Assembly: GCA_018828385.1 (NCBI GenBank)
Contig: JAHJVE010000009.1
Location: 36,910 to 100,909, forward strand
Length of the DNA stretch: 64,000 nt
From: Gammaproteobacteria bacterium
Lineage (GTDB): Bacteria > Pseudomonadota > Gammaproteobacteria > Burkholderiales > Rhodocyclaceae
Reading direction: 5' to 3'
Part shown: one piece after another, positions 1-64,000 of the stretch
How positions within the stretch are numbered: the first letter of the stretch is position 1
Layout: the number at the start of each line of letters is the position of its first letter
Translations under genes and position numbers: made by a program
Notes under the pieces: generated by a model
Database searches by the model: none
What the model was told of the DNA's origin: nothing
What the model saw: the letters and a program-made list of their open reading frames with translations, nothing else

Positions 1-382
1 CGTCGGTTTTCGTCTTTTCGTCGAGCATGCCGCGGAAGGTGGTCACTTCCAGCGTTTCCTGGCCCATCATGACGTGCACGATCTGGAAGCGGCGGCCGAT
101 GATGCGCGAGCGCCGGAAGGCGCGGCGGACTTCTTCCGGCGTCGCGTCGGTGGCGATGTCGAAATCCTTGGGATCGGCGCCGATCAGCAGGTCGCGCACG
201 GCGCCGCCGACGACGTAGGCCTTGAAGCCGTGGCCCTGCAGGGTTTCGCAAACGCGCCGGCTGCCGGAGCTGATGCGGTCGCGGGTGATGCCGTGGCTGG
301 AGACGGGGATGACGGCCGGCTCGTGGCGGCTGGCTTTGGGTTTCTTGCCGCTGAAGACGCGGGAGATGAGTTTGCGGATCAC
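1..382 (-). CDS. pcnB: Poly(A) polymerase I, N-terminal part (runs off window start)
   Basis: Manual translation from GTG at 382: MIRKLISRVF...GFKAYVVGGAVRDLLIGADPKDFDIATDATPEEVRRAFRRSRIIGRRFQIVHV, the PcnB nucleotidyltransferase motif (GGAVRD, DFD); not in ORF track. Confidence 0.93.
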   Translation of the reverse strand, partial: MIRKLISRVFSGKKPKASRHEPAVIPVSSHGITRDRISSGSRRVCETLQGHGFKAYVVGGAVRDLLIGADPKDFDIATDATPEEVRRAFRRSRIIGRRFQIVHVMMGQETLEVTTFRGMLDEKTKTD

Positions 383-430
383 GAATTACCGTTCAATGAG
401 CGTTCTGGACGCTGCGGGAAAAGGCGGATT

Positions 431-1099
431 CTACCGCAAAGTGATGATTTTCCAGCCCATTTCACTGGCATGCGCATGCAGCTTTTCGTCCGGATCGACG
501 GCTACCGGCGTCTTGACCTTGGTCATCAGCGGCAGGTCGTTGTGCGAGTCGCTGTAGAAATAACTGTCGGCGAAGCTGCCCCACCACAGGCCGAGCGATT
601 CGAGCCAGGCTTCGACGCGGGCGATCTTGCCTTCGCGGAAGGACGGCGTGCCGCTCGGCGACCCTGAAAATCGGCCATTTTCCGGGTTGACCGTGGGAAT
701 CGTGCCGATCAGATGCGGAATGCCGAATTCGCGGCCGATGGCGCCGGTGACGAAGCTGTTGGTGGCGGTGACGATGGCGCACAGGTCGCCGGCGTCGAGA
801 TGTTGCTTGACCAAGGCCCGGGCCGGCTGGCCGATGATCGGCAGGATGTGGCGGGTCATGTATTCACGGTGCCAGGCGTCGAGTTCTTCACGCGAATGGC
901 GGGTCAGCGGGGCGAGCTGGAAATTCAGAAATTCGTAGATGTCGAGCGTGCCGGACTTGTATTGCTCGTAGAACTGAATGTTTTTGGCTTCCTGCAACTC
1001 GCGGTCGACGACGCCCTTGCTGATCAGGAATTGCGCCCATTCAAAGTCGGAGTCGCCGGTGAGCAGGGTGTTGTCGAGGTCGAAGAGGGCGAGTTTCAT
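431..1099 (-). CDS. HAD-IB family hydrolase (SerB/histidinol-phosphatase-like)
   Basis: MKLALFDLDNTLL (HAD motif I), TATN, YSDSHNDLP motifs; conserved hda-HAD-pcnB neighbourhood. Confidence 0.9.
   Translation of the reverse strand: MKLALFDLDNTLLTGDSDFEWAQFLISKGVVDRELQEAKNIQFYEQYKSGTLDIYEFLNFQLAPLTRHSREELDAWHREYMTRHILPIIGQPARALVKQHLDAGDLCAIVTATNSFVTGAIGREFGIPHLIGTIPTVNPENGRFSGSPSGTPSFREGKIARVEAWLESLGLWWGSFADSYFYSDSHNDLPLMTKVKTPVAVDPDEKLHAHASEMGWKIITLR
660..696 (+). repeat. Dispersed TTGACCGT motif (in HAD gene)
   Basis: GAAAATCGGCCATTTTCCGGGTTGACCGTGG. Confidence 0.8.
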
Positions 1100-1220
1100 G
1101 GGGTGGTGGTTCATCCGGGAGTGGTGGCTACGGCGAAAGATGCGCCATTATATCGACATGGGCCTTGGGGCGGCTCTTGCCTCGGGATCGGGGGTCACGA
1201 TGTTGGCTACGGAGATTTCC

Positions 1221-2168
1221 ATGCAATTTATTCTCGGCGTGATTCTGCTGTGCTCATCGCTGCACGGCGTGGCGGGCGAGGTGCTGACCGATGGCGTGCG
1301 GCTGGCGCCCGGCGATTACGAGCGCCATGTGACCCATCAGGGCTTGAACCGACGCTATCTGGTTCATGTGCCGCGCCGGGATGATCCGCTCAAACCGCTC
1401 CCCTTGGTGCTGGCCTTTCACGGCGGTGGCGGACACGCCGAATTCATGGCCGACGACGCGCGTTACGGCTTGATCGGCAAGGCGGACAAGGAGGGCTTTG
1501 TCGTGGTCTTTCCCAATGGCTACAGCCGCCTGCCGGGCGGCCGCTTTGCCACGTGGAATGCTGGTGGCTGCTGCGGCGCTGCCCGCGATGGAAATATCGA
1601 CGACGTCGGCTTTGCGCGTGCCGTTGTCGCGGCCGTCCGCGCGCAGTTGCCGATCGACCCGGAGCGCATCTTTGCGACGGGGATGTCGAACGGCGGCATG
1701 ATGAGTCATCGCCTGGCTTGCGAAGCCGGCGATCTGTTTCGTGCCGTCGCCTCCGTGGCGGGGACCGATGCGACGACAAGTTGCTCACCTTCCCGTGCGG
1801 TTTCCGTCCTTCATATCCATGCCCGCGACGACACCCATGTCCTGTTCAACGGTGGGGCGGGCGAGGGGGCGTTTCGGGATGCGAGCAAGATCATGGATTT
1901 TGTTTCGGTGCCGGAAACGATGGCGCGCTGGGTGCGGCGCAATCGTTGCAGTGCCGCGCCGCCTGCCGTCCGGGCCTGGCCCGGGGCGCACTGCGAAACC
2001 TATTCCGGTTGCGCCGACGGGGTGGCGTTACAGCTCTGCGTGACGGACGACGGCGGTCATAGCTGGCCGGGGGCGCAGCGGGTGCGCCGGGGGAAAGCGC
2101 CTGCGTCAACGGCGCTCGATGCAAACGATACTATCTGGGCGTTTTTCAGGGATGCGGCCAGTCGCTGA
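1221..2168 (+). CDS. Secreted PHB-depolymerase/LpqC-like esterase (alpha/beta hydrolase)
   Basis: GGAG RBS at 1211 then signal-like N-terminus; LVLAFHGGGG, TGMSNGG nucleophile elbow, GGHSWPG. Confidence 0.85.
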   Translation: MQFILGVILLCSSLHGVAGEVLTDGVRLAPGDYERHVTHQGLNRRYLVHVPRRDDPLKPLPLVLAFHGGGGHAEFMADDARYGLIGKADKEGFVVVFPNGYSRLPGGRFATWNAGGCCGAARDGNIDDVGFARAVVAAVRAQLPIDPERIFATGMSNGGMMSHRLACEAGDLFRAVASVAGTDATTSCSPSRAVSVLHIHARDDTHVLFNGGAGEGAFRDASKIMDFVSVPETMARWVRRNRCSAAPPAVRAWPGAHCETYSGCADGVALQLCVTDDGGHSWPGAQRVRRGKAPASTALDANDTIWAFFRDAASR

Positions 2169-2188
2169 TTGGCCAGCTTTTCCTTGCC

Positions 2189-2833
2189 TTAGGAGGCGCG
2201 CAGGATTTCGCGCAGCAGCGGCAGGGTGACGGCGCGCTTTTGTTCGAGGGTGTACTGGTCGAGCGCGACGATGATGGCCGACAATGTACGCATGTCGCGC
2301 GGGGCGTGGCGGAGCAGGTAGTCGATAGCTTCCGGTGACAGCTTGAGGGCGCGCTCTTTGGCCTGGGTGGCCAGGGCTTCGGCCTTTTCGGCATCGGACA
2401 GCGGCTGCAGGCGGCAGATCAGGCCGGAGCCGAGGCGGGTGCGCAGGTCTTCGCGCAGCGTGAGGTGGGCCGGCGGCTGGGCGGCTGCGGTCAACAGCAT
2501 GCCGGAAGCCATTTTCAGGCGGTTGAAATGGTTGAAGAGGGCGATCTGGCCGGCTTCGTCGAGGTATTCAACGTGATCGACGGCCAGTTGCTCCGTCGTC
2601 GGTGCGCTTTTCAGGGCCGGGTCGAGGGCTGCATCGACGTAGGCAAAGCCGCTGGCCTGGAGCAAATGCGAGCATCCCGAGCCGGCTTCGCCCCACAGGC
2701 AGAAAGAGGTGTCGGTGCGTGTTCCGGCCAGCCATTCGGTGAACAGGGCCAGGGTTTCGACGTTGCCGCCGGCGACGAAGTTGTCCAGCGTCGGCGAACT
2801 TTCGGGCAGCAAATCGAGAATCAGCTGGCGCAT
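2189..2833 (-). CDS. hda: DnaA regulatory inactivator Hda
   Basis: MRQLILDL clamp-binding-like motif, LWGEAGSGCSHLL, DLRTRL; synteny with pcnB/purM. Confidence 0.9.
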   Translation of the reverse strand: MRQLILDLLPESSPTLDNFVAGGNVETLALFTEWLAGTRTDTSFCLWGEAGSGCSHLLQASGFAYVDAALDPALKSAPTTEQLAVDHVEYLDEAGQIALFNHFNRLKMASGMLLTAAAQPPAHLTLREDLRTRLGSGLICRLQPLSDAEKAEALATQAKERALKLSPEAIDYLLRHAPRDMRTLSAIIVALDQYTLEQKRAVTLPLLREILRAS

Positions 2834-2913
2834 CGGGATGGCGAATGGGAAAGGGGGCGAAATTCTAGCATTGCTCCCGACCGCGGCGCCGATTTCAGCC
2901 GGCGCTGCGTTGT

Positions 2914-3225
2914 TTACACCGCTGCGCGCTGGAGGATGACGGCCAGTTGGGGGTAGTAGCCGGTACAGCTGTTGCGCATCTGGCGTTCCATTTGCAGGCA
3001 TTCGAGCGTGTTGCGGGCGGCTGGCGACTGGCTCAGCAGGTCGGGAAAGGCTTCGCGTGCATCGAGGACCGAAAAGATGGTGGTCAGCAGGCGGGCGCAG
3101 GCCAGGTAGTAGGCCGGGTCGAGCCGGGCAAACTGGGCGCCGCTGTCACAGGTGTCCAGATAGGCCGCGGCGGAAGTGGCCGATACGGCAAGGGAGCTGA
3201 TCTGAGCTGGGGTGAGGTAGGACAT
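2914..3225 (-). CDS. Hypothetical protein (103 aa)
   Basis: ORF with AAGGAG RBS immediately upstream; no recognisable domain. Confidence 0.6.
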   Translation of the reverse strand: MSYLTPAQISSLAVSATSAAAYLDTCDSGAQFARLDPAYYLACARLLTTIFSVLDAREAFPDLLSQSPAARNTLECLQMERQMRNSCTGYYPQLAVILQRAAV

Positions 3226-3353
3226 GGCGCATCTCCTTCGGTAAAGCTCTACCGGAAAACTAGCCCGGCAAGTTCATTAACGACAGGAAATGCTTCACGT
3301 TTAGTGCATTTACGCGCTGTAACACTTTGCTGCAGCGCGCGTACAAACGCTGC

Positions 3354-4628
<1,275 letters not shown>

Positions 4629-4721
4629 TGCGTTTTCTCCACGGAACAGCGCCGCCGGCGCCAGAAATTCGAACCCGCGATTTTAGCAGAGCGGCCGGCG
4701 GTCTTTTCGGGTGCCGCGCGC

Positions 4722-4758
4722 GATTTGAAATTTGGCCGTTTTTTCCGGTTGACCGTGG
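4722..4758 (+). repeat. Dispersed TTGACCGT motif (intergenic)
   Basis: GATTTGAAATTTGGCCGTTTTTTCCGGTTGACCGTGG. Confidence 0.9.
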
Positions 4759-4885
4759 TAATGCGTTTTTTTCGCCAAATGGCCGGAATGGCGAGGCCGC
4801 TCGGCCGGTTAGGGGAGCTTGGCGGTTTCGGGTAAAATCGCCGTTTTTTCCAGCAGCGTTTGCTGCCCCTTGGCGCCTAAAGACC

Positions 4886-5929
4886 ATGACCCAGAACACT
4901 TCCCTCTCCTACCGTGATGCCGGCGTCGATATCGATGCCGGTGATGCCCTCGTCGAACGTATCAAGCCGTTGGCCCGCAAGACCCTGCGCGACGGCGTGC
5001 TCGGTGGCATCGGCGGTTTCGGCGCGCTGTTCGAAGTGCCGAAGCGTTACAAGGAGCCGGTGCTGGTGTCCGGGACCGATGGTGTCGGCACCAAGCTGCG
5101 CCTGGCTTTCGATCTGAATCGCCACGACACCGTCGGTCAGGATCTGGTTGCCATGAGCGTCAATGACATCCTGGTGCTCGGCGCCGAATCGCTGTTCTTC
5201 CTCGACTACTTCGCCTGCGGCAAGCTCGATGTCGATACCGCTGCGGCGGTTGTCGGCGGCATCGCCAAGGGTTGCGAACTGGCCGGCTGCGCGCTGATCG
5301 GTGGCGAAACGGCCGAAATGCCGGGCATGTACCCGGCTGGCGAATACGACCTGGCCGGTTTTGCCGTTGGCGTCGTTGAAAAATCCAAGGCCATCGACGG
5401 CAAGGCTTCGATTGCTCCGGGCGATGTGGTGCTCGGTCTGGCTTCCTCGGGCGCCCACTCCAACGGTTACTCGCTGGTGCGCAAGATCATCGAACGCTCC
5501 AACCCGGACATGAACGCCAAGTTCGACGGCGAGCGCACGCTGGCCGACGTCGTCATGGCGCCGACCCGCATCTACGTCAAGCAGGTGCTGGCGACCATGG
5601 AAAAGGTTGCGATCAAGGGCATGGCCCACATCACCGGCGGTGGCCTGCTCGAAAACGTGCCGCGCGTGTTGCCGGATAACACCGTGGCCGAGCTGGAAAA
5701 GGCCGCCTGGCCGCGTCCCAAGCTGTTCGACTGGATGCAGGCCGAAGGCAATGTCGCCGAAAACGAAATGCACCGCGTCTTCAATTGCGGTATCGGCCTG
5801 GTCGTCGTCGTTGCCGCGGCCGACGCGGATGCCGCCATGGCTGAACTCAAGGCGCAGGGCGAAGCCGTTTATCGCATCGGCAAGATCCGGGCGCGTGCGG
5901 GTGACGAAGCGCAGACCGTCGTCGTCTAA
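4886..5929 (+). CDS. purM: Phosphoribosylformylglycinamidine cyclo-ligase (AIR synthase)
   Basis: [36 protein letters not shown]. Confidence 0.97.
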
Positions 5930-6509
5930 GGACGCGTGGCGGGCCGCGGCGATCATCGTCGGCGGCCTGCTACTGCTCAATGGCTGGTCGTCCGTCCGGG
6001 CGGCGAGCAACAAGCCGCCGCACCCGGTGGCATCCAAAGCTAGCCATGCCGAGCCGGCGCCAGCCTTCGGGCCGGCTGACCTGATTGAGGATGGCACCCC
6101 AGGCCTGCGCGGCCTGGCCAGTTTTTACGGCAAGAAATTTGATGGCCGCCAGACGGCCACCGGCGAACGTTTCGACGCCCGGCAATTTACTGCGGCCAGC
6201 AATCGCTTTCCCCTTGGCACCCTGCTCGCCGTTCGGCGCGCCGACAACGACCGGTGCGCCATCGTCAAGGTCAATGACCGGATGCACCGGAAACACCGCA
6301 AACGCATCATCGACGTCTCGCGCAGCGTCGCCGAATACCTCGGCATGGTCCGGGCCGGCGTTGTCTTCGTCAGCGTGGCGCCGGTGAAAAATGGCCGGCC
6401 GGCTGCTGGCTCCGCCGTGTGTCTCGCCGCCTTCGCGCCCGAGCCGGAGTGCGAATCCTGCGGTCAACCGCAAAAAATGCCGGAATTCCTCCCCCCGATC
6501 GAAAACTGA
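5901..6509 (+). CDS. RlpA-family (DPBB) lytic transglycosylase-like protein; start uncertain
   Basis: [37 protein letters not shown]; first in-frame start near the signal-like segment is GTG 5901 overlapping purM. Confidence 0.75.
6458..6494 (-). repeat. Dispersed TTGACCGT motif, variant (in rlpA-like gene)
   Basis: Reverse complement AATTCCGGCATTTTTTGCGGTTGACCGCAG. Confidence 0.65.
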
Positions 6510-6591
6510 TTGTTATCGGAAAACCCGGTCGCTTCGTTACAATTCCGGCTATTGCTGACTGTCCGGTCAGTTCGAACTTTTGCCGAATCCC

Positions 6592-7728
6592 ATGAATAAA
6601 AATACCCGTTTCGGAATCATCGCCATCGCACTCGCCGGCTTGGCGGGCCTCGGTTACTACGCCTACACCGCTAACCGGGCGCCTGCCGCCGAGCCAGTCA
6701 CCTCGGCCGGTGCGCCGGGCAAGTCGGGCGGTGGTGCGGCACCGGCCAGCCCACCGACGGCGGTCGAAGTGGCGCGTGTGGCGGCCAGCGATTTTGCCGA
6801 CGACGTGGCGGCCGTCGGTACGCTCAAGTCGAACGAATCCGTTGTCCTGCGCCCGGAAACGGCGGGGCGTGTGGCGTCGATTGGCTTCAAGGATGGGGCC
6901 ATCGTGGCCAAGGGAACGGTGCTCGTCGTTTTCGACGCCGCGATTCAGGATGCCGAAGTGCAGCAGGCCCGGGCCAACCTGGCGCTGGCCAAAAGCAGCT
7001 ATGAGCGCAATGTCGAGCTGGTCGGCAAGAAGTTCCTGAGCCAGCAGGCGCTCGACAGCTCGGCGGCAACGCTCAAGGTGCAGGAAGCCGCCGTCCAGCT
7101 GGCCGAAGCCAAGGCCGCGAAAATGCGCATCAAGGCGCCATTCACCGGTATGGTCGGGCTGCGCAACGTGAGCGTCGGCGATTACCTCAAGGATGGCCAG
7201 GATCTGATCAACATCGAGGATGTCGCCACCTTGCGCGTCGATTTCAAGCTGCCGGAAAACTATCTCGGCCGCGTCCGCAAGGGGCAGGTTGTCGAGGTCC
7301 AGTCCGATGCTTTGCCCGGTGAGCGCTTCACGGCCGTGCTCGATGCCATCGACCCGCTGGTCGACGAGAACGGTCGCGCGATTTCCGCCCGCGCCCGGCT
7401 CGACAACGCCAAGGGCAAGCTGCGGCCCGGCATGTTCGTTCGCGTCCGCCTGCTGTTCGGCGAGCGCAAGGGCGTGCTCATGGTGCCCGAGCAGGCCATC
7501 GTGCCGGGTGGTCAGCCGGCGGTATTCAAGGTGGTCGACGGCAAGGCCAGCCAGGTCAAGGTTCGGCTCGGTGTGCGCCGGGCGGCCCAGGTCGAGGTCG
7601 TTGACGGGCTGGCGGCCGGCGACGTCGTGGTCACGGCTGGCCAGTTGAAGCTGCGCGAAGGTGCGGCGGTGCGGCCGGTTGGTGACGGCGCGCCGACGAC
7701 CGGCCAAGGGACGGCGGCCGGCAAATGA
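6592..7728 (+). CDS. RND efflux membrane-fusion (periplasmic adaptor) protein
   Basis: N-terminal TM, lipoyl/hairpin halves, IKAPFTGMVG, LRPGMFV; ATGA overlap with permease. Confidence 0.93.
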   Translation: MNKNTRFGIIAIALAGLAGLGYYAYTANRAPAAEPVTSAGAPGKSGGGAAPASPPTAVEVARVAASDFADDVAAVGTLKSNESVVLRPETAGRVASIGFKDGAIVAKGTVLVVFDAAIQDAEVQQARANLALAKSSYERNVELVGKKFLSQQALDSSAATLKVQEAAVQLAEAKAAKMRIKAPFTGMVGLRNVSVGDYLKDGQDLINIEDVATLRVDFKLPENYLGRVRKGQVVEVQSDALPGERFTAVLDAIDPLVDENGRAISARARLDNAKGKLRPGMFVRVRLLFGERKGVLMVPEQAIVPGGQPAVFKVVDGKASQVKVRLGVRRAAQVEVVDGLAAGDVVVTAGQLKLREGAAVRPVGDGAPTTGQGTAAGK

Positions 7729-10700
7729 AGATTTCCGAGGTCTGCATCAAGCGCCCGGTCTTCGCGACCGTGTTGTCGCTCGTCATCATGCTGCTCGGCA
7801 TCGTCTCCTATGACCGGCTGCCGGTGCGCGAGTATCCGAAGATCGACGAGCCGGTGGTGACGGTGACGACCGATTACCGGGGCGCCTCGGCCGACATCAT
7901 CGAGTCGCAGGTGACCAAGCCGCTCGAGGATTCGCTGGCCGGGATCGAAGGAGTGGAAGTGATCACTTCCATTTCGCGGGCCGAACGCAGCCAGATTTCG
8001 GTGCGCTTCAAGCTCGAGCGAGCGCCTGATTCGGCGGCTTCCGATGTCCGCGACCGGGTATCCCGTGTCCGTAGCAAGTTACCGGATGAGGTCGACGAAC
8101 CGGTCATTGCCAAGGTCGAGGCCGATGCCAATCCGGTGATCTGGATCGCCTTTTCGTCAGACCGGCACTCGGCGCTGGAAGTCACCGACGTCGCCACACG
8201 CATCGTCAAGCCGCGTCTGCAGACCTTGCCCGGCGCCGCCGATGTGCGCGTTTTCGGCGACCGCAAGTTCGCCATGCGCATCTGGCTCGACAAGCAGCGA
8301 CTGGCCGCTTACCAGCTGACCCCGGCCGACGTCGAGGATGCCTTGCGCAAGCAGAATGTCGAGGTGCCGGCCGGGCGCATCGAAAGCCGCGAACGCGAGT
8401 TTTCCGTGGTCGCCAACACCGATCTGAGAACGCCCGAGGAGTTCGCTGCCGTCGTCGTCCGGACGGTCAATGGCTATCCGGTGCGCATCGGCGACCTGGG
8501 CCGGGTCGAGATCGGCGCCGCTTCCGAGCGCAGTACCGTCCGCTTCAAGGGCCGTTCGGCCGTGGCGCTCGGCGTCATCAAGCAGGCCACGGCCAATCCG
8601 CTCGAATTGTCGAAAGCACTGCGCGCCGAGGTGCCGAAGATCACCAGCGAGCTGCCGGAGGGCATGAGCGCCAATCTCTCCTACGACTCTTCGGTGTTCA
8701 TAGAGCGCTCGATCGAGTCGGTATTCACGACCATCGGCGAAGCCATCCTGCTCGTCCTGGCGATCATTTTCTTCTTCCTGCGCAATGTTCGGGCGACGCT
8801 GATCCCGCTGGTCACCATTCCGGTGTCGCTGGTCGGTGCCTTCGGCATCATGTTCGCCCTCGGCTTCACGATCAACACGCTGACCCTGCTGGCGCTGGTG
8901 CTGGCCATTGGCCTCGTCGTCGACGACGCCATCGTCATGCTCGAAAACATCTTCCGTCACATTGAGGAGGGCGTGCCGCGCCTGCAGGCGGCCTTGCTGG
9001 GGGCCAAGGAAATCGGCTTTGCGGTGGTTGCGATGACGCTGACACTGGCCGCGGTGTATGCGCCGGTCGCCTTCATGACCGGACGCACCGGCAAGCTGTT
9101 CATCGAATTCGCCCTGACCCTGGCCGGCGCCGTGCTCGTCTCCGGCTTCGTCGCGCTGACCCTGTCGCCGATGATGTGTTCGGTCCTGCTCAAGCATGAG
9201 GAAAAGCACGGCAAGGTCTTCCTGATCGTCGAAGGCTTCCTGAACTGGTTGAATTTTGGCTATAAACGGGCGTTGACCGTAGCATTGAACCGTCGCTGGA
9301 TCGTCCTCGTCGGTTTCGTTCTGGTTGCCGCCTCTTGCGGCGTTCTGCTCAAGGCACTCAAGTCCGAACTGGCCCCGGTCGAGGATCGCGGCATCATTTT
9401 CGGCATGTTCCTCGGGCCGGAAGGCGCAACGCTCGATTACACCGAAAAGTACGCCCGCCAGATCGAAGGCATCTACAGCCAGACCAAGGATTCCGAGCGC
9501 TATTTCGTCGTCGCCGGCAACCCGACGGTCAGCCAGGGCATCTCCATCCTCGGCCTGACCGACTGGAATGAGCGCAGCCGCCGTTCGCCGGAAATCGCCA
9601 AGGAATTGTTCCCGAAATTCGCTGCCATTCCCGGCGTCATGGCTTTCCCGATCACGCCGCCCTCGCTTGGCCAGAGCGCGCGCGAGCGGCCGGTCAATTT
9701 TGTCGTCGTCACCTCCGCCTCCTACGACGAGTTGCAGAAGGTGACCGGGCAGATACTGGCTGAAGTCGCCAAGAACCCGTTGCTGATCAATGTCGATACC
9801 GACCTCAGGCTCAACAAGCCGGAGCTGTCGGTCAACGTCAGGCGCGACAAGGCGGCCGACCTCGGCGTGCCGGTCGAAACCATCGGCCGGACGCTGGAAA
9901 CCTTCCTCGGCGGCCGGCAGGTCACGCGCTTCAAGCGCGATGGCGAGCAGTATGACGTGATCGTCCAGGTCGCTGAAGCCGAGCGGCGCAATCCCGACGA
10001 CATTCGCGACATCTACGTGCGCGGCCGCGACGGGAGCATGATTTCGCTGGAAAATCTGGTCGATGTGAAAGAAACGATCAGCCCGCGCGAACTCAACCAC
10101 TTCGGCCAGCGCCGCGCCGTGGCGATCACCGCCAACCTGGCGCCGGGCTACACGCTCGGCGAGGCGCTGACGTTCATGGACGGCGTCGCCGAACGGGTGC
10201 TCAAGCCGGGCTATGCCGCCGACTACAACGGCCAGTCGCGTGAATTCCGCCAATCGTCGTCATCGCTGGCCTTTACCTTCGGCCTCGCGCTGGCCTTCAT
10301 CTACCTCGTGCTGGCCGCCCAGTTCGAGAGTTTCCGCGACCCCTTCATCATCATGCTCACCGTGCCGCTGTCGATGGCCGGCGCACTGCTCGCCCTCTGG
10401 CTGTCCGGCGGCACGCTCAACGTCTATAGCCAGATCGGCCTGGTCACCCTGGTCGGCCTGATTACCAAGCACGGCATCCTGATCGTCGAGTTCGCCAACC
10501 AGTTGCAGGAAAAGGGCATGGCAATCAAGGAGGCGGTCATCGAATCGGCCTTCCTGCGCCTCCGGCCGATTCTCATGACGACCGGCGCCATGGTCCTCGG
10601 CGCCGTGCCGCTGGCTTTCAGTACCGGGGCGGGGGCAGAATCGAGGCAGCAGATCGGCTGGGTCATCGTCGGCGGTCTGCTGCTTGGTACCTTCTTCACG

Positions 10701-10763
10701 CTGTTCGTGGTGCCGACGGTGTATTCGCTGCTCGCCGCGACCAAGAAGGCAGAATCCGCTTGA
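7725..10763 (+). CDS. RND efflux permease (AcrB/MexI-like, 1012 aa)
   Basis: CIKRPVFATV, GLVVDDAIVMLENI, RLRPILMTT. Confidence 0.95.
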   Translation: MKISEVCIKRPVFATVLSLVIMLLGIVSYDRLPVREYPKIDEPVVTVTTDYRGASADIIESQVTKPLEDSLAGIEGVEVITSISRAERSQISVRFKLERAPDSAASDVRDRVSRVRSKLPDEVDEPVIAKVEADANPVIWIAFSSDRHSALEVTDVATRIVKPRLQTLPGAADVRVFGDRKFAMRIWLDKQRLAAYQLTPADVEDALRKQNVEVPAGRIESREREFSVVANTDLRTPEEFAAVVVRTVNGYPVRIGDLGRVEIGAASERSTVRFKGRSAVALGVIKQATANPLELSKALRAEVPKITSELPEGMSANLSYDSSVFIERSIESVFTTIGEAILLVLAIIFFFLRNVRATLIPLVTIPVSLVGAFGIMFALGFTINTLTLLALVLAIGLVVDDAIVMLENIFRHIEEGVPRLQAALLGAKEIGFAVVAMTLTLAAVYAPVAFMTGRTGKLFIEFALTLAGAVLVSGFVALTLSPMMCSVLLKHEEKHGKVFLIVEGFLNWLNFGYKRALTVALNRRWIVLVGFVLVAASCGVLLKALKSELAPVEDRGIIFGMFLGPEGATLDYTEKYARQIEGIYSQTKDSERYFVVAGNPTVSQGISILGLTDWNERSRRSPEIAKELFPKFAAIPGVMAFPITPPSLGQSARERPVNFVVVTSASYDELQKVTGQILAEVAKNPLLINVDTDLRLNKPELSVNVRRDKAADLGVPVETIGRTLETFLGGRQVTRFKRDGEQYDVIVQVAEAERRNPDDIRDIYVRGRDGSMISLENLVDVKETISPRELNHFGQRRAVAITANLAPGYTLGEALTFMDGVAERVLKPGYAADYNGQSREFRQSSSSLAFTFGLALAFIYLVLAAQFESFRDPFIIMLTVPLSMAGALLALWLSGGTLNVYSQIGLVTLVGLITKHGILIVEFANQLQEKGMAIKEAVIESAFLRLRPILMTTGAMVLGAVPLAFSTGAGAESRQQIGWVIVGGLLLGTFFTLFVVPTVYSLLAATKKAESA
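9246..9282 (+). repeat. Dispersed TTGACCGT motif (in RND permease)
   Basis: GAATTTTGGCTATAAACGGGCGTTGACCGTAG. Confidence 0.7.
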
Positions 10764-10791
10764 TTGAATGTTTGCTCGATTTCGGCAAAAA

Positions 10792-10804
10792 CTACAAAAT
10801 GTAG
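10792..10804. promoter_or_regulatory. Palindrome CTACA-AAA-TGTAG (putative TF site)
   Basis: Perfect 5-bp arms 24 bp upstream of response regulator; same arms at 13070. Confidence 0.45.
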
Positions 10805-10827
10805 AAAATCGAATCCGGGGGTAAGGT

Positions 10828-11955
10828 ATGGACGCAAACCTGCGTGTTTTTGTCGTCGACGACGATCAGGTCATTCTGGATGTGCTGGCTGAAACGCTTG
10901 GCGGTGGTTGCGATCTTGAAACTTTCGTTTCCGGGAAAGCCTGCCTGGACCGTTTGGCTGCAGTCAAACCTGATCTCTTCCTGCTCGATGTCTCGATGCC
11001 GGTCATGGATGGCTACGCCTTGTGCCGGCATCTGAAGGACGATTGGGAGACGCAGGATATACCGGTGCTCTTCGCTTCGGCGAGAGACGACAGCGAAACG
11101 CGGCTGCTCTGCTATGAAGCGGGGGGCGACGATTTTATCCAGAAGCCGTTTTCGCCGGTCGAACTGGCAGGCAAACTGAAGGTGGCCGGCCGCATCCTCG
11201 ACGAAAAAAAAGCGCTTCGCGAACAGGCTGGTTACGCCCAGAAAACAGCCATGGCGGCCATGGTCAGCATGGGCGAACTGGGTGTCGTCCTGCAGTTCAT
11301 GAGCAAGTCCTTCGCCTGCGATAGTATCGAAGACCTTGCCGGGGCCATGATCGATGCCATGGGGCAGTATGACCTGCAGGCCGCCATCCAGATGCGTCTG
11401 GGCAACGATGTTCTGTCGTTGAGCCAGAACGGACGGAACGTGCCGCTCGAAGTTTCGGTGCTCAACCATGTGCGCGACAGTGGCCGGATCTTTCAGTTCA
11501 AGACGCGCTGTGTCTTCAACTATGGCCGTGTCACGCTGATGGTCAACAACATGCCGGTGGATGATGCCGAGCGTTGCGGCCGCATCCGTGACAACGGCGC
11601 CCTGTTGGCCGAAGGCGCCGATGCCCGGCTCAAGGCAATCGAGGCCGAAATGCTTGCGGCACGGCGACGCGCCGGCATCGAGCTGGCGTTGCCTCGGCTG
11701 TATTCAACGCTGGATGGCGTGCAGAACAACTACCGGCGCAACTGTTTCGAGCTGACGCAGGTAATGATCGATTTTCAGGAGGCGTTGACCAAGGCGTTCA
11801 TCCATCTCGGGCTCATGGAAAAGCAGGAAGAGCTGCTCAGCAATATGGCCAACGAGTTCATGCTACGAGTGGTCGGGACGCAGGATGCCTCGCTGGAAAT
11901 TGTCGGCCAGCTCGAAATGCTGGCCGAAGACCTCAAGGTACTGCTCAAGCACTGA
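10828..11955 (+). CDS. Response regulator (REC domain + uncharacterised output region)
   Basis: [24 protein letters not shown]. Confidence 0.85.
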
Positions 11956-12889
11956 GGAAGGAGGCGGTCCGGGCGCAGATATTTTCAGTTAGCGCCGGGT
12001 CAAGGCAGTCGAAATTTTCAGATTCGAAAGAGTTGGAGAGCCAGGTGATCTGGCGTTTGGCCAGTTGGCGCGTCGCGAAGATGCCGCGATCGCGCAGTTC
12101 GCTGCGCGGCAGCGTTCCATCCTGCGCCTCCCAGGTCTGGCGGTAGCCAACGCAGCGCATCGATGGCAAGTTGAGGCTCAGCGCATATTTCTGGCGCAAC
12201 ATCCGCACTTCGTCATCCAGCCCGGCCAGCAGCATTTCGTCGAAACGGCGGGCAATGCGTTGGTGCAGCTTGGCGCGGTCGGAGGGTAGCAGGGCGATCG
12301 GCAGAAAATCGTAGGGCGGTTTCTGCTTCTCGCTCTCGGCCAGCAATTCGGACATCGGCCGGCCGGTCAGCCGGCAGATTTCCAGGGCGCGTTGCAGGCG
12401 CTGGCTGTCAGTCGTGTGCAGCCGGGCGGCGGTCGCCGGGTCCAAGAGCGCCAGTTTGGCGTGCATCGCTGGCCAGCCTTCGGCCGCGGCTTCGGCATCG
12501 ATTTCGGCGCGCAGCACGGCATCGGCCTGCGGCAGATCGGCCAGCCCGTGCAGCAGTGCGCGGAAGTAAAGCATTGTGCCGCCGACCAGCACGGGCACCT
12601 TGCCGGCTTTCGTGATTTCATCCATCGCGGCCAGCGCATCGGCGCGAAAACGGGCGGCGGAATAGCTTTCTTCCGGCGAAATGATGTCGATCAGGTGGTG
12701 CGGATAGCGAGCCAGCGTGGCACGGTCGGGCTTGGCCGTGCCGACATCCATGTCGCGGAAAACCTGGGCCGAGTCGACGCTGATCAGCTCGACCGGAAAA
12801 CGGTCGGCCAGCGCCATGGCAACCGCCGTCTTGCCCGACGCGGTCGGGCCCATGATCAGGATGGCAGGCGGCAGGCGGGGTGAGTTCAT
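11945..12889 (-). CDS. miaA: tRNA dimethylallyltransferase
   Basis: [46 protein letters not shown]. Confidence 0.96.
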
Positions 12890-13069
12890 GGCGGCGAATG
12901 CTACCACGCCCGGAGTTAGTCCATTTCCGACGCCCCGGATGGCGCTCGGTCAGGCAGGTGTTGCCTCATGAATTTCGATGGCTGATGATTTTGCCGTTTC
13001 CGGAAACTTTTCGTAAAAATTGACAATGGCTGGACAGCTTTGCCCGGGTGCGGATAATCGGACGCGCGG

Positions 13070-13082
13070 CTACAACTTGTAG
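13070..13082. promoter_or_regulatory. Palindrome CTACA-ACT-TGTAG (putative TF site)
   Basis: Perfect 5-bp arms 37 bp upstream of FIST gene; extra TACAACT half-site ~10 bp downstream. Confidence 0.45.
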
Positions 13083-13118
13083 CGGCAAATACAACTATAT
13101 GAGGAGCATGGAGACAAC

Positions 13119-14270
13119 ATGACTACCGATTCTCCCTTTCGCATCAGCCATTCCAGCGCCAGCGAGGCGCGCCAGGCTGCCCGGGAATTCCACGCCGGGG
13201 TCGACCAGCCCGGCATGTCCGTGGTCATATTTTTCTGTTCCAGCGACTACGATCTCGACGCCCTGGCCGACGAGCTGAACCGGCTTTTTGGCAGCGTACC
13301 GTTGATCGGCTGCACCACGGCGGGTGAAATCGGCTCTGCCGGCTATCGCAACCAGAGCCTGTCCGGCGTCAGTTTTTCGGCTGATGCGGGGGCGGTCGTT
13401 GCCGGCAGCCTCCCCGATCTGCAGCATTTCGAAGCTGAGCGGGGCCAGGCGTTTGTGCAAGGGTTGTTGCAGCAACTGGACAAGCATGTGACCAAGGATT
13501 CGCGAGCCTTCGCCCTGCTCCTCATCGATGGCCTGTCGGTGCGCGAAGAGCCGGTTGTCCGGGTGCTTCAGGGAGCGCTCGGGAGTATCCATCTGTGTGG
13601 CGGTTCGGCCGGCGACGACCTGAAGTTTGCCAGTACCCAAGTTTTCCATGATGGCGCCTTCCGCGACAACAGCGCCGTCTTGCTGCTGGTCAGCACGCCG
13701 TTGCCGATCCGCATTTTCAAGACTCAGCACTTCATCAGCGAAAACGAACGGCTGGTTGTTACCGATGCCGATGCCGAACACCGGATCGTCAAGGAAATCA
13801 ACGGGTTGCCGGCGGCCGAGGAGTATGCGCGGGTGCTCGGCGTCTCTGTCGAGGATCTGACCCCCGACCATTTTGCCGCGACGCCGGTGGTTGTCGTGCT
13901 TGATGGTACCGATTACGTGCGTTCGATCCAGAAAGTGAACCCGGATGGCACCCTGACTTTCTTCTGTGCCATCGAGGACGGAATCGTCCTGCGTGTGGCG
14001 CGCTGCGGCGATATCTATGCCAACCTGGAGCAGACCTTCGACAATCTCCGTGAGGAAATCGGTCAGCCGGCGCTGACCCTGGGTTGCGACTGCATCCTGC
14101 GCAATCTGGAAATCACCCAGAAACAGCTCAAGGGCAAGATAGGCGAGCTCTTCCAGCGCCACAACACGGTTGGCTTCAGTACATACGGCGAGCAGTTTGG
14201 CGGCGTCCACATCAACCAGACCTTCACTGGTATTGCCATTGGCTTTGCTCCAGAGGAGAAACATGACTGA
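13119..14270 (+). CDS. FIST-domain sensor protein (NosP-like)
   Basis: IGCTTAGEIG, GGSAGDDLKF, YVRSIQKVNPDGTLTFFCAI, CDCILR, GFSTYGEQ..GVHINQT. Confidence 0.88.
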   Translation: MTTDSPFRISHSSASEARQAAREFHAGVDQPGMSVVIFFCSSDYDLDALADELNRLFGSVPLIGCTTAGEIGSAGYRNQSLSGVSFSADAGAVVAGSLPDLQHFEAERGQAFVQGLLQQLDKHVTKDSRAFALLLIDGLSVREEPVVRVLQGALGSIHLCGGSAGDDLKFASTQVFHDGAFRDNSAVLLLVSTPLPIRIFKTQHFISENERLVVTDADAEHRIVKEINGLPAAEEYARVLGVSVEDLTPDHFAATPVVVVLDGTDYVRSIQKVNPDGTLTFFCAIEDGIVLRVARCGDIYANLEQTFDNLREEIGQPALTLGCDCILRNLEITQKQLKGKIGELFQRHNTVGFSTYGEQFGGVHINQTFTGIAIGFAPEEKHD

Positions 14271-15363
14271 TCCGGTCGCCGCCAGCGCTTCGCCGCAGGA
14301 AGCGGCGCTGCAGCGCGAAATCGTTCGCCTCAACAAGATGGTGACCGCCCTGATGAATCGGGCGGAGCGCGACATGAGTGCGAAAGTCTCCGATTTCAGC
14401 GCCTTCCAGTCGGGCGTGGCACTCGAAAGCCAGGTCCGCGAACGCACTCAGCAGCTGGAAGCGGCATTGCGCGAGAATGAGCGGGTCAACCAGGCCCTGC
14501 AGAGCGAAAAGGAAGAACAGCGCGTCCTGATCGCGAAGCTCGAGGAAGCCCACGACCAGTTGCACCAGTCGGAAAAACTTGCCTCCATCGGCCAGTTGGC
14601 GGCGGGTGTCGCCCACGAGATCAACAACCCGATCGGCTTCGTCAATTCCAACTTGGGCACGCTGAAGAATTACGTCAATCAATTGATGAACTTGATCGAG
14701 GCCATGTCGACCACGGTTGCCCCGCTACTGGCCGGCAATCCGGAGATTGGGAAAGAACTCGATGCCTTGAAGCGCCAGGCCGACCTCGATTTCCTGCGCG
14801 AAGACATCGGCGCGCTCATCGCCGATTCCATCGATGGCACGACGCGGGTTCGCCGGATCGTCCAGGACCTGCGCGATTTTTCGCGGACCGGCGAAGTCGG
14901 CATGGAATGGGTCGATCTCCACGCCGGCCTGGAGAGTACCCTCAACGTCGTGGCCAACGAGATCAAGTACAAGGCCGAGGTCGTCCGCGACTACGGTGCG
15001 TTGCCCCAGGTCGAGTGCCGGCCATCGCAGATCAACCAGGTTTTCATGAACCTGCTGGTCAACGCGGCCCAGGCGATTCCCCAGAAAGGCCGGATCACCC
15101 TGAAAAGCGGCTGTGCCGACGACAAGGTGTGGGTGTCGGTCAGCGATACCGGCAGCGGCATCCCGCCGGAAATCCTGGCCCGCATTTTCGACCCCTTCTT
15201 TACGACCAAGCCGGTCGGCAAGGGCACCGGCCTCGGCCTGTCCGTTTCCTACGGCATCATCGAAAAACATGGCGGCAAGATCGACGTCGCCAGCCAGCCG
15301 GGGCAGGGCACCACCTTCACCGTCTGGTTGCCGGCTCGCCAGCCCGAAGTCTCCCCGGGGTGA
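14263..15363 (+). CDS. Sensor histidine kinase coupled to FIST gene
   Basis: 8-nt overlap with FIST gene; coiled-coil N-terminus; [10 protein letters not shown]-box, [26 protein letters not shown]. Confidence 0.92.
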
Positions 15364-15403
15364 AGCCGGGGGGGGGCTGCTCGCCCCCGTTCAGCTTTGG
15401 CGA

Positions 15404-16018
15404 CTACCGTGGCTGGCTGCGGCGTGCCATGCCGCCGATGATGGCCAGGCCGGCCAGCAGCATGGCGTAGGTTTCCGGTTCGGGAACGGCCGGCACCGGC
15501 GTTACGGCCAGCCAGGTATTGAACGCAGTGAGGTGCTTGTTGGAGGCGTTCATCAGGTTGCCATAGACCGTGTAGAGACTTGAGTCTACCGGGATCAGGG
15601 CCCTGGCTGCCGTCAGGTCGGCGATGTCGAGCAGTTCGATATTCTTGCCGACAGTCAGCGCCGCGAAGCTCGAGGTACTGCCTTGCGCTACCAGGCTCTG
15701 GTAGAGCGATTGCAGGCTTGGGTCGTGGAACTGGCCGGCGGCGAGCGAGGTCAGGTCGCTGATGTCGAGGCCGATGAGGTTGGCCTGGCCGACCAGGGCG
15801 GCGACGTGGGTGTCTTCCGATCTGGGAATGTTCCTGAACGGCATGATGGTCGGGTAGAGGGTGCCGAATGAGCGGTACACATCGCCGGCCAGCTTTTCTT
15901 CCTCGATCATGTAGCGCAGGCTGTCGATGGCCTCGGGCGAATAGTTCTGGGCCTGCGCGACCGCGGTGCCGGCCATGTGAATGACCAGCGCGGAAATGAG
16001 AATCCTGAACGCGTTCAA
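15404..16018 (-). CDS. PEP-CTERM-anchored ferritin-like (DUF2202-type) protein
   Basis: YMIEEEKLAGDVY, SEDTH, NASNKHL; C-terminal VPEPETYAMLLAGLAIIGGMARR; TTG start inferred after GGGGG. Confidence 0.8.
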   Translation of the reverse strand: MNAFRILISALVIHMAGTAVAQAQNYSPEAIDSLRYMIEEEKLAGDVYRSFGTLYPTIMPFRNIPRSEDTHVAALVGQANLIGLDISDLTSLAAGQFHDPSLQSLYQSLVAQGSTSSFAALTVGKNIELLDIADLTAARALIPVDSSLYTVYGNLMNASNKHLTAFNTWLAVTPVPAVPEPETYAMLLAGLAIIGGMARRSQPR

Positions 16019-16324
16019 TGTGTTACCCCCAATGGATTGGCTGTTGAAATGGCGCCTCAATACCCCGGCACAGCATGTCGGAAGGACCCGGCAGGGGGGC
16101 AGGCCGGGCGATCATAAGGAAAATCTAATACCTTCGGAATGTGTCAAATTGCCGCATGTCATAGTCCTAGGCTGGCGTAGCGATAGCCGAAAGTGCGGGC
16201 AAAATGCTTGATTGCCGTACCGCCGTTTGCCAGTCGAATTGATGAATATAATGTCTCTATTAAATTGGCAATTTTCGGGCAGCAACATGCGGCTGCCGAT
16301 ACGTTTATCTCGAGGCTTGGCATC

Positions 16325-17659
16325 ATGTTCGGTTTCATCAAACGCGTTTTCGGCATGGGTGATGGGGGCGCGGCACCCACCAAGGGCAGCGCTTCGTCGC
16401 CGGATGTTCCGGTTATTTCGGCGCCGGTTGCAGCTGTCCGCAAGGCGCCTCCCGCGGTTCTGCAGCGCGACGAGATCATCGATGCCAAAACCCGTATTGC
16501 CGGCTACCGTTTTTCGGCTCGCCGGCCGGATTCCGAACTGCTCGCCGACACCGCGACTACGCTGGAAATCCTCTCGGCCAACAAGGTTGCGGCCTTTGCC
16601 GAGCGGCGCCTGGCGCTGATCCCGTTGACTCACGAAGACTGGATGCGGCTGGACTGCACGCCGCTGATCGGTCCGCTGACGACGTTTCTGCTCACCCTGC
16701 CCGATGGCGCCAAGGTGTCTGACGACTGGAACGCGGTTGCCGCCGCCATTCATGGTGCCGGAGCGAGGATCGCGCTGGCGGCAGGCGATATTGTGACGCA
16801 TCGGAAAACGATCCTCGAGCACGCCGATTATCTGCTCCTCGATTTTCCGTCGCTTTCCTTGTCCAGCCTCGAGGCTTTGTTGCGCACCCTGCGTCAGGAA
16901 AAGCCGGGCCTCGAACTGATTGCCGACAAGGTCGGGCGCTGGCCGGAGCATCGTTACTGCGTTTCGCACGGTATTGCCTATTGCCTCGGCACATTCACCA
17001 CCGAGCCGGACGAGGAGCAAAAGATCCGGGAAATCGGCCAGAGCCAGCTGGTTCTCATCGAGATGCTCAACCAACTGCGCAAGGATGCCGAACTGGCCGA
17101 CATCGCGCAAATTGCCAAGCGCGATCCGGGCGTCATCGTCAAGGTAATGGCCATGGCCAATTCGCCGATGGCCGGTTTGTCCCAGCCGGTGACCAGTATT
17201 GATCAGGCGATCATGGTGCTCGGCCGGGAGCAGCTCTACCGCTGGCTGTCGATCGGGATGTTCCGGGCCGGTGCCGCCTCGCCGCGCGACGAGGTGCTGC
17301 TTGAGCTTGCTCTGGGGCGCGGCCGTTTCCTCGAACTGCTCGGCCAAAAGCAGTACAGCAAGCTGGAATGCGACGAATTTTTCCTGCTCGGCCTGCTTTC
17401 CCTGCTCGACAGTCTGCTTGGTCTGCCGATGAGTGCGGTTGTCGCCAAGATCAATTTGTCGCCTGTCCTGATGAACGCCTTGCTCAACAGCGACGGTCCG
17501 CTGGCGCGCTACCTGATGTTGAGCATCGCCGTCGAAAAGGGCCGCGTCGAAAGCGTCGCGCGGCTGGCCGACGAGCTCGGCTATTCGCTCGAAGCCATCG
17601 AGTCGGCTTCGGTCGAGGCGATTGGTTGGGCGGAGGAAGCGGTCAATCTGACCAAGTGA
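16325..17659 (+). CDS. Degenerate EAL + HDOD domain protein (YuxH/CdgJ-like)
   Basis: AKRDPGVIVKVMAMANSP, SIDQAIMVLG, FLLGLLSLLDSLL; EAL motif replaced by YRFSAR. Confidence 0.82.
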   Translation: MFGFIKRVFGMGDGGAAPTKGSASSPDVPVISAPVAAVRKAPPAVLQRDEIIDAKTRIAGYRFSARRPDSELLADTATTLEILSANKVAAFAERRLALIPLTHEDWMRLDCTPLIGPLTTFLLTLPDGAKVSDDWNAVAAAIHGAGARIALAAGDIVTHRKTILEHADYLLLDFPSLSLSSLEALLRTLRQEKPGLELIADKVGRWPEHRYCVSHGIAYCLGTFTTEPDEEQKIREIGQSQLVLIEMLNQLRKDAELADIAQIAKRDPGVIVKVMAMANSPMAGLSQPVTSIDQAIMVLGREQLYRWLSIGMFRAGAASPRDEVLLELALGRGRFLELLGQKQYSKLECDEFFLLGLLSLLDSLLGLPMSAVVAKINLSPVLMNALLNSDGPLARYLMLSIAVEKGRVESVARLADELGYSLEAIESASVEAIGWAEEAVNLTK

Positions 17660-17674
17660 GTCGGGCCGTGTGGC

Positions 17675-18487
17675 TCAACAGCGCCGGCGGCCGGCCCGGG
17701 TAAAGCCGAAGCCGGCATCGCCCGAACCGGCGGGCAGGATGCAGATGCGCATGGTCAGCGAGCGGGCCGCCTTGTCTAGATCGGCCGGAAAGGGCGAGAA
17801 GGGAACCGAGCGTTTGACGACAGCCGTGACGAAGGCGACCTCGTCGGCCTGATCGCCGGCATTGACGATCTTGAACGACTTCATCGTGCCGTCCGGGTTG
17901 ATCTTGAACTCGATGGAGGCCGGCTTGACGCCCTTGGCGCGCGGGTCGTTCTTGACGAAGGCGGCGCTGCGGTTGAGGCGCTTGAGTAGGCCTTCGAGAT
18001 ACATTTCCAGGCTGAACGGGTCGGGCGGCGCGGCGTTGGGGCGCAGCTCGAGCAGGGCGCTGCCGGCCGATTCTTCCCGCGCCTGCTGCCACGCTTCCTC
18101 GCGGGCCATGGCTTTCGAGCGCTGGGCCAGCGTCGGTTTGGGGGCGGTTCGGGCGTTGTTGTCGAGCTCGTCGAGAAAGCGGTTCATCTCCGCCTTTTCC
18201 GCTGCCGTCCAGTGCGGGGCGCTGGCTACCGAGGTTTTGCCCGGCTTGTCGGTGGTCAGCAGGCGCGGCCGTTGCGGCTTGGCTTTGGCCGGCTTCCGGC
18301 GGGCCTCGGGGGCATCTGCCGTTTCCACTGTGACCGGCGGGCGCAGGCGGGCCTCCAGGCGCGGCGGACTTGAAACTTCGTCCGGATCATGCCGGGGGAT
18401 CATGAGTACCAGGGCATGGATCAGGAGCGAGGCGGCAAACGCGAAAAGCGGTGCACGCCTGGCCGGCGGGAGATGGAAGGCGAACAT
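17675..18487 (-). CDS. Membrane-anchored protein with TonB-C/TolA-like C-terminus
   Basis: N-terminal ASLLIHAL TM, low-complexity linker, FKINPDG...VKRSVPFSPFP; TonB-C call is inference. Confidence 0.6.
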   Translation of the reverse strand: MFAFHLPPARRAPLFAFAASLLIHALVLMIPRHDPDEVSSPPRLEARLRPPVTVETADAPEARRKPAKAKPQRPRLLTTDKPGKTSVASAPHWTAAEKAEMNRFLDELDNNARTAPKPTLAQRSKAMAREEAWQQAREESAGSALLELRPNAAPPDPFSLEMYLEGLLKRLNRSAAFVKNDPRAKGVKPASIEFKINPDGTMKSFKIVNAGDQADEVAFVTAVVKRSVPFSPFPADLDKAARSLTMRICILPAGSGDAGFGFTRAGRRRC

Positions 18488-18561
18488 CGCCGGTATTTTA
18501 GGCGGCGCCGCCGGTGAATGGCTGTAACGATGTGTGGTTTTGCCCACCGAGCAGCGTCGGG

Positions 18562-18598
18562 GATTTCAATTTTGGGCCAAATTTCCGGTTGACCGTGG
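18562..18598 (+). repeat. Dispersed TTGACCGT motif (intergenic)
   Basis: GATTTCAATTTTGGGCCAAATTTCCGGTTGACCGTGG. Confidence 0.9.
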
Positions 18599-18615
18599 GA
18601 ATCGTCTTGCCGGCT

Positions 18616-21327
18616 TCAAACCGCGGCCTTGAGGGCGCGCGCCGGGAAATGTCCGCCTTGCTGTAGCAGGGCTTCGATGGCGATGGCCGAGGTCGGGCGG
18701 CTGAAGTGGTAGCCCTGCATCAGCCGGCAACCGTGGTCGAGCAGGAAGGCGGCCTGCTCGGCCTGTTCGACGCCTTCGGCGATGACTTCCTTTTGCAGGC
18801 TGTCGGCGATGGCGATGATCGCCCGGACGATGGCGATGTCGTCGGTATCGCCCGGCAGTTCGCGGACGAAGGACTGGTCGATTTTGATGCGGTCGAAGGG
18901 CAGACGCTTGAGGTAGGCGAGGCTGGAGTAGCCGGTGCCAAAATCGTCGATCGACAGCTTGATGCCCAGCGCGCTCAGTTCGTCGAGCACGGCGACGATG
19001 CGCTCGGTGTCGCGGATGAAGGCGCTTTCGGTGATTTCCAGCTCGAGCCAGCGGGCTTCCAGGCCGGTTTCGGCGAGGATGGCGATGATGCGCTGGGCGA
19101 GGTTGGCCTGGCGCAACTGAACGGCGGACAGGTTGACGGCCATGACCACGGGTGGCAAGCCTTGGTCCTGCCACTGGCGATTTTGCCGGCAGGCTTCGTG
19201 CAGTACCCAGTCGCCGATCTGGTTGATCAGGTTGCTTTCCTCGGCGATGGGGATAAAGCGCGACGGCGGGATATTGCCTTTTTCCGGGTGCTCCCAGCGG
19301 ACCAGCGCTTCGAGGCCGATCAGGCGGCCGCTTTGCGCATCGACCTGCGGCTGGTAATTGAGGAAGATGTCCTCACCGCGCGAGGCGCGCCGCAGGCAGT
19401 TTTCGAGCATGACGCGTTCGGAAATGCGGGCGTTCATTTCCGGCGTAAAGAAGCGGTAGGCGTTGCCGCCGGCGGCCTTGGCCTGGTACATCGCGGTGTC
19501 GGCGTTCTTGAGCAGGCTGCCGATGTCCTGGCCGTCCTGCGGGTAGGTACTGATGCCGATGCTGGCGCCGACGCGCAATTCATGGCCGGCCACCATGAAG
19601 GGTTCGCCGAGCGCGTCGATCAGTCGCTGGGCGATGCTGGCCAGGCGCGAGGGTGAGCCATAGCCCTGGATCAGGATGGCGAATTCGTCGCCGCCCTGCC
19701 GGCTGACCGTGTCGCGCGCATCGAGGCTGTGGCGCAGGCGCTGAGCCGCTTCGAGCAGCAACTGGTCGCCGATCTCGTGGCCGAGCGTGTCATTCACATT
19801 CTTGAAGTGGTCGAGGTCGAGGAACATCAGGGCGACTTCGGCCTGCGTGCCGAAGGTCAGCGCCAGCGCCTGCGACATCAGGTCGGCCAGCATGCCGCGG
19901 TTGGGGAGTTGGGTCAGCTGGTCGTGTTCGGCCAGGTAGCGGATGCGCTCCTGGTCCTCGTGCAGCTGCGTGATGTCGCGGGCGACCCCGGCGACACCGG
20001 CCAGCTCGCCGCGTTCGTCGAGGACCGGGGTGGAGATGAACTCGAAATGACGAATCCGGCCGTCGGCCAGTTGCTGGGTGGCGGTCCGCCGCTGTTGCCG
20101 TTGTTCGGCCAGCGCCAGGGACTCTTGCCGGGTCATCGACTCGGCCGCTTCGGCCGGCCAGATGGCGGCCACCGTCTGGCCGGGCAGGGTGTCGGCCGGC
20201 TGGTCGCAGGCTCGCGCGTAGGCGTCGTTGACGGCGATCAGGCGTTGCTCGCGGTCGCTCAGCCAGGCCGGGTCAGGCAGGCTGTCGAGGAGGGCGCGGG
20301 TCTGCCGCGTGGTGTTCTCGTAGGCCCGGGTCATGCCTTGCGCCAGCGCATGCGCCCGGTCGTAGATGCGCAGCCAGACAGCGATCCAGCCACCGAGAAC
20401 GAGGGCCAGCACGAGCATGCCGAGGACGGACCACAAGACCTGCTGGTACCAGTTGGCGAGGTAGTCGCTCGGCGCGTGTCCGATCACCACGTACAGCGGG
20501 TAGTGGCCGACCTGGCGCGCGACATAAAGCCGCTTGAGGCCGTCTACCACCGAGCTGTTGGTGAAGCTGCCATACGCCTGCTGGCCGGCGATCAGCTCGG
20601 CCAGTGGTGGGCTGTCGAGGGCATTGCCCCGGTGTTCGGGGGCGGCCGGGTAACGGGCGATCAGCCGGCGTTCGCGGTCAACGAGGGCGACGCTCTGGCC
20701 GGGGCCGAGCTTGAGGCTGGTGAAGAATTCCTGGAAATGATCGGCCGGTATCGCAGCCTGGACGAGGCCGGCAAAATGGCCTTGCCGATCGTCGAGGCGG
20801 CGGCTCAGCGTGATCACCCAGTTGCTGGTGATGCGGGCGAACAGCGGCTCAGAGATGACCAGTGCGGCAGCACCATCGCGATTGCGCTGGAAGTAGTCGC
20901 GGTCGCGAATGTGGACGCTGGCGATCTTGCCTGAAGCGTCGTGCGTGAAATTGCCCTCGGCATTGGCCACGCGCAGGCTTTGCGATTCGCTGGCGATGAG
21001 TGCCAGATAGCTGGCCAGCGCGGCGTTGATCGCGCCAGCATCAGCCGCTTCCCCGGCCAGCGTGGTGTTGAGGCGCAATTGGCTGGCCAGCAGCACGGTG
21101 TCGATCTTGTCCACCGTGTTGTGGGCATGTGCTTCCAGTACGCGCGCCAGGTTGTCGAGATTGCGCAGGGCAAACTCGTTCTCGCGGTCCAGCGCGACTT
21201 TCAGGCCGCCGGCGACGAGTCCGATGTAGGTCAGCAGGGCAAGGATCCCGAGAGCGATCAGGACATTGCGACGTTCGCCGGTGGGGGCCGAGGACGGTCG
21301 AAACAACTGCCTGAGGGATGACATCAT
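18616..21327 (-). CDS. Cache-PAS-GGDEF-EAL diguanylate cyclase/phosphodiesterase
   Basis: Two TM segments around Cache-like region, PAS, intact GGDEF and EAL motifs, [16 protein letters not shown]. Confidence 0.93.
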
Positions 21328-21361
21328 GGGGCGCGGGCCGGGGCGGGTGTGAGCCGCCGGA

Positions 21362-23188
21362 TTATTGCCCGCGCAGAAACAGTTTGTCGAGTTCGTTGAG
21401 CGACAGTTCCGTCCACGTCGGCCGGCCGTGGTTGCACTGGCCGGCGCGTTCGGTTTCTTCCATCTGGCGGAGCAGGGCGTTCATTTCCGGAACCGTGAGC
21501 AGGCGGCGGGCGCGGACGGCGCCGTGGCAGGCCATGGTGGCGAGGAGTTCGTTGCGCCGGGCGGTGGCGAGCTGGGTGATGCCGTGTTCGCGCAGTTCGG
21601 TGATCAGCGACTTGGCCAGCGCGGCCGGATCGCCGGATTGGAGCAGGGCGGGGACGGCGCGGACGCCGAGCTGATTCGGGCCGAGCGGGGCGATCTGGAA
21701 ACCGAGGTCGGCCAGCGCCTCGGCGTGTTCTTCGACGGCGGCGATGTCGAGCGGGTCGGCCGAGAAGACGGCCGGGATGAGCAGCGATTGCGTGGCGATC
21801 TGACGGTGGTCGAAGGCGGTTTTGAGCTTTTCGTAGAGGATGCGCTCGTGCGCCGCGTGCATGTCGATGAGGATCAGGCCGCGGGCGTTCTGGGCCAGGA
21901 TGTAGATGCCGTGCAGCTGGGCCAGGGCGTAGCCGAGCGGCGGGCCGGCGCTGTCGGGCGGCGGGCTGTCATTGCCACGGTCAACCGGAAAATTGGCCTG
22001 AAATTGAAATGTCGTGGCCGGGCCGGCGGACGATGGCGAAACCTGCTGCGCGGCGCGGGCGAAGGCGAGGTAGGCGGCAGCCGCCGGTTCGGCGACGCCG
22101 AGGCTGCCTTGATGACGGAGCGGCGGGGCGTATTCGGAATTTGGCCGATTTTGCGCGTTGACCGTAGCAGTCTCGCGTTCGACCAGCGCCGGCGCGGCTT
22201 CGGCCTGGACCGGCGCGGCCAGCGTGCGCTGGATGGCGTGGAAGACGAACTGGTGCATGGCGCGCGAATCGCGGAAGCGGACTTCGGTCTTGGCCGGGTG
22301 CACATTGACGTCGACCAGCGCCGGGTCGATGTTGACGAACAGGCAGACGGCCGGCTGGCGGCTGCCGTGCAGCACGTCGCGGTAGGCCTCGCGCAGGGCA
22401 TGGCTGATGATCTTGTCGCGCACGAAACGGCCGTTGACGAAGACGTACTGGCCATCCTTGGCATCGGTCGCGCGCGTCGGATCGATGGCAAAGCCGACGA
22501 TGGACAACGGGCCGGCGCCGGCCTCGACAGCGCGGGCCGCGCCGAGGAAGTCGTCGCCGAGGATGTCGGCAATGCGCCGCGGCGCGTCGGCCGGGGCGAG
22601 CTGGAACAGGTTGCGGCCGTTGTGGGTCAGGCTGATCGCCACATCCGGCCGGGTCAGCGCCAGCCGGCGGACGGCGTCCGCGCAGTGGGCGAACTCGGTG
22701 CTTTCCGATTTCAAGAACTTGCGGCGGGCCGGGGTGTTGAAATAGAGGTCGCGCATCTCGACGACGGTGCCGGCCATCAGGGCGGCTGGTTCGGGTTCGG
22801 CTCCAGGCTCACCTTTCAGTTTCCAGGCATGGCCGGCGCCGCGTTCGCGACTCGTGATGCTCAGCCGGGCAACGGAAGCGACGGAGGCCAGCGCCTCGCC
22901 CCGAAAGCCAAGGGTGCCGACGCATTCAAGGTCGTCGAGGCTGGCAATCTTGGAAGTAGCATGCCGGGTCAGCGCCAGCGCCAGTTCGTCCCTGGCAATG
23001 CCGCAGCCATCATCGGTGATGCGGATCAGCTTGACGCCGCCTTCTTCGAGATGCACCTGAATCGCCTTGCTGCCGGCATCGAGGCTGTTTTCGAGGAGTT
23101 CCTTAAGGACGGAAGCAGGTCTTTCGACCACTTCGCCAGCAGCAATCTGGCTGATCAGTAGGTCGGGGAGGCGGGCAATGGTCGGCAT
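21362..23188 (-). CDS. mutL: DNA mismatch repair endonuclease MutL
   Basis: [54 protein letters not shown]. Confidence 0.97.
21975..22011 (-). repeat. Dispersed TTGACCGT motif (in mutL linker)
   Basis: Reverse complement CATTTCAATTTCAGGCCAATTTTCCGGTTGACCGTGG. Confidence 0.9.
22131..22167 (+). repeat. Dispersed TTGACCGT motif (in mutL linker)
   Basis: TATTCGGAATTTGGCCGATTTTGCGCGTTGACCGTAG. Confidence 0.85.
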
Positions 23189-23246
23189 CGGCGGATTATC
23201 CCAGATTGCTTTGCTTGGAGTGTGGCGTTGAAGCGGGAACAGAATG

Positions 23247-23263
23247 TGTCGGGAAACTTGACA
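23247..23263. promoter_or_regulatory. TGT-N11-ACA enhancer-like site upstream of PEP-CTERM gene
   Basis: TGTCGGGAAACTTGACA ~130 bp upstream of start; resembles the PEP-CTERM-associated enhancer box. Confidence 0.45.
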
Positions 23264-23393
23264 GTGTTCATGAGTGTGCGATGAAGCGACTTTGTGATTG
23301 CTGGCAATTTATTGATTTAATGTGTTTACTTTGTTTTGGTATTGTTATTGCTTTGTTCCGCGGATCACTGATTCCTTATGCGTTAGGAGCAAC

Positions 23394-23978
23394 ATGGCTA
23401 AACTGTCGATCGCCGCGATTCTTGCGATGTTATTCATTGGCTCCGCTCAGGCAGGAGTTGTTTACGACGAATCTGTGAATGGAGATTTTGCAGATTTTTC
23501 CAGCGTAGATCTCGGGTTTTCTGCCGGCTCGAATCTGGTTAAAGGTAGCGGCGTTTTTTCCAGTGACAGTACCGATTTTGATGGTTTTATGTTTCATCTG
23601 GGATCGGGGCAAAGCTTGGTTGGCATTACCCTTCAAGTGTTGAACCGGAATGTGAGTACTTCAACGTCGTCTTTGAATGCCATTTGGAATCTCAGGTTGG
23701 ACGATTACTCCGGTCTGATCTTGAGTTCTATGGGGGCCGCCAATATTCTCGATTCAGCAAACCAGGATTTCTTTGGGGATGCGCTGATACTGGGTGTCGG
23801 AACTTATGCTTTTACGCCGGTTGAGTTGGATAGGGTCGGCTCTGGTGGAAGCTGGGATTATCAAATTGAATTTGTCGTGCGCGAGGACGGCCAGGTGCCT
23901 GAGCCGGGTAGTCTGGCTCTGTTGGGTTTGAGCCTTGCCGGATTGGCTTTTGTGCGGCGGAACAAAAAGACTTATTGA
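23394..23978 (+). CDS. PEP-CTERM-anchored surface protein, low GC
   Basis: AGGAG RBS, signal peptide (SAQA), C-terminal VPEPGSLALLGLSLAGLAFVRRNKK. Confidence 0.88.
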   Translation: MAKLSIAAILAMLFIGSAQAGVVYDESVNGDFADFSSVDLGFSAGSNLVKGSGVFSSDSTDFDGFMFHLGSGQSLVGITLQVLNRNVSTSTSSLNAIWNLRLDDYSGLILSSMGAANILDSANQDFFGDALILGVGTYAFTPVELDRVGSGGSWDYQIEFVVREDGQVPEPGSLALLGLSLAGLAFVRRNKKTY

Positions 23979-24000
23979 TCTTTCCCGAGTTCGAATGAAA

Positions 24001-24028
24001 GGCCAGGCATCGCTGCCTGGCCTTTTTT
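24001..24028 (+). terminator. Rho-independent terminator
   Basis: GGCCAGGCA-TCGC-TGCCTGGCC followed by T6. Confidence 0.85.
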
Positions 24029-24092
24029 GTTCCACCTAACGCAGTCAGCCCATAAGGTAAAATGCGCCGTCATTCAAACCCCGGCGCCCCGC

Positions 24093-24734
24093 ATGGAACT
24101 CCTGACCCAATTCATTGATATCGTCCTTCACCTCGACAAGCATCTGGCCGTGATGGTGCTGGAGTACGGGCTGTGGATCTACGGCATCCTGTTTTTCATC
24201 ATCTTTGCCGAAACCGGGTTTGTCGTGACGCCCTTTCTGCCGGGCGATTCGCTGCTTTTTGTGGCGGGGGCGCTGGCCGCCATCGGCGAGGGCGGCATGG
24301 ATATTTTCACGCTGATGGGCGTGCTGACGGCGGCGGCGGTGCTTGGCAATACGGTCAACTACCAGATCGGGCGTTTTCTCGGGCCCAAGGTTTTTCATTG
24401 GGAAAACTCGCGTTTCTTCAACCGCGACGCGCTGATCAAGACGCACGCGTTTTATGAAAAACATGGCGGCAAGACGCTGGTCATTTCGCGCTTCCTGCCG
24501 CTGTTCCGGACCTTTGCGCCGTTTGTCGCCGGCATCGGCTCGATGACCTACGCGCGGTTCACGATATTCAACCTGATCGGTGCGCTGGGCTGGGTTGTTT
24601 CGCTATGTCTGGCCGGCTACTGGCTGGGCAACATGCCGTGGGTCAAGGCCAATCTGTCGGTGATCATCATCGGCATCATCGTTTCCTCGCTCATCCCCAT
24701 CGGCTGGGGCTACCTGAAGAGCAAGGAAGCCTGA
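24093..24734 (+). CDS. dedA: DedA family membrane protein
   Basis: FAETGFVVTPFLPGDSLLF, RFLPLFRTFAPFVAG. Confidence 0.92.
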   Translation: MELLTQFIDIVLHLDKHLAVMVLEYGLWIYGILFFIIFAETGFVVTPFLPGDSLLFVAGALAAIGEGGMDIFTLMGVLTAAAVLGNTVNYQIGRFLGPKVFHWENSRFFNRDALIKTHAFYEKHGGKTLVISRFLPLFRTFAPFVAGIGSMTYARFTIFNLIGALGWVVSLCLAGYWLGNMPWVKANLSVIIIGIIVSSLIPIGWGYLKSKEA

Positions 24735-25438
24735 TGCGCTGGCTGGCCGTCATCCTCGTTCTGACGCTGACGGCCTGTTCAACGAAGCTGGGCCGGGACG
24801 GCCGGACGGAATCCACGGTCAACCCGAAATATTTGCTCAAATCGGAAGTCGACCGTATCGCCGACACCAATCGGGCCGAGGTGGTCAGTGGTCTGCTGCT
24901 GATCGCCGACAAGCTTTACAAGCGCAACCCGAAGGAATGGAAGAAGGGCGGCGCGGTCAGTCGTGAGGCAGCGGTCGACCGCTTGCGCCAGCGTCAGCAC
25001 GGCAGCTGGGCTGAATTCAGCGGTCTGCACGAAGGGGCGATAGCGTCGCTGGCCTTTACCGAAATTTATAGCGGCGACCGCGTCATGGCCTTGATCTACG
25101 GGCTGCTCAGCATGGTCGATGCGGCTTTCGAGCACAAGGACGAGTTTTACCTCCTCGACAGCCTCAACGAAATGAAGCTCTACAACAGCGCGCGCAACAT
25201 GGATGTCGCCATCTGGAAGCTCGGCCATGACCGCACGGCGGCCGGCGAGCTGTTCCTGCTTTCGAACGAGCTCGATCCGGCCAACCGCAATCTCTCTTTC
25301 GAGCGCGAATTCGGCCGCGTCATGGGGCTCCTCGATTTCATGGCCAAGGTCGTTGCCGACCGCAATGGCCGCACCTTTTCCCGGCTGAGCCAGTCCGTGG
25401 CCAGCGCCATCTTTCTACCCGTGAGTTTTTTGAAATGA
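24734..25438 (+). CDS. Hypothetical lipoprotein
   Basis: TGATG coupling with dedA; lipobox LTAC; ATGA overlap with purN. Confidence 0.8.
   Translation: MRWLAVILVLTLTACSTKLGRDGRTESTVNPKYLLKSEVDRIADTNRAEVVSGLLLIADKLYKRNPKEWKKGGAVSREAAVDRLRQRQHGSWAEFSGLHEGAIASLAFTEIYSGDRVMALIYGLLSMVDAAFEHKDEFYLLDSLNEMKLYNSARNMDVAIWKLGHDRTAAGELFLLSNELDPANRNLSFEREFGRVMGLLDFMAKVVADRNGRTFSRLSQSVASAIFLPVSFLK
24813..24849 (-). repeat. Dispersed TTGACCGT motif (in lipoprotein gene)
   Basis: Reverse complement GATTTGAGCAAATATTTCGGGTTGACCGTGG. Confidence 0.75.
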
Positions 25439-26097
25439 AGAAGATCGTCATCCTGATTTCCGGCCGTGGCAGCAACATGGAGGCGCTCATCGCCGCCCGC
25501 GATGCCGGCAATCTGCCCGTCAACATCGCTGCCGTGATCAGCAACCGGCCCGACGCCGCCGGACTCGAAACGGCGGCCCGGGCCAGCATCCCGACGCACT
25601 TCATCAACCACAAGGCCTTCGCCGGGCGCGAGGCTTTCGACAGCCGGCTGGCCCAATGCATCGACGAATTCGAACCCGACCTCGTCGTTCTCGCCGGTTT
25701 CATGCGCATTTTGTCCGATGGTTTCGTCCGCCACTACGCCGGCCGGCTCATCAACATCCATCCCTCGCTGCTACCGTCGTTTCCCGGCCTGCACACCCAC
25801 CAGCGGGCGCTTGAGGAAGGCGTGCGCATCCACGGCTGCACCGTGCATTTCGTCACGCCGGCCCTCGATCATGGTCCGGTCATCGTCCAGGCCGCCGTGC
25901 CGGTGCTCGATGGCGACGACGAGGCCAGCCTGGCCGCCCGCGTCCTGCGTCAGGAACACCTTGTTTACCCGCAGGCCGTGCGCTGGTTTGCCGAAGGCAA
26001 GCTGACACTGGAAAACGGTCGCGTCCGCCTGGCCGCCGAACTGGCCGAGCCGGCCGCCCTCGTTTCGCCCGTCCTCGCCGCGTCCGGGATACGCTGA
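25435..26097 (+). CDS. purN: Phosphoribosylglycinamide formyltransferase
   Basis: ILISGRGSNM, LAGFMRIL, NIHPSLLP, HFVTPALDHGP. Confidence 0.97.
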   Translation: MKKIVILISGRGSNMEALIAARDAGNLPVNIAAVISNRPDAAGLETAARASIPTHFINHKAFAGREAFDSRLAQCIDEFEPDLVVLAGFMRILSDGFVRHYAGRLINIHPSLLPSFPGLHTHQRALEEGVRIHGCTVHFVTPALDHGPVIVQAAVPVLDGDDEASLAARVLRQEHLVYPQAVRWFAEGKLTLENGRVRLAAELAEPAALVSPVLAASGIR

Positions 26098-26103
26098 GAC
26101 GAA

Positions 26104-27069
26104 ATGCCGCTCGCCTTCGTCATCGCGCTCGCCGCATCGCTTGGCATTCATGCCGCCGCGCTGTTCGGGACCGATGTCGAGATCTTCGGCGGGGCGGACG
26201 AACCGGCACCTCTGCTGGTCGATTTGCAACCGCCACCGGCGCCTCCGCCGGCCGCTGAACCAAAGCCGGCCCTCAAACCTCGCCCGAAACCGGCCAGGCA
26301 GGCCCCGCTGAGCACCGCCAAACCGTCGCCCAAAGCCGAATCCGTGGCCCCGGTCGCGGCGCCGGAAAGCCCGCCTGCCGAAATTGCCCCGAATTTGCCG
26401 TCGACCGTAGCAAACAAGGCCCCGGCGCCGGCCAAGCCGCTGCTGCCGGCCAAAGGCCGCATGCGTTTCGTCATTTACTACGGCACCCAGGGCTTTGAGA
26501 TCGGTCGCGCCGAACACCGCTGGGAATTCACCGAGGACGGCCGTTACCGGCTCGCTGGCATGACTGAAACCACGGGTCTGGTCGCCCTCTTCAAACCGCT
26601 TGTCTTCGAGAACGAAAGCAGCGGCCGACTGGTCGCCGGCGGCCTGCAGCCGGAAACCTACCGGACGCGCAAGAACGGCAAGGACGCCAACGAAAATGCC
26701 GATTTTGACTGGTCGACCGTAGCAGTCCGCCTGTCGCGCAGCGGCGCCAGCCAGCCGGTCAGCCGTGGCGCCCAGGACATCCTGTCGCTCAACTACCAGC
26801 TTGCCTACCTGCGCAATCCGGAAGGCGGGACGACGGTCGGCGTCGTCACCGGCAAGAAGTACGACCGTTTCGCCCTTGATTCGCTGGGCGAAGAGGAAAT
26901 CGACCTCCCGGCCGGCCATTTTCGCACCCTGCACCTGCGCGCCATGGGCGATACGGTGACCGAAATCTGGATTGCCCTCGACCGTCACCGCCTACCGGTT
27001 AAAATTCGCTACACCGATAAAAAAGGCGACATCTTCGAGCAAGTCGCCACCGAGATTGGATCACCATGA
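26104..27069 (+). CDS. DUF3108-like protein with Pro-rich linker
   Basis: N-terminal SLGIHAAAL TM, Pro-rich linker, QDILSLNYQL, EIWIA...LPVKIR; usual neighbour of purN/rsmB. Confidence 0.75.
   Translation: MPLAFVIALAASLGIHAAALFGTDVEIFGGADEPAPLLVDLQPPPAPPPAAEPKPALKPRPKPARQAPLSTAKPSPKAESVAPVAAPESPPAEIAPNLPSTVANKAPAPAKPLLPAKGRMRFVIYYGTQGFEIGRAEHRWEFTEDGRYRLAGMTETTGLVALFKPLVFENESSGRLVAGGLQPETYRTRKNGKDANENADFDWSTVAVRLSRSGASQPVSRGAQDILSLNYQLAYLRNPEGGTTVGVVTGKKYDRFALDSLGEEEIDLPAGHFRTLHLRAMGDTVTEIWIALDRHRLPVKIRYTDKKGDIFEQVATEIGSP
26374..26410 (+). repeat. Dispersed motif, TCGACCGT variant (in DUF3108 gene)
   Basis: GAAATTGCCCCGAATTTGCCGTCGACCGTAG. Confidence 0.65.
26686..26722 (+). repeat. Dispersed motif, TCGACCGT variant (in DUF3108 gene)
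   Basis: GAAAATGCCGATTTTGACTGGTCGACCGTAG. Confidence 0.6.
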
Positions 27070-28328
27070 AAGCCCGCTTCACACCCGCCCTGTTTGCCCA
27101 CGCCGAAGCCGTTCTCGGCCTGCTGCTGCGCTTCGATTACCCGGCCGACGCCGTCGTTTCACGCTATTTCCGCGAACATCGCGAGCTCGGCCACGCCGAC
27201 CGCGCCTTCGTCGCCGAAACGGTTTTTGCCGTGCTGCGGCGCGGCCGTAGCCTCGAAGCCCGCTGCGCCGGCAAGCTCTCTGATCGCCGTCGTTTGCTCG
27301 TCGCCCTGGCTGTCACCCGCGGCTGGAGCCAGCGCGAACTGGCCCCGGTCCTCAAGGCCAGCGAAGAAGAATGGCTGGCCGCCGCCAAAGCCATGCCGGA
27401 AGCCGACTTTCCGCCAGCCGTCCGCTGCGATTTGCCGGACTGGTTGTACAGCCGCCTCGAAGCCCAGTTCGGCGCCGACGAAACGCTGGCCCTGTCGCAT
27501 GCGCTGAACCTGCCGGCGCCGCTCGACCTGCGCGTCAATACGCTCAAAGCCAATCGTGAAGAGGTGCTTGCCAAGCTGGCCGAAGACGGCATCGCTGCCA
27601 TGCCCGGCCCGCTCTCGCCGATTGCCGTGCGCCTGCGCGACAAGCCGGCGCTGGCCAAACATCCGCTGTTCGTCGAAGGGGCCGTCGAGGTCCAGGACGA
27701 AGGCAGCCAGTTGCTCGGTTACCTGCTCGAACCGAAGCGTAGCGAAATGGTTGTCGATTTTTGCGCCGGTGCCGGCGGCAAAACGCTGCTCCTCGGTGCC
27801 CTGATGCGCAACACCGGCCGGCTCTACGCCTACGACGTCTCCGACAAGCGCCTGGCCAACCTCAAGCCGCGCCTGGCCCGGTCCGGCCTGTCGAACGTCC
27901 ATCCGGCCCGCATTGAGCACGAGCGCGACACGAAGATCAAGCGCCTGGCTGGCAAGGCCGACCGCGTGCTGGTCGATGCGCCGTGTTCCGGCCTGGGCAC
28001 CCTGCGCCGCAATCCCGACCTCAAGTGGCGGCAGGATGAAGCCTCGGTGGCCGAACTGACCGTAAAGCAACTGTCGATTCTCGAAGCCGCATCAACCATG
28101 GTCCGCCCCGGTGGTCGTCTGGTTTATGCCACCTGCAGCCTGTTGACCGCAGAAAACGACGACATCGTCGCCGCTTTCCTGGCCAAGCATCCCGATTTCA
28201 CGCTGGTTCCGGCCTCGACCATTCTCGCCAAACAAGGCATCGCCTTCGACGGCGACATGCTGCGTCTGCTACCGAATACACACAACACCGACGGCTTCTT
28301 CGCCGCGGCGCTGGAAAAGAAGGCATGA
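27066..28328 (+). CDS. RsmB/NOP-family SAM-dependent RNA m5C methyltransferase
   Basis: VQDEGSQ, DFCAGAGGKT, DAPCSGLGTLRRNPD, YATCS, DGFF. Confidence 0.92.
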   Translation: MKARFTPALFAHAEAVLGLLLRFDYPADAVVSRYFREHRELGHADRAFVAETVFAVLRRGRSLEARCAGKLSDRRRLLVALAVTRGWSQRELAPVLKASEEEWLAAAKAMPEADFPPAVRCDLPDWLYSRLEAQFGADETLALSHALNLPAPLDLRVNTLKANREEVLAKLAEDGIAAMPGPLSPIAVRLRDKPALAKHPLFVEGAVEVQDEGSQLLGYLLEPKRSEMVVDFCAGAGGKTLLLGALMRNTGRLYAYDVSDKRLANLKPRLARSGLSNVHPARIEHERDTKIKRLAGKADRVLVDAPCSGLGTLRRNPDLKWRQDEASVAELTVKQLSILEAASTMVRPGGRLVYATCSLLTAENDDIVAAFLAKHPDFTLVPASTILAKQGIAFDGDMLRLLPNTHNTDGFFAAALEKKA

Positions 28329-29599
28329 GCGAGAAAACCCAGGCCCTGCGCCTGATCAACGACCTGGTAGCGGATTTTCGCAATCCGGATTTCGTCTGGC
28401 AGGTCGTCGCGCTGCTTGCCTGTATCGGCGTCGCCGCGCTGATTGCCGCGTGGTGGCGCGGCCGTCGTACCGAAGGCGAAGGACGGCTGTCCGATGCCAG
28501 TTCGCGGCTCGCCTTCCCGCTTACCGGCATGGTCCTGACCGGCTTCGCCATCGCCACTCTCGGTTCGTTCCTGAGCGTCAATCTGCTCAGGCTGGCCATG
28601 CCGCTGTTCGGCTCAATGGCGCTCGTGCGCAGTGTCGTTTTCGTGCTTCGCCATGCTTTCCCGCAGGCGACCTGGCTGACCGCCTGGGAACGCATCATCG
28701 CGGCCATCGTCTGGGGCTGGCTGGCGCTCTATATCACCGATCTGGCGCCATACGTCATCGAAGCGCTGGAGACGGTACGCTTCCACGTCGGCCAGCAGCA
28801 AGTCGATCTATGGGCCGTCCTGCGCGGCATCGCCACCATCTTCCTGACCGTTGTCTTCGCCCTGTGGATCGCCGGCGTCATCGAGGTGCGGCTGATGGGC
28901 GTCCATTCGCTCGACGCCAATCTGCGCATTGTCGGCGTGCGCGTCGCCAAGGCCGGCCTGACGGTGGTTGCCATCCTGGCCAGCCTGGGCATGGTCGGCA
29001 TCGACATGACGGCGCTCTCGGTGTTCACCGGCGCCCTCGGCGTCGGCCTCGGTTTCGGCTTGCAGAAGATCGCCAGCAATTACGTTTCCGGCTTCATCAT
29101 CCTGCTCGACCGCTCGATCCGCATCGGCAACATCATCCAGGTCGGCACCGATGTCGGCGAGGTGACGCAGATCACGACGCGCTACACCGTGCTCAAGCAC
29201 CCGGGCGGCAGTGAGTTCATCGTGCCGAACGAAACGCTGATCAGCAGCACGGTGCAGAACCAGACCTACTCCGATAGCCGCCTGCGCCTCGTCACCACGG
29301 TTGGCGTCGCCTACGACAGCGATCTCGATCTGGCCATGCGCCTGATGAGCGAGGCCGCCGCGGCCCATCCACGCGTGCTGGCCGAGCCACCGCCCAAGGT
29401 CTTTTTGACCCAGTTTGCCGACAGTTCGATTAATCTTGAACTCGGTTTCTGGATCGTCGACCCCGAAGCCGGCAAGGGCAACATCGTTTCCGAGGTCAAT
29501 GTCGCGCTGTGGCGGGCCTTCAAGGAAAACGGCGTGGCCATCCCCTTCCCGCAGCGCGAAGTACGGCTCCTCAATCCGGCGCATATGGCAGCGACCTAG
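28325..29599 (+). CDS. MscS-family mechanosensitive channel
   Basis: GALGVGLGFGLQKIASNYVSG, IVPNE, FADSSINLEL, IPFPQRE. Confidence 0.92.
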   Translation: MSEKTQALRLINDLVADFRNPDFVWQVVALLACIGVAALIAAWWRGRRTEGEGRLSDASSRLAFPLTGMVLTGFAIATLGSFLSVNLLRLAMPLFGSMALVRSVVFVLRHAFPQATWLTAWERIIAAIVWGWLALYITDLAPYVIEALETVRFHVGQQQVDLWAVLRGIATIFLTVVFALWIAGVIEVRLMGVHSLDANLRIVGVRVAKAGLTVVAILASLGMVGIDMTALSVFTGALGVGLGFGLQKIASNYVSGFIILLDRSIRIGNIIQVGTDVGEVTQITTRYTVLKHPGGSEFIVPNETLISSTVQNQTYSDSRLRLVTTVGVAYDSDLDLAMRLMSEAAAAHPRVLAEPPPKVFLTQFADSSINLELGFWIVDPEAGKGNIVSEVNVALWRAFKENGVAIPFPQREVRLLNPAHMAAT

Positions 29600-29732
29600 T
29601 ACTTCCCCCTGATGGGGAATTGGGGTATATCGATGTTTGCTAAAATGCCTCGCCGGCCTCTGGCTTGCAATCCGAACTCCCACGGGCTGGCCGGGGATTT
29701 TCAGCTTTGGGGCGGTTTGCCCGACGACTGCC

Positions 29733-31775
29733 GTGAATATCTATAAGCGCCTCCTCTTCCTGTCGAACTGGCTGATTTCTGTCCTCGGCACAGCGTTGCC
29801 GGCCACGCCGGTGCTGGCCGACGACAATCCTTTCTTCGCCAGCCTGCCGGTCGTCGCCTCGGTCAGCCGCTTGCCGCAACGTCTGGCCGATGCGCCGACC
29901 TCGGTTACCGTCATCGATCGCCAAATGATCCGCAGCTTGCCCATTCGCGATCTGAATGACATCTTCCGGCTGGTGCCAGGGTTCCAGACATATCCCAACA
30001 CCACCGAAGCCAGCCGCGTTACCTATCACGGCCTGACCGACGAGGAGTTCTCGCCTCGCCTGCAGGTGCTGGTTGACGGTCGTTCGATGCATTCGCCGGC
30101 CTTCCGCAACGGCACGAACTGGGCGCTGATCCCGGTGGCGCTCGAGGATATCGAGCGCATCGAGGTGGTACGCGGCACCAACGCCGTGTCTTACGGCTCC
30201 AACGCCTTTCTCGGCGTCATCAACATCATCACGGTCGATCCGTCGGTGGTGCGCAAGGTTTCGGTGTCGACCAATTACGGCAACCAGAACGTCCGCGACC
30301 AGACCGTGCGAGCCGGTGGCAAGCTGGGCGAAGCGGGTGATTTCCGTTTCACCCTTCGCCAGCAGAACGATGACGGCTTGCGCGATCACTACGACTGGAT
30401 CGATTCCTACTATTCCCGGCTGTTCGATTTTCGCGCCGACTTCGCGCTGACCGAGCGCGATAGCCTGCAGGTCAGCGCCGGCCATGTCGATGCCGTGACG
30501 CAGCGCGGTCGGCTCGATACGACGACCTGGCTGAGCAACACCGGCAATCCGATTCGCGATTTCGATCAGTCGAGCAGTTATTTGCAGTTCCAGTGGCGCC
30601 GGGTCTTGTCTCTCGATTCGGATTTCCTGTTGCGCTATGCCTATTCCGTGGACAAAGGCTCGGAGGCCTACGTCAACCCGGGCAATCCGGGGGGCGGCCT
30701 GGCGCCCTATACCTACGACCCGTGGGGGGGCGAGGGGACTCGGCATGAAATCGAGGCGCAACACAATCGGCGCCTGTTTGAGACTTTTCGCCTGGCCTGG
30801 GGCGGCAGCTGGCGCCAGGATAGCGTCCGGGCGCAAACCACTTTGGCCGGTCAGGGCGACGTTCACCGGGAGGTTTCGCGCCTGTTCGGCAATCTGGAAT
30901 GGAAGCCAGCCATCTGGCTGACCGGCAACCTTGGTCTGTCCGGCGAGGACGACAGCTTGGCTGGTGGGCATTTCGCACCGCGAGCCAGCGTTTCCTTCCA
31001 TCTCGATCCGAGAAACACCCTGCGCGTTGGCGCTTCCCGCGCCTATCGGACGGGTAGCACGGTTGACTACCGGGGCGACTGGTGGAATGGCACCAAGTAC
31101 CAGTTCCGGGGCGATCCGAACATGCCGTCCGAACGCATGGATACCCGGGAAATCGGCTATCTTGGGGACTGGCGCGACTGGCGCATGAGTCTCGATGTGC
31201 GGCTGTTCGACGAAAAGGTCCATAACCGTCTGCTGGTTATTGATCGCAATGATGGCGACAATTCGATCCCGGATGCCATGACGCCGATCCAGGACGTCCG
31301 GATGCGCGGTGTCGAGTACCAATGGCGCTGGCAGCCCGTCGATTCGACCAGGCTGGTGCTCAGCCAGATGTTCATCAAAATTGACGCCGAGTATCTGGCG
31401 TCAGCGTTGGCCAACCCGACCAGCAGCCTGCAGAGTACCCAGAAGTTCAGCCATATCGACAAACTCTCCGAATACGGCACGCCGCACCGCTCCACCTCGC
31501 TGCTGCTGATCCAGAAGCTGCCCTACGGCCTGGAGTTGTCGGCCGCCGCCTATTGGCAGAGCAACATGAAATGGTCGATCAATACCGAGGCTTTGAAGTA
31601 TCACCGGGTCGATACCCGGCTGGCCTATCCGTTCCGGGTGGCCTGGGTCGGCGGCGAGCTGGCGTGGACGATCCAGTCGCTGAATGGTGCGCATTTCGAG
31701 TACAAGGCCTACAACGCCCCGGCTGACCGGATCGTCGAACGCCGGCAGTGGTTGAGCCTGCGCCTGGATTTCTGA
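29733..31775 (+). CDS. TonB-dependent outer-membrane receptor; start uncertain
   Basis: Plug motifs DAPTSVTVID and DIERIEVVRGTNAVSYGSNAFLGVINIIT; terminal LRLDF. Confidence 0.88.
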   Translation: MNIYKRLLFLSNWLISVLGTALPATPVLADDNPFFASLPVVASVSRLPQRLADAPTSVTVIDRQMIRSLPIRDLNDIFRLVPGFQTYPNTTEASRVTYHGLTDEEFSPRLQVLVDGRSMHSPAFRNGTNWALIPVALEDIERIEVVRGTNAVSYGSNAFLGVINIITVDPSVVRKVSVSTNYGNQNVRDQTVRAGGKLGEAGDFRFTLRQQNDDGLRDHYDWIDSYYSRLFDFRADFALTERDSLQVSAGHVDAVTQRGRLDTTTWLSNTGNPIRDFDQSSSYLQFQWRRVLSLDSDFLLRYAYSVDKGSEAYVNPGNPGGGLAPYTYDPWGGEGTRHEIEAQHNRRLFETFRLAWGGSWRQDSVRAQTTLAGQGDVHREVSRLFGNLEWKPAIWLTGNLGLSGEDDSLAGGHFAPRASVSFHLDPRNTLRVGASRAYRTGSTVDYRGDWWNGTKYQFRGDPNMPSERMDTREIGYLGDWRDWRMSLDVRLFDEKVHNRLLVIDRNDGDNSIPDAMTPIQDVRMRGVEYQWRWQPVDSTRLVLSQMFIKIDAEYLASALANPTSSLQSTQKFSHIDKLSEYGTPHRSTSLLLIQKLPYGLELSAAAYWQSNMKWSINTEALKYHRVDTRLAYPFRVAWVGGELAWTIQSLNGAHFEYKAYNAPADRIVERRQWLSLRLDF

Positions 31776-31810
31776 GCGATTGCCGCCTCAAAAGACGATC
31801 GGGCTGAGTC

Positions 31811-33916
31811 CTACATTCGTTCCCAGATGGTCACTTCCGACAGCGTGTGCTGGAACTTCCGTTTCGTTTCGCGAATGACGAAAGGTACCGATTCGGGCCC
31901 GCGCACCAGTCGGAAATGCTTGCCCAGCATGGCTTTCAGGCCATCGAAAGTGGTGAAATTCTCGCCATCGTTCTTGAAACCGCCGATCCATTCCTCGCGC
32001 TTGGTGTGTTCCGGCAGCCAGGTGTAGGGCGAGGTCAGCATGAGCAGGCCGCCCGGGTTCAGGCGTTCGTGCACGGCTTTGAGGAAGAGCGCCGGGCTGT
32101 ACAGGCGGTCGATCAGGTTGGCGGCGAGGATAAGGTCGTAGCCGGAGAAAACCGGCTTGAGGTTGCAGGCGTCGCCCTGGAAAAATTCGACCTTGGTCGC
32201 CATATCGCTCAGGCCCAAGGCGCCCAGTGAGCATTCCTTGTAGCTGACCAGTTCGCCTTCTTCGGTCAGCGTGTAGCGCAGCCGGCCCTGTTCGGCCAGT
32301 TGCGTGCCGACGCCTATGAAGCGGGCCGAGAAATCGATGCCGGTGACCTGGTCGAAATGGCGGGCCAGCTCGAAGGTCGCGCGGCCGGTGGCGCAGCCGA
32401 GATCGAGCGCCTTGCCGGCCGGCTTGTCGGCCATGGCTGAGATGGCCAGTTGAGCCAGGGTTTTCGGGAAATTGGCGACGCCGAAATAGTCGTCGCCGTA
32501 ATGGAATTCGATGTATTCCGAAATCAATCGGTCGGTTTCGTAATGCGAGGCCGGTTGGGTGGCCGGCGCATCGCCGACGACATAGCGGAAACCGGCATGC
32601 TGGAAGAAATGGCGGCGGAAAGCGTAGCGCGAGATCGGGGCCGCTTCGTTGCCGCAGGAAATCCACGAACCGCCCTTGAACAGGTTGTGGCGCTCGTCGA
32701 AAGTCGGCGTCGTGAAATCGTCGTAGATCGGATGGACTTCAAAGCCGGCGAACGGGTAAATCGGCGTTTCCAGCCATTGCCAGACATTGCCGATGACGTC
32801 GAACAGAGGGCCATGCGCGAAGCGGTTGACCGGGCAGCTCGATGCCTCGTGGCTCAAGCCAAGGTTGGCCGGTAGATCGCCGGGCAGGTCGGCAACCCCG
32901 GCGAACTGGCGCAGCGCCTGCCATTCGTCCTCGCTCGGCAGGCGCACGGCCTGACCGCTCTCGCGCGCCTTCCAGTTACAGAAAGCCTTGGCCTCGTGGT
33001 AATTGGTTTCGACCGGCCAGTCCCAGGGCATGGCGACTTCTTCGAGCATCAGACGCAGGCGCCATTGCGTGCCATCCTTGATCCAGAAAGTCGGCTGCTC
33101 GGCCTTGGCGAATTTCTTCCACGCCAAACCTTCCTCCGGCCACAGAGAATCGTCGGCATAGCCGCCGGCTTCGACGAAGGCGAGATACTCGCGATTCGAA
33201 ACCAGATAGCGTCCGGCCTGGAATGCTGCGGTCGACGCCTCGTGATGGCCGAATTCGTTGTCCCAGCCGTAGATTTTCGGATCGCTGCGGTCGCGGCCGA
33301 GGCGCAGTTCGGCGGTCGGAATATCGACCAGTGCGTTCTCCGGCGCCGGCCCACAATCGCGACAGGGTTCCCAGGCCGGATGCTTCTGCACATATTTCAG
33401 TTGATGCTGGCGGATCAACACCGATGAGGTTTCGAGGTGGATGCGCTCGTGCTCGATGCCCATCAGGATGATCCAGAACGGGTCTTCCCAGCCGATGGGC
33501 AGGGTTAGCGATTTTGTGCGAATTATCCGGTCGACCGTAGCGCGCACGCTTTGCCGATAGGCGCGCACCTCATCGACGCCTGGCCAGTCGTAACGCTGGT
33601 CGTTGAGGTCGTCCCAGCTCATTTCATCGACGCCAATGGCGAACATCGACTCGAAACCCGGGTTGATGCGCTGCTCGAGCAGACCGGCGAGGACCAGCTT
33701 GTTGATGAAAAAGGTGGCGGTGTGGCCGAAGTAGAAAATCAGTGGATGACGCAGCGCAATCGGTTTGACGTAATACGCCTCGTCGCTGGTCAATACTTCG
33801 AACAACTGCTCATAGCGGTCGAAGGTAGCGTGAAAGTAGTCGAGGATCTGGAGACGCTTCTGCTCGGCGTCAGTGCCCGTCAACAAGGGCGTAGCGGGAA
33901 AAGGGGCTGGCTTCAT
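31811..33916 (-). CDS. ovoA: 5-histidylcysteine sulfoxide synthase/methyltransferase (ovothiol synthase)
   Basis: RHPLIFYFGHTATFFINK (DinB-like), GIEHERIHLETSSVL (HX3HXE iron motif), FGE-sulfatase region, C-terminal SAM methyltransferase (YETD..EFHYG, DLGCATGR). Confidence 0.92.
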   Translation of the reverse strand: MKPAPFPATPLLTGTDAEQKRLQILDYFHATFDRYEQLFEVLTSDEAYYVKPIALRHPLIFYFGHTATFFINKLVLAGLLEQRINPGFESMFAIGVDEMSWDDLNDQRYDWPGVDEVRAYRQSVRATVDRIIRTKSLTLPIGWEDPFWIILMGIEHERIHLETSSVLIRQHQLKYVQKHPAWEPCRDCGPAPENALVDIPTAELRLGRDRSDPKIYGWDNEFGHHEASTAAFQAGRYLVSNREYLAFVEAGGYADDSLWPEEGLAWKKFAKAEQPTFWIKDGTQWRLRLMLEEVAMPWDWPVETNYHEAKAFCNWKARESGQAVRLPSEDEWQALRQFAGVADLPGDLPANLGLSHEASSCPVNRFAHGPLFDVIGNVWQWLETPIYPFAGFEVHPIYDDFTTPTFDERHNLFKGGSWISCGNEAAPISRYAFRRHFFQHAGFRYVVGDAPATQPASHYETDRLISEYIEFHYGDDYFGVANFPKTLAQLAISAMADKPAGKALDLGCATGRATFELARHFDQVTGIDFSARFIGVGTQLAEQGRLRYTLTEEGELVSYKECSLGALGLSDMATKVEFFQGDACNLKPVFSGYDLILAANLIDRLYSPALFLKAVHERLNPGGLLMLTSPYTWLPEHTKREEWIGGFKNDGENFTTFDGLKAMLGKHFRLVRGPESVPFVIRETKRKFQHTLSEVTIWERM
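33504..33540 (+). repeat. Dispersed motif, TCGACCGT variant (in ovoA)
   Basis: GATTTTGTGCGAATTATCCGGTCGACCGTAG. Confidence 0.65.
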
Positions 33917-34012
33917 GCGGTTACCGGTTGATGATGGTTTTGCTGGTCGGGAATGATGACCTTGCGGCCCGAAGGCGAGGGGATGATTAAACAGGGATAT
34001 TGTCGCGAAGGC

Positions 34013-34039
34013 AAAAAAAACCCCGCCACGAGGGCGGGG
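34013..34039 (-). terminator. Rho-independent terminator
   Basis: CCCCGCC-N5-GGCGGGG with T8 on the minus strand. Confidence 0.85.
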
Positions 34040-34090
34040 TAACAGGGAGTTTCTCGAATCGGGGGAAATTCGAGAGGAGGGTAAAACGGT

Positions 34091-34270
34091 TCAGTCCTTG
34101 TGACGCTTCCTCAACCAATGGCGGGCAACGGCGATGATGGCACCGGCCGCAACAGCAGCGACAGCGGCCTTGAGCGGCTCGGCCTGACCTTCCGACAGCC
34201 AGTCGAATCCTGTGATGCCGATGAAGACACCGAGGGATTCACTGATCGGCAGGTTGTCCGCAAAGGCCAT
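34091..34270 (-). CDS. Small membrane protein (59 aa), not in ORF track
   Basis: MAFADNLPISESLGVFIGITGFDWLSEGQAEPLKAAVAAVAAGAIIAVARHWLRKRHKD; ATG overlaps upstream TAA (TAATG). Confidence 0.65.
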   Translation of the reverse strand: MAFADNLPISESLGVFIGITGFDWLSEGQAEPLKAAVAAVAAGAIIAVARHWLRKRHKD

Positions 34271-34386
34271 TAGCGATCTGCGCGGACCGGAATTGTGGCG
34301 AGCACCGGCTGGGCTTGGGCTGTCGCCAGCTCGAACAGGTACTGGCGGGTGGCTTCGATAAATTGTTTGATGTTCATTTTGATCAT
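34270..34386 (-). CDS. Small protein (38 aa)
   Basis: GAGGA RBS; MIKMNIKQFIEATRQYLFELATAQAQPVLATIPVRADR; coupled to next ORF. Confidence 0.55.
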   Translation of the reverse strand: MIKMNIKQFIEATRQYLFELATAQAQPVLATIPVRADR

Positions 34387-34501
34387 TTCCTCGTTGTCCT
34401 CTTGATGGGATTGGTTTGCGTCCATGCCTCGCATTCTAGGGATGCACCGGAACAGCGTCTGTGGCGCAAGCGTGGCTCGGAGGTAACAGGTTTTGATCTT
34501 C

Positions 34502-34520
34502 TGTGACGCTTTGTGACGCT
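34502..34520. promoter_or_regulatory. Tandem direct repeat, putative OmpR-family regulator site
   Basis: TGTGACGCT twice with 10-bp period just downstream of the kinase stop, upstream of the small ORFs. Confidence 0.5.
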
Positions 34521-34531
34521 GCCGAAAAGCC

Positions 34532-35968
34532 CTATTGGCGGGCTTTCCAGCTGAGCGTGAAGCGGGCGCCACCGAGCGGCGAGGCATCGGCCTTGGCGCT
34601 GCCACCATGCAGTTCGAGTACGCGGCGAGCGATGGCCAGGCCGAGGCCGTAGCCGCCGGTCGAGCGGTCGCGCGAACGGTCGAGACGGGTGAAGGCGGAG
34701 AAGATGTGTTCGCGCTCTTCGGGCGGGATGCCGATGCCGTCGTCGTCGACGTGGATCAGCATGTTGTCGCCATCCAGTTCGGCGCTGACGGCAATCCGCG
34801 TCGCGGCATACTTGAAGGCGTTGCGCAGCAGATTGCGCAGGGCGTAGGGCATGGCCTTGCGGTCAAGGTCGACAAACAGGTTTTCGGGCAGTTTGTCGGT
34901 GTTGACCGTGACATCAAGACGGCGACCAAGCAGGCGGACCGATTCGACCTCGTCGGTCAGCCATTCGGCCAGCTTGACGCTGGAAAAATGCGCTTCCGGC
35001 GCTTCACGCTCGAAGCGGGCGTAGGTCAGACTGGTGTCGATGAGCTGGTCGAGTTCGTCGAGATCGGCTTCCATCATCGCCCACAGGCGTTCGCGCTCCT
35101 CTCGTAGTTCGGTTTCGGAGAGCATTTCCAGCGCGAAGCGCATGCGGGCAATCGGCGTGCGCAGTTCGTGGGAGATGCCGCAGGAAAGCTCGCGGTGGGT
35201 GGCGAGCAACTGGCGGATGCGTTCGGCCATGCTGTTCATCGTGTCGGACAGCGGGGCGAATAGTTGGGTACGGATAGTCGGCGAACGCGCGTCGAAATTG
35301 CCGTCACCCAGATCGATTGCGGTCTGGCGCAGGCCTTCGAGGTCGCGCCAGACCGGGCGAACCCAGAACCACAGGGCGATGGCGAAGATCAAGCCGATCA
35401 GGCTCCAGGTCAGCAGGCGCAGTCGCAGTTCGAGCGGCAGGCGCTCGCTGACCTCCCGGTTGCGGTTCGAGGCCAGGGGGCCGACGACCAGCACCTTGCT
35501 GCTCGTGCCGAGGCGGTGATACATGATGTCGCCGTCGTGGTCGATGGCGATGTCGCCGGCGTCGAGCTTGATAACCTGCTTTGGCGTCAGCGTGTGGTCG
35601 AGGGTGATACGTTCGACGATGCCCAGCCGATAGGAGAATTTTTCGTCGATGTCCTTGATCTGCTTGGCCCATTCCCGGCGCGGGTGGCGGAAAAGCTCGT
35701 CCTCGATCAGCGTGATCGTGCCGCGCATGAAACGGCGCGCGTAGTCGTCGGTAATGCCGCGCTGGGCGGTGGAAATGACGAAATCAGCCGTGAAGGCGAT
35801 GGCGACAAAGGAACCCATCGCCAGCAGGTAGAAATTGAAGAACAGCTTGGACAGGCTGTAACGCCGTCCGCGCCAGCGCGGCAGGGCCACCCGGATCAGC
35901 GAGCGGGCCAGCCCCTCGTTTTTTTCCTTCGGTCTGGCCGCGCCGGCTTCGGGATCAGTTCCAGTCAT
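34532..35968 (-). CDS. RstB-like sensor histidine kinase
   Basis: Two TM + HAMP, ISHELRTP, NLLRNAFKYA, DDDGIGI, GGYGLGL. Confidence 0.9.
   Translation of the reverse strand: MTGTDPEAGAARPKEKNEGLARSLIRVALPRWRGRRYSLSKLFFNFYLLAMGSFVAIAFTADFVISTAQRGITDDYARRFMRGTITLIEDELFRHPRREWAKQIKDIDEKFSYRLGIVERITLDHTLTPKQVIKLDAGDIAIDHDGDIMYHRLGTSSKVLVVGPLASNRNREVSERLPLELRLRLLTWSLIGLIFAIALWFWVRPVWRDLEGLRQTAIDLGDGNFDARSPTIRTQLFAPLSDTMNSMAERIRQLLATHRELSCGISHELRTPIARMRFALEMLSETELREERERLWAMMEADLDELDQLIDTSLTYARFEREAPEAHFSSVKLAEWLTDEVESVRLLGRRLDVTVNTDKLPENLFVDLDRKAMPYALRNLLRNAFKYAATRIAVSAELDGDNMLIHVDDDGIGIPPEEREHIFSAFTRLDRSRDRSTGGYGLGLAIARRVLELHGGSAKADASPLGGARFTLSWKARQ
34875..34911 (+). repeat. Dispersed TTGACCGT motif (in RstB-like kinase)
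   Basis: GTTTTCGGGCAGTTTGTCGGTGTTGACCGTG. Confidence 0.65.
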
Positions 35969-36659
35969 GCTTGCTGAAAAGGTAACCCTTGCCGCGCACG
36001 GTCTTGATGCGCGTCGGGTTTTCCGGGTCGTCGTTCAGCTTCTTGCGCAGGCGGGAAATGCGTGCGTCGATGGAGCGATCCAGTCCGTCGAAACCGATGC
36101 CGCGCAGTTCCTGCAGCAGGTCGTCGCGCGACAGCACATTGCCGGCGTGCGTGGCAAGCAGCCAGAGCAGGTCGAATTCGGCGGTGGTCAGGTCGATGGT
36201 CTGCCCGCTCAGCGACGCCGTGCGGGTTGCCTGGCTGATGCGGAACTGGCCGAATACCATGTTTTCCGATTCGCCATTGCCGGCCTCCGCCGCCGTCGGC
36301 AGGCGGCGCAGCAAGGCCTTGATGCGGGCGAGCAGGACGCGCGGCTGGACCGGTTTGGCGATGTAGTCGTCGGCCCCCATCTCGAGGCCGAGAATCTGGT
36401 CGAAATCCTCATCGCGCGCCGTCAGCATGAGGATTACGCCGCGATACTGGGCGCGGACAGCCCGGCAGACTTCGAAGCCATCCTTGCCGGGCAACATGAC
36501 GTCGAGAATGACCAGATCGGGCTGCTCGGTCAGAATGCGCGCCTCGGCAGCGTCGCCGCGCGGCTCGATGCTGACCTGCATGTCGTTCTTGGTCAGGTAT
36601 TCGGCCGTCAGTTCGGCCAGTCGTTCGTCGTCCTCGACGAGCAGGATGCGTGTAGTCAT
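35955..36659 (-). CDS. RstA-like OmpR-family response regulator
   Basis: LVEDD, LDVMLPGKDG, DDYIAKP, DRSIDARISRLRKKL, IKTVRGKGY. Confidence 0.92.
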   Translation of the reverse strand: MTTRILLVEDDERLAELTAEYLTKNDMQVSIEPRGDAAEARILTEQPDLVILDVMLPGKDGFEVCRAVRAQYRGVILMLTARDEDFDQILGLEMGADDYIAKPVQPRVLLARIKALLRRLPTAAEAGNGESENMVFGQFRISQATRTASLSGQTIDLTTAEFDLLWLLATHAGNVLSRDDLLQELRGIGFDGLDRSIDARISRLRKKLNDDPENPTRIKTVRGKGYLFSKHDWN

Positions 36660-36719
36660 CCGCCAATCTTAACCACCTGCCGGGCGGCGGTCCACCGTCA
36701 CGTGCCGTGGCGGGCAATC

Positions 36720-36756
36720 CTACGGTCAACCGGGGAAAAGGCCAAAATTTCAAGTC
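36720..36756 (-). repeat. Dispersed TTGACCGT motif (intergenic)
   Basis: Reverse complement ACTTGAAATTTTGGCCTTTTCCCCGGTTGACCGTAG. Confidence 0.88.
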
Positions 36757-36809
36757 TCCTCGGCGATGGCATAGAATCCCGGCTCATCGTCACTTGAGGA
36801 ATTGCTTTG

Positions 36810-37307
36810 ATGAATTGGTCAAACGTGCCCATGCGGGCCTGGTTCGCGACATTGGGCCTGGGTTGCCTGGGGCTCGTCGCGGTCGGCATGGAACTGCAAA
36901 CCCTGCTCCGTCTGGCGCCCTGTCCGCTCTGCATCTTCCAGCGCCTGCTCTACATCGTGATCGGTATCATCGGCTTGCTCGGCTTCATCTGGCCGGCCGG
37001 AAGAATGCTGTGGGCTGCGCTGTCCGGCGGACTCGGTGTATTTGGTTTTGGTGTCGCCGCTTACCAGACCTGGATGCAGGCTTTCCCTGACCTGGCGCCG
37101 GAATGCAGCTTCACCGATCCCAACGCCATCGAGCAACTGGTCGACTGGCTGGGCATGGAGTGGCCCTCGATGTTCCTGGCCACCGGCTTCTGTACCAGCC
37201 GAGAATGGGAGTTCCTTGGCCTGTCGATGGCCAACTGGTCGGTTGTGATCTTCGCCGGCATCGTGGTCTACGCAGCATTGCTTTTCAGACAGAAAGCGCG
37301 GGCCTGA
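36810..37307 (+). CDS. dsbB: Disulfide bond formation protein B
   Basis: PCPLCIFQR, second Cys pair (EC..., GFC), FLGLSMANWS. Confidence 0.92.
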   Translation: MNWSNVPMRAWFATLGLGCLGLVAVGMELQTLLRLAPCPLCIFQRLLYIVIGIIGLLGFIWPAGRMLWAALSGGLGVFGFGVAAYQTWMQAFPDLAPECSFTDPNAIEQLVDWLGMEWPSMFLATGFCTSREWEFLGLSMANWSVVIFAGIVVYAALLFRQKARA

Positions 37308-37312
37308 AAAAA

Positions 37313-37338
37313 CAAAACCCGCCGAAAGGCGGGTTTGT
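37313..37338. terminator. Bidirectional terminator between dsbB and rpmG
   Basis: AAACCCGCC-GAAA-GGCGGGTTT. Confidence 0.8.
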
Positions 37339-37360
37339 CGAATGCTCCGGAGAAGCTGAA

Positions 37361-37528
37361 TTACTTCAGCTTGACTTCCTTGTAAGCGACATGCTTACGA
37401 GCTTTCGGGTCGTACTTCATGAACTCCAGTTTTTCAGGCGTCGTGCGCTTGTTCTTGGAGGTAGTATAGAAGTGACCGGTGCCAGCTGTGGATTCCAGCT
37501 TGATTTTTTCGCGACCGCCTTTAGCCAT
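37361..37528 (-). CDS. rpmG: 50S ribosomal protein L33 (55 aa), not in ORF track
   Basis: [55 protein letters not shown]. Confidence 0.96.
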
Positions 37529-37546
37529 TTTATATTTCCTTCTTTA

Positions 37547-37780
37547 TCAGACTTCGCCGCGGGCACGCAGGTCGGCCAGGACGGCGTCGATGCCGTTCTT
37601 GTCGATCAGGCGCAGACCGGCGTTGGAAACACGCAGGCGCAGGAAGCGGTTTTCAGATTCGACCCAGAAACGACGGTACTGCAAGTTCGGCAGGAAACGG
37701 CGTTTGGTTCTATTGTTGGCATGGGAAACAGTATTCCCAACCATCGGGCCTTTACCCGTTACTTGGCAGACACGCGCCAT
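37547..37780 (-). CDS. rpmB: 50S ribosomal protein L28
   Basis: [10 protein letters not shown]...[16 protein letters not shown]. Confidence 0.97.
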
Positions 37781-37861
37781 GATGGTGCTCCAGAATTCGC
37801 TAGAAGAGAGCCCACAAGTATAACCAAAACTCCTTAATCGTTTCAAGGGGTTTATTGAATT

Positions 37862-38542
37862 TTATAGCAAGCCCCGTTCAGCGAAGGAGAGTGGCTGGGT
37901 GTTGCCGGCCACGATGAAGTGGTCGAGAACCTTGACATCGACGAGCGCCAGGGCGTCTTTCAGGGAGCGCGTGAGCATCTCGTCGGCCCGCGACGGCTCG
38001 GCGATGCCGGACGGATGGTTGTGGGCCAGAATGACCGCAGCGGCATTGTTGGCGAGCGCCGCCTTGACCACTTCGCGCGGGTAAACCGAAGTCTGGGTCA
38101 GCGTTCCGGAGAATAGTTCGTCGGCTTTGAGCAGGCGATTCTGGGCGTCCAGCCACAAGGCCATGAATATTTCGTGGCCGCGGCTGGCCAGCTTGAGGCG
38201 CAGCCAGTCGCGGACCTTGCCGGGCGAGGTGAAGCTGTCGCGCTTCGCCATGTCCTGAGTCAAGGCGCGGCGCGCCAGTTCGAAGCTGGCTTTCAACTGG
38301 GCTGCCTTGGCCATGCCGATGCCGGAAACGCTGGCCAGCTCTTCGAGCGATGCTTCGGCTAGCGTGCCGATCTGGCCGTCGAAACGCTGCAGCAGGTCGC
38401 GTGCCAGATCGACGGCGCTTTTGCCTCGTACGCCGACCCGCAAATAGATGGCCAGCAGTTCGGCGTCGGAAAGGGCTTCCGGGCCGTGCGCCAGCAGACG
38501 TTCGCGCGGTCGTTCGCCTTCGGGCCAGTCGGTAATCGCCAT
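37862..38542 (-). CDS. radC: RadC (YicR) JAB-domain protein
   Basis: [30 protein letters not shown]; canonical coaBC-radC-rpmB synteny. Confidence 0.95.
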
Positions 38543-38589
38543 ATTCTTTTCCGTTAGAATGTGCGGAGTCCAATTCTAATGGCAAGACA

Positions 38590-39780
38590 ATGGAATTACA
38601 GGGAAAACGCGTCGTTCTCGGTGTCACCGGCGGCATCGCCGCCTACAAGGCGGCCGAGCTGGTTCGCCTGCTCGGCAAGCAGGGCGCCGAGGTGCAGGTG
38701 GCGATGACCGAGGGGGCGACGCATTTCGTGACGGCGACGACCTTCCAGGCGCTGTCGGGCAAGCCGGTTTATCTCGACCAGTGGGATGCCCGGATGCCCA
38801 ACGCGATGGCCCATATCGACCTGTCGCGGCAGGCTGATCTGATTCTGGTGGCGCCGGCTTCGGCCGATTTTCTTGCCCGTATCGCTCACGGCATGGCCGA
38901 CGACCTGCTGGCGACCATGGTCCTGGCCCGTGACTGTCCGCTGCTCGCTGCCCCGGCGATGAACCGTCAGATGTGGGAAAACCCGGCGACCCAGCGCAAT
39001 GTCGTGCAACTGCAGGCCGACGGCGTGCAGATGCTCGGTCCGGCCAGTGGCGAGCAGGCTTGTGGCGAAGTCGGCGCCGGCCGCATGCTGGAACCCGAGG
39101 ATATTCTCGAAGAGGTCATCGCCTTCTTCACGCCCAAGCTGCTGGCCGGCCGCACGGTTCTAATCACAGCCGGGCCGACCTTCGAGGCCATCGACCCGGT
39201 GCGCGGCATCACCAATCTGTCGTCCGGGCGCATGGGTTATGCCGTGGCGCGCGCGGCGCGGCAGGCCGGGGCGCAGGTGACCCTGGTATCCGGGCCGGTC
39301 GGGTTTTCGGCGCCGCAGGGTGTCGACCGTATCAACGTGCGAAGTGCGCTCGACATGCGGGCTGCCGTGATGGCGCATGCTGCTGCGTCGGACATCTTCA
39401 TCGGCGTCGCCGCCGTGGCGGATTACCGCGTGGCCAATGCCGCCGAGCACAAGCTCAAGAAGGATACGGGCGGCATTCCGGCCATCGAGCTGATCGAGAA
39501 TCCGGACATCCTGGCCGAGGTGGCGGCGCTCAGGGATGCGCCGTTCTGCGTCGGCTTCGCAGCCGAGAGCCGCAATCTGGAAGAGTACGCACAGAACAAG
39601 CGGCGCAAGAAAAACATTCCGCTGATTGCCGGCAACCTGATCCAGGAAGGATTCGGCGGCGACAGCAACCGGCTGGTGCTGTTCGACGACAGCGGTACCC
39701 ATCCGCTGACGCCGGCGCCCAAGTCGGTGCTGGCCAGGCAATTGATCGAACACATCGCCAACTTGACGAGGGAAGACTGA
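38590..39780 (+). CDS. coaBC: Phosphopantothenoylcysteine decarboxylase/ligase
   Basis: [43 protein letters not shown]. Confidence 0.96.
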
Positions 39781-40229
39781 TGCATCAAATCGACGTGAAA
39801 ATTCTCGACAACCGCCTGCGTGAAAGCCCGCCGGCCTATGCCACGCCCGGCTCAGCCGGCCTTGACCTGCGGGCCTGCATCGAGGTGCCCATTCACGTCG
39901 CCCCGGGGCAGACGACGCTGGTGCCGACCGGCATGGCGATCCATCTGGCCGATCCTGGTCTGGCGGCGATGATCCTGCCGCGCTCGGGCCTGGGCCACAA
40001 GCACGGCATCGTGCTCGGCAATCTGGTCGGGCTGATCGACAGCGACTATCAGGGCGAATTGATGGTGTCGGTGTGGAACCGCGGCGGGGTGACTTTCACG
40101 CTCAACCCGCTGGACCGCATCGCGCAGCTCATCATCGTTCCGGTGCTGCAGGTGGGTTTCAACATCGTTGACGACTTCGATGCAAGCCATCGTGGCGAAG
40201 GCGGTTTTGGCAGCACGGGGCACGCCTGA
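39780..40229 (+). CDS. dut: dUTP diphosphatase
   Basis: TGATG coupling; [32 protein letters not shown]. Confidence 0.97.
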
Positions 40230-40286
40230 GTCACCCGGCTCCGTTTGCGGAGCAAGCCCGGAGCGATGCGCCCGGGCCAGGCCAAA

Positions 40287-40709
40287 TCAGTTTTTCCGGT
40301 TGGCCTCTTCGATCAGCGGCTTGAGGCCCAGATCGAATTTCGTGATGTGGCTGAGCACCCAGGCGGATACTTTGGGGGCCAGGTTGCTGCTGGCGCCATA
40401 GCCGCCGGTTATCGAGGTCAGGTGGATGTGCGAGATTTCATCCATGATGGCAGTGTGGGCGGCAACGTGCTCGTCGAATAGCTCGCCTTTGAGCCCGATT
40501 TTTTTCATGAGCGCTTCTTCGCAGTCGAAATGTTGCGCCATTTTCCCCGTCAGATCCGACATGATTTCGTTGCACAGGTAGTCGGCGGAATCGCCTGAAA
40601 CCTTGCTGAGCGCACTCAGGCACTCGAACAGTCCGTCATGCTGGCTGTCGAGCGGGTGGTTGTTGAGCGCAAACGTGGCGGGGAGAAACCTGAAGTTTTG
40701 GCTAATCAT
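40287..40709 (-). CDS. Bacteriohemerythrin-like protein
   Basis: LDSQH, HFDCEE, HVAAH, WVLSHITKFD di-iron ligand pattern. Confidence 0.82.
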   Translation of the reverse strand: MISQNFRFLPATFALNNHPLDSQHDGLFECLSALSKVSGDSADYLCNEIMSDLTGKMAQHFDCEEALMKKIGLKGELFDEHVAAHTAIMDEISHIHLTSITGGYGASSNLAPKVSAWVLSHITKFDLGLKPLIEEANRKN

Positions 40710-40771
40710 GGCGCTACCTTGTCAAAATTCGCGAGTTCGCTCACGGCTATCGGCAAGTCGGTCGGCCGACG

Positions 40772-40808
40772 GATTTTGATTTTGGCCCGAATTTCCGGTT
40801 GACCGTAG
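40772..40808 (+). repeat. Dispersed TTGACCGT motif (intergenic)
   Basis: GATTTTGATTTTGGCCCGAATTTCCGGTTGACCGTAG. Confidence 0.9.
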
Positions 40809-40824
40809 CAATGCTGTCATCGGA

Positions 40825-42045
40825 TCAGAACAGTTCGATGTCGCCATCGCTGCTGTTCTTTGCGTTCTCCGAGGCGGAGTTCGATTTCATGGCATCGCTC
40901 TTGACATGCGAGTTGACGAGCAATTGGACCAGTTTCTGGCTGCGCGAGCGGAAGCGCTGCAGACCGTTGACTTCGTTGTCGTGCTGGAGGGCGAGGAAAG
41001 CGTGCATGTACTCGCCGACGTTGATTGTGCGCTGGCTGATGCGCGTCATCATCTGGGTAACGATGTCCTCGAACTGCATGGCCATCACGCCTTCCTGGGT
41101 CAGGCTGTGCATCTGCTCGGTGATTGCCGTTATGTGGTCGGAGTGTTCGCGCGCCTTGCCGGTCAACTGGATCAACTCGCCGCCGAGGTCCTGCAGCGAC
41201 GCCCGGGATTTGTCGGCGATGCTCATGTCGATATGGGTGGCATCGGCGACTCGCGTACTGACTTCCTGCAGGGAATTCATGATGTCGGTCAGCGACTTGC
41301 GGATGTCCACGTTGAATTCGCCGGTGCGGGCGGCCAGGGTGCGCACTTCGTCGGCCACCACGGCAAAGCCGCGGCCTGCCTCGCCGGCCCGGGCTGCCTC
41401 GATGGCTGCATTGAGGGCGAGGAGGTCGGTCTGTTTGGTGATGCCGGCGATGTCGTTGAGCGAGCCGGAAATGCGCGAAACCCGTTCCTGCATTTCGGTA
41501 AAACTGGCCGAGATGCCCTTGCTGGCCTCCTGCAGGTGGGCCATTTTGCCGACGAATTCGGCGATCAGCGAATTCGTTTCGTCAAAGAAGCGCTGCAGGC
41601 TGACTTGTTCATGGGCCATGGTGTTGGCGCCCGTCATGTTCAGCATCTGGTCGATCAGCGAGCGCAGGATCTGGCGCTGGTCGGAGGATTGCGACTCGAG
41701 GCCGGTCAGGCTGCCGGAAAGTTTGCTAACCGAAGCCCGGATGATTTCCTGGGCTTCCTGCATGTCGCTCTCGAGCGAGCTGAATTGCAGTTCGGCGTGG
41801 GCCATGGCTTCGTCGGAGAGAACCTGGTACTCCGCCATGGCATCCTGCAGTTCGGTGATCTGTGAACGCTGTTTGTCTTTCCAGCGTCGCCGTTCACCGT
41901 AGGAAAAAATGATCGTGCCGGCCAGCAAGACGGCAATCGCTACCAGGAAATGGGGCGAGGCCGGGCCGACAAGCAGCGACCACAGCCATAGTCCGAGGCA
42001 GGCTGCTGCAGCCAGCCAGATCAGCAGATCATCGATGCGTTTCAT
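40825..42045 (-). CDS. Methyl-accepting chemotaxis protein
   Basis: [37 protein letters not shown]; N-terminal TM hairpin. Confidence 0.92.
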
Positions 42046-42151
42046 TCACCGGTTCCGAAGCAAATAGTGCACGGCATTGTAAGGCCGCGCTGGCACGGCC
42101 GTTACAAAAAAATGATCTGCCCGCACCGGATTGGTGCGGATTTTTGGAGAA

Positions 42152-43522
<1,371 letters not shown>

Positions 43523-43524
43523 GT

Positions 43525-43806
43525 TCAGCCCTCCTTCTTCTTGAACATGGCGAGCATGCGTTCGGTGACAACGTAACCGCCGGCGGCATTGGCCGCGCCG
43601 AGGGCGACGGCGAAGAAGCCGATGGCTTGCTGGACGGGCGTGTCAGCGGTGCCGAGCATGAGCATGGCACCGACGACGACAACGCCGTGGATGAAGTTGG
43701 AGCCGGACATCAGCGGCGTGTGCAGGATGACCGGGACCTTGGCGATGATCTCGTAGCCGGTGAAGGCGGCGAGCATGAAGATGTAGAGCGCGAGCAAGCC
43801 GTCCAT
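43525..43806 (-). CDS. pntAB: NAD(P) transhydrogenase alpha subunit part 2 (membrane)
   Basis: LHTPLMSGSNFIHG, GGYVVTERML. Confidence 0.93.
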   Translation of the reverse strand: MDGLLALYIFMLAAFTGYEIIAKVPVILHTPLMSGSNFIHGVVVVGAMLMLGTADTPVQQAIGFFAVALGAANAAGGYVVTERMLAMFKKKEG

Positions 43807-44933
43807 TACGCTTCTCCCATGACTTGTTTGACCACGCTGTGGACGGTGACGCCGTCCTTGCAGAGCAGTGTGCCGGCGACGACGTCGTCTTCCCAGTCGA
43901 AAACCAGTTCGCCGTCCTTGATCCACGGCGAGAGGAAGTTGTAGAGGTTCTTGGCGTAGAGCTCGGAGGCGTGGGTCGGCATGCGGGAAGGCAGGTTCAA
44001 TGGGCCGTGGATGTTCACGTCGTTGGCGATGACGTGTTCGCCGGGTTGGGTCAAAGCGCAGTTGCCACCGGATTCGGCCGCCATGTCGACAATGATGGCG
44101 CCGTATTTCATGCGGCCGATCATGTCGGTGGTGATGATGATCGGCGCCTTCTTGCCGGGGATGGCAGCGGTGGTGATGACGACATCCGAGAGGGCGACGG
44201 CCTTGGCCAGTTTCTCGGTCTGGGCGGCCTTCTCTTCGGCCGTCAGTTCGCGGGCGTAACCGCCGACGCCATCAGCGGCAACGCCGGTGTCGACGAATTT
44301 GGCGCCGAGCGATTCGATCTGCTCGCGGGCAGCGGAACGCACGTCGTAGGCTTCTACCATGGCACCGAGACGTTTGCAGGTGGCGATGGCTTGCAGGCCA
44401 GCGACGCCGGCACCAATCACCAGCACACGCGCCGGGCGGATGGTGCCGGCGGCGGTGGTCAGCATCGGGAAGAACTTGGTGCACCGGGCGGCGGCGATCA
44501 GGCCGCACTGGTAGCCGGCGCAGGCGCCTTGCGACGAGAGCGCGTCCATGCTCTGGGCGCGCGAGATGCGCGGCAGCAGTTCAAGCGCGAAGGCGGTGAT
44601 CTTGCGGGCGTTCAGCGCGGCGAGGCGGGCCTTGTCTTCGAAGGGCTTGAGCAGGCCGATAAGGACCGAGCCTTCGGGCAGGGCGGCGATCTCTTCGGGG
44701 CTGGGCGGCGTGACGCGCAGGGTTAGCTGGGCCGCGCCACAGGCATCGGCAATGCCGTCAACGAGCGTGACGCCCGGGTAATCGGAATCCAGGAAATGGC
44801 TTTGGGTGCCGGCGCTTTGCTCCATCCGGAGGCTGGCCCCGAGGGCGGCGAATTTCTTGGCAGTCTCGGGAACGAGGGCGACTCGGCTTTCACCGGGTAG
44901 CCGTTCCCTGACTACTGCGATAGTAATGGACAT
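43806..44933 (-). CDS. pntAA: NAD(P) transhydrogenase alpha subunit part 1
   Basis: ESRVALVPE, RISRAQSMDALSSQ, GAGVAGLQA, TTAAIPG. Confidence 0.95.
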   Translation of the reverse strand: MSITIAVVRERLPGESRVALVPETAKKFAALGASLRMEQSAGTQSHFLDSDYPGVTLVDGIADACGAAQLTLRVTPPSPEEIAALPEGSVLIGLLKPFEDKARLAALNARKITAFALELLPRISRAQSMDALSSQGACAGYQCGLIAAARCTKFFPMLTTAAGTIRPARVLVIGAGVAGLQAIATCKRLGAMVEAYDVRSAAREQIESLGAKFVDTGVAADGVGGYARELTAEEKAAQTEKLAKAVALSDVVITTAAIPGKKAPIIITTDMIGRMKYGAIIVDMAAESGGNCALTQPGEHVIANDVNIHGPLNLPSRMPTHASELYAKNLYNFLSPWIKDGELVFDWEDDVVAGTLLCKDGVTVHSVVKQVMGEA

Positions 44934-45035
44934 GCTGACTCTCCTGAAATACGTGTGATATTTTCCCGCATATTGGCATTGTTTTCGAATTTAGCCAACT
45001 TGAATAGTGCCGAATTTTTGTCAAAGAAGGGTGAC

Positions 45036-45064
45036 AAAAAAGCGGCCCCAAGCTGCGGGGCCGC
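45036..45064 (-). terminator. Terminator ending the cbb operon
   Basis: GCGGCCCC-N7-GGGGCCGC with T6 on the minus strand. Confidence 0.8.
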
Positions 45065-45100
45065 AAAACGCAAGGTACAGCAGAGTGATGCTCGGTTTGG

Positions 45101-46138
45101 TCAGCGGTAGGCGGTAGCCATTTTTTCCAGTGACACGGGTTTGATGCGGTTGGCCCGGCCGGCACTGCCGAAGGCCTCGAAACGCAATTTGCAGATGTCG
45201 CGCGCCGCGGCGACGGCGGCTTTCAAAAAGGCGCGCGGGTCGAATTCCTCCGGCTTTTCGGCCATCGCCTTGCGCATGGCGCCGGTCATGGCGAGGCGGA
45301 TATCGGTGTCGATATTGACCTTGCGCACGCCGTGGCGGATGCCTTCGACGATTTCTTCGACCGGCACGCCGTAGGTTTCCTTCATCGCGCCGCCGTATTG
45401 GCGGATGACGTCCAGCCATTCCTGCGGCACGCTGGACGAGCCGTGCATGACCAGGTGGGTATTGGGGATGCGGGCGTGGATGGCCTTGATACGGTCGATG
45501 GCGAGGATTTCGCCGGTCGGCGGCCGGGTGAATTTGTAGGCGCCGTGGCTGGTGCCGATGGCGATGGCCAGCGCATCGACGCCGGTTTTGGCGACGAAGT
45601 CGGCGGCCTCTTCGGGGTCGGTCAGCATTTGCGAATGGTCGAGCTTGCCGGCCGCGCCGATGCCATCTTCCTCACCGGCCTCGCCGGTTTCCAGCGAGCC
45701 GAGGCAGCCCAGTTCGCCTTCGACCGAAACGCCGATGGCGTGGGCCATCTCGACCACCTTGCTGGTCACCAGGACGTTGTAGGCGTAGGGCGCCGGCGTC
45801 TTGCCGTCCGGGCCCAGCGAACCGTCCATCATGACGCTGGAAAAACCGCTGCGCATCGATTGCTGGCAGACGGCCGGCGAGGTGCCGTGGTCCTGGTGCA
45901 GGCAGACGGGAATGTCCGGATATTGCTCGATGGCGGCTTCGACCAGCTTGCGCAGGAAGGGCTCGCCGGCGTATTTCCGTGCTCCCGCCGAGGCTTGCAG
46001 GATGACCGGGCTGTCGCAGGCTTCGGCCGCCTGCATGATGGCCTGGATCTGCTCCATGTTATTGACGTTGAAGGCGGGTAGACCGTAGCTGTGCTCGGCC
46101 GCGTGGTCGAGCAACTGGCGCAGGGAAATAAGGGCCAT
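45101..46138 (-). CDS. fba: Class II fructose-bisphosphate aldolase (CbbA)
   Basis: [34 protein letters not shown]. Confidence 0.95.
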
Positions 46139-46149
46139 GGCGTGTCCTT

Positions 46150-47175
<1,026 letters not shown>

Positions 47176-47277
47176 TTAAGAATTCTTGAGCGAGCCGCCC
47201 CCTACGCTCGCAGCAACGGGCGTTCGGGACGACTTGAATTGGGGTTGGGCCGGGCTAGGCGGGCGTCGGGTCAGGCA

Positions 47278-49323
47278 TCAGAAATCGCCATCGCTGCCCC
47301 CGGCGCTGACAATGGTGCGCAGCACCGTCTGCGCCAGGTTGTCGGCCGTCAGGCCGTAGTGTTCGTAGAGCACCGGGGCCGGGGCCGAGGCGCCGAATTC
47401 GTCGATGCCAACCACATCGCCATCAAGCCCGACGTATTTGTGCCAGAAATCGGTCTGCCCGGCTTCAATGGCGACGCGGCAGACGTCCGGCGGCAGCACG
47501 AGCTTTTTCCACGTCGACGACTGCTGGTCGAAGCGCCGCGTGCAGGGCATCGAGACGACGCGGACGGCGACCCCGCCGGCTTTCAGGATGGCCTGTGCCT
47601 GCATGGCGATGGCCACTTCGGAGCCGGTGGCGATGATCACCGCCTGCAGCTGGCCGTCGGCTTCGGAGAGCACGTAGCCGCCACGGCTGGCACCTTCCGC
47701 CCGGCTCGCCGCGCCGCCGTATTGCGGCAGATTTTGACGCGACAAAAAGAGGGCGGAAGGTCCGTTTTGGCGCTCGAGCGCTTCGGCCCAGGCAATGGCC
47801 GTTTCCAGCTCGTCGCAGGGCCGCCACAGGTCGAGGCCGGGAATGATGCGCAGGCTGCTGGCGTGTTCGACCGGCTGGTGGGTCGGGCCGTCCTCGCCGA
47901 GGCCGATGGAGTCGTGGGTCAGGACATGGACGACGCGCTGGTTCATGAGCGCGCTCATCCGGATGGCGTTGCGGGCGTAGTCGGAGAACACGGCGAAGGT
48001 GCCGCCGTAGGGAATCAGCCCGCCGTGCAGGGCAACGCCGTTCATGATCGCCGTCATGCCGAATTCGCGGACGCCGTAGGAAACGTAGTTGGCCTGGCGG
48101 GCGCCGGCTTCGTGCAAGGCGACGCTGCCCTTGCCGGCAGTCAGGTTGGAGCCGGTCAGGTCGGCCGAGCCGCCGAGCAGTTCGGGCACGCGGTCGACCA
48201 GCAGATCGAGGCAGTTCTGCGACGATTTGCGGGTGGCGACGGCGCCTTCCTTGCGGCCCGCCGCGGCGAGTAGGTCGCTTTTGATTTCGGGCCATTTTTC
48301 CGGTAGACCGTGGGATTGGGTGCGGTCGAACTCAGCGGCGAGTTCCGGGTACTGGGCGCGGTAGGCGGCGAACTTGTTGTGCCAGCCGGCTTCGGCCGCG
48401 GCGCCCGTGGTGCGCGCATTCCACGCGGCACGCAGGCTATCCGGCACTTCGAACGGGCCATGCGGCCAGCCGAGCGCGGCGCGGGTGGCGGCCGTTTCGT
48501 CGGCACCGAGCGGGGCGCCATGCACGTCATGCGAACCGGCCTTGTTCGGCGAACCCCAACCGATCTGCGTGCGGCAGACGATCAGCGTCGGCTGGCCGGT
48601 GACCGCCTTGGCTTCGGCGATGGCCGCGCCGAGCGCAGCCGAATCATGGCCGTCAATCGGCCCGACAACATGCCAGCCATAAGCGCGGAAACGGGCCGGG
48701 GTGTCGTCGCGGAACCAGCCTTCGACGTGGCCGTCGATGGAAATCCCGTTGTCGTCATAGAAGCAGGTCAGCTTGTCGAGGCCCCAGACGCCGGCCAGCG
48801 AGCAGGCTTCGTGGCTGATGCCTTCCATCAGGCAGCCGTCGCCGACGAAGACCCAGGTGCGGTGATCGACGATGTCGCAGCCCGGCCGGTTGTAGCGCTG
48901 GGCCAGCAGTTTCTCAGCCAGCGCCATGCCGACGGCGTTGGTCAGCCCTTGGCCGAGCGGGCCGGTGGTCGTCTCGACGCCGGGCGTGTGGCCGACTTCC
49001 GGGTGGCCGGCGGTGCGGCTGCCGAACTGGCGGAAGTTCTTGAGGTCGTCGAGATTGAGGTCGTAGCCGGTCAGGTGGAGCAGCGCGTAGAGCAGCATCG
49101 AGCCGTGGCCGTTGGACAGCACGAAACGGTCGCGGTCGGGCCACTGCGGGTTGGCGGGATTGTGTTTGAGATGGTCGCGCCACAGCACTTCGGCGATGTC
49201 GGCCATGCCCATCGGCGCGCCAGGGTGGCCGGATTTGGCCTGGTTGACGGCGTCGATGGCGAGAAAGCGGACGGCGTTGGCCAACTCGCGGCGAAAGGTG
49301 GTTTCGGTCTGGTTGCGGTCCAT
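47278..49323 (-). CDS. tkt: Transketolase (CbbT)
   Basis: [33 protein letters not shown]. Confidence 0.96.
48277..48313 (+). repeat. Dispersed motif, TAGACCGT variant (in tkt)
   Basis: TTTGATTTCGGGCCATTTTTCCGGTAGACCGTGG. Confidence 0.75.
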
Positions 49324-49436
49324 GGTTGTCTCCGTTTTTTTCAAATTCAGCTTGCAGTTCGCCATCCCCGGGCGAGCGGGGATGCGGTTCCTTGCATTTA
49401 CGGGTTCCTTCCCGCCCGAGCAGGAAGGAAAAGTCG

Positions 49437-50309
49437 CTAGGCGCGCCGCTTGTGGTCCATCAAGCGCAAAACCATCGGCGTGAAAATCATCTGCATGGCC
49501 AGACCCATCTTGCCGCCCGGCACGACCAGCGTGTTCGGGCGGGTCATCATGGCGCCGTGCAGGATGTTGATCAGGTACTGGAAGTCGATGCCCTTCGGGT
49601 TGGCGAAGCGGATCACCACCATGCTTTCGTCGGCCGTCGGGATGTCGCGGGCGATGAAGGGATTGGAGGTATCGACGATGGGCACGCGCTGGAAATTGAC
49701 GTGCGTGCGCGAGAACTGCGGGCAGAGGTGGCTGACGTAGTCCGGCATGCGGCGCAGGATGGTGTCGGTGACCGCCTCCTGCGAATAGCCGCGCATTTTC
49801 TGGTCGCGGTGCAGCTTCTGGATCCATTCGAGGTTGATGGTCGGCACGACGCCAACGCAAAGATCGACCTGTTTGGCTATGTCGATCCGGTCGTCGGCGT
49901 AGGCGCCGTGCAGGCCTTCATAGAACATCAGGTCGGTGGCCTCGGTGATTTCCTGCCACGGCGTGAAGGTGCCCGGCTGCTGGCCGAAAGGCTCGGCCTC
50001 GCCGGCATCGTGCAGGTATTTGCGGACCTTGCCGCAGCCATCCTTGCCATAGGCGATGAACAGATCCTGCAGTTCCTCAAGCAGATTGGCTTCCGGCCCG
50101 AAGTGGCTGAAGTTGCGATTGCCGGCCTCTTCCTGCGCTTTCATTTCGGCGCGCATGGCCAGGCGGTCGTAGCGATGGAAGGAATCGCCCTCGACGATCT
50201 GCGCATTCAGCCCCTCGCGGCGAAAGATGTGCTGGAAACTCTGCATCACCGTGCTGGTGCCGGCCCCGGACGAGCCGGTGATGGCGATGATGGGATGTTT
50301 GACGGACAT
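49437..50309 (-). CDS. cbbP: Phosphoribulokinase (CbbP)
   Basis: [33 protein letters not shown]. Confidence 0.96.
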
Positions 50310-50342
50310 GTGTTTCTCCCTGCAGATGTGAATTCTTGTGCC

Positions 50343-51410
50343 CTAGGCCGGGTCGCGGAACAAGGAGCGGTCCGAGAACAGCGGCGAAATAAACGGCCGA
50401 TCAGCCCCGGTGTCGTATTCCTGGTGGTAGCGCTCGAGCCGCTCGACCTCGTTCTTCGAGCCGAGGATGACCGGCAGGCGCTGGTGCAGGCTGTCCGGCG
50501 CAATATCGAGGATGCGCTGGCGGCCGGTGCTCGCCGCGCCGCCGGCCTGCTCGATGAGCATGGCCATCGGGTTGGCTTCGTAAAGCAGGCGCAGACGCCC
50601 CGGCTTGGACGGATCCTTGCTGTCCTTCGGATACATGAAAATGCCGCCGCGGATCAGGATGCGATGCACTTCGGCGACCATCGAGGCGATCCAGCGGGTG
50701 TTGAAATCCTCGCCGCGGACGCCCGTCTTGCCGGCCTTGCACTCGCTGACATAGCGCTGCACCGGCGGCTCCCAGAAGCGTTCGTTGGACGTGTTGATGG
50801 CGAATTCGCGGGTATCTTCCGGGACGCGGATATTGGCGTGGGTCAGGATGAAGTTGCCGCTCTCGCGGTCCAGCGTGAAGCCGTGCGTGCCGTTGCCGAG
50901 CGTCAGCACCATCATCGTCGACGGGCCGTAGATGGCGTAGCCGGCGGCCACCTGTTCGCTGCCCGGGCGCAGGTAATCGCCGAGCTGGGCGTCGCCTGCG
51001 GTCGACCGCGAAAATATCGAAAAAATGGTGCCGACCGAGACATTGACGTCGCTGTTCGACGAGCCATCGAGCGGGTCAAAAACCAGCAGGTAACGGCCGC
51101 GCGGGTATTCGGCCGGGATCGGGTAAGGGTCGTCCATTTCCTCGGAAGCCATGCCGGCCAGCTGGCCACCCCACTCGCAGTGACGCAGGATGGCTTCGTT
51201 GGTCAGCACATCGAGCTTCTTCTGCACCTCGCCCTGGACATTGGTGCTGTCCAGCGCGCCATGGTGGCCTGCCAGCGCCCCCTTGGCGACCATCGCCGAA
51301 ATGGTCTTGACGGCGGCGGCGACGTCGATGAGCAGGGCGCCGAGCTCGCCGTGGCTGGACCGGGTGTTTTCGATGACGAACTTGGAAAGAGTAGTGCGAC
51401 CGAATTGCAT
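50343..51410 (-). CDS. fbp: Class 1 fructose-1,6-bisphosphatase (CbbF)
   Basis: [28 protein letters not shown]; GGAG RBS. Confidence 0.95.
50996..51032 (-). repeat. Dispersed motif, degenerate (in fbp)
   Basis: Reverse complement CATTTTTTCGATATTTTCGCGGTCGACCGCAG. Confidence 0.55.
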
Positions 51411-51452
51411 GGTGTCTCCAATCATTCTTGTGTTACCGCATTGGTAGCCAAG

Positions 51453-51516
51453 ATAAGTGACTTATTAATTAAGTAACAGTCAGAATTTCTTATTGCCTGC
51501 ATAAGTTATAGCTTAT
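51453..51516. promoter_or_regulatory. Putative CbbR (LysR) operator between divergent fbp and cbbY
   Basis: TTAT-N7-ATAA at 51490-51504 plus ATAAG/CTTAT inverted half-sites in an AT-rich spacer. Confidence 0.65.
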
Positions 51517-51589
51517 TAAGTCGATGCTTAACGGCCACTTCAAAAAATCTGACTGGATGCCGGAAAAACACCGGGCTATCGTCCGCCGC

Positions 51590-52321
51590 ATGCCCCCACT
51601 CCACGCCCTGATCTTCGACGTTGACGGCACGCTCGCCGACACCGAGCGCGACGGCCATCGCCCCGCCTTCAACCACGCCTTCGCCGATCTCGGGCTGGAC
51701 TGGCATTGGGACGAAAGGCTGTACGGCGAACTCCTTGCCATCACCGGCGGCAAGGAACGCATCCGCCACTACGCCGCCCGCCACGCCCCCGCCATCGCCG
51801 CCCGGCCCGAATTCGAAGTGCTCGTCCGCGAGTTGCACGCCGCCAAGACCCGCCACTACCTGCGCCTCGTCGACTCCGGCAGCCTGCCGCTGCGCCCCGG
51901 CGTCGCCGCGCTCATCCAGCACGCCCGCCAGCGCGGCCTGCGCCTCGCCATCGCCACCACGACCACCCCGGAAAACGTCACCGCGCTGCTCCACGCCACG
52001 CTCGGGCCGGACGCCCCGGGCTGGTTCGAAATCATCGGCGCCGGCGACATCGTGCCCAACAAGAAGCCGGCCCCCGACATCTACCGCTGGGTCCTCGACC
52101 GCCTCGCCCTGCCGGCCGACAACTGCCTGGCCATCGAAGACTCCGCCAACGGCCTGGACGCCGCCCGCGCCGCCGGCCTGCGCTGCCTCGTCACGCCCAA
52201 CGACTACACCGCCGGCGACGACTTCAGCGGCGCCTGGCAGGTGCTGGCCGACCTGCGCGAGATCGATCTCGACGCCTTAGCCGCCCCGGAAATTTCAAAA
52301 TTGGCCGAAATTTCCGGTTGA
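51590..52321 (+). CDS. cbbY: CbbY HAD-IA phosphatase
   Basis: ALIFDVDGTLADTERDGHR.AFN, KKPAPDIY, AIEDSANG; adjacent to cbb operon. Confidence 0.9.
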   Translation: MPPLHALIFDVDGTLADTERDGHRPAFNHAFADLGLDWHWDERLYGELLAITGGKERIRHYAARHAPAIAARPEFEVLVRELHAAKTRHYLRLVDSGSLPLRPGVAALIQHARQRGLRLAIATTTTPENVTALLHATLGPDAPGWFEIIGAGDIVPNKKPAPDIYRWVLDRLALPADNCLAIEDSANGLDAARAAGLRCLVTPNDYTAGDDFSGAWQVLADLREIDLDALAAPEISKLAEISG

Positions 52322-52327
52322 CCGTAT
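52291..52327 (+). repeat. Dispersed TTGACCGT motif (supplies cbbY stop codon)
   Basis: AATTTCAAAATTGGCCGAAATTTCCGGTTGACCGTAT. Confidence 0.88.
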
Positions 52328-52408
52328 CAAGCCCCGCCACGCAACCCTCAAGTTCGCCCCCGCATTGGCCGTTAGAGTCGGTAGAACCATCAACCCGGGA
52401 GCGAGACC

Positions 52409-52756
52409 ATGAGCGAAAAAGAAACCAGCGACAGCCAGGAACAACCCGCCAAGCCACGATCATTTGACAAACTGACCATCATCCTCGTCGCCGTCATGCT
52501 CGTCGTGACGCTGGCCAACACCGCGCTGATCGTCATGAACCCCACCGCCAAAAAAGTCGAGCAATTCAACGAAGAACTCAAGACCGACCTGGCCGACAGC
52601 GTCGCCACCCTGCACAAAAAGATCGACGGTCTGCGCTCGGCCGAAATCGAATGGCAAACCGTACTCAAGAAAGCCAAAGCCAAGCCCGACGCCACCTACA
52701 AGGTCGTCAACACCCAGGACGGCTATCTGACGCTGACGGAAGTCGCCGCACAGTAA
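52409..52756 (+). CDS. Hypothetical single-TM protein (115 aa)
   Basis: Host-like codon usage, one hydrophobic segment followed by coiled-coil-like region. Confidence 0.65.
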   Translation: MSEKETSDSQEQPAKPRSFDKLTIILVAVMLVVTLANTALIVMNPTAKKVEQFNEELKTDLADSVATLHKKIDGLRSAEIEWQTVLKKAKAKPDATYKVVNTQDGYLTLTEVAAQ

Positions 52757-52795
52757 GTCGGAGCGGCGGGAAGCCCCGACGCCAAGGGGCGGGGG

Positions 52796-52832
52796 GATTT
52801 CAAAATTGGCTGTTTTTTCCGGTTGACCGTGG
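52796..52832 (+). repeat. Dispersed TTGACCGT motif (intergenic)
   Basis: GATTTCAAAATTGGCTGTTTTTTCCGGTTGACCGTGG. Confidence 0.9.
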
Positions 52833-52863
52833 GAAGCCTGGTTAACCGGAAAATCAAAGACGT

Positions 52864-52888
52864 AAAAAAAGCCGGGAAATCCCGGCTT
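52864..52888 (-). terminator. Rho-independent terminator
   Basis: AAGCCGGG-N4-CCCGGCTT with T run on the minus strand. Confidence 0.75.
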
Positions 52889-52906
52889 CTACGTTCAGGC
52901 GCTTGA

Positions 52907-52975
52907 TCAAGCGGCTTTTTTCAACGGCTCGTTATCGTGCTTGCTGGCGCTCAAAACCTCGATGCCAACAACATG
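52907..52975 (-). pseudogene. 3' remnant of a DUF2283-like gene truncated by repeat copy A
   Basis: Translates HVVGIEVLSASKHDNEPLKKAA*, like the DUF2283 C-terminus (GxVVGIEIL.AS); 5' part replaced by the repeat. Confidence 0.55.
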
Positions 52976-53009
52976 AATAAAGGGGGATAGACCACGGTTT
53001 CTGCGTCTT
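52975..53009 (+). repeat. GGGACAGACCACGG-family repeat, copy A
   Basis: GAATAAAGGGGGATAGACCACGGTTTCTGCGTCTT; 34/35 identical to 54281-54315. Confidence 0.85.
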
Positions 53010-53014
53010 GGCGC

Positions 53015-53629
53015 TCATGGCAAGGACTTAGGGATAGGAATTTCATCCCATGTCAAAACTTCCTCACCGTCGGCTCCCTCGTGGAACTTCAGGTTCTTGA
53101 CCGGGCGCGCTAACAAGAATGGATTGTGCCCACAGGTAATTCGGCCGCCCCACTCAACATCGCCGATTTTGATGTACTGGGCTGGGTATGGGTTGTCGGC
53201 TCTGTGGCGAGCATAGGTAATTTTCTCGTGCAGAGAATATAGGAGATCAACGTAGAGTTGCTCCACATGTTCCAACACTCGGCCGCTTGAGATGCGGTAG
53301 CCCAGAATGGAAACAATTCTCTCGCTCTGCCGCTTTGGAGGAGACGTGCCTTCCCATGTAACAAGCCACGCGGCACCGAGCTTTCGTTTCGGGAATGGAT
53401 TCGGCTGGAAGCGCTTAATCTTCTCAACCTGCTCTTCAATAAATTCTTTCGTCACCCCTTGTTGTTTCAACCATCGCCTTGCTTCCCGGACGACAGCATT
53501 GAACGTAGCGCCCTCACGGAGCGCTAGATGAAGCATTTTTTCAGCGCGCGTGTGATCCTTCGGGTGACTCCCGAACGTTGCAGTCATGCCAGCAAAGCAG
53601 CCAGGAACTTTATCTTTCCAAGTGACCAT
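53015..53629 (-). CDS. Orphan protein in integron cassette (204 aa)
   Basis: Starts 15 nt after the GTTGGGC core site; lower GC; no promoter space. Confidence 0.75.
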   Translation of the reverse strand: MVTWKDKVPGCFAGMTATFGSHPKDHTRAEKMLHLALREGATFNAVVREARRWLKQQGVTKEFIEEQVEKIKRFQPNPFPKRKLGAAWLVTWEGTSPPKRQSERIVSILGYRISSGRVLEHVEQLYVDLLYSLHEKITYARHRADNPYPAQYIKIGDVEWGGRITCGHNPFLLARPVKNLKFHEGADGEEVLTWDEIPIPKSLP

Positions 53630-53638
53630 GATTAAGAC

Positions 53639-53704
53639 GCCCAACGTGGAGCTAAGCTGACTGCGCGGCTTTTCGCGCAGGTCCGATTGAGCGCTTCGTT
53701 ATGC
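53639..53704 (-). mobile_element. Integron attC recombination site (66 bp)
   Basis: Minus strand GCATAAC-5nt-GCTCAATC...CTGCGCG-AAAAGC-CGCGCAG...GCTTAGC-5nt-GTTGGGC: R, L boxes, extra-helical C, central hairpin. Confidence 0.85.
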
Positions 53705-54203
53705 GCTTTGTTTCAGTGGATTTTTCAGATGCGACAGCCTCAGGGTGTTCTGCTCGATTGCATGCACCAGCGAGATGGCCGCAAATTGATGCAATAACTT
53801 TACCTAACAGAACTGCGTCGTCAAATTTTGCGGATCGCTTCATAGACGTAAATGACTTACCGAGCGGACTACCAATCTTCGTTATGTCACTTTCAGTGAT
53901 TGTTTTGTTCAACTCATGTGCGCATAAATTGCGAAGTTTATTAAGGTTGCGGAGGGCTGAAATGATTGAGTCTGGAATGAAATCGAGCGATTCGATAAGA
54001 ACAAGTTTTTGGTGATAAGTGAGGTTCCCGTTTTCGATAATCTTGTCACCTCGTGGGAGTTTTACGATTAAGAGACGCTCCAACAAGTTTTCCGAAAATA
54101 AGTGCGCCCTTAAAACGCGCATTGTTGGATCGCTTTCCGCACCAATTACTTTCTCAAACCGTTCAAACTCTTTCTGTTTGGCAATTTTCTCGAATTCATC
54201 CAT
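53652..54203 (-). CDS. HEPN/MtlR-like protein in integron cassette (183 aa)
   Basis: VLRAHLFSENLL...LNKLRNLCAH (RX4H motif); reads into attC; low GC. Confidence 0.7.
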   Translation of the reverse strand: MDEFEKIAKQKEFERFEKVIGAESDPTMRVLRAHLFSENLLERLLIVKLPRGDKIIENGNLTYHQKLVLIESLDFIPDSIISALRNLNKLRNLCAHELNKTITESDITKIGSPLGKSFTSMKRSAKFDDAVLLGKVIASICGHLAGACNRAEHPEAVASEKSTETKRITKRSIGPARKAAQSA

Positions 54204-54227
54204 TTGTAGTGCTCGGTGATTTATGGG

Positions 54228-54268
54228 GCATAACGTTGAAAATAACCGGCGCCGCGCCGGAAAGGTTG
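54228..54268 (-). mobile_element. Truncated attC (L boxes and R' core retained, outer box lost)
   Basis: Minus strand CTCAACC...GGTTATT-TTCAAC-GTTATGC; GTTATGC is the exact complement of the cassette's GCATAAC box. Confidence 0.7.
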
Positions 54269-54280
54269 AGAAAACGACGG

Positions 54281-54412
54281 GAATAAAGGGGGACAGACCA
54301 CGGTTTCTGCGTCTTTCGAAAATCGGAAATCGTGGTCTGTCCCTTATTGTTCGCTTCTTATTGTTCGCTTATTGTTCGCGCGAAAATTAGAAATCGTGGT
54401 TTTCACCATATT
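54281..54412. repeat. GGGACAGACCACGG-family repeat, copy B: hairpin, 3x TTATTGTTCGC and a degenerate inverted copy
   Basis: 54281-54315 direct copy; AAATCGTGGTCTGTCCCTTATT inverted at 54327-54348; 11-mers at 54344, 54358, 54369; AAATCGTGGTTTTCACC at 54391. Confidence 0.85.
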
Positions 54413-54435
54413 TTGTTGGGGTTTTGAGCAACCTG

Positions 54436-54882
54436 TCAATCATCGCTATACAGTTCGTATCTTCCGGTCATTATGTTTTCCTTTGCTTGGTCTATCCGAT
54501 CCTGGTATATAACCAAAACTGAATTGTCGGAAAGGTTTCTCAGGGCCGCAGCAAAGAAATAATTCTGATTCGCCTCGAACTCGACAGGGAGGTATATGGG
54601 GAATATTCCACCATGAAGCTTGTATTCGTAATGGCCAGGCGGCACTTCAAGATAACCATATTCACCGGTATTCAAAGAGATTTTGGGTTGTCCCTTGATT
54701 TCAAAATTAACATCTGATGCAGCACCGATGATGCCGGTTTTTAATTGGTAAACATAAATTCCTGCCATCCCATCATTCGGCTTCCGGAAATTTGAGATCG
54801 TATCTAAATTTAAATCTCTGTATGGCGTTACCGTACAACCCGTTACGGTAAGCAAGCTTAATATAATTAATAAAAATTTCAT
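54436..54882 (-). CDS. Low-GC lipoprotein (DUF2846-like)
   Basis: Lipobox VTGC; GIYVY, LNTGEYGYLEVPPGHY; DUF call is inference. Confidence 0.7.
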   Translation of the reverse strand: MKFLLIILSLLTVTGCTVTPYRDLNLDTISNFRKPNDGMAGIYVYQLKTGIIGAASDVNFEIKGQPKISLNTGEYGYLEVPPGHYEYKLHGGIFPIYLPVEFEANQNYFFAAALRNLSDNSVLVIYQDRIDQAKENIMTGRYELYSDD

Positions 54883-54896
54883 TTAGTATTTCTGAT

Positions 54897-54926
54897 ATGA
54901 ATAATTGGGACAAACCACGGTTTCTG
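54897..54926 (+). repeat. GGGACAGACCACGG-family repeat, copy C
   Basis: ATGAATAATTGGGACAAACCACGGTTTCTG. Confidence 0.75.
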
Positions 54927-55030
54927 TCCGTGGAATTCTCGGGCGACAAGCCGGACAGTATGAATTTTTGGCCCGGATTGCAAATGGCATTTGTCGCGCA
55001 GCTTTTGGCCTTGCTTGAACGGCCCGGCTG

Positions 55031-55067
55031 GATTTCATTTTTGGCTGTTTTTTCCGGTTGACCGTAG
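55031..55067 (+). repeat. Dispersed TTGACCGT motif (intergenic)
   Basis: GATTTCATTTTTGGCTGTTTTTTCCGGTTGACCGTAG. Confidence 0.9.
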
Positions 55068-55074
55068 CACTGCG

Positions 55075-55953
55075 TCAGCCCGCGTCGCCGAGCCGGCTTT
55101 CAAGCTGTTCGTATTCGGAAATGACCTGGGCGCCTAGGAGGAGCAGGGTTGCGGCGAGTTCGATGCTGAACAGGACGACGACGGCGGTGGTGAGCGAGCC
55201 GTAGACGATGCTGGCGCTGGACAGGGTGGCGAAGTACCAGACGAGTATGTGGCGGACGATTTCCCAGATCAGGGTGATGACGGCGGCGCCGAGCAGGGCG
55301 TGGCGAAGGCGGGTGCGGCCGACGGGGAGGACGCTGTAGAAGAGGGTGAGGATGAGGATTTCGCCGGCCAGCCCGATGCCGTAGAAGGCCGGGCCGGAGA
55401 GGCGGCGCAGCGACCATTCGGCGCCGAACAGGGTGATGCTTTCCTGGGTCAGGCTGTGGATGGTGACGGAGAGCACGGTGATGCCGAAGAGGGCGATGCC
55501 GGCCAGCAGGAGCAGGCTGTAGGGAAGCAGCGCGGCGACCACGGCATGCCGTTTCACCGTGGCGTGGCGGTGGGCGAAGATTTGCGCCATGGCTTTTTGC
55601 AGGATGGAGAAGGTCAGCGAGCTGAAGAAGACGAGGGTGCCGAGGAGGACGACGCCGATCGAGACGCCGTTGTCGATGAAGCCGGAGACGTCGGCGAGGA
55701 CGGCGGCGGCCTGGCTGGGGACCAGCCATTCGAGGTAGCGCTGCAGGGTGGCGAGGAGTTCGGCCTGGTCGACCCAGTGCGACAGCCAGAGGACGAGCAG
55801 GATGATCATCGGCAGCAGGGAGAGCAGGGCGTAGTAGGCGACGGCGCCGGCGAGCAGGAGGCCCTGGTTTTTGCGGAAATTGCGCAGGACGGTGAGGGCG
55901 AAGTCGAGGGGGTGGAAGATCAGTTGCTGATCGGTTTTGGAGATGAGGGACAT
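55075..55953 (-). CDS. YihY/virulence factor BrkB family membrane protein
   Basis: AGAVAYYALLSLLP, IYGSL, LLLLGAQ. Confidence 0.88.
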   Translation of the reverse strand: MSLISKTDQQLIFHPLDFALTVLRNFRKNQGLLLAGAVAYYALLSLLPMIILLVLWLSHWVDQAELLATLQRYLEWLVPSQAAAVLADVSGFIDNGVSIGVVLLGTLVFFSSLTFSILQKAMAQIFAHRHATVKRHAVVAALLPYSLLLLAGIALFGITVLSVTIHSLTQESITLFGAEWSLRRLSGPAFYGIGLAGEILILTLFYSVLPVGRTRLRHALLGAAVITLIWEIVRHILVWYFATLSSASIVYGSLTTAVVVLFSIELAATLLLLGAQVISEYEQLESRLGDAG

Positions 55954-56112
55954 GGGCGCTTGAGGAGAATGCGGTGGGAGCCTTGGGCGAATGACGGGTA
56001 GTTATAACCCGGGCGGCGGGCGCTGGCAGCAACAATTTTGCTTTTCCCGGCGCGCGTGCCCGGCCTGGCGCAAACCGCTACACTGCCTGCTCCCGGCTCT
56101 TTTGAATCAATC

Positions 56113-56727
56113 ATGGAAAACCTGCTTTACTGGATCGCCCTTGCTGCGGTTGCCGTCAGCGCCTTGACTGGCGTGCTCGATGCCGGGCGCAAGCGCATGG
56201 ATCTGGTCGGCGTCGTCATGGTCGGCATGGCGACGGCCCTGGGTGGCGGCACCGTGCGCGATGTGTTGCTCGACCGCCCGGTGTTCTGGATCAGCGATCA
56301 GAGTTATCTGCTTGTCGCTTTCGCCACCACTTTCCTGGTTTTCTTCGCGGTGCGCGGGCTGCGCTTGCCGCCGCGCCTGTTCCTGATTCCCGATGCCATC
56401 GGGCTGGCGCTGTTTGCCATCACCGGCACCCAGGTGGCGCTCGATCTACAGGCGCCGTGGCTGGTGGCCAGCCTGCTCGGGGTAACGACCGGGGTTGTCG
56501 GCGGGGTCTTGCGCGATGTGTTGTGCAATGAAGTGCCGCTTATCTTCGTGCCTGGCGAACTCTATGCGTCGGCCGCCTGGGCCGGGGCGCTGACGCTGAT
56601 CGGCTTGCAGGCGCTGGGCTTGTCGCCGGTGGTCGCGGCCTGGAGCGGGATGGCCGTGGTGCTCGCCCTGCGCTGGATCGGCATCGCTTTCGCCATCCGC
56701 CTGCCGACTTATTCTGAGCGGGAATAA
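56113..56727 (+). CDS. TRIC/UPF0126 (YadS-like) membrane protein
   Basis: TALGGGTVRDVLL, DAIGLALF, GGVLRDVLCNEVP, GELYA. Confidence 0.9.
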   Translation: MENLLYWIALAAVAVSALTGVLDAGRKRMDLVGVVMVGMATALGGGTVRDVLLDRPVFWISDQSYLLVAFATTFLVFFAVRGLRLPPRLFLIPDAIGLALFAITGTQVALDLQAPWLVASLLGVTTGVVGGVLRDVLCNEVPLIFVPGELYASAAWAGALTLIGLQALGLSPVVAAWSGMAVVLALRWIGIAFAIRLPTYSERE

Positions 56728-56825
56728 GGCAGAGGGCGGCGATCTGGCTGCTCCCCCTTTATGTCCGGCAAGGACGGTATCCACCGGGGCAAAGGGCCGG
56801 GGATGGTTTTTGGTGTTTGCCAAAC

Positions 56826-56862
56826 CATTTCATTTTTGGCCGTTTTTTCCGGTTGACCGTAG
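56826..56862 (+). repeat. Dispersed TTGACCGT motif (intergenic)
   Basis: CATTTCATTTTTGGCCGTTTTTTCCGGTTGACCGTAG. Confidence 0.9.
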
Positions 56863-56870
56863 CAATCACC

Positions 56871-58112
56871 CTAGCGGCTGCCGCCCTTCCAGTTCGCCAC
56901 GCAGTTTTGCCGGAAGTACTTCAAGGCGCGGTCCATGTGGCTGTCCGGCATTTGCGGATCGTTGTCGGCGAGATGGATTTCGGCGTCCGGCTGTAAATCC
57001 TGCGACCACATCAATTTGAGGTCTTCGCGCTGCTCGAAAGGGGCGTGTTCATCGATAAAGGCGAGTACCGCCTTGCTGTCGAAACCCTGTTTGCGGAAGG
57101 TGGCGATAATGCTCTTTGCCTCCTTGAGCAGGGCGGCGGCCTTCGGCGGATGGCCGGTGGCGACGCTGAGGAAAATGGTGGCCAGCACGGACGGGTCGTC
57201 GGCGTCGCCTTTGGTGATGCGTACCCATTCCTTGGCAACGAGCCGGTCGTAGGCGACGACGTCTTCTTCCGGCTGGTCGCGGACGAAAAAGGCACCCTGG
57301 GCTTCGGCGTGGAGAATTTCGTCGGGCGATTTTTCCAGCGACTTGAGGCGTGGCAGGGCGTCATCGATGAAGTCCTGCATGGCCTGCCGGGTCATTTCCG
57401 CGAACGCTGTCGGCGCCTCGCGCAGGAAGGCATCGACGGTGGCCGGCTTGGGCTTGAAGCTTTTCTTGCGCAGCGCCTCGATCAACTGGACGAACTCGCG
57501 TTTCGACGGCATCCCCGGCGTTTTGGCGCCGACGTAGAGGAGCAGCATGGCCGAGCGGATGACTTCCTCGGCGCTGTAGTCTTCGCACTCTTCCGGCCGG
57601 GTATTCAGTTGCCGGGCCAGCCAGCGGGCGAAGTCGATGCGCATCTGGTTGGCCTGGCACTGCGCGACCTGCGCCCGGTAGCTGGCGACGCTGAGCGGGA
57701 AGGCAAAGCTGCGCTCGTTGACGAAGATTTTCTGCCCCGGCGCGTCCACTTTGCGCGCGTGCAGGCTGGTTTCGCCGGGCATGGCGTGCAGGCGCTTGAG
57801 CATTTCGGAGCCGCCGCGCGAATGCGAGAGCAGCGTGTTGTCGCGCAAGGACATGGCGGCAGCACGCAAGTCACCGTTCGAGAAGTCTTCGAGATAGAGG
57901 CTGATCAGGTTGGCCATGCGCGTCACGGCGCTTTCGAGATCGGTGCGCAGATAGGCGGTGCCGAAATGGTCGGCAATCTGGACGATGCCCTTGGGCGCAT
58001 CGGCTTCGATGCGGGCCATCGTTTCACGCGTCAGAATGCCGTGCTCCAGCCCGAAGCGGACGGCTTTCTCGAAAAATGGGCGGTCGTCGACGACCGCAAC
58101 GGATTTGTTCAT
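56871..58112 (-). CDS. atcC: AtcC-like protein (last gene of J-domain operon); alternative start 58121
   Basis: Fourth gene of a tightly linked operon led by an AtcJ-type protein; assignment by gene order. Confidence 0.6.
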   Translation of the reverse strand: MNKSVAVVDDRPFFEKAVRFGLEHGILTRETMARIEADAPKGIVQIADHFGTAYLRTDLESAVTRMANLISLYLEDFSNGDLRAAAMSLRDNTLLSHSRGGSEMLKRLHAMPGETSLHARKVDAPGQKIFVNERSFAFPLSVASYRAQVAQCQANQMRIDFARWLARQLNTRPEECEDYSAEEVIRSAMLLLYVGAKTPGMPSKREFVQLIEALRKKSFKPKPATVDAFLREAPTAFAEMTRQAMQDFIDDALPRLKSLEKSPDEILHAEAQGAFFVRDQPEEDVVAYDRLVAKEWVRITKGDADDPSVLATIFLSVATGHPPKAAALLKEAKSIIATFRKQGFDSKAVLAFIDEHAPFEQREDLKLMWSQDLQPDAEIHLADNDPQMPDSHMDRALKYFRQNCVANWKGGSR

Positions 58113-58123
58113 TGCCGCCATCC

Positions 58124-58885
58124 TTAGAGCGCCGATTCCTCGTCATCCACTACCGCAACCGGGGCGGATTTCGGCTTGCTGTCTTCCGCTTCGCCTTCCT
58201 CCAGCACTTCGACGCGGTGCTGCAGGCGGTCGCGCAGGGTGATGACGATCTGCTCGAAAATGTCCGACAGCTCGTAGCGCAGCACCCATGCGGTTTCTTG
58301 CCAGTCGTGGTCGGCGATTTGCGAGCGCGGCACCTTGGGGCGCGAGCCGGCGATGGAGTTGCCTTCATGCAGCGCTTCGTCAAGTTCTTCGATCTTTTCG
58401 TTGAGCCACGAGATCGACTTCGATTCATGACCGTGCTCGGCGTCAAAATCCTCGGAGAAGACGCCGGAAATGGCGAAGGCGAGAAACTCGTTGTCGCGCT
58501 CGGCGAAATAATTGGCCAGCACTTCGTAGCCGCCTTCGATCTCGCCGATCGCTTCAAGGTACTCGGCGGCCATCTCTTCATCGCGGTAGAGCACGGCGTT
58601 CATCATGCCGTGCAGGGCGGCGTGCGTCTGGTCGCGGTAACGCGTTTCAAGAATGACGGCGCGGGCGAACTGCTCGGGCGTAACGAGCATATTGACGACC
58701 GACTGCTTGGAACCATCGAAGCCGCGCATGACGGCCAGCAAATCCTTCGGCGCGATATCGTTCATGACCTCGATCAGGGCGTAATCGCCCTCGCTGTCGG
58801 CAATGTTGGCCAGCGCCTTTTCGGCGCCCTTGAGGTCGCCGGCCAGGATCAGCTGGGATGTTTTCAGTACAACGGGATGCGTCAT
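58124..58885 (-). CDS. atcB: AtcB-like protein
   Basis: Third gene of the operon, acidic; assignment by gene order. Confidence 0.6.
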   Translation of the reverse strand: MTHPVVLKTSQLILAGDLKGAEKALANIADSEGDYALIEVMNDIAPKDLLAVMRGFDGSKQSVVNMLVTPEQFARAVILETRYRDQTHAALHGMMNAVLYRDEEMAAEYLEAIGEIEGGYEVLANYFAERDNEFLAFAISGVFSEDFDAEHGHESKSISWLNEKIEELDEALHEGNSIAGSRPKVPRSQIADHDWQETAWVLRYELSDIFEQIVITLRDRLQHRVEVLEEGEAEDSKPKSAPVAVVDDEESAL

Positions 58886-58926
58886 GTCTTGCCTTATCAA
58901 ATAGATCGTGTTTTTGCGGGCCTGGA

Positions 58927-59478
58927 TCAGGACTTGAGCGAATCGAAGCCCTGCTCGCCCAGCCAGTCATCGCCGGCTTCGGCCAGGTCGCGATCACTGT
59001 CATCGTCGCCGCGACCGTCATCGTCGTCGCTGCGCTCGCGGTCCGCATCCTCGTTATCTTCGGCCGCGGCCGGCGGTGCGCTGTGGTCGAATTTGCGGAT
59101 GAATTCCAGGCTGGCGGCCGTCACCATGAATTCCTCACCGGCCCGCTCCGCCAGCACGGCGGCGAGATACGGCCCGGCCCACTCGGCCACCGTGACGAGC
59201 GGGGAAACATGATCCCAGGCCGGAAAATCGCCGTCATCCGGCTCACAGTCGACCACCGCCGCCATTGCCTTCGGATTGGCGAAGGAAAATGCGTCGTAGA
59301 ACACTGGCGCGACCATTTCCGGAGCAAATTCGATCATCGGCAGGATGGAGGCCAGTTCCTGACGCTTTTCCTTAAGTCGGGCCTTGAGCGCTGACTTGCC
59401 TTCTGAATCGTTGAGCAAATCTTGAATTTCAGCGTCGTAAGAGGACGACAGTTCGGCAAAGTAATAAGATTTTTTCAC
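58927..59478 (-). CDS. atcA: AtcA-like protein with acidic tail
   Basis: 4-nt overlap with the J-domain gene; assignment by gene order. Confidence 0.6.
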
Positions 59479-59753
59479 TGCTGCATTTTTCCTAAATGGC
59501 TGGACCAGATTTCGCGCGCTACGGCCAGGGGGTCATCGATCAGGCTGGAGCGCCGCGTCTCGTCATAAACCTTGCGGCGATCACCATCCGCCAGCACTTC
59601 GTAGGCCTCCTGCACCTCACGGAACTTGGCCGCCGCATCGGGCGCCGGGTTGCGGTCAGGGTGAAACTGTGCCGCCTTCTTGCGGTACGCCGTCTTGATC
59701 AGCTCGGTGGTCACATCGGGCGGAACGCCAAGCAATCCGTAATAGTCTTTCAT
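59475..59753 (-). CDS. atcJ: Short class C J-domain co-chaperone (AtcJ-like, 92 aa)
   Basis: DYY.LLGV, HPD motif, C-terminal PLAVAREIW = PX7W motif of AtcJ. Confidence 0.82.
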
Positions 59754-59848
59754 AGTCCCTTTGTCAGTGGTCTGGCCGGCACATTCGAGCCTTGGTTAGC
59801 CCGCCATTTTACGCCACTCCACCAGTTCCCCCGCTTTCCCTGCATCTG

Positions 59849-59885
59849 CCACGGTCAACGGCTTTTTTGCCCGAAAATCGTTTTG
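59849..59885 (-). repeat. Dispersed TTGACCGT motif, shortened spacing (intergenic)
   Basis: Reverse complement GATTTTCGGGCAAAAAAGCCGTTGACCGTGG. Confidence 0.6.
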
Positions 59886-59910
59886 CCTGGACCGCGCCAA
59901 ATGCTCAGCA

Positions 59911-59930
59911 ATAGCTTATGTGTCGAATAA
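59911..59930. promoter_or_regulatory. Putative CbbR operator upstream of cbbM
   Basis: ATAGCTTAT (also at 51508) and TTAT-N7-ATAA at 59916-59930. Confidence 0.65.
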
Positions 59931-60015
59931 AAACACGTGACTATTATTTATCAATGGCCGCGCCTAGCATTCAATCCATAGTTTTTCCCCGACGAATGAC
60001 CCAGGAGACAAGACG

Positions 60016-61395
60016 ATGGACCAGTCAAAACGCTACGCCGACCTCAGCCTCACCGAAGCCGAACTGATTGCCGGCGGTCAGCACATTCTGTGCGCTTACC
60101 GGATGAAGCCCAAGGCCGGGCACGGCTACCTCGAAGCGGCCGCACACTTCGCCGCCGAATCGTCGACCGGCACCAACGTCGAGGTGTGTACCACCGATGA
60201 ATTCACCAAGGGCGTCGATGCGCTGGTCTATCACATCGACGAGGCCAGCGAGGACATGCGCATCGCCTACCCGCTCGACCTCTTCGACCGCAATATCACC
60301 GACGGCCGCATGATGATGGTCTCCTTCCTGACCCTGACCATCGGCAACAACCAGGGCATGGGCGACATCGAGCACGCCAAGATGGTCGATTTTTACGTGC
60401 CGCGCCGCGCCATCGAACTGTTCGACGGCCCGAGCCGGGGCATCGCCGATCTCTGGCGCACGCTCGGCCGGCCGGTCGTCGATGGCGGTTATATTTCCGG
60501 CACGATCATCAAGCCCAAGCTCGGCCTGCGCCCCGAACCCTTCGCCCGCGCCGCCTACGAATTCTGGCTGGGCGGCGATTTCATCAAGAACGACGAGCCG
60601 CAGGGCAACCAGCCCTTCGCGCCGATGAAGCAAACCATTCCGCTGGTCTACGACGCGATGAAGCGGGCCATGGACGAAACTGGCGAGGCCAAGCTGTTCT
60701 CGGCCAACATCACGGCCGACGACCACCACGAAATGGTGGCGCGCGGCGAATTCATCCTCGAAACCTTCGGGCCGGACGCCGACAAGGTGGCCTTCCTGGT
60801 CGACGGCTACGTCGGCGGTCCGGGCATGATTACCACCGCCCGTCGCCACTTCGCCAACCAGTTCCTGCACTACCACCGGGCCGGCCACGGGGCGATCACC
60901 TCGCCGTCGGCCAAGCGCGGCTACACCGCCTACGTGCTGGCCAAGATGAGCCGCCTGCAAGGCGCCTCCGGCATCCACGTCGGCACCATGGGCTACGGCA
61001 AGATGGAAGGCGACAAGGACGACCGCGCCGCCGCCTACATCATCGAGCGCGACAGCTACCAGGGGCCGGTCTACCCGCAGGAGTGGTACGGCATGAAACC
61101 GACCGTGCCGATCATCTCCGGCGGCATGAACGCCCTGCGCCTGCCCGGCTTCTTCGACAATCTGGGTCACGGCAACGTCATCAACACGGCTGGCGGCGGC
61201 GCCTACGGCCACATCGACAGCCCGGCTGCCGGGGCGCGGTCGCTGCGGCAGGCCTACGACTGCTGGAAAGCCGGCGCCGACCCGGTCGAGTGGGCGCGCG
61301 ACCACTTCGAATTCGCCCGGGCGTTCGAGTCGTTTCCGCAGGATGCGGAGCTGCTTTATCCGGGGTGGCGGCAGAAGCTGCGGTTGGCGGCTTAA
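60016..61395 (+). CDS. cbbM: RuBisCO form II
   Basis: [47 protein letters not shown]. Confidence 0.97.
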
Positions 61396-61420
61396 GGCTG
61401 GGGGGGCTTTCCCGGCCTCG

Positions 61421-62022
61421 GGCTTGGGGAGCCGCCTTTTTGGTGATTTCCGGTTGAATTGGCTTGGGGTTCCGCCTTGCTGGCGGGCGTACTTTCTTTT
61501 GCTTCGCCAAAAGAAAGTAGCCAAAGAAAAGGCGACCCCTGGGTCGGTGCCGGCTGCGCCGGTTCCCTGCGCTACTCGGGACTGGCGGGGGCTGCGGAAC
61601 TCGGGCTTCGCCCTCAGACAGTCCTCGCCCCTTTTTCGCCAGACCCTGCGTTGCTCGGCACCTCCCAAGGGGCCCGGTAAGGCGTCCACGCTCGAGCAGC
61701 GGATTTCATTTTTGGGCATTTTTTCGGGTTGACCGTAGGAATGCCAATTCAGGGCGCTCGGGTTGCCCGTGGACGCCTTTCGGGTCCCCATGAGAGGCGC
61801 TGAGCAACGCAGGCGGGCCGGGGGCCTTCGGCGAGGACTGTTTGAGGGCGTAGCCCGAGTTCCGCAGCCGCCCGGACCGCCGAGTAGCGCAAGGAACCCG
61901 CAGGGCGCCGACCTTGGGGTCGCCTTCTTTTTGGCTACTTTTTCTTGGCGAAGCAAGAAAAAGTACGCCCGCCAGCAAGGCGGAACCCCAAGCCCATTAA
62001 CTGGAAATCGCCAAAAAGAAGC
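61421..62022. repeat. Large imperfect inverted repeat (~270-bp arms, ~87-bp spacer); MITE/REP-like
   Basis: 61461-61690 aligns with the reverse complement of 61778-61994 (31-bp identical stretch GGCTTGGGGTTCCGCCTTGCTGGCGGGCGTA); weaker homology outward. Confidence 0.85.
61702..61738 (+). repeat. Dispersed TTGACCGT motif (in loop of the large inverted repeat)
   Basis: GATTTCATTTTTGGGCATTTTTTCGGGTTGACCGTAG. Confidence 0.88.
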
Positions 62023-62113
62023 CCCCCAAGCCAATCAAAGCCCCTCCCCACCAAACCGACCAGCGTTAAACTCTCCCTTACCAAACAACCAAAAAATTAG
62101 ACCCATCCTGAAC

Positions 62114-63061
62114 ATGAACTTCATCCGTACTTTGACGCTCCGCCAGTTGCAGATTTTCGTCGTCGCTGCGCGGCATCTGAGCTACGCCCGCGCCGCCGAG
62201 GAACTGCACCTGACGCCGCCGGCCGTCTCGATGCAGCTCAAGCAGCTCGAAGACAACGTCGGCTTGCCGTTGTTCGAGCGTCTCGGGCGTGGGGTGGCGC
62301 TGACTGCGGCCGGCGAGTTGCTGGTTCATCACGCCTTGCGCGTGCTCGGCGAGATCAAGGATGCCGAGGCGAATCTGCTGGCCATGCTGGGGGCGGAAAC
62401 CGGGCAGTTGTCGGTCGGGCTGGTCAGCACCGCCAAATATTTCATGCCGCGCCTGCTCGCCCGGTTTGCCCAGTTGCATCCCGGCATCGAGGTGCAGTTT
62501 TCGGTGGGCAACCGCGAAAGCCTGCTCCAGAAGTTGCAGGACAACGCCATCGACCTCGCGGTCATGGGCCGCATTCCGACCGAGATCGATGCGCATGCCG
62601 AGCCGATGGCCAGCCATCCCTACGTGCTGATCGGGCCGGCCGACCATCCGTTGCGGGCGGCGCGCCGCTTCGATTTGCACGAGCTGCGCCAGGAGACTTT
62701 CCTGCTCCGCGAGGAGGGTTCCGGCTCGCGCCGGGTGGCCGAGGAGATGTTCAAGAATCACCTGTTCACGCCGCCGCGCACGATCAGCATGGGCAGCAAC
62801 GAGACGATCAAGCAGGCGGTGATGGCCGGCATGGGCATTGCGCTGATTTCGCTGCATACCTTGCCGCTCGAGCTGAAAACCGGCGAGGTCAGCGTGCTCG
62901 ACGCCATCGGCACGCCCATCGAGCGTACCTGGTACGTGGTGCACATGAACGCCAAGCGCCTGCTGCCGGCCGGCCAGCGTTTCCGCGAATTCCTGCTGGA
63001 CAACGCCGCGGCGGCGCTGGCGCAGGAGTTCGACGTCTATCTTCAGGCCACTGGAGGCTGA
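62114..63061 (+). CDS. cbbR: LysR-family regulator CbbR
   Basis: TLRQLQIF...AAEELHLTPPAVSMQLKQLE, STAKYF, REEGSGSR, SNETIKQAVMAGMG. Confidence 0.92.
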   Translation: MNFIRTLTLRQLQIFVVAARHLSYARAAEELHLTPPAVSMQLKQLEDNVGLPLFERLGRGVALTAAGELLVHHALRVLGEIKDAEANLLAMLGAETGQLSVGLVSTAKYFMPRLLARFAQLHPGIEVQFSVGNRESLLQKLQDNAIDLAVMGRIPTEIDAHAEPMASHPYVLIGPADHPLRAARRFDLHELRQETFLLREEGSGSRRVAEEMFKNHLFTPPRTISMGSNETIKQAVMAGMGIALISLHTLPLELKTGEVSVLDAIGTPIERTWYVVHMNAKRLLPAGQRFREFLLDNAAAALAQEFDVYLQATGG

Positions 63062-64000
63062 GCCGGGGGGCGGTTCACGAAGCGCAGTTCCTGCGGGTAG
63101 GGGAAGAAATCCTCGACGTGGCCGTCACGGATCTTGCGCTGGGCTTCCTGCCAGAAGTCGGTGCCGAGCAGGTCGCGGTGGTGTTTCAGGAAGACCTTGC
63201 GGACCAGCGGCGAGCCGAGCAGGAAGGTGGCGAATTCTTCGGGGAAGACGTCGCCGCGGGCCACCGGGTACCACACCTCGCCCGACATTTCCGTCTCGAA
63301 ATCCGGCGCCGGCGGGATCTTGCGGAAGTTGATGTCGGTCATGTAGTCGATTTCGTCGTAGTCGTAGAAAACGACGCGGCCGTAGCGCGTGACGCCGAAA
63401 TTCTTCCATAGCATGTCGCCCGGGAAGATGTTGGCCTGGGCCATTTCGCGGATGGCGCTGCCGTATTCGACGATGGCGTTTTCGAGGGCTTCGACGTTGT
63501 TGGCGCGCTCCATGCGGTCGAGGTGGATGTTGAGCGGTTCCATGCGGCGCTCGATGTAGAGGTGCTTGATGATGAGCTGGTCGCCATCGATCTCAAAGCA
63601 GGACGGGGCGAATTGGTGCAGTTCGGCCAGGACCTCGTCGGCGAAGCGCTTGAGCGGGAAGAGGACGTTGGAAAATTCCAGCGTATCGGCCATGCGGCCG
63701 ACGCGGTCGACCTGCTTGACCATGAGGAATTTCTGCTTGACCGTGGCATGGTCGGTCGTCTTCGAGGGGCCGAAAACGTCCTTGATGATCTTGAAGACGT
63801 AGGGGTAGGACGGCAGCGTGAAGACGAGCATGACCATGCCGCGGATGCCCGGCGCCATGATGAATTTGTCTTCCGAATGGTGCAGGTGGTAGATGAAATC
63901 GCGGAAAAACATGGTTTTGCCCTGCTTGCCGAGGCCGAGCATGATGTACAGCTCGGAGCGCGGCTTGGCGGGCAGGATGGAGCGCAGGAACTGGACGTAG
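63043..64000 (-). CDS. aceK: Isocitrate dehydrogenase kinase/phosphatase, C-terminal part
   Basis: APGIRGMVMLVFTLPSYPYVFKIIKD, DRVGRMADT, IFPGDML.KNFGVTRYGRVVFYDYDEI. Confidence 0.95.
   Translation of the reverse strand, partial: YVQFLRSILPAKPRSELYIMLGLGKQGKTMFFRDFIYHLHHSEDKFIMAPGIRGMVMLVFTLPSYPYVFKIIKDVFGPSKTTDHATVKQKFLMVKQVDRVGRMADTLEFSNVLFPLKRFADEVLAELHQFAPSCFEIDGDQLIIKHLYIERRMEPLNIHLDRMERANNVEALENAIVEYGSAIREMAQANIFPGDMLWKNFGVTRYGRVVFYDYDEIDYMTDINFRKIPPAPDFETEMSGEVWYPVARGDVFPEEFATFLLGSPLVRKVFLKHHRDLLGTDFWQEAQRKIRDGHVEDFFPYPQELRFVNRPPAQPPVA
63710..63746 (+). repeat. Dispersed TTGACCGT motif, degenerate (in aceK)
   Basis: GAGGAATTTCTGCTTGACCGTGG. Confidence 0.5.

Follow-up and report, generated by a model that had tools for sequence, protein, structure and literature searches.

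The 64-kb window analysed here, meaning the whole stretch of DNA under study from an Azonexus/Dechloromonas-group bacterium (G000, 4.3-Mb genome), raises the question of why one long word, ATTTCAATTTTGGCCATTTTTTCCGGTTGACCGTAGCAATC, should recur on both strands, inside genes as well as between them. This motif is asymmetric and unstructured, with an information content of ~39 bits. The sequence-only reading had put its length at ~37 bp; its edges are in fact sharp and enclose 41 bp, from -26 to +14 relative to the core, CCGGTTGACCGT. Alongside this G+C core lie T-tracts in ~10-bp phase, separated by GGCC and CCGG blocks that are themselves conserved, and the spacing of one helical turn claimed for these tracts is borne out by the autocorrelation of the A/T profile, which has its maximum at lag 10 and minima at lags 5–6 and 14–15. 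In agreement with the reported lack of terminal inverted repeats, the motif shows neither these nor any hairpin or palindrome (folding z-scores 0.6 and -1.4), an Rfam search with it returned no family match, and our literature search found no paper describing it.

The window holds 20 exact copies of the 8-mer TTGACCGT, where 1.32 would be expected and where 100 dinucleotide shuffles gave no more than 5. A PWM scan of the window, scored in bits, located 10 intergenic or gene-edge copies, mostly at 47–62 bits, and 15 genic copies, mostly at 15–43 bits with two MutL-linker copies as high-scoring exceptions, close to the split of about 10 near-consensus intergenic and 14 weaker genic copies made previously. 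The scan recovered 23 of the 24 core positions first listed, at 14.9 bits or higher; the remaining one, at 63737, is merely an exact 8-mer in weak context (<8 bits). Nor do the exact 8-mers at 8463(-) and 24351(-) belong to copies of the motif, and weak copies at 28117(+) and 33221(-) extend the original list. The copies in the window are:

661..701, plus strand, genic copy, 35.3 bits
3613..3653, plus strand, genic copy, 33.7 bits
4723..4763, plus strand, intergenic copy, 54.4 bits
6453..6493, minus strand, genic copy close to gene 3' end, 34.6 bits; protein region indel-rich in relatives
9247..9287, plus strand, genic copy in an RND-type permease, gained in G000 only, 37.1 bits
18563..18603, plus strand, intergenic copy, 56.4 bits
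21970..22010, minus strand, genic copy in the MutL inter-domain linker, 52.8 bits
22132..22172, plus strand, genic copy in the MutL linker, 48.3 bits; linker length varies between relatives
24808..24848, minus strand, genic copy, 35.3 bits
26375..26415, plus strand, genic copy with core TCGACCGT, 38.4 bits
26687..26727, plus strand, genic copy, 27.3 bits
28117..28157, plus strand, weak genic copy, 16.0 bits
33221..33261, minus strand, weak genic copy, 18.6 bits
33505..33545, plus strand, genic copy, 34.1 bits
34876..34916, plus strand, weak genic copy, 14.9 bits
36715..36755, minus strand, intergenic copy, 46.9 bits
40773..40813, plus strand, intergenic copy, 53.9 bits
48278..48318, plus strand, genic copy with core TAGACCGT, 42.5 bits
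50991..51031, minus strand, genic copy, 26.0 bits
52292..52332, plus strand, copy overlapping a gene end, 50.7 bits
52797..52837, plus strand, intergenic copy, GC hairpin just before, 53.3 bits
55032..55072, plus strand, intergenic copy, 56.3 bits
56827..56867, plus strand, intergenic copy, the window's best, hairpin just before, 61.7 bits
59844..59884, minus strand, degenerate intergenic copy, 23.9 bits
61703..61743, plus strand, intergenic copy, 58.0 bits

Enrichment is genome-wide and far over expectation: PWM matches of at least 10 bits number 1,181 in G000 and 6 in a third-order Markov control, and those of at least 35 bits 709 and 0, respectively, so that the dispersed motif first noticed in the window is real. 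The core is the most frequent 12-mer of the genome (403 copies), and the commonest 12-mers and 16-mers are pieces of the motif. The ~1,160 copies, a density of ~1 per 3.7 kb, are divided between 595 on the plus and 565 on the minus strand, which makes the 18:6 strand bias of the window a local matter. About 61% (~700) are genic and show reading-frame preferences; copies are densest in convergent spacers (0.91 per kb, versus 0.20 per kb in genes), the median distance from a stop codon to the downstream copy is 44 nt, and terminator hairpins often precede copies. The copies are mainly single rather than in inverted pairs, adjacent copies are barely correlated in orientation genome-wide (53.5%), inter-copy spacing is Poisson-like (CV 1.0) without macrodomain restriction, and replication polarity is absent (488 leading, 451 lagging).

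Orthologous alignments of the window copies between G000 and five congeners (G001, G003, G005, G019 and G020) reveal how the motif was built. Every colinear genic copy can be matched over all 41 nt to orthologous sequence that lacks the motif. No insertion footprint was seen at copies in these alignments, and, in agreement with the earlier reading, no target duplication. At 661..701, the orthologous sequences score -7 in G019 and -16 in G005, with 19 of 41 positions substituted and no gaps, and the peptide changes from AVDVATGAFTGQ to TVNPENGRFSGS; orthologues of the permease copy score -8 to -40 with 15–19 of 41 substitutions, again gapless, while their flanks diverge by only 9–19%, and NAGYKKVLTTS becomes NFGYKRALTVA. 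Scores drop by steps with phylogenetic distance from G000. The copy at 24808..24848 occurs in all five relatives with declining scores (35, 32, 31, 22, 17), and that at 26687..26727 (27, 23, 12, -19, -18, -24; STAEV to STVAV) is caught during build-up; the series at 28117..28157 runs 16, 16, 8, -5, -29, -35, and that at 50991..51031 runs 26, 15, -17, -35, 8. Other copies are confined to some relatives: 3613..3653 is shared with G001 and G003 (35) and with G020 (25), the same codons scoring -13 in G019 and 0 in G005; 26375..26415 is also present in G001 and G003, with G019 at -35; 33505..33545 is common only to G000 and G001, with G003, G019 and G020 at -28 to -45; and 21970..22010 is found in G003 and G019, with unrelated sequence there in G001, G020 and G005.

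In pairs with the motif present in G000 but absent from the orthologue, divergence over the 41 nt is 29.9%, without gaps, versus 16.7% in the flanks, and the G000 base is the better motif match in 247 of the 281 differences. The directed changes that build genic copies are synonymous as well as non-synonymous, amino-acid replacements included. Genic copies arose via base substitution, not insertion. Copies shared between genomes diverge by 7.8% versus 12.1% in their flanks (a hand sum from the window alignments), the one at 48278..48318 differing from G001 and G003 at 1 of 41 nt amid flank differences of 5–13%. Orthologous intergenic copies are conserved among relatives: 4723..4763 is retained in G003 and G019, the spacer in G001 having ~14 kb of extra DNA, and 36715..36755 is retained in G001, G003 and G019 despite a diverging neighbouring spacer. 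Some spacers of distant relatives have no copy. This signature proves directional drive or selection; it is no proof of where in the process the bias operates. Directed point substitution within conserved genes is a hallmark of USS and DUS evolution, and we know of no substitution-built, genome-wide word other than the DNA-uptake tags carried by the families of Neisseria and Haemophilus.

Scanning related genomes shows that the motif is present there too, in dialects: G000 has GTAGCAATC (GTAGCA), G003 GTGG, G019 GTCAAA and G020 GACCGCAGCA (GCAGCA), G179 carries a short form, and G005 has no motif. In G102, from another genus of the same family, the same core is arranged as inverted pairs. Copy number over 121 congeners ranges from 0 to ~350 (control, at most 2), with 0–2 copies in a sister clade; the motif is limited to parts of one Rhodocyclaceae genus, within which it is patchy, plus one other genus. 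Mobile DNA is depleted of it: an 80-kb ICE (TraC, TraD/TraG) has 0 copies against 21.5 expected, a contig with Tn3 has 1 against 18.3, and contig C10, which carries mobile-element genes, has 7 against 40.8. Both this depletion and the dialects would arise with any host-specific binding site too.

We tentatively propose that the 41-bp word is a new uptake-signal-like 'self' tag, which is quite possible though somewhat short of probable. We infer an uptake bias, a receptor behind it, and recombination as the driver. On this reading the competence machinery, a type IV pilus with ComEA and ComEC, would include a DNA receptor that prefers DNA bearing the core and its helically phased T-tracts; since better-matching fragments would be imported more often and would replace the resident allele through homologous recombination, each match-improving substitution would be driven to fixation where the sequence tolerates it. 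Unconstrained spacers shortly past stop codons would come to hold near-consensus copies, and coding DNA graded partial matches in tolerated reading frames. Foreign DNA would lack the word, and the preferred spelling could drift among species into dialects. The competence genes to which an uptake signal had pointed the sequence-only reading are indeed encoded in G000: ComEC, ComEA, DprA, pilMNOPQ and a pilin matching Pfam ComP_DUS (PF16732; G000:C7:186305-186553). Such genes are common in bacteria without an uptake sequence, E. coli being among the controls. The PF16732 pilin and a FimT-like pilin are hypervariable, with 84–87% identity in G001 and G003 and 43% identity, or the N-terminus only, elsewhere; the PF16732 family occurs in motif-free genomes too, and none of the pilins compared among genomes tracks the motif. 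A literature search on natural transformation in Dechloromonas, Azonexus and Ferribacterium turned up no report of it. The computational checks suggested with the sequence-only reading all favoured that reading. The uptake reading is only partly supported, because no receptor is tied to the motif and because the motif, unlike DUS and USS, is not family-wide.

A rather unlikely explanation, though one to be taken seriously, is that an abundant protein which binds or bends DNA sequence-specifically docks at the word across the genome, with natural selection at each site, instead of uptake bias, maintaining it; a genome-wide protein-binding site was also the alternative named in the sequence-only reading. 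Candidates would be a nucleoid-associated protein, a gyrase/topoisomerase-loading site or an insulator of transcription units located at gene ends. The length and ~39 bits of the motif, with its blocks set between phased tracts, would fit a multi-part DNA-binding protein as well, copies favour transcription-unit 3' ends and convergent spacers and adjoin terminator hairpins, and gyrase- and IHF-binding BIME/REP sites of E. coli occupy similar places. Conservation of orthologous intergenic copies also suits docking, and the patchy spread fits gain or loss of a single DNA-binding protein gene. Per-site selection, however, hardly accounts for ~700 genic copies with amino-acid cost and graded partial matches, and random spacing without macrodomain restriction or polarity argues against docking; moreover, we know of no nucleoid protein with ~1,000 sites of such information content. 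Some other biased transmission or repair, whether a gene-transfer agent or vesicle system that packages motif-bearing DNA preferentially or sequence-specific nicking and gene conversion of near-matches towards the motif, would equally predict that substitutions are directed, that species have dialects and that foreign DNA lacks the word. We consider it improbable: to our knowledge gene-transfer agents package without sequence preference, very-short-patch repair shapes 4-5-mers only, and the stepwise rise of scores across species argues against one-step templated conversion.

The motif might instead be a recombination module for the exchange of variable gene cassettes, acting as a site of att or attC type or as 41 bp of portable homology. 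Homology breaks lie within 7 bp of motif edges at four window sites: a 4.4-kb insertion in G001 at 18562 falls exactly at the 5' edge of the 18563..18603 copy; homology to G001, G003 and G019 restarts at 40772-40780, variable DNA adjoining the 5' edge of the copy there, and stops at 52830-52834, inside the 52797..52837 copy; and G003 homology restarts exactly at 55032, the first base of a copy. Two co-oriented copies bracket a variable islet (52838-55031), and near-consensus, co-oriented copies also occur in variable segments of two relatives, 7 in the 14-kb segment of G001 and 5 in the 11.5-kb one of G003. Yet the ~5 of ~30 breaks in the window that touch a motif (a hand count) are about what is expected if motif and breaks merely share spacers and if conserved sequence gives way to variable DNA just past the motif. 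The insertion at 18562 has a copy at only one end, most copies are genic and substitution-derived, neighbours hardly share orientation, and no integrase or recombinase was linked to copies, all of which makes such a module quite improbable. If a transposase or RAYT had spread the word as a mobile miniature element (MITE, REP/BIME or Ssn-related hairpin repeat), that could explain why near-consensus copies are concentrated intergenically and why spacers of distant relatives sometimes lack one. For genic copies we reject such an origin because they are colinear, without indels, with motif-less orthologues and were built by substitution; the motif also lacks secondary structure, terminal repeats, target duplications and an Rfam match, and this origin is barely conceivable. 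SRM/NTS repeats, palindromic hairpins of the form ATTCCC-N8-GGGAAT, are unlike the motif (PMC11893778).

Among known systems, the Pasteurellaceae USS (Hin-type AAGTGCGGT, Apl-type ACAAGCGGT, with extended flanks) is unrelated in sequence and close in design, with a G+C-rich core and A/T tracts on one side phased at about one helical turn. Phased A/T beside the core is the arrangement in the Haemophilus USS. USS density is ~1 per 1.2 kb, higher than that of the motif. Both words run to hundreds or thousands of copies, found on either strand, genic and intergenic, and built via point substitution with reading-frame preferences, amino-acid cost and lineage variants. The core of the USS, however, is 9 bp long, its flanks are loosely defined, and the USS spans a whole family, whereas the motif is specified over 41 bp and occurs in parts of one genus plus one other, its copies in G000 being mostly single in contrast to USS inverted pairs. 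Association with terminators is common to the motif, USS and DUS; USS and DUES are frequent in terminators (bioRxiv 10.1101/2025.10.24.684340).

The Neisseriaceae DUS, whose receptor is the minor pilin ComP, belongs to hosts in the same bacterial class as the motif genome, and shares with the motif species-level dialects around a common core, depletion in ICEs and recently acquired DNA, and a genome encoding a PF16732 pilin. ComP is highly conserved among Neisseria, unlike the hypervariable pilin of G000, whose family extends to motif-free genomes. The DUS is 10–12 bp long and family-wide, and the motif much more fully specified and patchy. The depletion of DUS in such DNA, ICEs included, is a property that has been put to use (PMC7371117). 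A loose resemblance of ACGGTCAA to the DUS CCGTCTGAA gave no evidence of homology. REP/BIME and Ssn-related repeats (NTS/dRS3; PMC11893778) resemble the motif in their abundance, in their location at gene ends and in bordering variable regions; they are palindromic, intergenic hairpins that rely on a cognate RAYT or Ssn nuclease for spread or maintenance, in contrast to an asymmetric, unstructured, 61% genic and substitution-derived motif. The cyanobacterial HIP1 (GCGATCGC), its function unproven like that of the motif, is also hyper-abundant, genic and maintained by substitution. HIP1 is an 8-bp palindrome, whereas the motif is composite, asymmetric and 41 bp long, its A/T tracts being in phase.

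The source genome of the window (G000, from the Azonexus/Dechloromonas group of the Rhodocyclaceae; 4.31 Mb in 24 contigs) has ACGGTCAACCGG as its most frequent 12-mer, present in 403 copies, and overlapping fragments of the motif to which it belongs account for the next 14 12-mers in the ranking and for every top 16-mer. This motif had been described from the sequence alone as a dispersed word of ~37 bp; the dispersed motif stands, while its length has to be revised, since a logo of all 910 genomic instances of the 8-mer TTGACCGT has sharp edges at -26 and +14 around the core and thus defines a 41-bp word, ATTTCAATTTTGGCCATTTTTTCCGGTTGACCGTAGCAATC. The logo is asymmetric, and the iterated position weight matrix (PWM) of the 41-bp motif holds about 38.8 bits. 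Between its A/T blocks lie GGCC, CCGG and the GACCG core, and the blocks are helically phased, as had been proposed: the A/T profile is autocorrelated at lag 10 and has minima of autocorrelation at lags 5-6 and 14-15, confirming the phasing.

The enrichment noticed in the window extends to the whole genome, where PWM matches of at least 10 bits number 1,181 compared with 6 in a third-order Markov control, and those of at least 35 bits 709 compared with 0. Echo matches, which arise because the core is partly self-complementary, were removed before the final count of about 1,160 copies, or one per 3.7 kb, an abundance far above composition, as in known uptake sequences. Within the window, the exact 8-mer is found 20 times, where dinucleotide shuffles predict 1.32 and never exceed 5, in agreement with the sequence-only reading, and the PWM recovered 23 of the 24 core positions listed there at 14.9 bits or more. 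The remaining site, at 63737, is not a convincing copy, nor are the bare 8-mers at 8463 and 24351; two weak additional copies were detected at 28117 and 33221. The reported division between intergenic and genic copies was reproduced, with 10 copies intergenic or at gene edges (mostly 47-62 bits) and 15 inside coding sequences (mostly 15-43 bits).

Both strands are used equally in the genome (595 plus, 565 minus), and neighbouring copies share their orientation in only 53.5% of cases, so that the 18:6 strand excess seen earlier in the window is a local fluctuation. The spacing of copies is Poisson-like (coefficient of variation 1.0). Relative to the sign of the GC skew, 488 copies are leading and 451 lagging, which shows no relation to replication polarity; strand equality of this kind is also a property of known uptake sequences, and we reject on these counts an architecture-imparting sequence of the Chi/KOPS type.

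To see how genic copies arise, we compared syntenic regions of five congeners, of which G001, G003 and G019 are motif-rich, G020 carries a dialect and G005 is without the motif. Of the window's 15 genic copies, 12 can be aligned without indels, and these pair base for base over the 41 nt with coding sequence of the orthologues; the PWM score of the orthologous sites drops stepwise with distance from G000.

PWM scores (bits) of three genic copies, by position in the window, and of their orthologous sites
Copy 26687: G000 27, G001 23, G003 12, G019 -19, G020 -18, G005 -24
Copy 28117: G000 16, G001 16, G003 8, G019 -5, G020 -29, G005 -35
Copy 9247: G000 37, G001 -8, G003 -23, G019 -25, G020 -40, G005 no orthologue

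Between motif-present G000 sequence and motif-less orthologues, divergence reaches 29.9% within the 41 nt compared with 16.7% in the ±120-nt flanks, with zero gaps. At 247 of 281 differences the better-matching base is in G000. Selecting the pairs by score difference makes this direction statistic partly circular, a weakness that the indel-free excess divergence does not share. Where a copy is present in both genomes, the motif is the more conserved part, differing at 70 of 902 sites (7.8%) compared with 625 of 5,166 (12.1%) in the flanks (summed by hand). The substitutions that build copies are both synonymous and non-synonymous, changing peptides from AVDVATGAFTGQ to TVNPENGRFSGS, from NAGYKKVLTTS to NFGYKRALTVA and from STAEV to STVAV. 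The four stop-free frames are used very unevenly among genic copies, the commonest motif-encoded peptides being IATVNRKxxPK, FxFGxFFRLTVA and FPVDR; origin by point substitution in tolerated frames is likewise known from genic copies of uptake sequences. Together, these comparisons demonstrate that a directional force acts base by base on a 41-bp target.

Gapless colinear alignments and substitutions rule out transposition for the genic copies. A MITE or REP family, the alternative raised in the sequence-only reading, is rejected along with BIMEs: there is no palindrome or hairpin, 61% of copies are genic, their orthologues are gapless and colinear, and Rfam returned no family match in the window. 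Neither the sequence nor the structure of the motif resembles the Ssn-related NTS/SRM repeats, which are hairpins of the ATTCCC-N8-GGGAAT type (PMC11893778), and this candidate was also discarded. In mutL (window 21362-23188), two opposed copies lie in the inter-domain linker of MutL, whose length and sequence vary among all six genomes compared.

According to our own gene calls, which are crude (82% coding, about 3,400 genes) and make these fractions approximate, 707 copies are genic (61%), 348 are intergenic and 105 span the end of a gene. Copies of at least 50 bits show the opposite preference, with 220 intergenic and 97 genic. Density is highest in convergent spacers (0.91 copies per kb), followed by tandem (0.42) and divergent spacers (0.39) and genes (0.20). 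In tandem spacers, the median distance from the upstream stop codon to the copy is 44 nt in both orientations, and 81 copies read with the flanking genes (as written, 5'-ATTTC...) compared with 108 against them. The motif itself forms no hairpin, both consensus strands folding no better than shuffles, and with its mixed orientation in tandem spacers this led us to reject a promoter or intrinsic-terminator element; the logo of genomic instances likewise revealed no conserved -10 box downstream.

Folding is stronger in the 40 nt directly 5' of the motif, with a mean of -11.0 compared with -8.8 kcal/mol in control spacers (P = 4e-10), and hairpins of -12 kcal/mol or lower occur there in 51-56% of cases when the gene on that side reads towards the motif and in 30-35% otherwise. 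The effect is specific to genes reading towards the motif, and in about a third of intergenic copies the T-rich half therefore follows a putative terminator hairpin. GC-rich hairpins immediately 5' of the motif are visible in the window at 52770-52837, 56800-56867 and 40745-40813, where the ATTTCAWTTTT half can serve as a terminator T-tract, an arrangement shared genome-wide by about half of the copies with a gene reading into them.

Recently acquired or mobile DNA is depleted of the motif, again as described for uptake sequences. The first 80 kb of contig C23 (G000:C23:1-80000), an integrative conjugative element with genes for TraC and a TraD/TraG-type coupling protein, contain 0 copies compared with 21.5 expected. 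Two further contigs with mobile-element genes are likewise poor in copies: C14, with a Tn3 transposase, has 1 compared with 18.3, and C10, with a large Eco57I-type methylase fusion, has 7 compared with 40.8. By eye, a heavy-metal RND pump and an FtsK-like protein were recognised on C10. A large Tn3-like reading frame and a SNF2-type helicase were also recognised by eye in the C23 element. A scan of viral contigs for the motif returned 36 stretches, nearly all with a single copy.

Congeneric genomes carry the motif too, as a scan of relatives suggested in the sequence-only reading was meant to reveal, and they do so in lineage dialects on a common core, a further trait of known uptake sequences.

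Dialects of the motif
G000 and G001: ...GACCGT-AGCAATC
G003: ...GACCGT-GG
G019: ...GACCGT-CAAA
G020: ...GACCGC-AGCA
G179: shorter form, T-tract plus GGTTGACCGTGG

In the 438 kb sampled of G005, we detected neither the motif nor any other over-represented 12-mer. An exact 22-mer of the motif also occurs in genomes labelled Azonexus sp., Ferribacterium limneticum and Dechloromonas sp. and in Rhodocyclaceae metagenome-assembled genomes. Across 121 genomes of the genus, TTTTNNNGGTTGACCG ranges from 0 to about 350 copies per genome, with at most 2 for a reversed-pattern control, and 16 genomes hold at least 200. In a single-gene tree of mutL, G000, G001, G003, G004 and G019 cluster together, their sister clade (G005, G017, G002 and G014) has 0-2 copies, and the motif-bearing G020 and G018 fall on other, poorly placed branches. 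One genome within the motif-rich clade, G007, has 46 copies of a dialect-tolerant pattern compared with about 340 in its neighbours, a deficit for which decay of the motif, yet another dialect or, given 10% contamination, a faulty assembly are conceivable reasons.

We then counted the 9-mer core in about 150 genomes (150 or 151) from 79 genera of the family. It is enriched in 3 of them, which belong to this genus except for one genome of another genus; such a distribution, graded from 0 to about 350 within the genus, differs from the whole-family sharing of known uptake sequences. The genome outside the genus, G102 (1.8 Mb, A/T-richer), shares the core GGTTGACCGTGGA, with 196 copies compared with 22 in the control, and arranges it in inverted pairs that consist of CCACGGTCAAC, a T-run, an A-run and GGTTGACCGTGGA (for example, L178-L206). 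These pairs are long terminator-like palindromes, and no such pairs were found in its congener G163.

The competence genes singled out by the sequence-only reading are present in G000. They include a 778-aa open frame for ComEC, a small secreted helix-hairpin-helix protein corresponding to ComEA, DprA, and pilM, pilO, pilP and pilQ with four further secretins, as well as about eleven pilin-like genes, among them an MSHA-like cluster and a PilE-FimT minor-pilin operon. Type IV pilus, ComEA, ComEC and DprA are necessary for an uptake signal, but do not discriminate. A PilE-like pilin passes the Pfam ComP_DUS threshold (PF16732; 43.6 bits), and 37 of 41 genomes from the order, motif-bearing and motif-free alike, encode a member of this family. 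None of the profiled pilins tracks the motif in phyletic pattern, so no receptor candidate is supported by this approach: the orphan pilin C13:31088 is confined to G000 and G020, both the PilE-like and the FimT-like minor pilin are hypervariable, and in other motif-rich genomes each pilin tested is either hypervariable or missing. Searching the PDB with the pilin sequences gave generic type IV pilin matches only, and NCBIfam a generic N-terminal pilin domain only. Our codon-usage gene caller left the 8 kb that follow the PilE-like and FimT-like pilins (G000:C7:186149-194389) without any gene, a hint that the minor-pilin operon here is atypical in composition. In the MSHA-like cluster, one pilin-like gene (G000:C5:219907-220765; reading MRRAFDFRPFFRVDRGFTLVE..., start codon uncertain) bears the motif at its 5' end and again shortly past its 3' end.

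Extreme abundance, copies built by substitution at the cost of the encoded proteins, match quality that grades continuously, equal use of both strands, dialects, absence from mobile DNA, a probable association with terminators and a core with phased A/T blocks all fit a DNA-uptake-signal-like self tag, which we take as the best explanation, although we give it slightly less than even credence. What holds our confidence below one half is the unusual length and information content of the motif, its patchy distribution in the genus, the lack of any report of transformation in this group in the literature searched and the failure of every profiled pilin to track it. The main rival is that selection maintains the motif as a binding site at gene ends for an abundant protein that bends DNA, an explanation that we consider unlikely but deserving of serious weight; the concentration of copies in convergent spacers speaks for it, and the genic majority with its cost to protein sequence speaks against it. 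Some other biased-transfer or biased-conversion process appears improbable to us.

A role in recombination or cassette exchange seems the most doubtful of these readings. Its appeal lies in four places in the window where homology with relatives stops 0-7 bp from motif edges, and in near-consensus copies arrayed in the variable segments of G001 and G003. Of about 30 breaks, however, no more than about 5 touch the motif, which we attribute to the shared location of breaks and motif in spacers and to conservation of the motif. One such place is a cassette-like variable islet (52838-55031) flanked by two co-oriented near-consensus copies (window 52797-55072), where homology with G001, G003 and G019 ends and restarts at the motif edges; breaks also occur at 18562 and 40773-40780. 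The accessory segments L002:1846-15982 (G001) and L014:7012-18550 (G003), which are missing in G000 and have native G+C and codon usage, carry 7 and 5 near-consensus copies, respectively, all in one orientation whatever the gene direction.

Under the uptake-signal reading, the motif may belong to a third family of uptake self-recognition signals, a composite 41-bp word with the core GGTTGACCG(T) and dialects across several free-living Rhodocyclaceae lineages (Azonexus, Dechloromonas, Ferribacterium and at least one other genus), a proposal that we make tentatively. Our literature search returned nothing on uptake sequences, competence or repeats for Dechloromonas, Rhodocyclales or Azonexaceae. 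If the proposal is true, natural transformation in environmental betaproteobacteria would be sequence-selective, its receptor would be unlike ComP or at most a distant relative of it, and gene flow in abundant denitrifiers and perchlorate reducers of wastewater and groundwater would be biased towards self DNA. A third lineage whose relatives can be cultivated, whose signal is unrelated and much longer, and which has clear dialects and close relatives free of the signal would offer a natural comparative system, which could address the rise and decay of uptake specificity, the reader of the signal and the proteome cost of drive. If uptake is not the driver, an unexplained 39-bit word still overrides protein-coding constraints at hundreds of sites, which would point to an unknown genome-wide DNA-protein system.

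So far, a feature set like that of the motif is known only from Neisseriaceae and Pasteurellaceae and their uptake sequences, where biased uptake and subsequent homologous recombination constitute a molecular drive; the same two steps could spread the motif here. An October 2025 preprint places uptake sequences in these two families only, both host-associated, with the Pasteurellaceae receptor still only predicted, and reports that about half of the DUS and USS copies lie in predicted terminators, which the apparent association of our motif with terminators resembles (bioRxiv 10.1101/2025.10.24.684340). Known uptake sequences often form inverted pairs in terminators; true inverted pairs of the motif number only about 7 in G000, and in G102 pairs are the rule.

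Follow-up and report, generated by a model that had tools for sequence, protein, structure and literature searches.

The islet considered here lies within a stretch of 64,000 nucleotides (the window) of a genome that is 99.55% complete (G000). It comprises three ORFs, all on the minus strand (53015-53629, 53652-54203, and 54436-54882), in a trough of 40 to 53% GC between flanks of about 61 to 67% GC, just as the preliminary description of this DNA, which spoke of three co-oriented low-GC genes, had it. We call the palindromic repeat of the islet M; a separate, abundant repeat, REP2, has a core motif that is present in G000 in 277 exact copies and in 547 copies with at most one mismatch (control, 4). 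One REP2 copy lies to the left of the islet (52790-52838, plus strand, …TTTTTCCGGTTGACCGT, family D3, 88% identical to 55025-55065) and one to the right (55025-55069, plus strand). Alignments to the congeners G001 and G003 end at 52832-52834, within the left copy, which is therefore the left edge of a variable interval; the right copy is its right edge for G003, and homology to G001 restarts at 54952, right of the islet. The content of the interval is different in G001, G003, and G007, and in G001 the same place is occupied by M elements with other cargo, a GNAT gene. The comparison across relatives that had been proposed beforehand thus revealed a variable locus.

Two of the three genes are part of integron cassettes. 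Cassette 1 (53003-53644, minus strand) begins at G|TTGGGC, reads TTGGGCGTCTTAATC-ATG at the start of its 204-amino-acid ORF (53629-53015), and ends with GCGCCAAGAC plus the first two letters of an R'' box. Homologues of its product, up to 91% identical, are found in many metagenomes and in Nitrosomonas, and in five other contexts the cassette starts at the same point, and a complete attC follows 10 nt after the stop codon. Cassette 2 (53645-54233, minus strand) encodes a HEPN-like protein of 183 amino acids (54203-53652) with the motif RNLCAH; HEPN families were matched, every match being below the cut-off. It begins at G|TTATGC (54234-54228), and this core complements its own R'' box, GCATAAC, letter for letter, as had been noted before and as can be read directly from the letters. 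The 3' end of the ORF overlaps the attC at 53639-53704, and the same overlap is seen in a 64% homologue that is the first cassette beside intI in a Burkholderiales integron. Elsewhere, such homologues show both genes to be genuine cassettes that have a complete attC of their own. The third gene (54436-54882, minus strand) codes for a DUF2846 lipoprotein of 148 amino acids (PF11008, 2e-10) and lies between two M elements, at their "head" ends. It was considered as a further cassette and rejected, since no attC was found near its homologues, which occupy islands beside P4-type integrases or IS1595; it is accessory cargo unrelated to the two cassettes.

A search of Rfam matched no attC family and returned only chance, miRNA-like matches for the M hairpin, and therefore, we built our own covariance models from a three-sequence seed followed by model-guided realignment. 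Model R1 rests on three attC sites taken from the integron that the genome carries on contig C19, with the islet site excluded, and model R2 on 47 attC sites in arrays of this genus; both were trained on the genus and may overlook attC types of foreign origin. The 66-nt attC of cassette 2 (53639-53704, minus strand; R'' GCATAAC, R' GTTGGGC) scored 41.4 bits with R1 (E = 2e-10, the sole match below E = 0.2 in the 64 kb) and 58.4 bits with R2; its genome-wide E value is 6e-10, and 13 of its 15 modelled pairs are standard. With these models, the site passed the covariance check that had been suggested for it, and the claim of a complete attC holds. It belongs to the same family as the attC sites of the C19 integron and has the block GGACCTGCGCGAAAAGCCGCGCAG in common with attC 8 of that array.

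The attC sites on either side of this intact one are broken. Upstream of the HEPN-like gene, 53 nt remain of the preceding attC (54228-54280, minus strand), that is, part of the variable loop, L', and R' GTTATGC. This remnant reaches only 13 bits and has lost its first 38 nt with R'' and L'', and for this reason, it should be non-functional. An intact homologue in an array of the congener G018 has 38 extra nt before the shared CCGTCGTTT, including R'' TTCTAAC and L'' GCTCAAC, and in the window a flank of M occupies exactly this position; the earlier statement that the attC is cut where repeat copy B begins is thereby confirmed. On the other side, the attC of the 204-amino-acid gene stops 2 nt into its R'' box, of which only "GC" is left: five independent homologous cassettes read stop-GCGCCAAGAC-GCC(C/T)AAC-attC, and the window reads stop-GCGCCAAGACGC|AGAAACCGTGG... 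at the same place. The downstream cassette, starting with GTTGGGC, indeed has repeat copy A where its attC should be. The outer halves of both attC sites are gone, and both breaks abut one and the same 35-nt repeat arm. Neither outer junction lies at a G|TT crossover point, one being located in the variable loop of an attC and the other 2 nt into an R'' box.

The repeat itself is present at the islet as single arms and as a doublet. Arm A (52975-53009, plus strand) is a single arm with the flank GAATAAAGG and the core GGGATAGACCACGGTTTCTGCG, followed by TCTT; its GGTTT "tail" meets the remnant of the attC of cassette 1 at 53003-53005. Doublet B (54281-54349; inverted pair I1, direct family D1) is a REPIN- or MITE-like hairpin, with a left arm (54281-54315) that is a direct repeat of A, a loop, a right arm (54326-54343), and then TTATTG. 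The hairpin (54290-54343) has a DNA folding energy of −20.6 kcal/mol (z = −6.5), reached by none of 200 shuffled sequences. Adjoining it (54343-54412; families D5 and D6) are three tandem copies of CTTATTGTTCG(CTT) and a decayed duplicate of the right arm (54381-54412). Arm C (54898-54926, plus strand; family D2, inverted pair I6), again single, with the variant GGGACAAACC and with copy C of the repeat at 54907-54926, is inverted relative to the decayed arm at 54389-54402 and precedes the DUF2846 gene, as the preliminary description had placed it. Arms A and C do not fold on their own; only doublet B forms a hairpin. Copies A and B, spaced 1306 nt apart, are identical at 34 of 35 positions and remain 91% identical over 43 nt, so the two cassettes are enclosed, as had been reported, by 35-bp direct repeats with one mismatch. 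Allowing up to two mismatches, the M 14-mer is found six times in the window, compared to 0.41 expected by chance, and four of the six are at the islet. In the entire genome, five arms are present at two loci (four at the islet and one elsewhere). M is therefore not a genome-wide REP of this organism, a role that is filled by REP2, a different element.

The description of the islet as integrase-free applies to the window but not to the genome. No tyrosine recombinase or Y1 transposase was matched on the contig of the window, but contig C19 carries an intact intI (483 bits; cut-off, 265) and about 10 attC sites. Another small attC cluster is located on contig C3, and in the congener G003 a degraded integron persists as an intI fragment with a stop codon and one attC. 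An integron integrase produced the two cassettes and at one time moved them. What remains at the islet is a SALIN rather than a CALIN by the IntegronFinder definitions, because only one attC is intact: a CALIN requires two or more attC sites in about 4 kb, with intI absent from the vicinity, and here one site passes, whereas a single attC on a contig without intI is what defines a SALIN. In a complete integron, intI lies beside attI and the array; here it is on C19.

A second enzyme is suggested by the company that M keeps in other bacteria. Inverted M arms flank a gene for a Y1/RAYT transposase in 15 genomes or more, among them those of a congener and of a gammaproteobacterium (G153, G074, G062 at two loci, G071, G125 of the same genus, G110, G105, G155, G173, G005, G200, G011, G185, and a Halieaceae MAG, among others), and in many genomes the arms are 10 to 60 nt from the gene. 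The transposase matches PF01797 (E = 2.7e-13), and its best NCBIfam match is the REP-associated tyrosine transposase, at 71 bits and thus below the 80-bit equivalog cut-off. The proposal that the repeat is a substrate of a HUH/Y1, RAYT-like enzyme is hence supported by the inverted M flanks of RAYT genes elsewhere, but G000, searched with PF01797 and with the RAYT protein, has no Y1 transposase. Likewise, the suggested genome-wide mapping of the repeat brought out its association with RAYT genes in other genomes, but just two loci in G000 itself. The genomes of relatives have 1 to 16 M arms. In G042, nine arms are interleaved with toxin-antitoxin modules in an island. An apparent array of four direct M-like motifs in G110 was discarded, being the shared 3' end of paralogous genes.

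Within the genus, M turns up repeatedly where cassette clusters end, either inside an attC R'' box or next to one. In G001, G003, and G195, the edge of the cluster reads GTCTAA|…M…|ATACC-TTCCAGCC, and M was also found at cluster edges in G190, G195, G125 (two loci), G134 (two loci), G086, and G153. The orientation of M relative to the cassettes varies among genomes. An M-free ("empty") version of the methyltransferase cassette of G001 and G003 was sought, and its other homologues turned out to be plain chromosomal genes without attC. A general attC-associated role of the repeat was rejected: no M is near an attC in G110, G057, G074, and G062, which have 11 to 15 M copies and 2 to 57 attC sites each, and of the M loci in other genera, only 2 of 43 have an attC. 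The association is therefore lineage-limited, and it could partly reflect co-accumulation in accessory DNA.

Taken together, the islet is probably a two-cassette fragment of an integron array that came to lie beside the DUF2846 gene and was frozen at a resident M hairpin. In this model, M elements would have entered attC sites of the donor array, or the resident M hairpin would have been broken, and a single recombination at M would have placed the array fragment beside the resident M doublet and, in doing so, duplicated the arm. The recombination may have been RecA-mediated between M copies, microhomology-mediated (with AAGACGC at one junction and GTnGTT at the other), or catalyzed by an ancestral RAYT. 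The anatomy, the identity of the cassettes, the breakpoints, the tie between M and RAYT genes, and the variability of the locus are observed; it is the order of events and the enzyme that we infer. The TCTT common to A and B is derived from the cassette in A, and in B it needs coincidence or microhomology. A single recombination also accounts for the loss of both outer attC halves with fewer assumptions than would a pair of independent deletions, each beginning precisely at an M boundary. Searches of public collections for a donor array, an empty site, a circle junction, or a second M-cassette-M unit found none. Among 185,579 species genomes, an arm of the A/B type was present only in the RAYT flank of the Halieaceae MAG; the A-side junction had no match in metagenomes, and a search with the cassette/M junction gave two chance matches within an unrelated ORF. 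As the genome lacks a Y1 transposase and the M-cassette unit has a single intact attC, the unit is probably immobile today, but this attC might yet be paired with attI or a further attC by the resident IntI.

The preliminary description had favored a composite element, with a RAYT acting in trans that excises pieces of integron arrays and builds variable arrays at fixed sites. In an active element of this kind, the direct M arms would act like the left and right ends of an IS200/IS605-type element, and the DNA between them would leave as single-stranded circles and be re-inserted. Y1 transposases act on same-strand ends, as in IS608 and ISDra2, and therefore, direct repeats are the expected geometry; the link of M to Y1/RAYT genes, the other M-flanked cargo at the same site in G001, the island of G042, and the recurrence of M at attC R'' boxes point in the same direction. 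However, G000 has no such transposase, the arms around RAYT genes are inverted and not direct, and lone arms do not fold, whereas Y1 enzymes bind hairpins. Furthermore, public collections yielded no second unit or junction, and the genomes richest in M show no link to attC, and so we regard an active element of this kind as unlikely.

Two explanations without a role for M in bringing the cassettes to the site are less probable still. The integrase alone may have put a two-cassette circle at a secondary site by attC × attG recombination (Loot et al., bioRxiv 10.1101/2022.09.11.507474), with unrelated M insertions and deletions eroding its ends. The genome does have an intact IntI and a second small attC cluster on C3, and SALINs and small CALINs, which are frequent, can originate by this route. 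Such an insertion leaves G|WT junctions, a complete 3' attC, and no upstream remnant, but in front of cassette 2 the islet has 53 nt of a foreign attC, the 3' attC is absent, and the outer junctions are off the crossover points; two extra deletions would be needed, each ending exactly at an identical M arm, which makes this route quite improbable. It is quite improbable, finally, that an ancestral integron decayed at the locus by losing intI and attI together with most of its cassettes. The origin of CALINs is attributed in part to such decay (Cury et al. 2016; PMC4889954), and the genus has a degraded integron in G003, but the contig retains no remnant of intI, the integron of the genus is located elsewhere (on C19 in G000), and none of the 18 congeners aligned across the interval has an attC or intI at the site.

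The islet can be compared with several known systems. SALINs and CALINs are single attC sites and attC clusters, respectively, without an integron integrase (IntegronFinder; Cury 2016, Néron 2022, Loot 2023). Like them, the islet has genuine attC-bearing cassettes far from intI, and the complete integron of the genome has the same attC family; unlike them, it retains only one intact attC and ends inside attC sites that are joined to a transposon-type repeat and not at crossover points or remnants of IS or intI. The palindromic doublet of M, the inverted pair around a Y1 transposase gene, and the conserved A-rich/TAG-type motif 5' of the arm are as described for REP/REPIN-RAYT systems (Nunvar 2010; Bertels & Rainey 2011; Ton-Hoang 2012; Bertels 2017, PMC5581495; Corneloup 2021, PMC8266576), and the low copy number of M resembles Bertels' Group 1 RAYTs, whose flanking word has about 12 occurrences per replicon. 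In contrast to other REPs, M has 1 to 16 and not tens to hundreds of copies per genome, single arms and not whole palindromes flank the gene, several transposase gene copies are present in some M genomes, as for an IS, the associated protein falls short of the equivalog cut-off, and M is found beside cargo genes and attC sites.

Elements that repeatedly sit in or beside attC, inactivating it and fixing the cassettes, are known in two other classes: the IS1111-attC group and the group IIC-attC introns are both said to target attC. They differ from M in their enzyme, a DEDD transposase or a reverse transcriptase instead of a Y1 HUH enzyme, and in their side of entry, R'/L' instead of R''. For M, targeting of attC is putative, because no empty/filled pair was found. 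Class 1 integrons bracketed by MITEs are known in Acinetobacter, and MITE-flanked integron fragments reportedly form integron mobilization units. Here, too, short non-autonomous repeats bracket integron DNA off its original platform, but those MITEs stem from an IS with a DDE transposase, enclose whole integrons including intI, and have target-site duplications, whereas M is associated with a RAYT and cuts through attC sites. It is tempting, but doubtful, to regard M and its RAYT as a third class of attC-associated mobile elements next to these two. A Y1 element would then enter the R'' side of a folded attC, cap and freeze the terminal cassettes, and, by recombination between copies, transport array fragments as well as toxin-antitoxin modules to other places in the chromosome, so that SALINs and CALINs would be seeded without the integrase.

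In sum, the islet is of a known kind with an unusual junction, since M flanks a Y1/RAYT transposase gene in related bacteria. None of the outcomes named beforehand as refutations (failure of the attC model, an invariant locus, or a lack of association between repeat and cargo) was seen outright. The origin of integrase-free cassette clusters is debated, with integron decay, transposon-mediated rearrangement, and attC × attG insertion as the candidates. The breakpoints of the islet, resolved to the base pair, add a fourth pattern, in which each end falls within an attC and runs directly into a RAYT-associated palindrome; in several species of the genus, M is likewise found at the distal edge of cassette clusters. 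Should the link between M and attC have no causal basis, the islet is no more than a decayed SALIN of the ordinary sort, located in a recombination hot spot. RAYT-type elements usually count as domesticated and free of cargo. A causal link would give them a part in moving cargo, and there would be a new way for cassettes to become fixed outside integrons.

The islet fits an array fragment fused at both ends to the palindromic repeat M, next to a resident M doublet. Its three genes, all on the minus strand (gene 1, 53015-53629; gene 2, 53652-54203; and gene 3, 54436-54882), lie in a trough of 40 to 53% GC between flanks of ~61 to 67% GC, with cbbY and a small gene on the left and yihY/BrkB on the right. 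The 35-nt direct repeat reported in the preliminary description is borne out, with a single base differing between arm A of M (52975-53009) and copy B (54281-54315), and it reaches 43 nt at 91%. Copy B makes up the left arm of a hairpin (54290-54343; z = -6.5 versus shuffles); beyond it come three tandem 11/14-mers and a degenerate duplicate of the right arm. Copy C (54907-54926) consists of one M arm alone.

Two of the three islet genes, genes 1 and 2, are bona fide cassettes. Gene 1 (204 aa) has no family match. Its homologues, up to 91% identical, occur in many metagenomes and one Nitrosomonas MAG, and in five independent contexts the cassette starts as (previous attC …G)TTGGGCGTCTTAATC-ATG and ends as stop-GCGCCAAGAC-GCC(C/T)AAC-attC. 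Gene 2 (183 aa) is HEPN-like and carries the Rx4H motif RNLCAH; its Pfam and PADLOC matches are all sub-threshold, with weak matches to several HEPN families (Csm6 HEPN, DUF4145, RiboL-PSP, and Abi_2). Its product is a putative RNase toxin or protein of abortive infection, and the cassette contains no gene for a partner. In an integron of the Burkholderiales with a divergent intI, the first cassette, next to that intI, is a 64% homologue of gene 2, and the attC there overlaps the end of the ORF exactly as in gene 2. Homologues of gene 3, a DUF2846 lipoprotein gene, are found in islands as neighbors of P4-type integrases or IS1595, and no attC was found there.

The attC site proposed at 53639-53704 passed the covariance-model check. 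Rfam was searched and holds no family matching the site. With a small model of three attC sites from contig C19, from which the window's site was left out, 53704-53639(-) scored 41.4 bits (E = 2e-10) and was the sole significant match in the 64-kb window; a broader model of 47 attC sites from congeners' arrays gave 58.4 bits and, over the whole genome, returned the C19 array, two sites on contig C3, and the window site. The block GGACCTGCGCGAAAAGCCGCGCAG is common to the window attC and C19 attC 8. The islet had been described as integrase-free, which holds only locally, because its genome, G000, holds an intact integron on C19: a whole-genome search found there a stop-free, intact intI (TIGR02249, 483 bits versus a cut-off of 265) followed by a canonical attC array. 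This complete chromosomal integron (C19:16161-23000, locus L046) has an attI region with GTTATGC, ~10 attC sites that fall into three or four structural types, and, inside the array, one copy of the second repeat, REP2. Another cluster without an integrase lies on C3 (35600-36800), where two attC sites score 46.5 and 28 bits; it starts beside a REP2 copy, with a cassette start (…TGTTGGGCGTCTTAACACC-ATG) closely resembling the one of the 204-aa cassette, and the protein of its second cassette is, by eye, DUF4145/HEPN-like.

Both outer attC sites of the islet are cut, and the outer halves of both are missing. Past gene 1 comes stop-GCGCCAAGACGC|AGAAACCGTGGTCTATCCCCCTTTATTC: the attC is gone after 2 nt of the R'' box and M then begins, tail first, with CGC common to both partners. 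Upstream of gene 2 the attC is reduced to its last 53 nt; its intact counterpart in the G018 array bears 38 extra nt (R'' TTCTAAC, L'' GCTCAAC) ahead of the shared CCGTCGTTT, and in place of these 38 nt the window reads …GTCCCCCTTTATTC. From these junctions, both cuts meet the same M arm in the same orientation, and the G|TT integrase crossover is present at neither of the two.

In a census with the 17-mer GGGACAGACCACGGTTT (≤1 mismatch), 63 of the family's 151 genomes, spread over 46 of 89 genera, had M, as did 40 of the 61 genomes of the genus; copies numbered 1 to 16 per genome, and the reversed control gave almost nothing. M takes the form of a hairpin doublet, of a single arm, or of a pair of inverted arms 10 to 60 nt from either end of a ~237-aa gene. 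A HUH/Y1 (RAYT-like) enzyme had been guessed for the repeat, and the class is correct, since the M-flanked gene matches Pfam Y1_Tnp (E = 2.7e-13) and the NCBIfam REP-associated tyrosine transposase (71 bits, under the 80-bit equivalog cut-off, with IS200 far below at 24 bits). The inverted M/RAYT arrangement was seen in G153, G074, G062 (two loci), G071, G052, G110, G105, and others, furthermore in G125 (same genus), G155, G173, G005, G200, G011, and G185, and also in a Halieaceae (gammaproteobacterial) MAG. In G000, the genome-wide search for M, intI, and a Y1 enzyme returned two M loci, the islet and one copy on contig C8, and the C19 intI, and the Y1 transposase is absent, with neither PF01797 matches nor homologues of the M-flanked transposase found.

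The C8 copy adjoins an IS4-family insertion. This element is multi-copy in G000, with a 489-aa DDE_Tnp_1 transposase and the left end GAATGGCGCTAAGTTAAGC…, and breaks the assembly at four contig ends (C8:34320-34477; the end of C22; the start of C10; and C3:1-1600, L119). On C8 it meets the head of the sole other M arm (…GTGGTCTGTCCC|GAATGG) and on C22 an M-like head (…AACAATAGGGGTCAGTCCT|GAATGG), which may point to a preferred target. Tandem duplication of a short stretch 5' of the M head is frequent (…AACAATAATAG three times, …GAAATAG twice), both at the islet and in many genomes. The duplicated stretch comprises 8 to 13 nt directly 5' of the head, in two or three copies of locus-specific sequence (for example, AAAACAATAATAG and GGAACCATCG, each ×3), at L025, L027, L029, L030, L032, and L034 and at 54343-54381 in the window, and resembles the outcome of stuttering at a site of nicking or insertion.

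Within the genus sample, M flanks a RAYT at 6 of 29 loci, and among the remaining 23, six lie within 1.5 kb of an attC, compared with ~0.2 expected from ~2.4 attC per Mb. G134 has both of its M copies within integron arrays, at distances to attC of 5 and 77 nt; all three G125 arms not flanking the RAYT are 48 to 770 nt from solitary attC sites; and G086 has M within a four-attC cluster. The last array cassette of G001, G003, and G195 reads GTCTAA|AAACAACGG-M-GGTTT|ATACC-TTCCAGCCGACC, so that M occupies the place of the R'' end and spacer and L'' come next. Other junctions are GCCTAA|AAACAATAG-M (G190), ATCTAAC-ATTGC-ACC|AATAATAG-M with REP2 next (G195), R'' beginning 4 nt past M (G134), and attC-ATTCC-(AAAACAATAATAG)×3-M (G125). 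In this lineage, therefore, cassette clusters repeatedly have M on the R'' side or at their distal edge. In three species (G003:C31, G001:C10, and G195:C29), the distal cassette of the genus integron (L122/L153-L155; 92 to 95% DNA identity) has one and the same decaying M arm within its attC, and the junction is therefore old and vertically inherited; its gene, SAM-methyltransferase-like by eye only, is an ordinary chromosomal gene without attC in four other species. As a general rule, M-attC proximity is contradicted by other genera, with attC at 2 of 43 M loci, and by the M-rich G110, G057, G074, and G062 (11 to 15 copies each, 2 to 57 attC sites), where no M was found near attC.

Small accessory modules other than cassettes also accompany M. 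A 6.5-kb island of another genus (G042:C1:684000-693000, L051) has nine M arms between toxin-antitoxin modules (PemK, PIN/MazE-type, DUF1902/HicA, RHH, HicA, and BrnA); searches found no attC in the island and no RAYT in the genome. In G110 (C1:15000-29000, L053), four direct M-like motifs, GCATTTTTG-GGGACAGACCACGGT[T/A]T-TCATCG, are 3 to 3.9 kb apart, three of them just past a 1.6-kb 3' segment that large paralogous genes share at ~90% identity, and the fourth with only ~35 nt around the motif in common; here the same word has another use.

The islet locus is a hot spot, and the variability predicted for it was recovered in the relatives. Congener alignments end at the REP2 copy 52790-52838 and pick up again at 54952 in G001 and at the REP2 copy 55025-55069 in G003. 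In the same place, G001 has a GNAT gene between a decayed arm and an M doublet, plus a contig break, G003 has 1.7 kb of other, M-free genes, and the G007 interval is different again. REP2 (…ATTTCAAAATTGGC…TTTTTCCGGTTGACCGT) is the truly abundant repeat of the 4.3-Mb G000, with 277 exact and 547 near-exact cores (control, 4), and no Y1/RAYT gene was detectable in this REP2-rich genome. Its copies bound the variable interval, with further window copies at 52286-52325 and 56810-56865, and are found too inside congeners' integron arrays.

An integrase-only origin of the islet by attC × attG insertion does not fit, as the junctions do not match it, and decay of an integron in situ is without support from the relatives. 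For an array fragment fused to M, several routes are imaginable. A circle may have integrated, or an exchange may have occurred, via recombination between M copies, the donor then being an array already bearing M in two attC sites. Alternatively, the fragment could have been inserted by microhomology at a broken M hairpin, with one arm duplicated; the microhomology at the two junctions is AAGACGC and GTnGTT. An ancestral RAYT might also have catalyzed a single-strand transfer. Neither a donor array nor an empty site nor a second copy was found in public genome and metagenome collections and among methyltransferase-cassette homologues. That M and its RAYT causally mobilize cassettes we regard as rather unlikely. 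With a single intact attC and no Y1 enzyme, the islet is probably frozen now.

In the literature searched, there was no description of a RAYT-type repeat that cuts attC sites and brackets cassettes. The nearest known analogues are the IS1111-attC elements, the group IIC-attC introns, and MITE-flanked integrons. In its workings, the islet is like a SALIN or small CALIN, and M is like a low-copy REPIN/MITE of a RAYT, similar to the low-copy Group 1 of Bertels.
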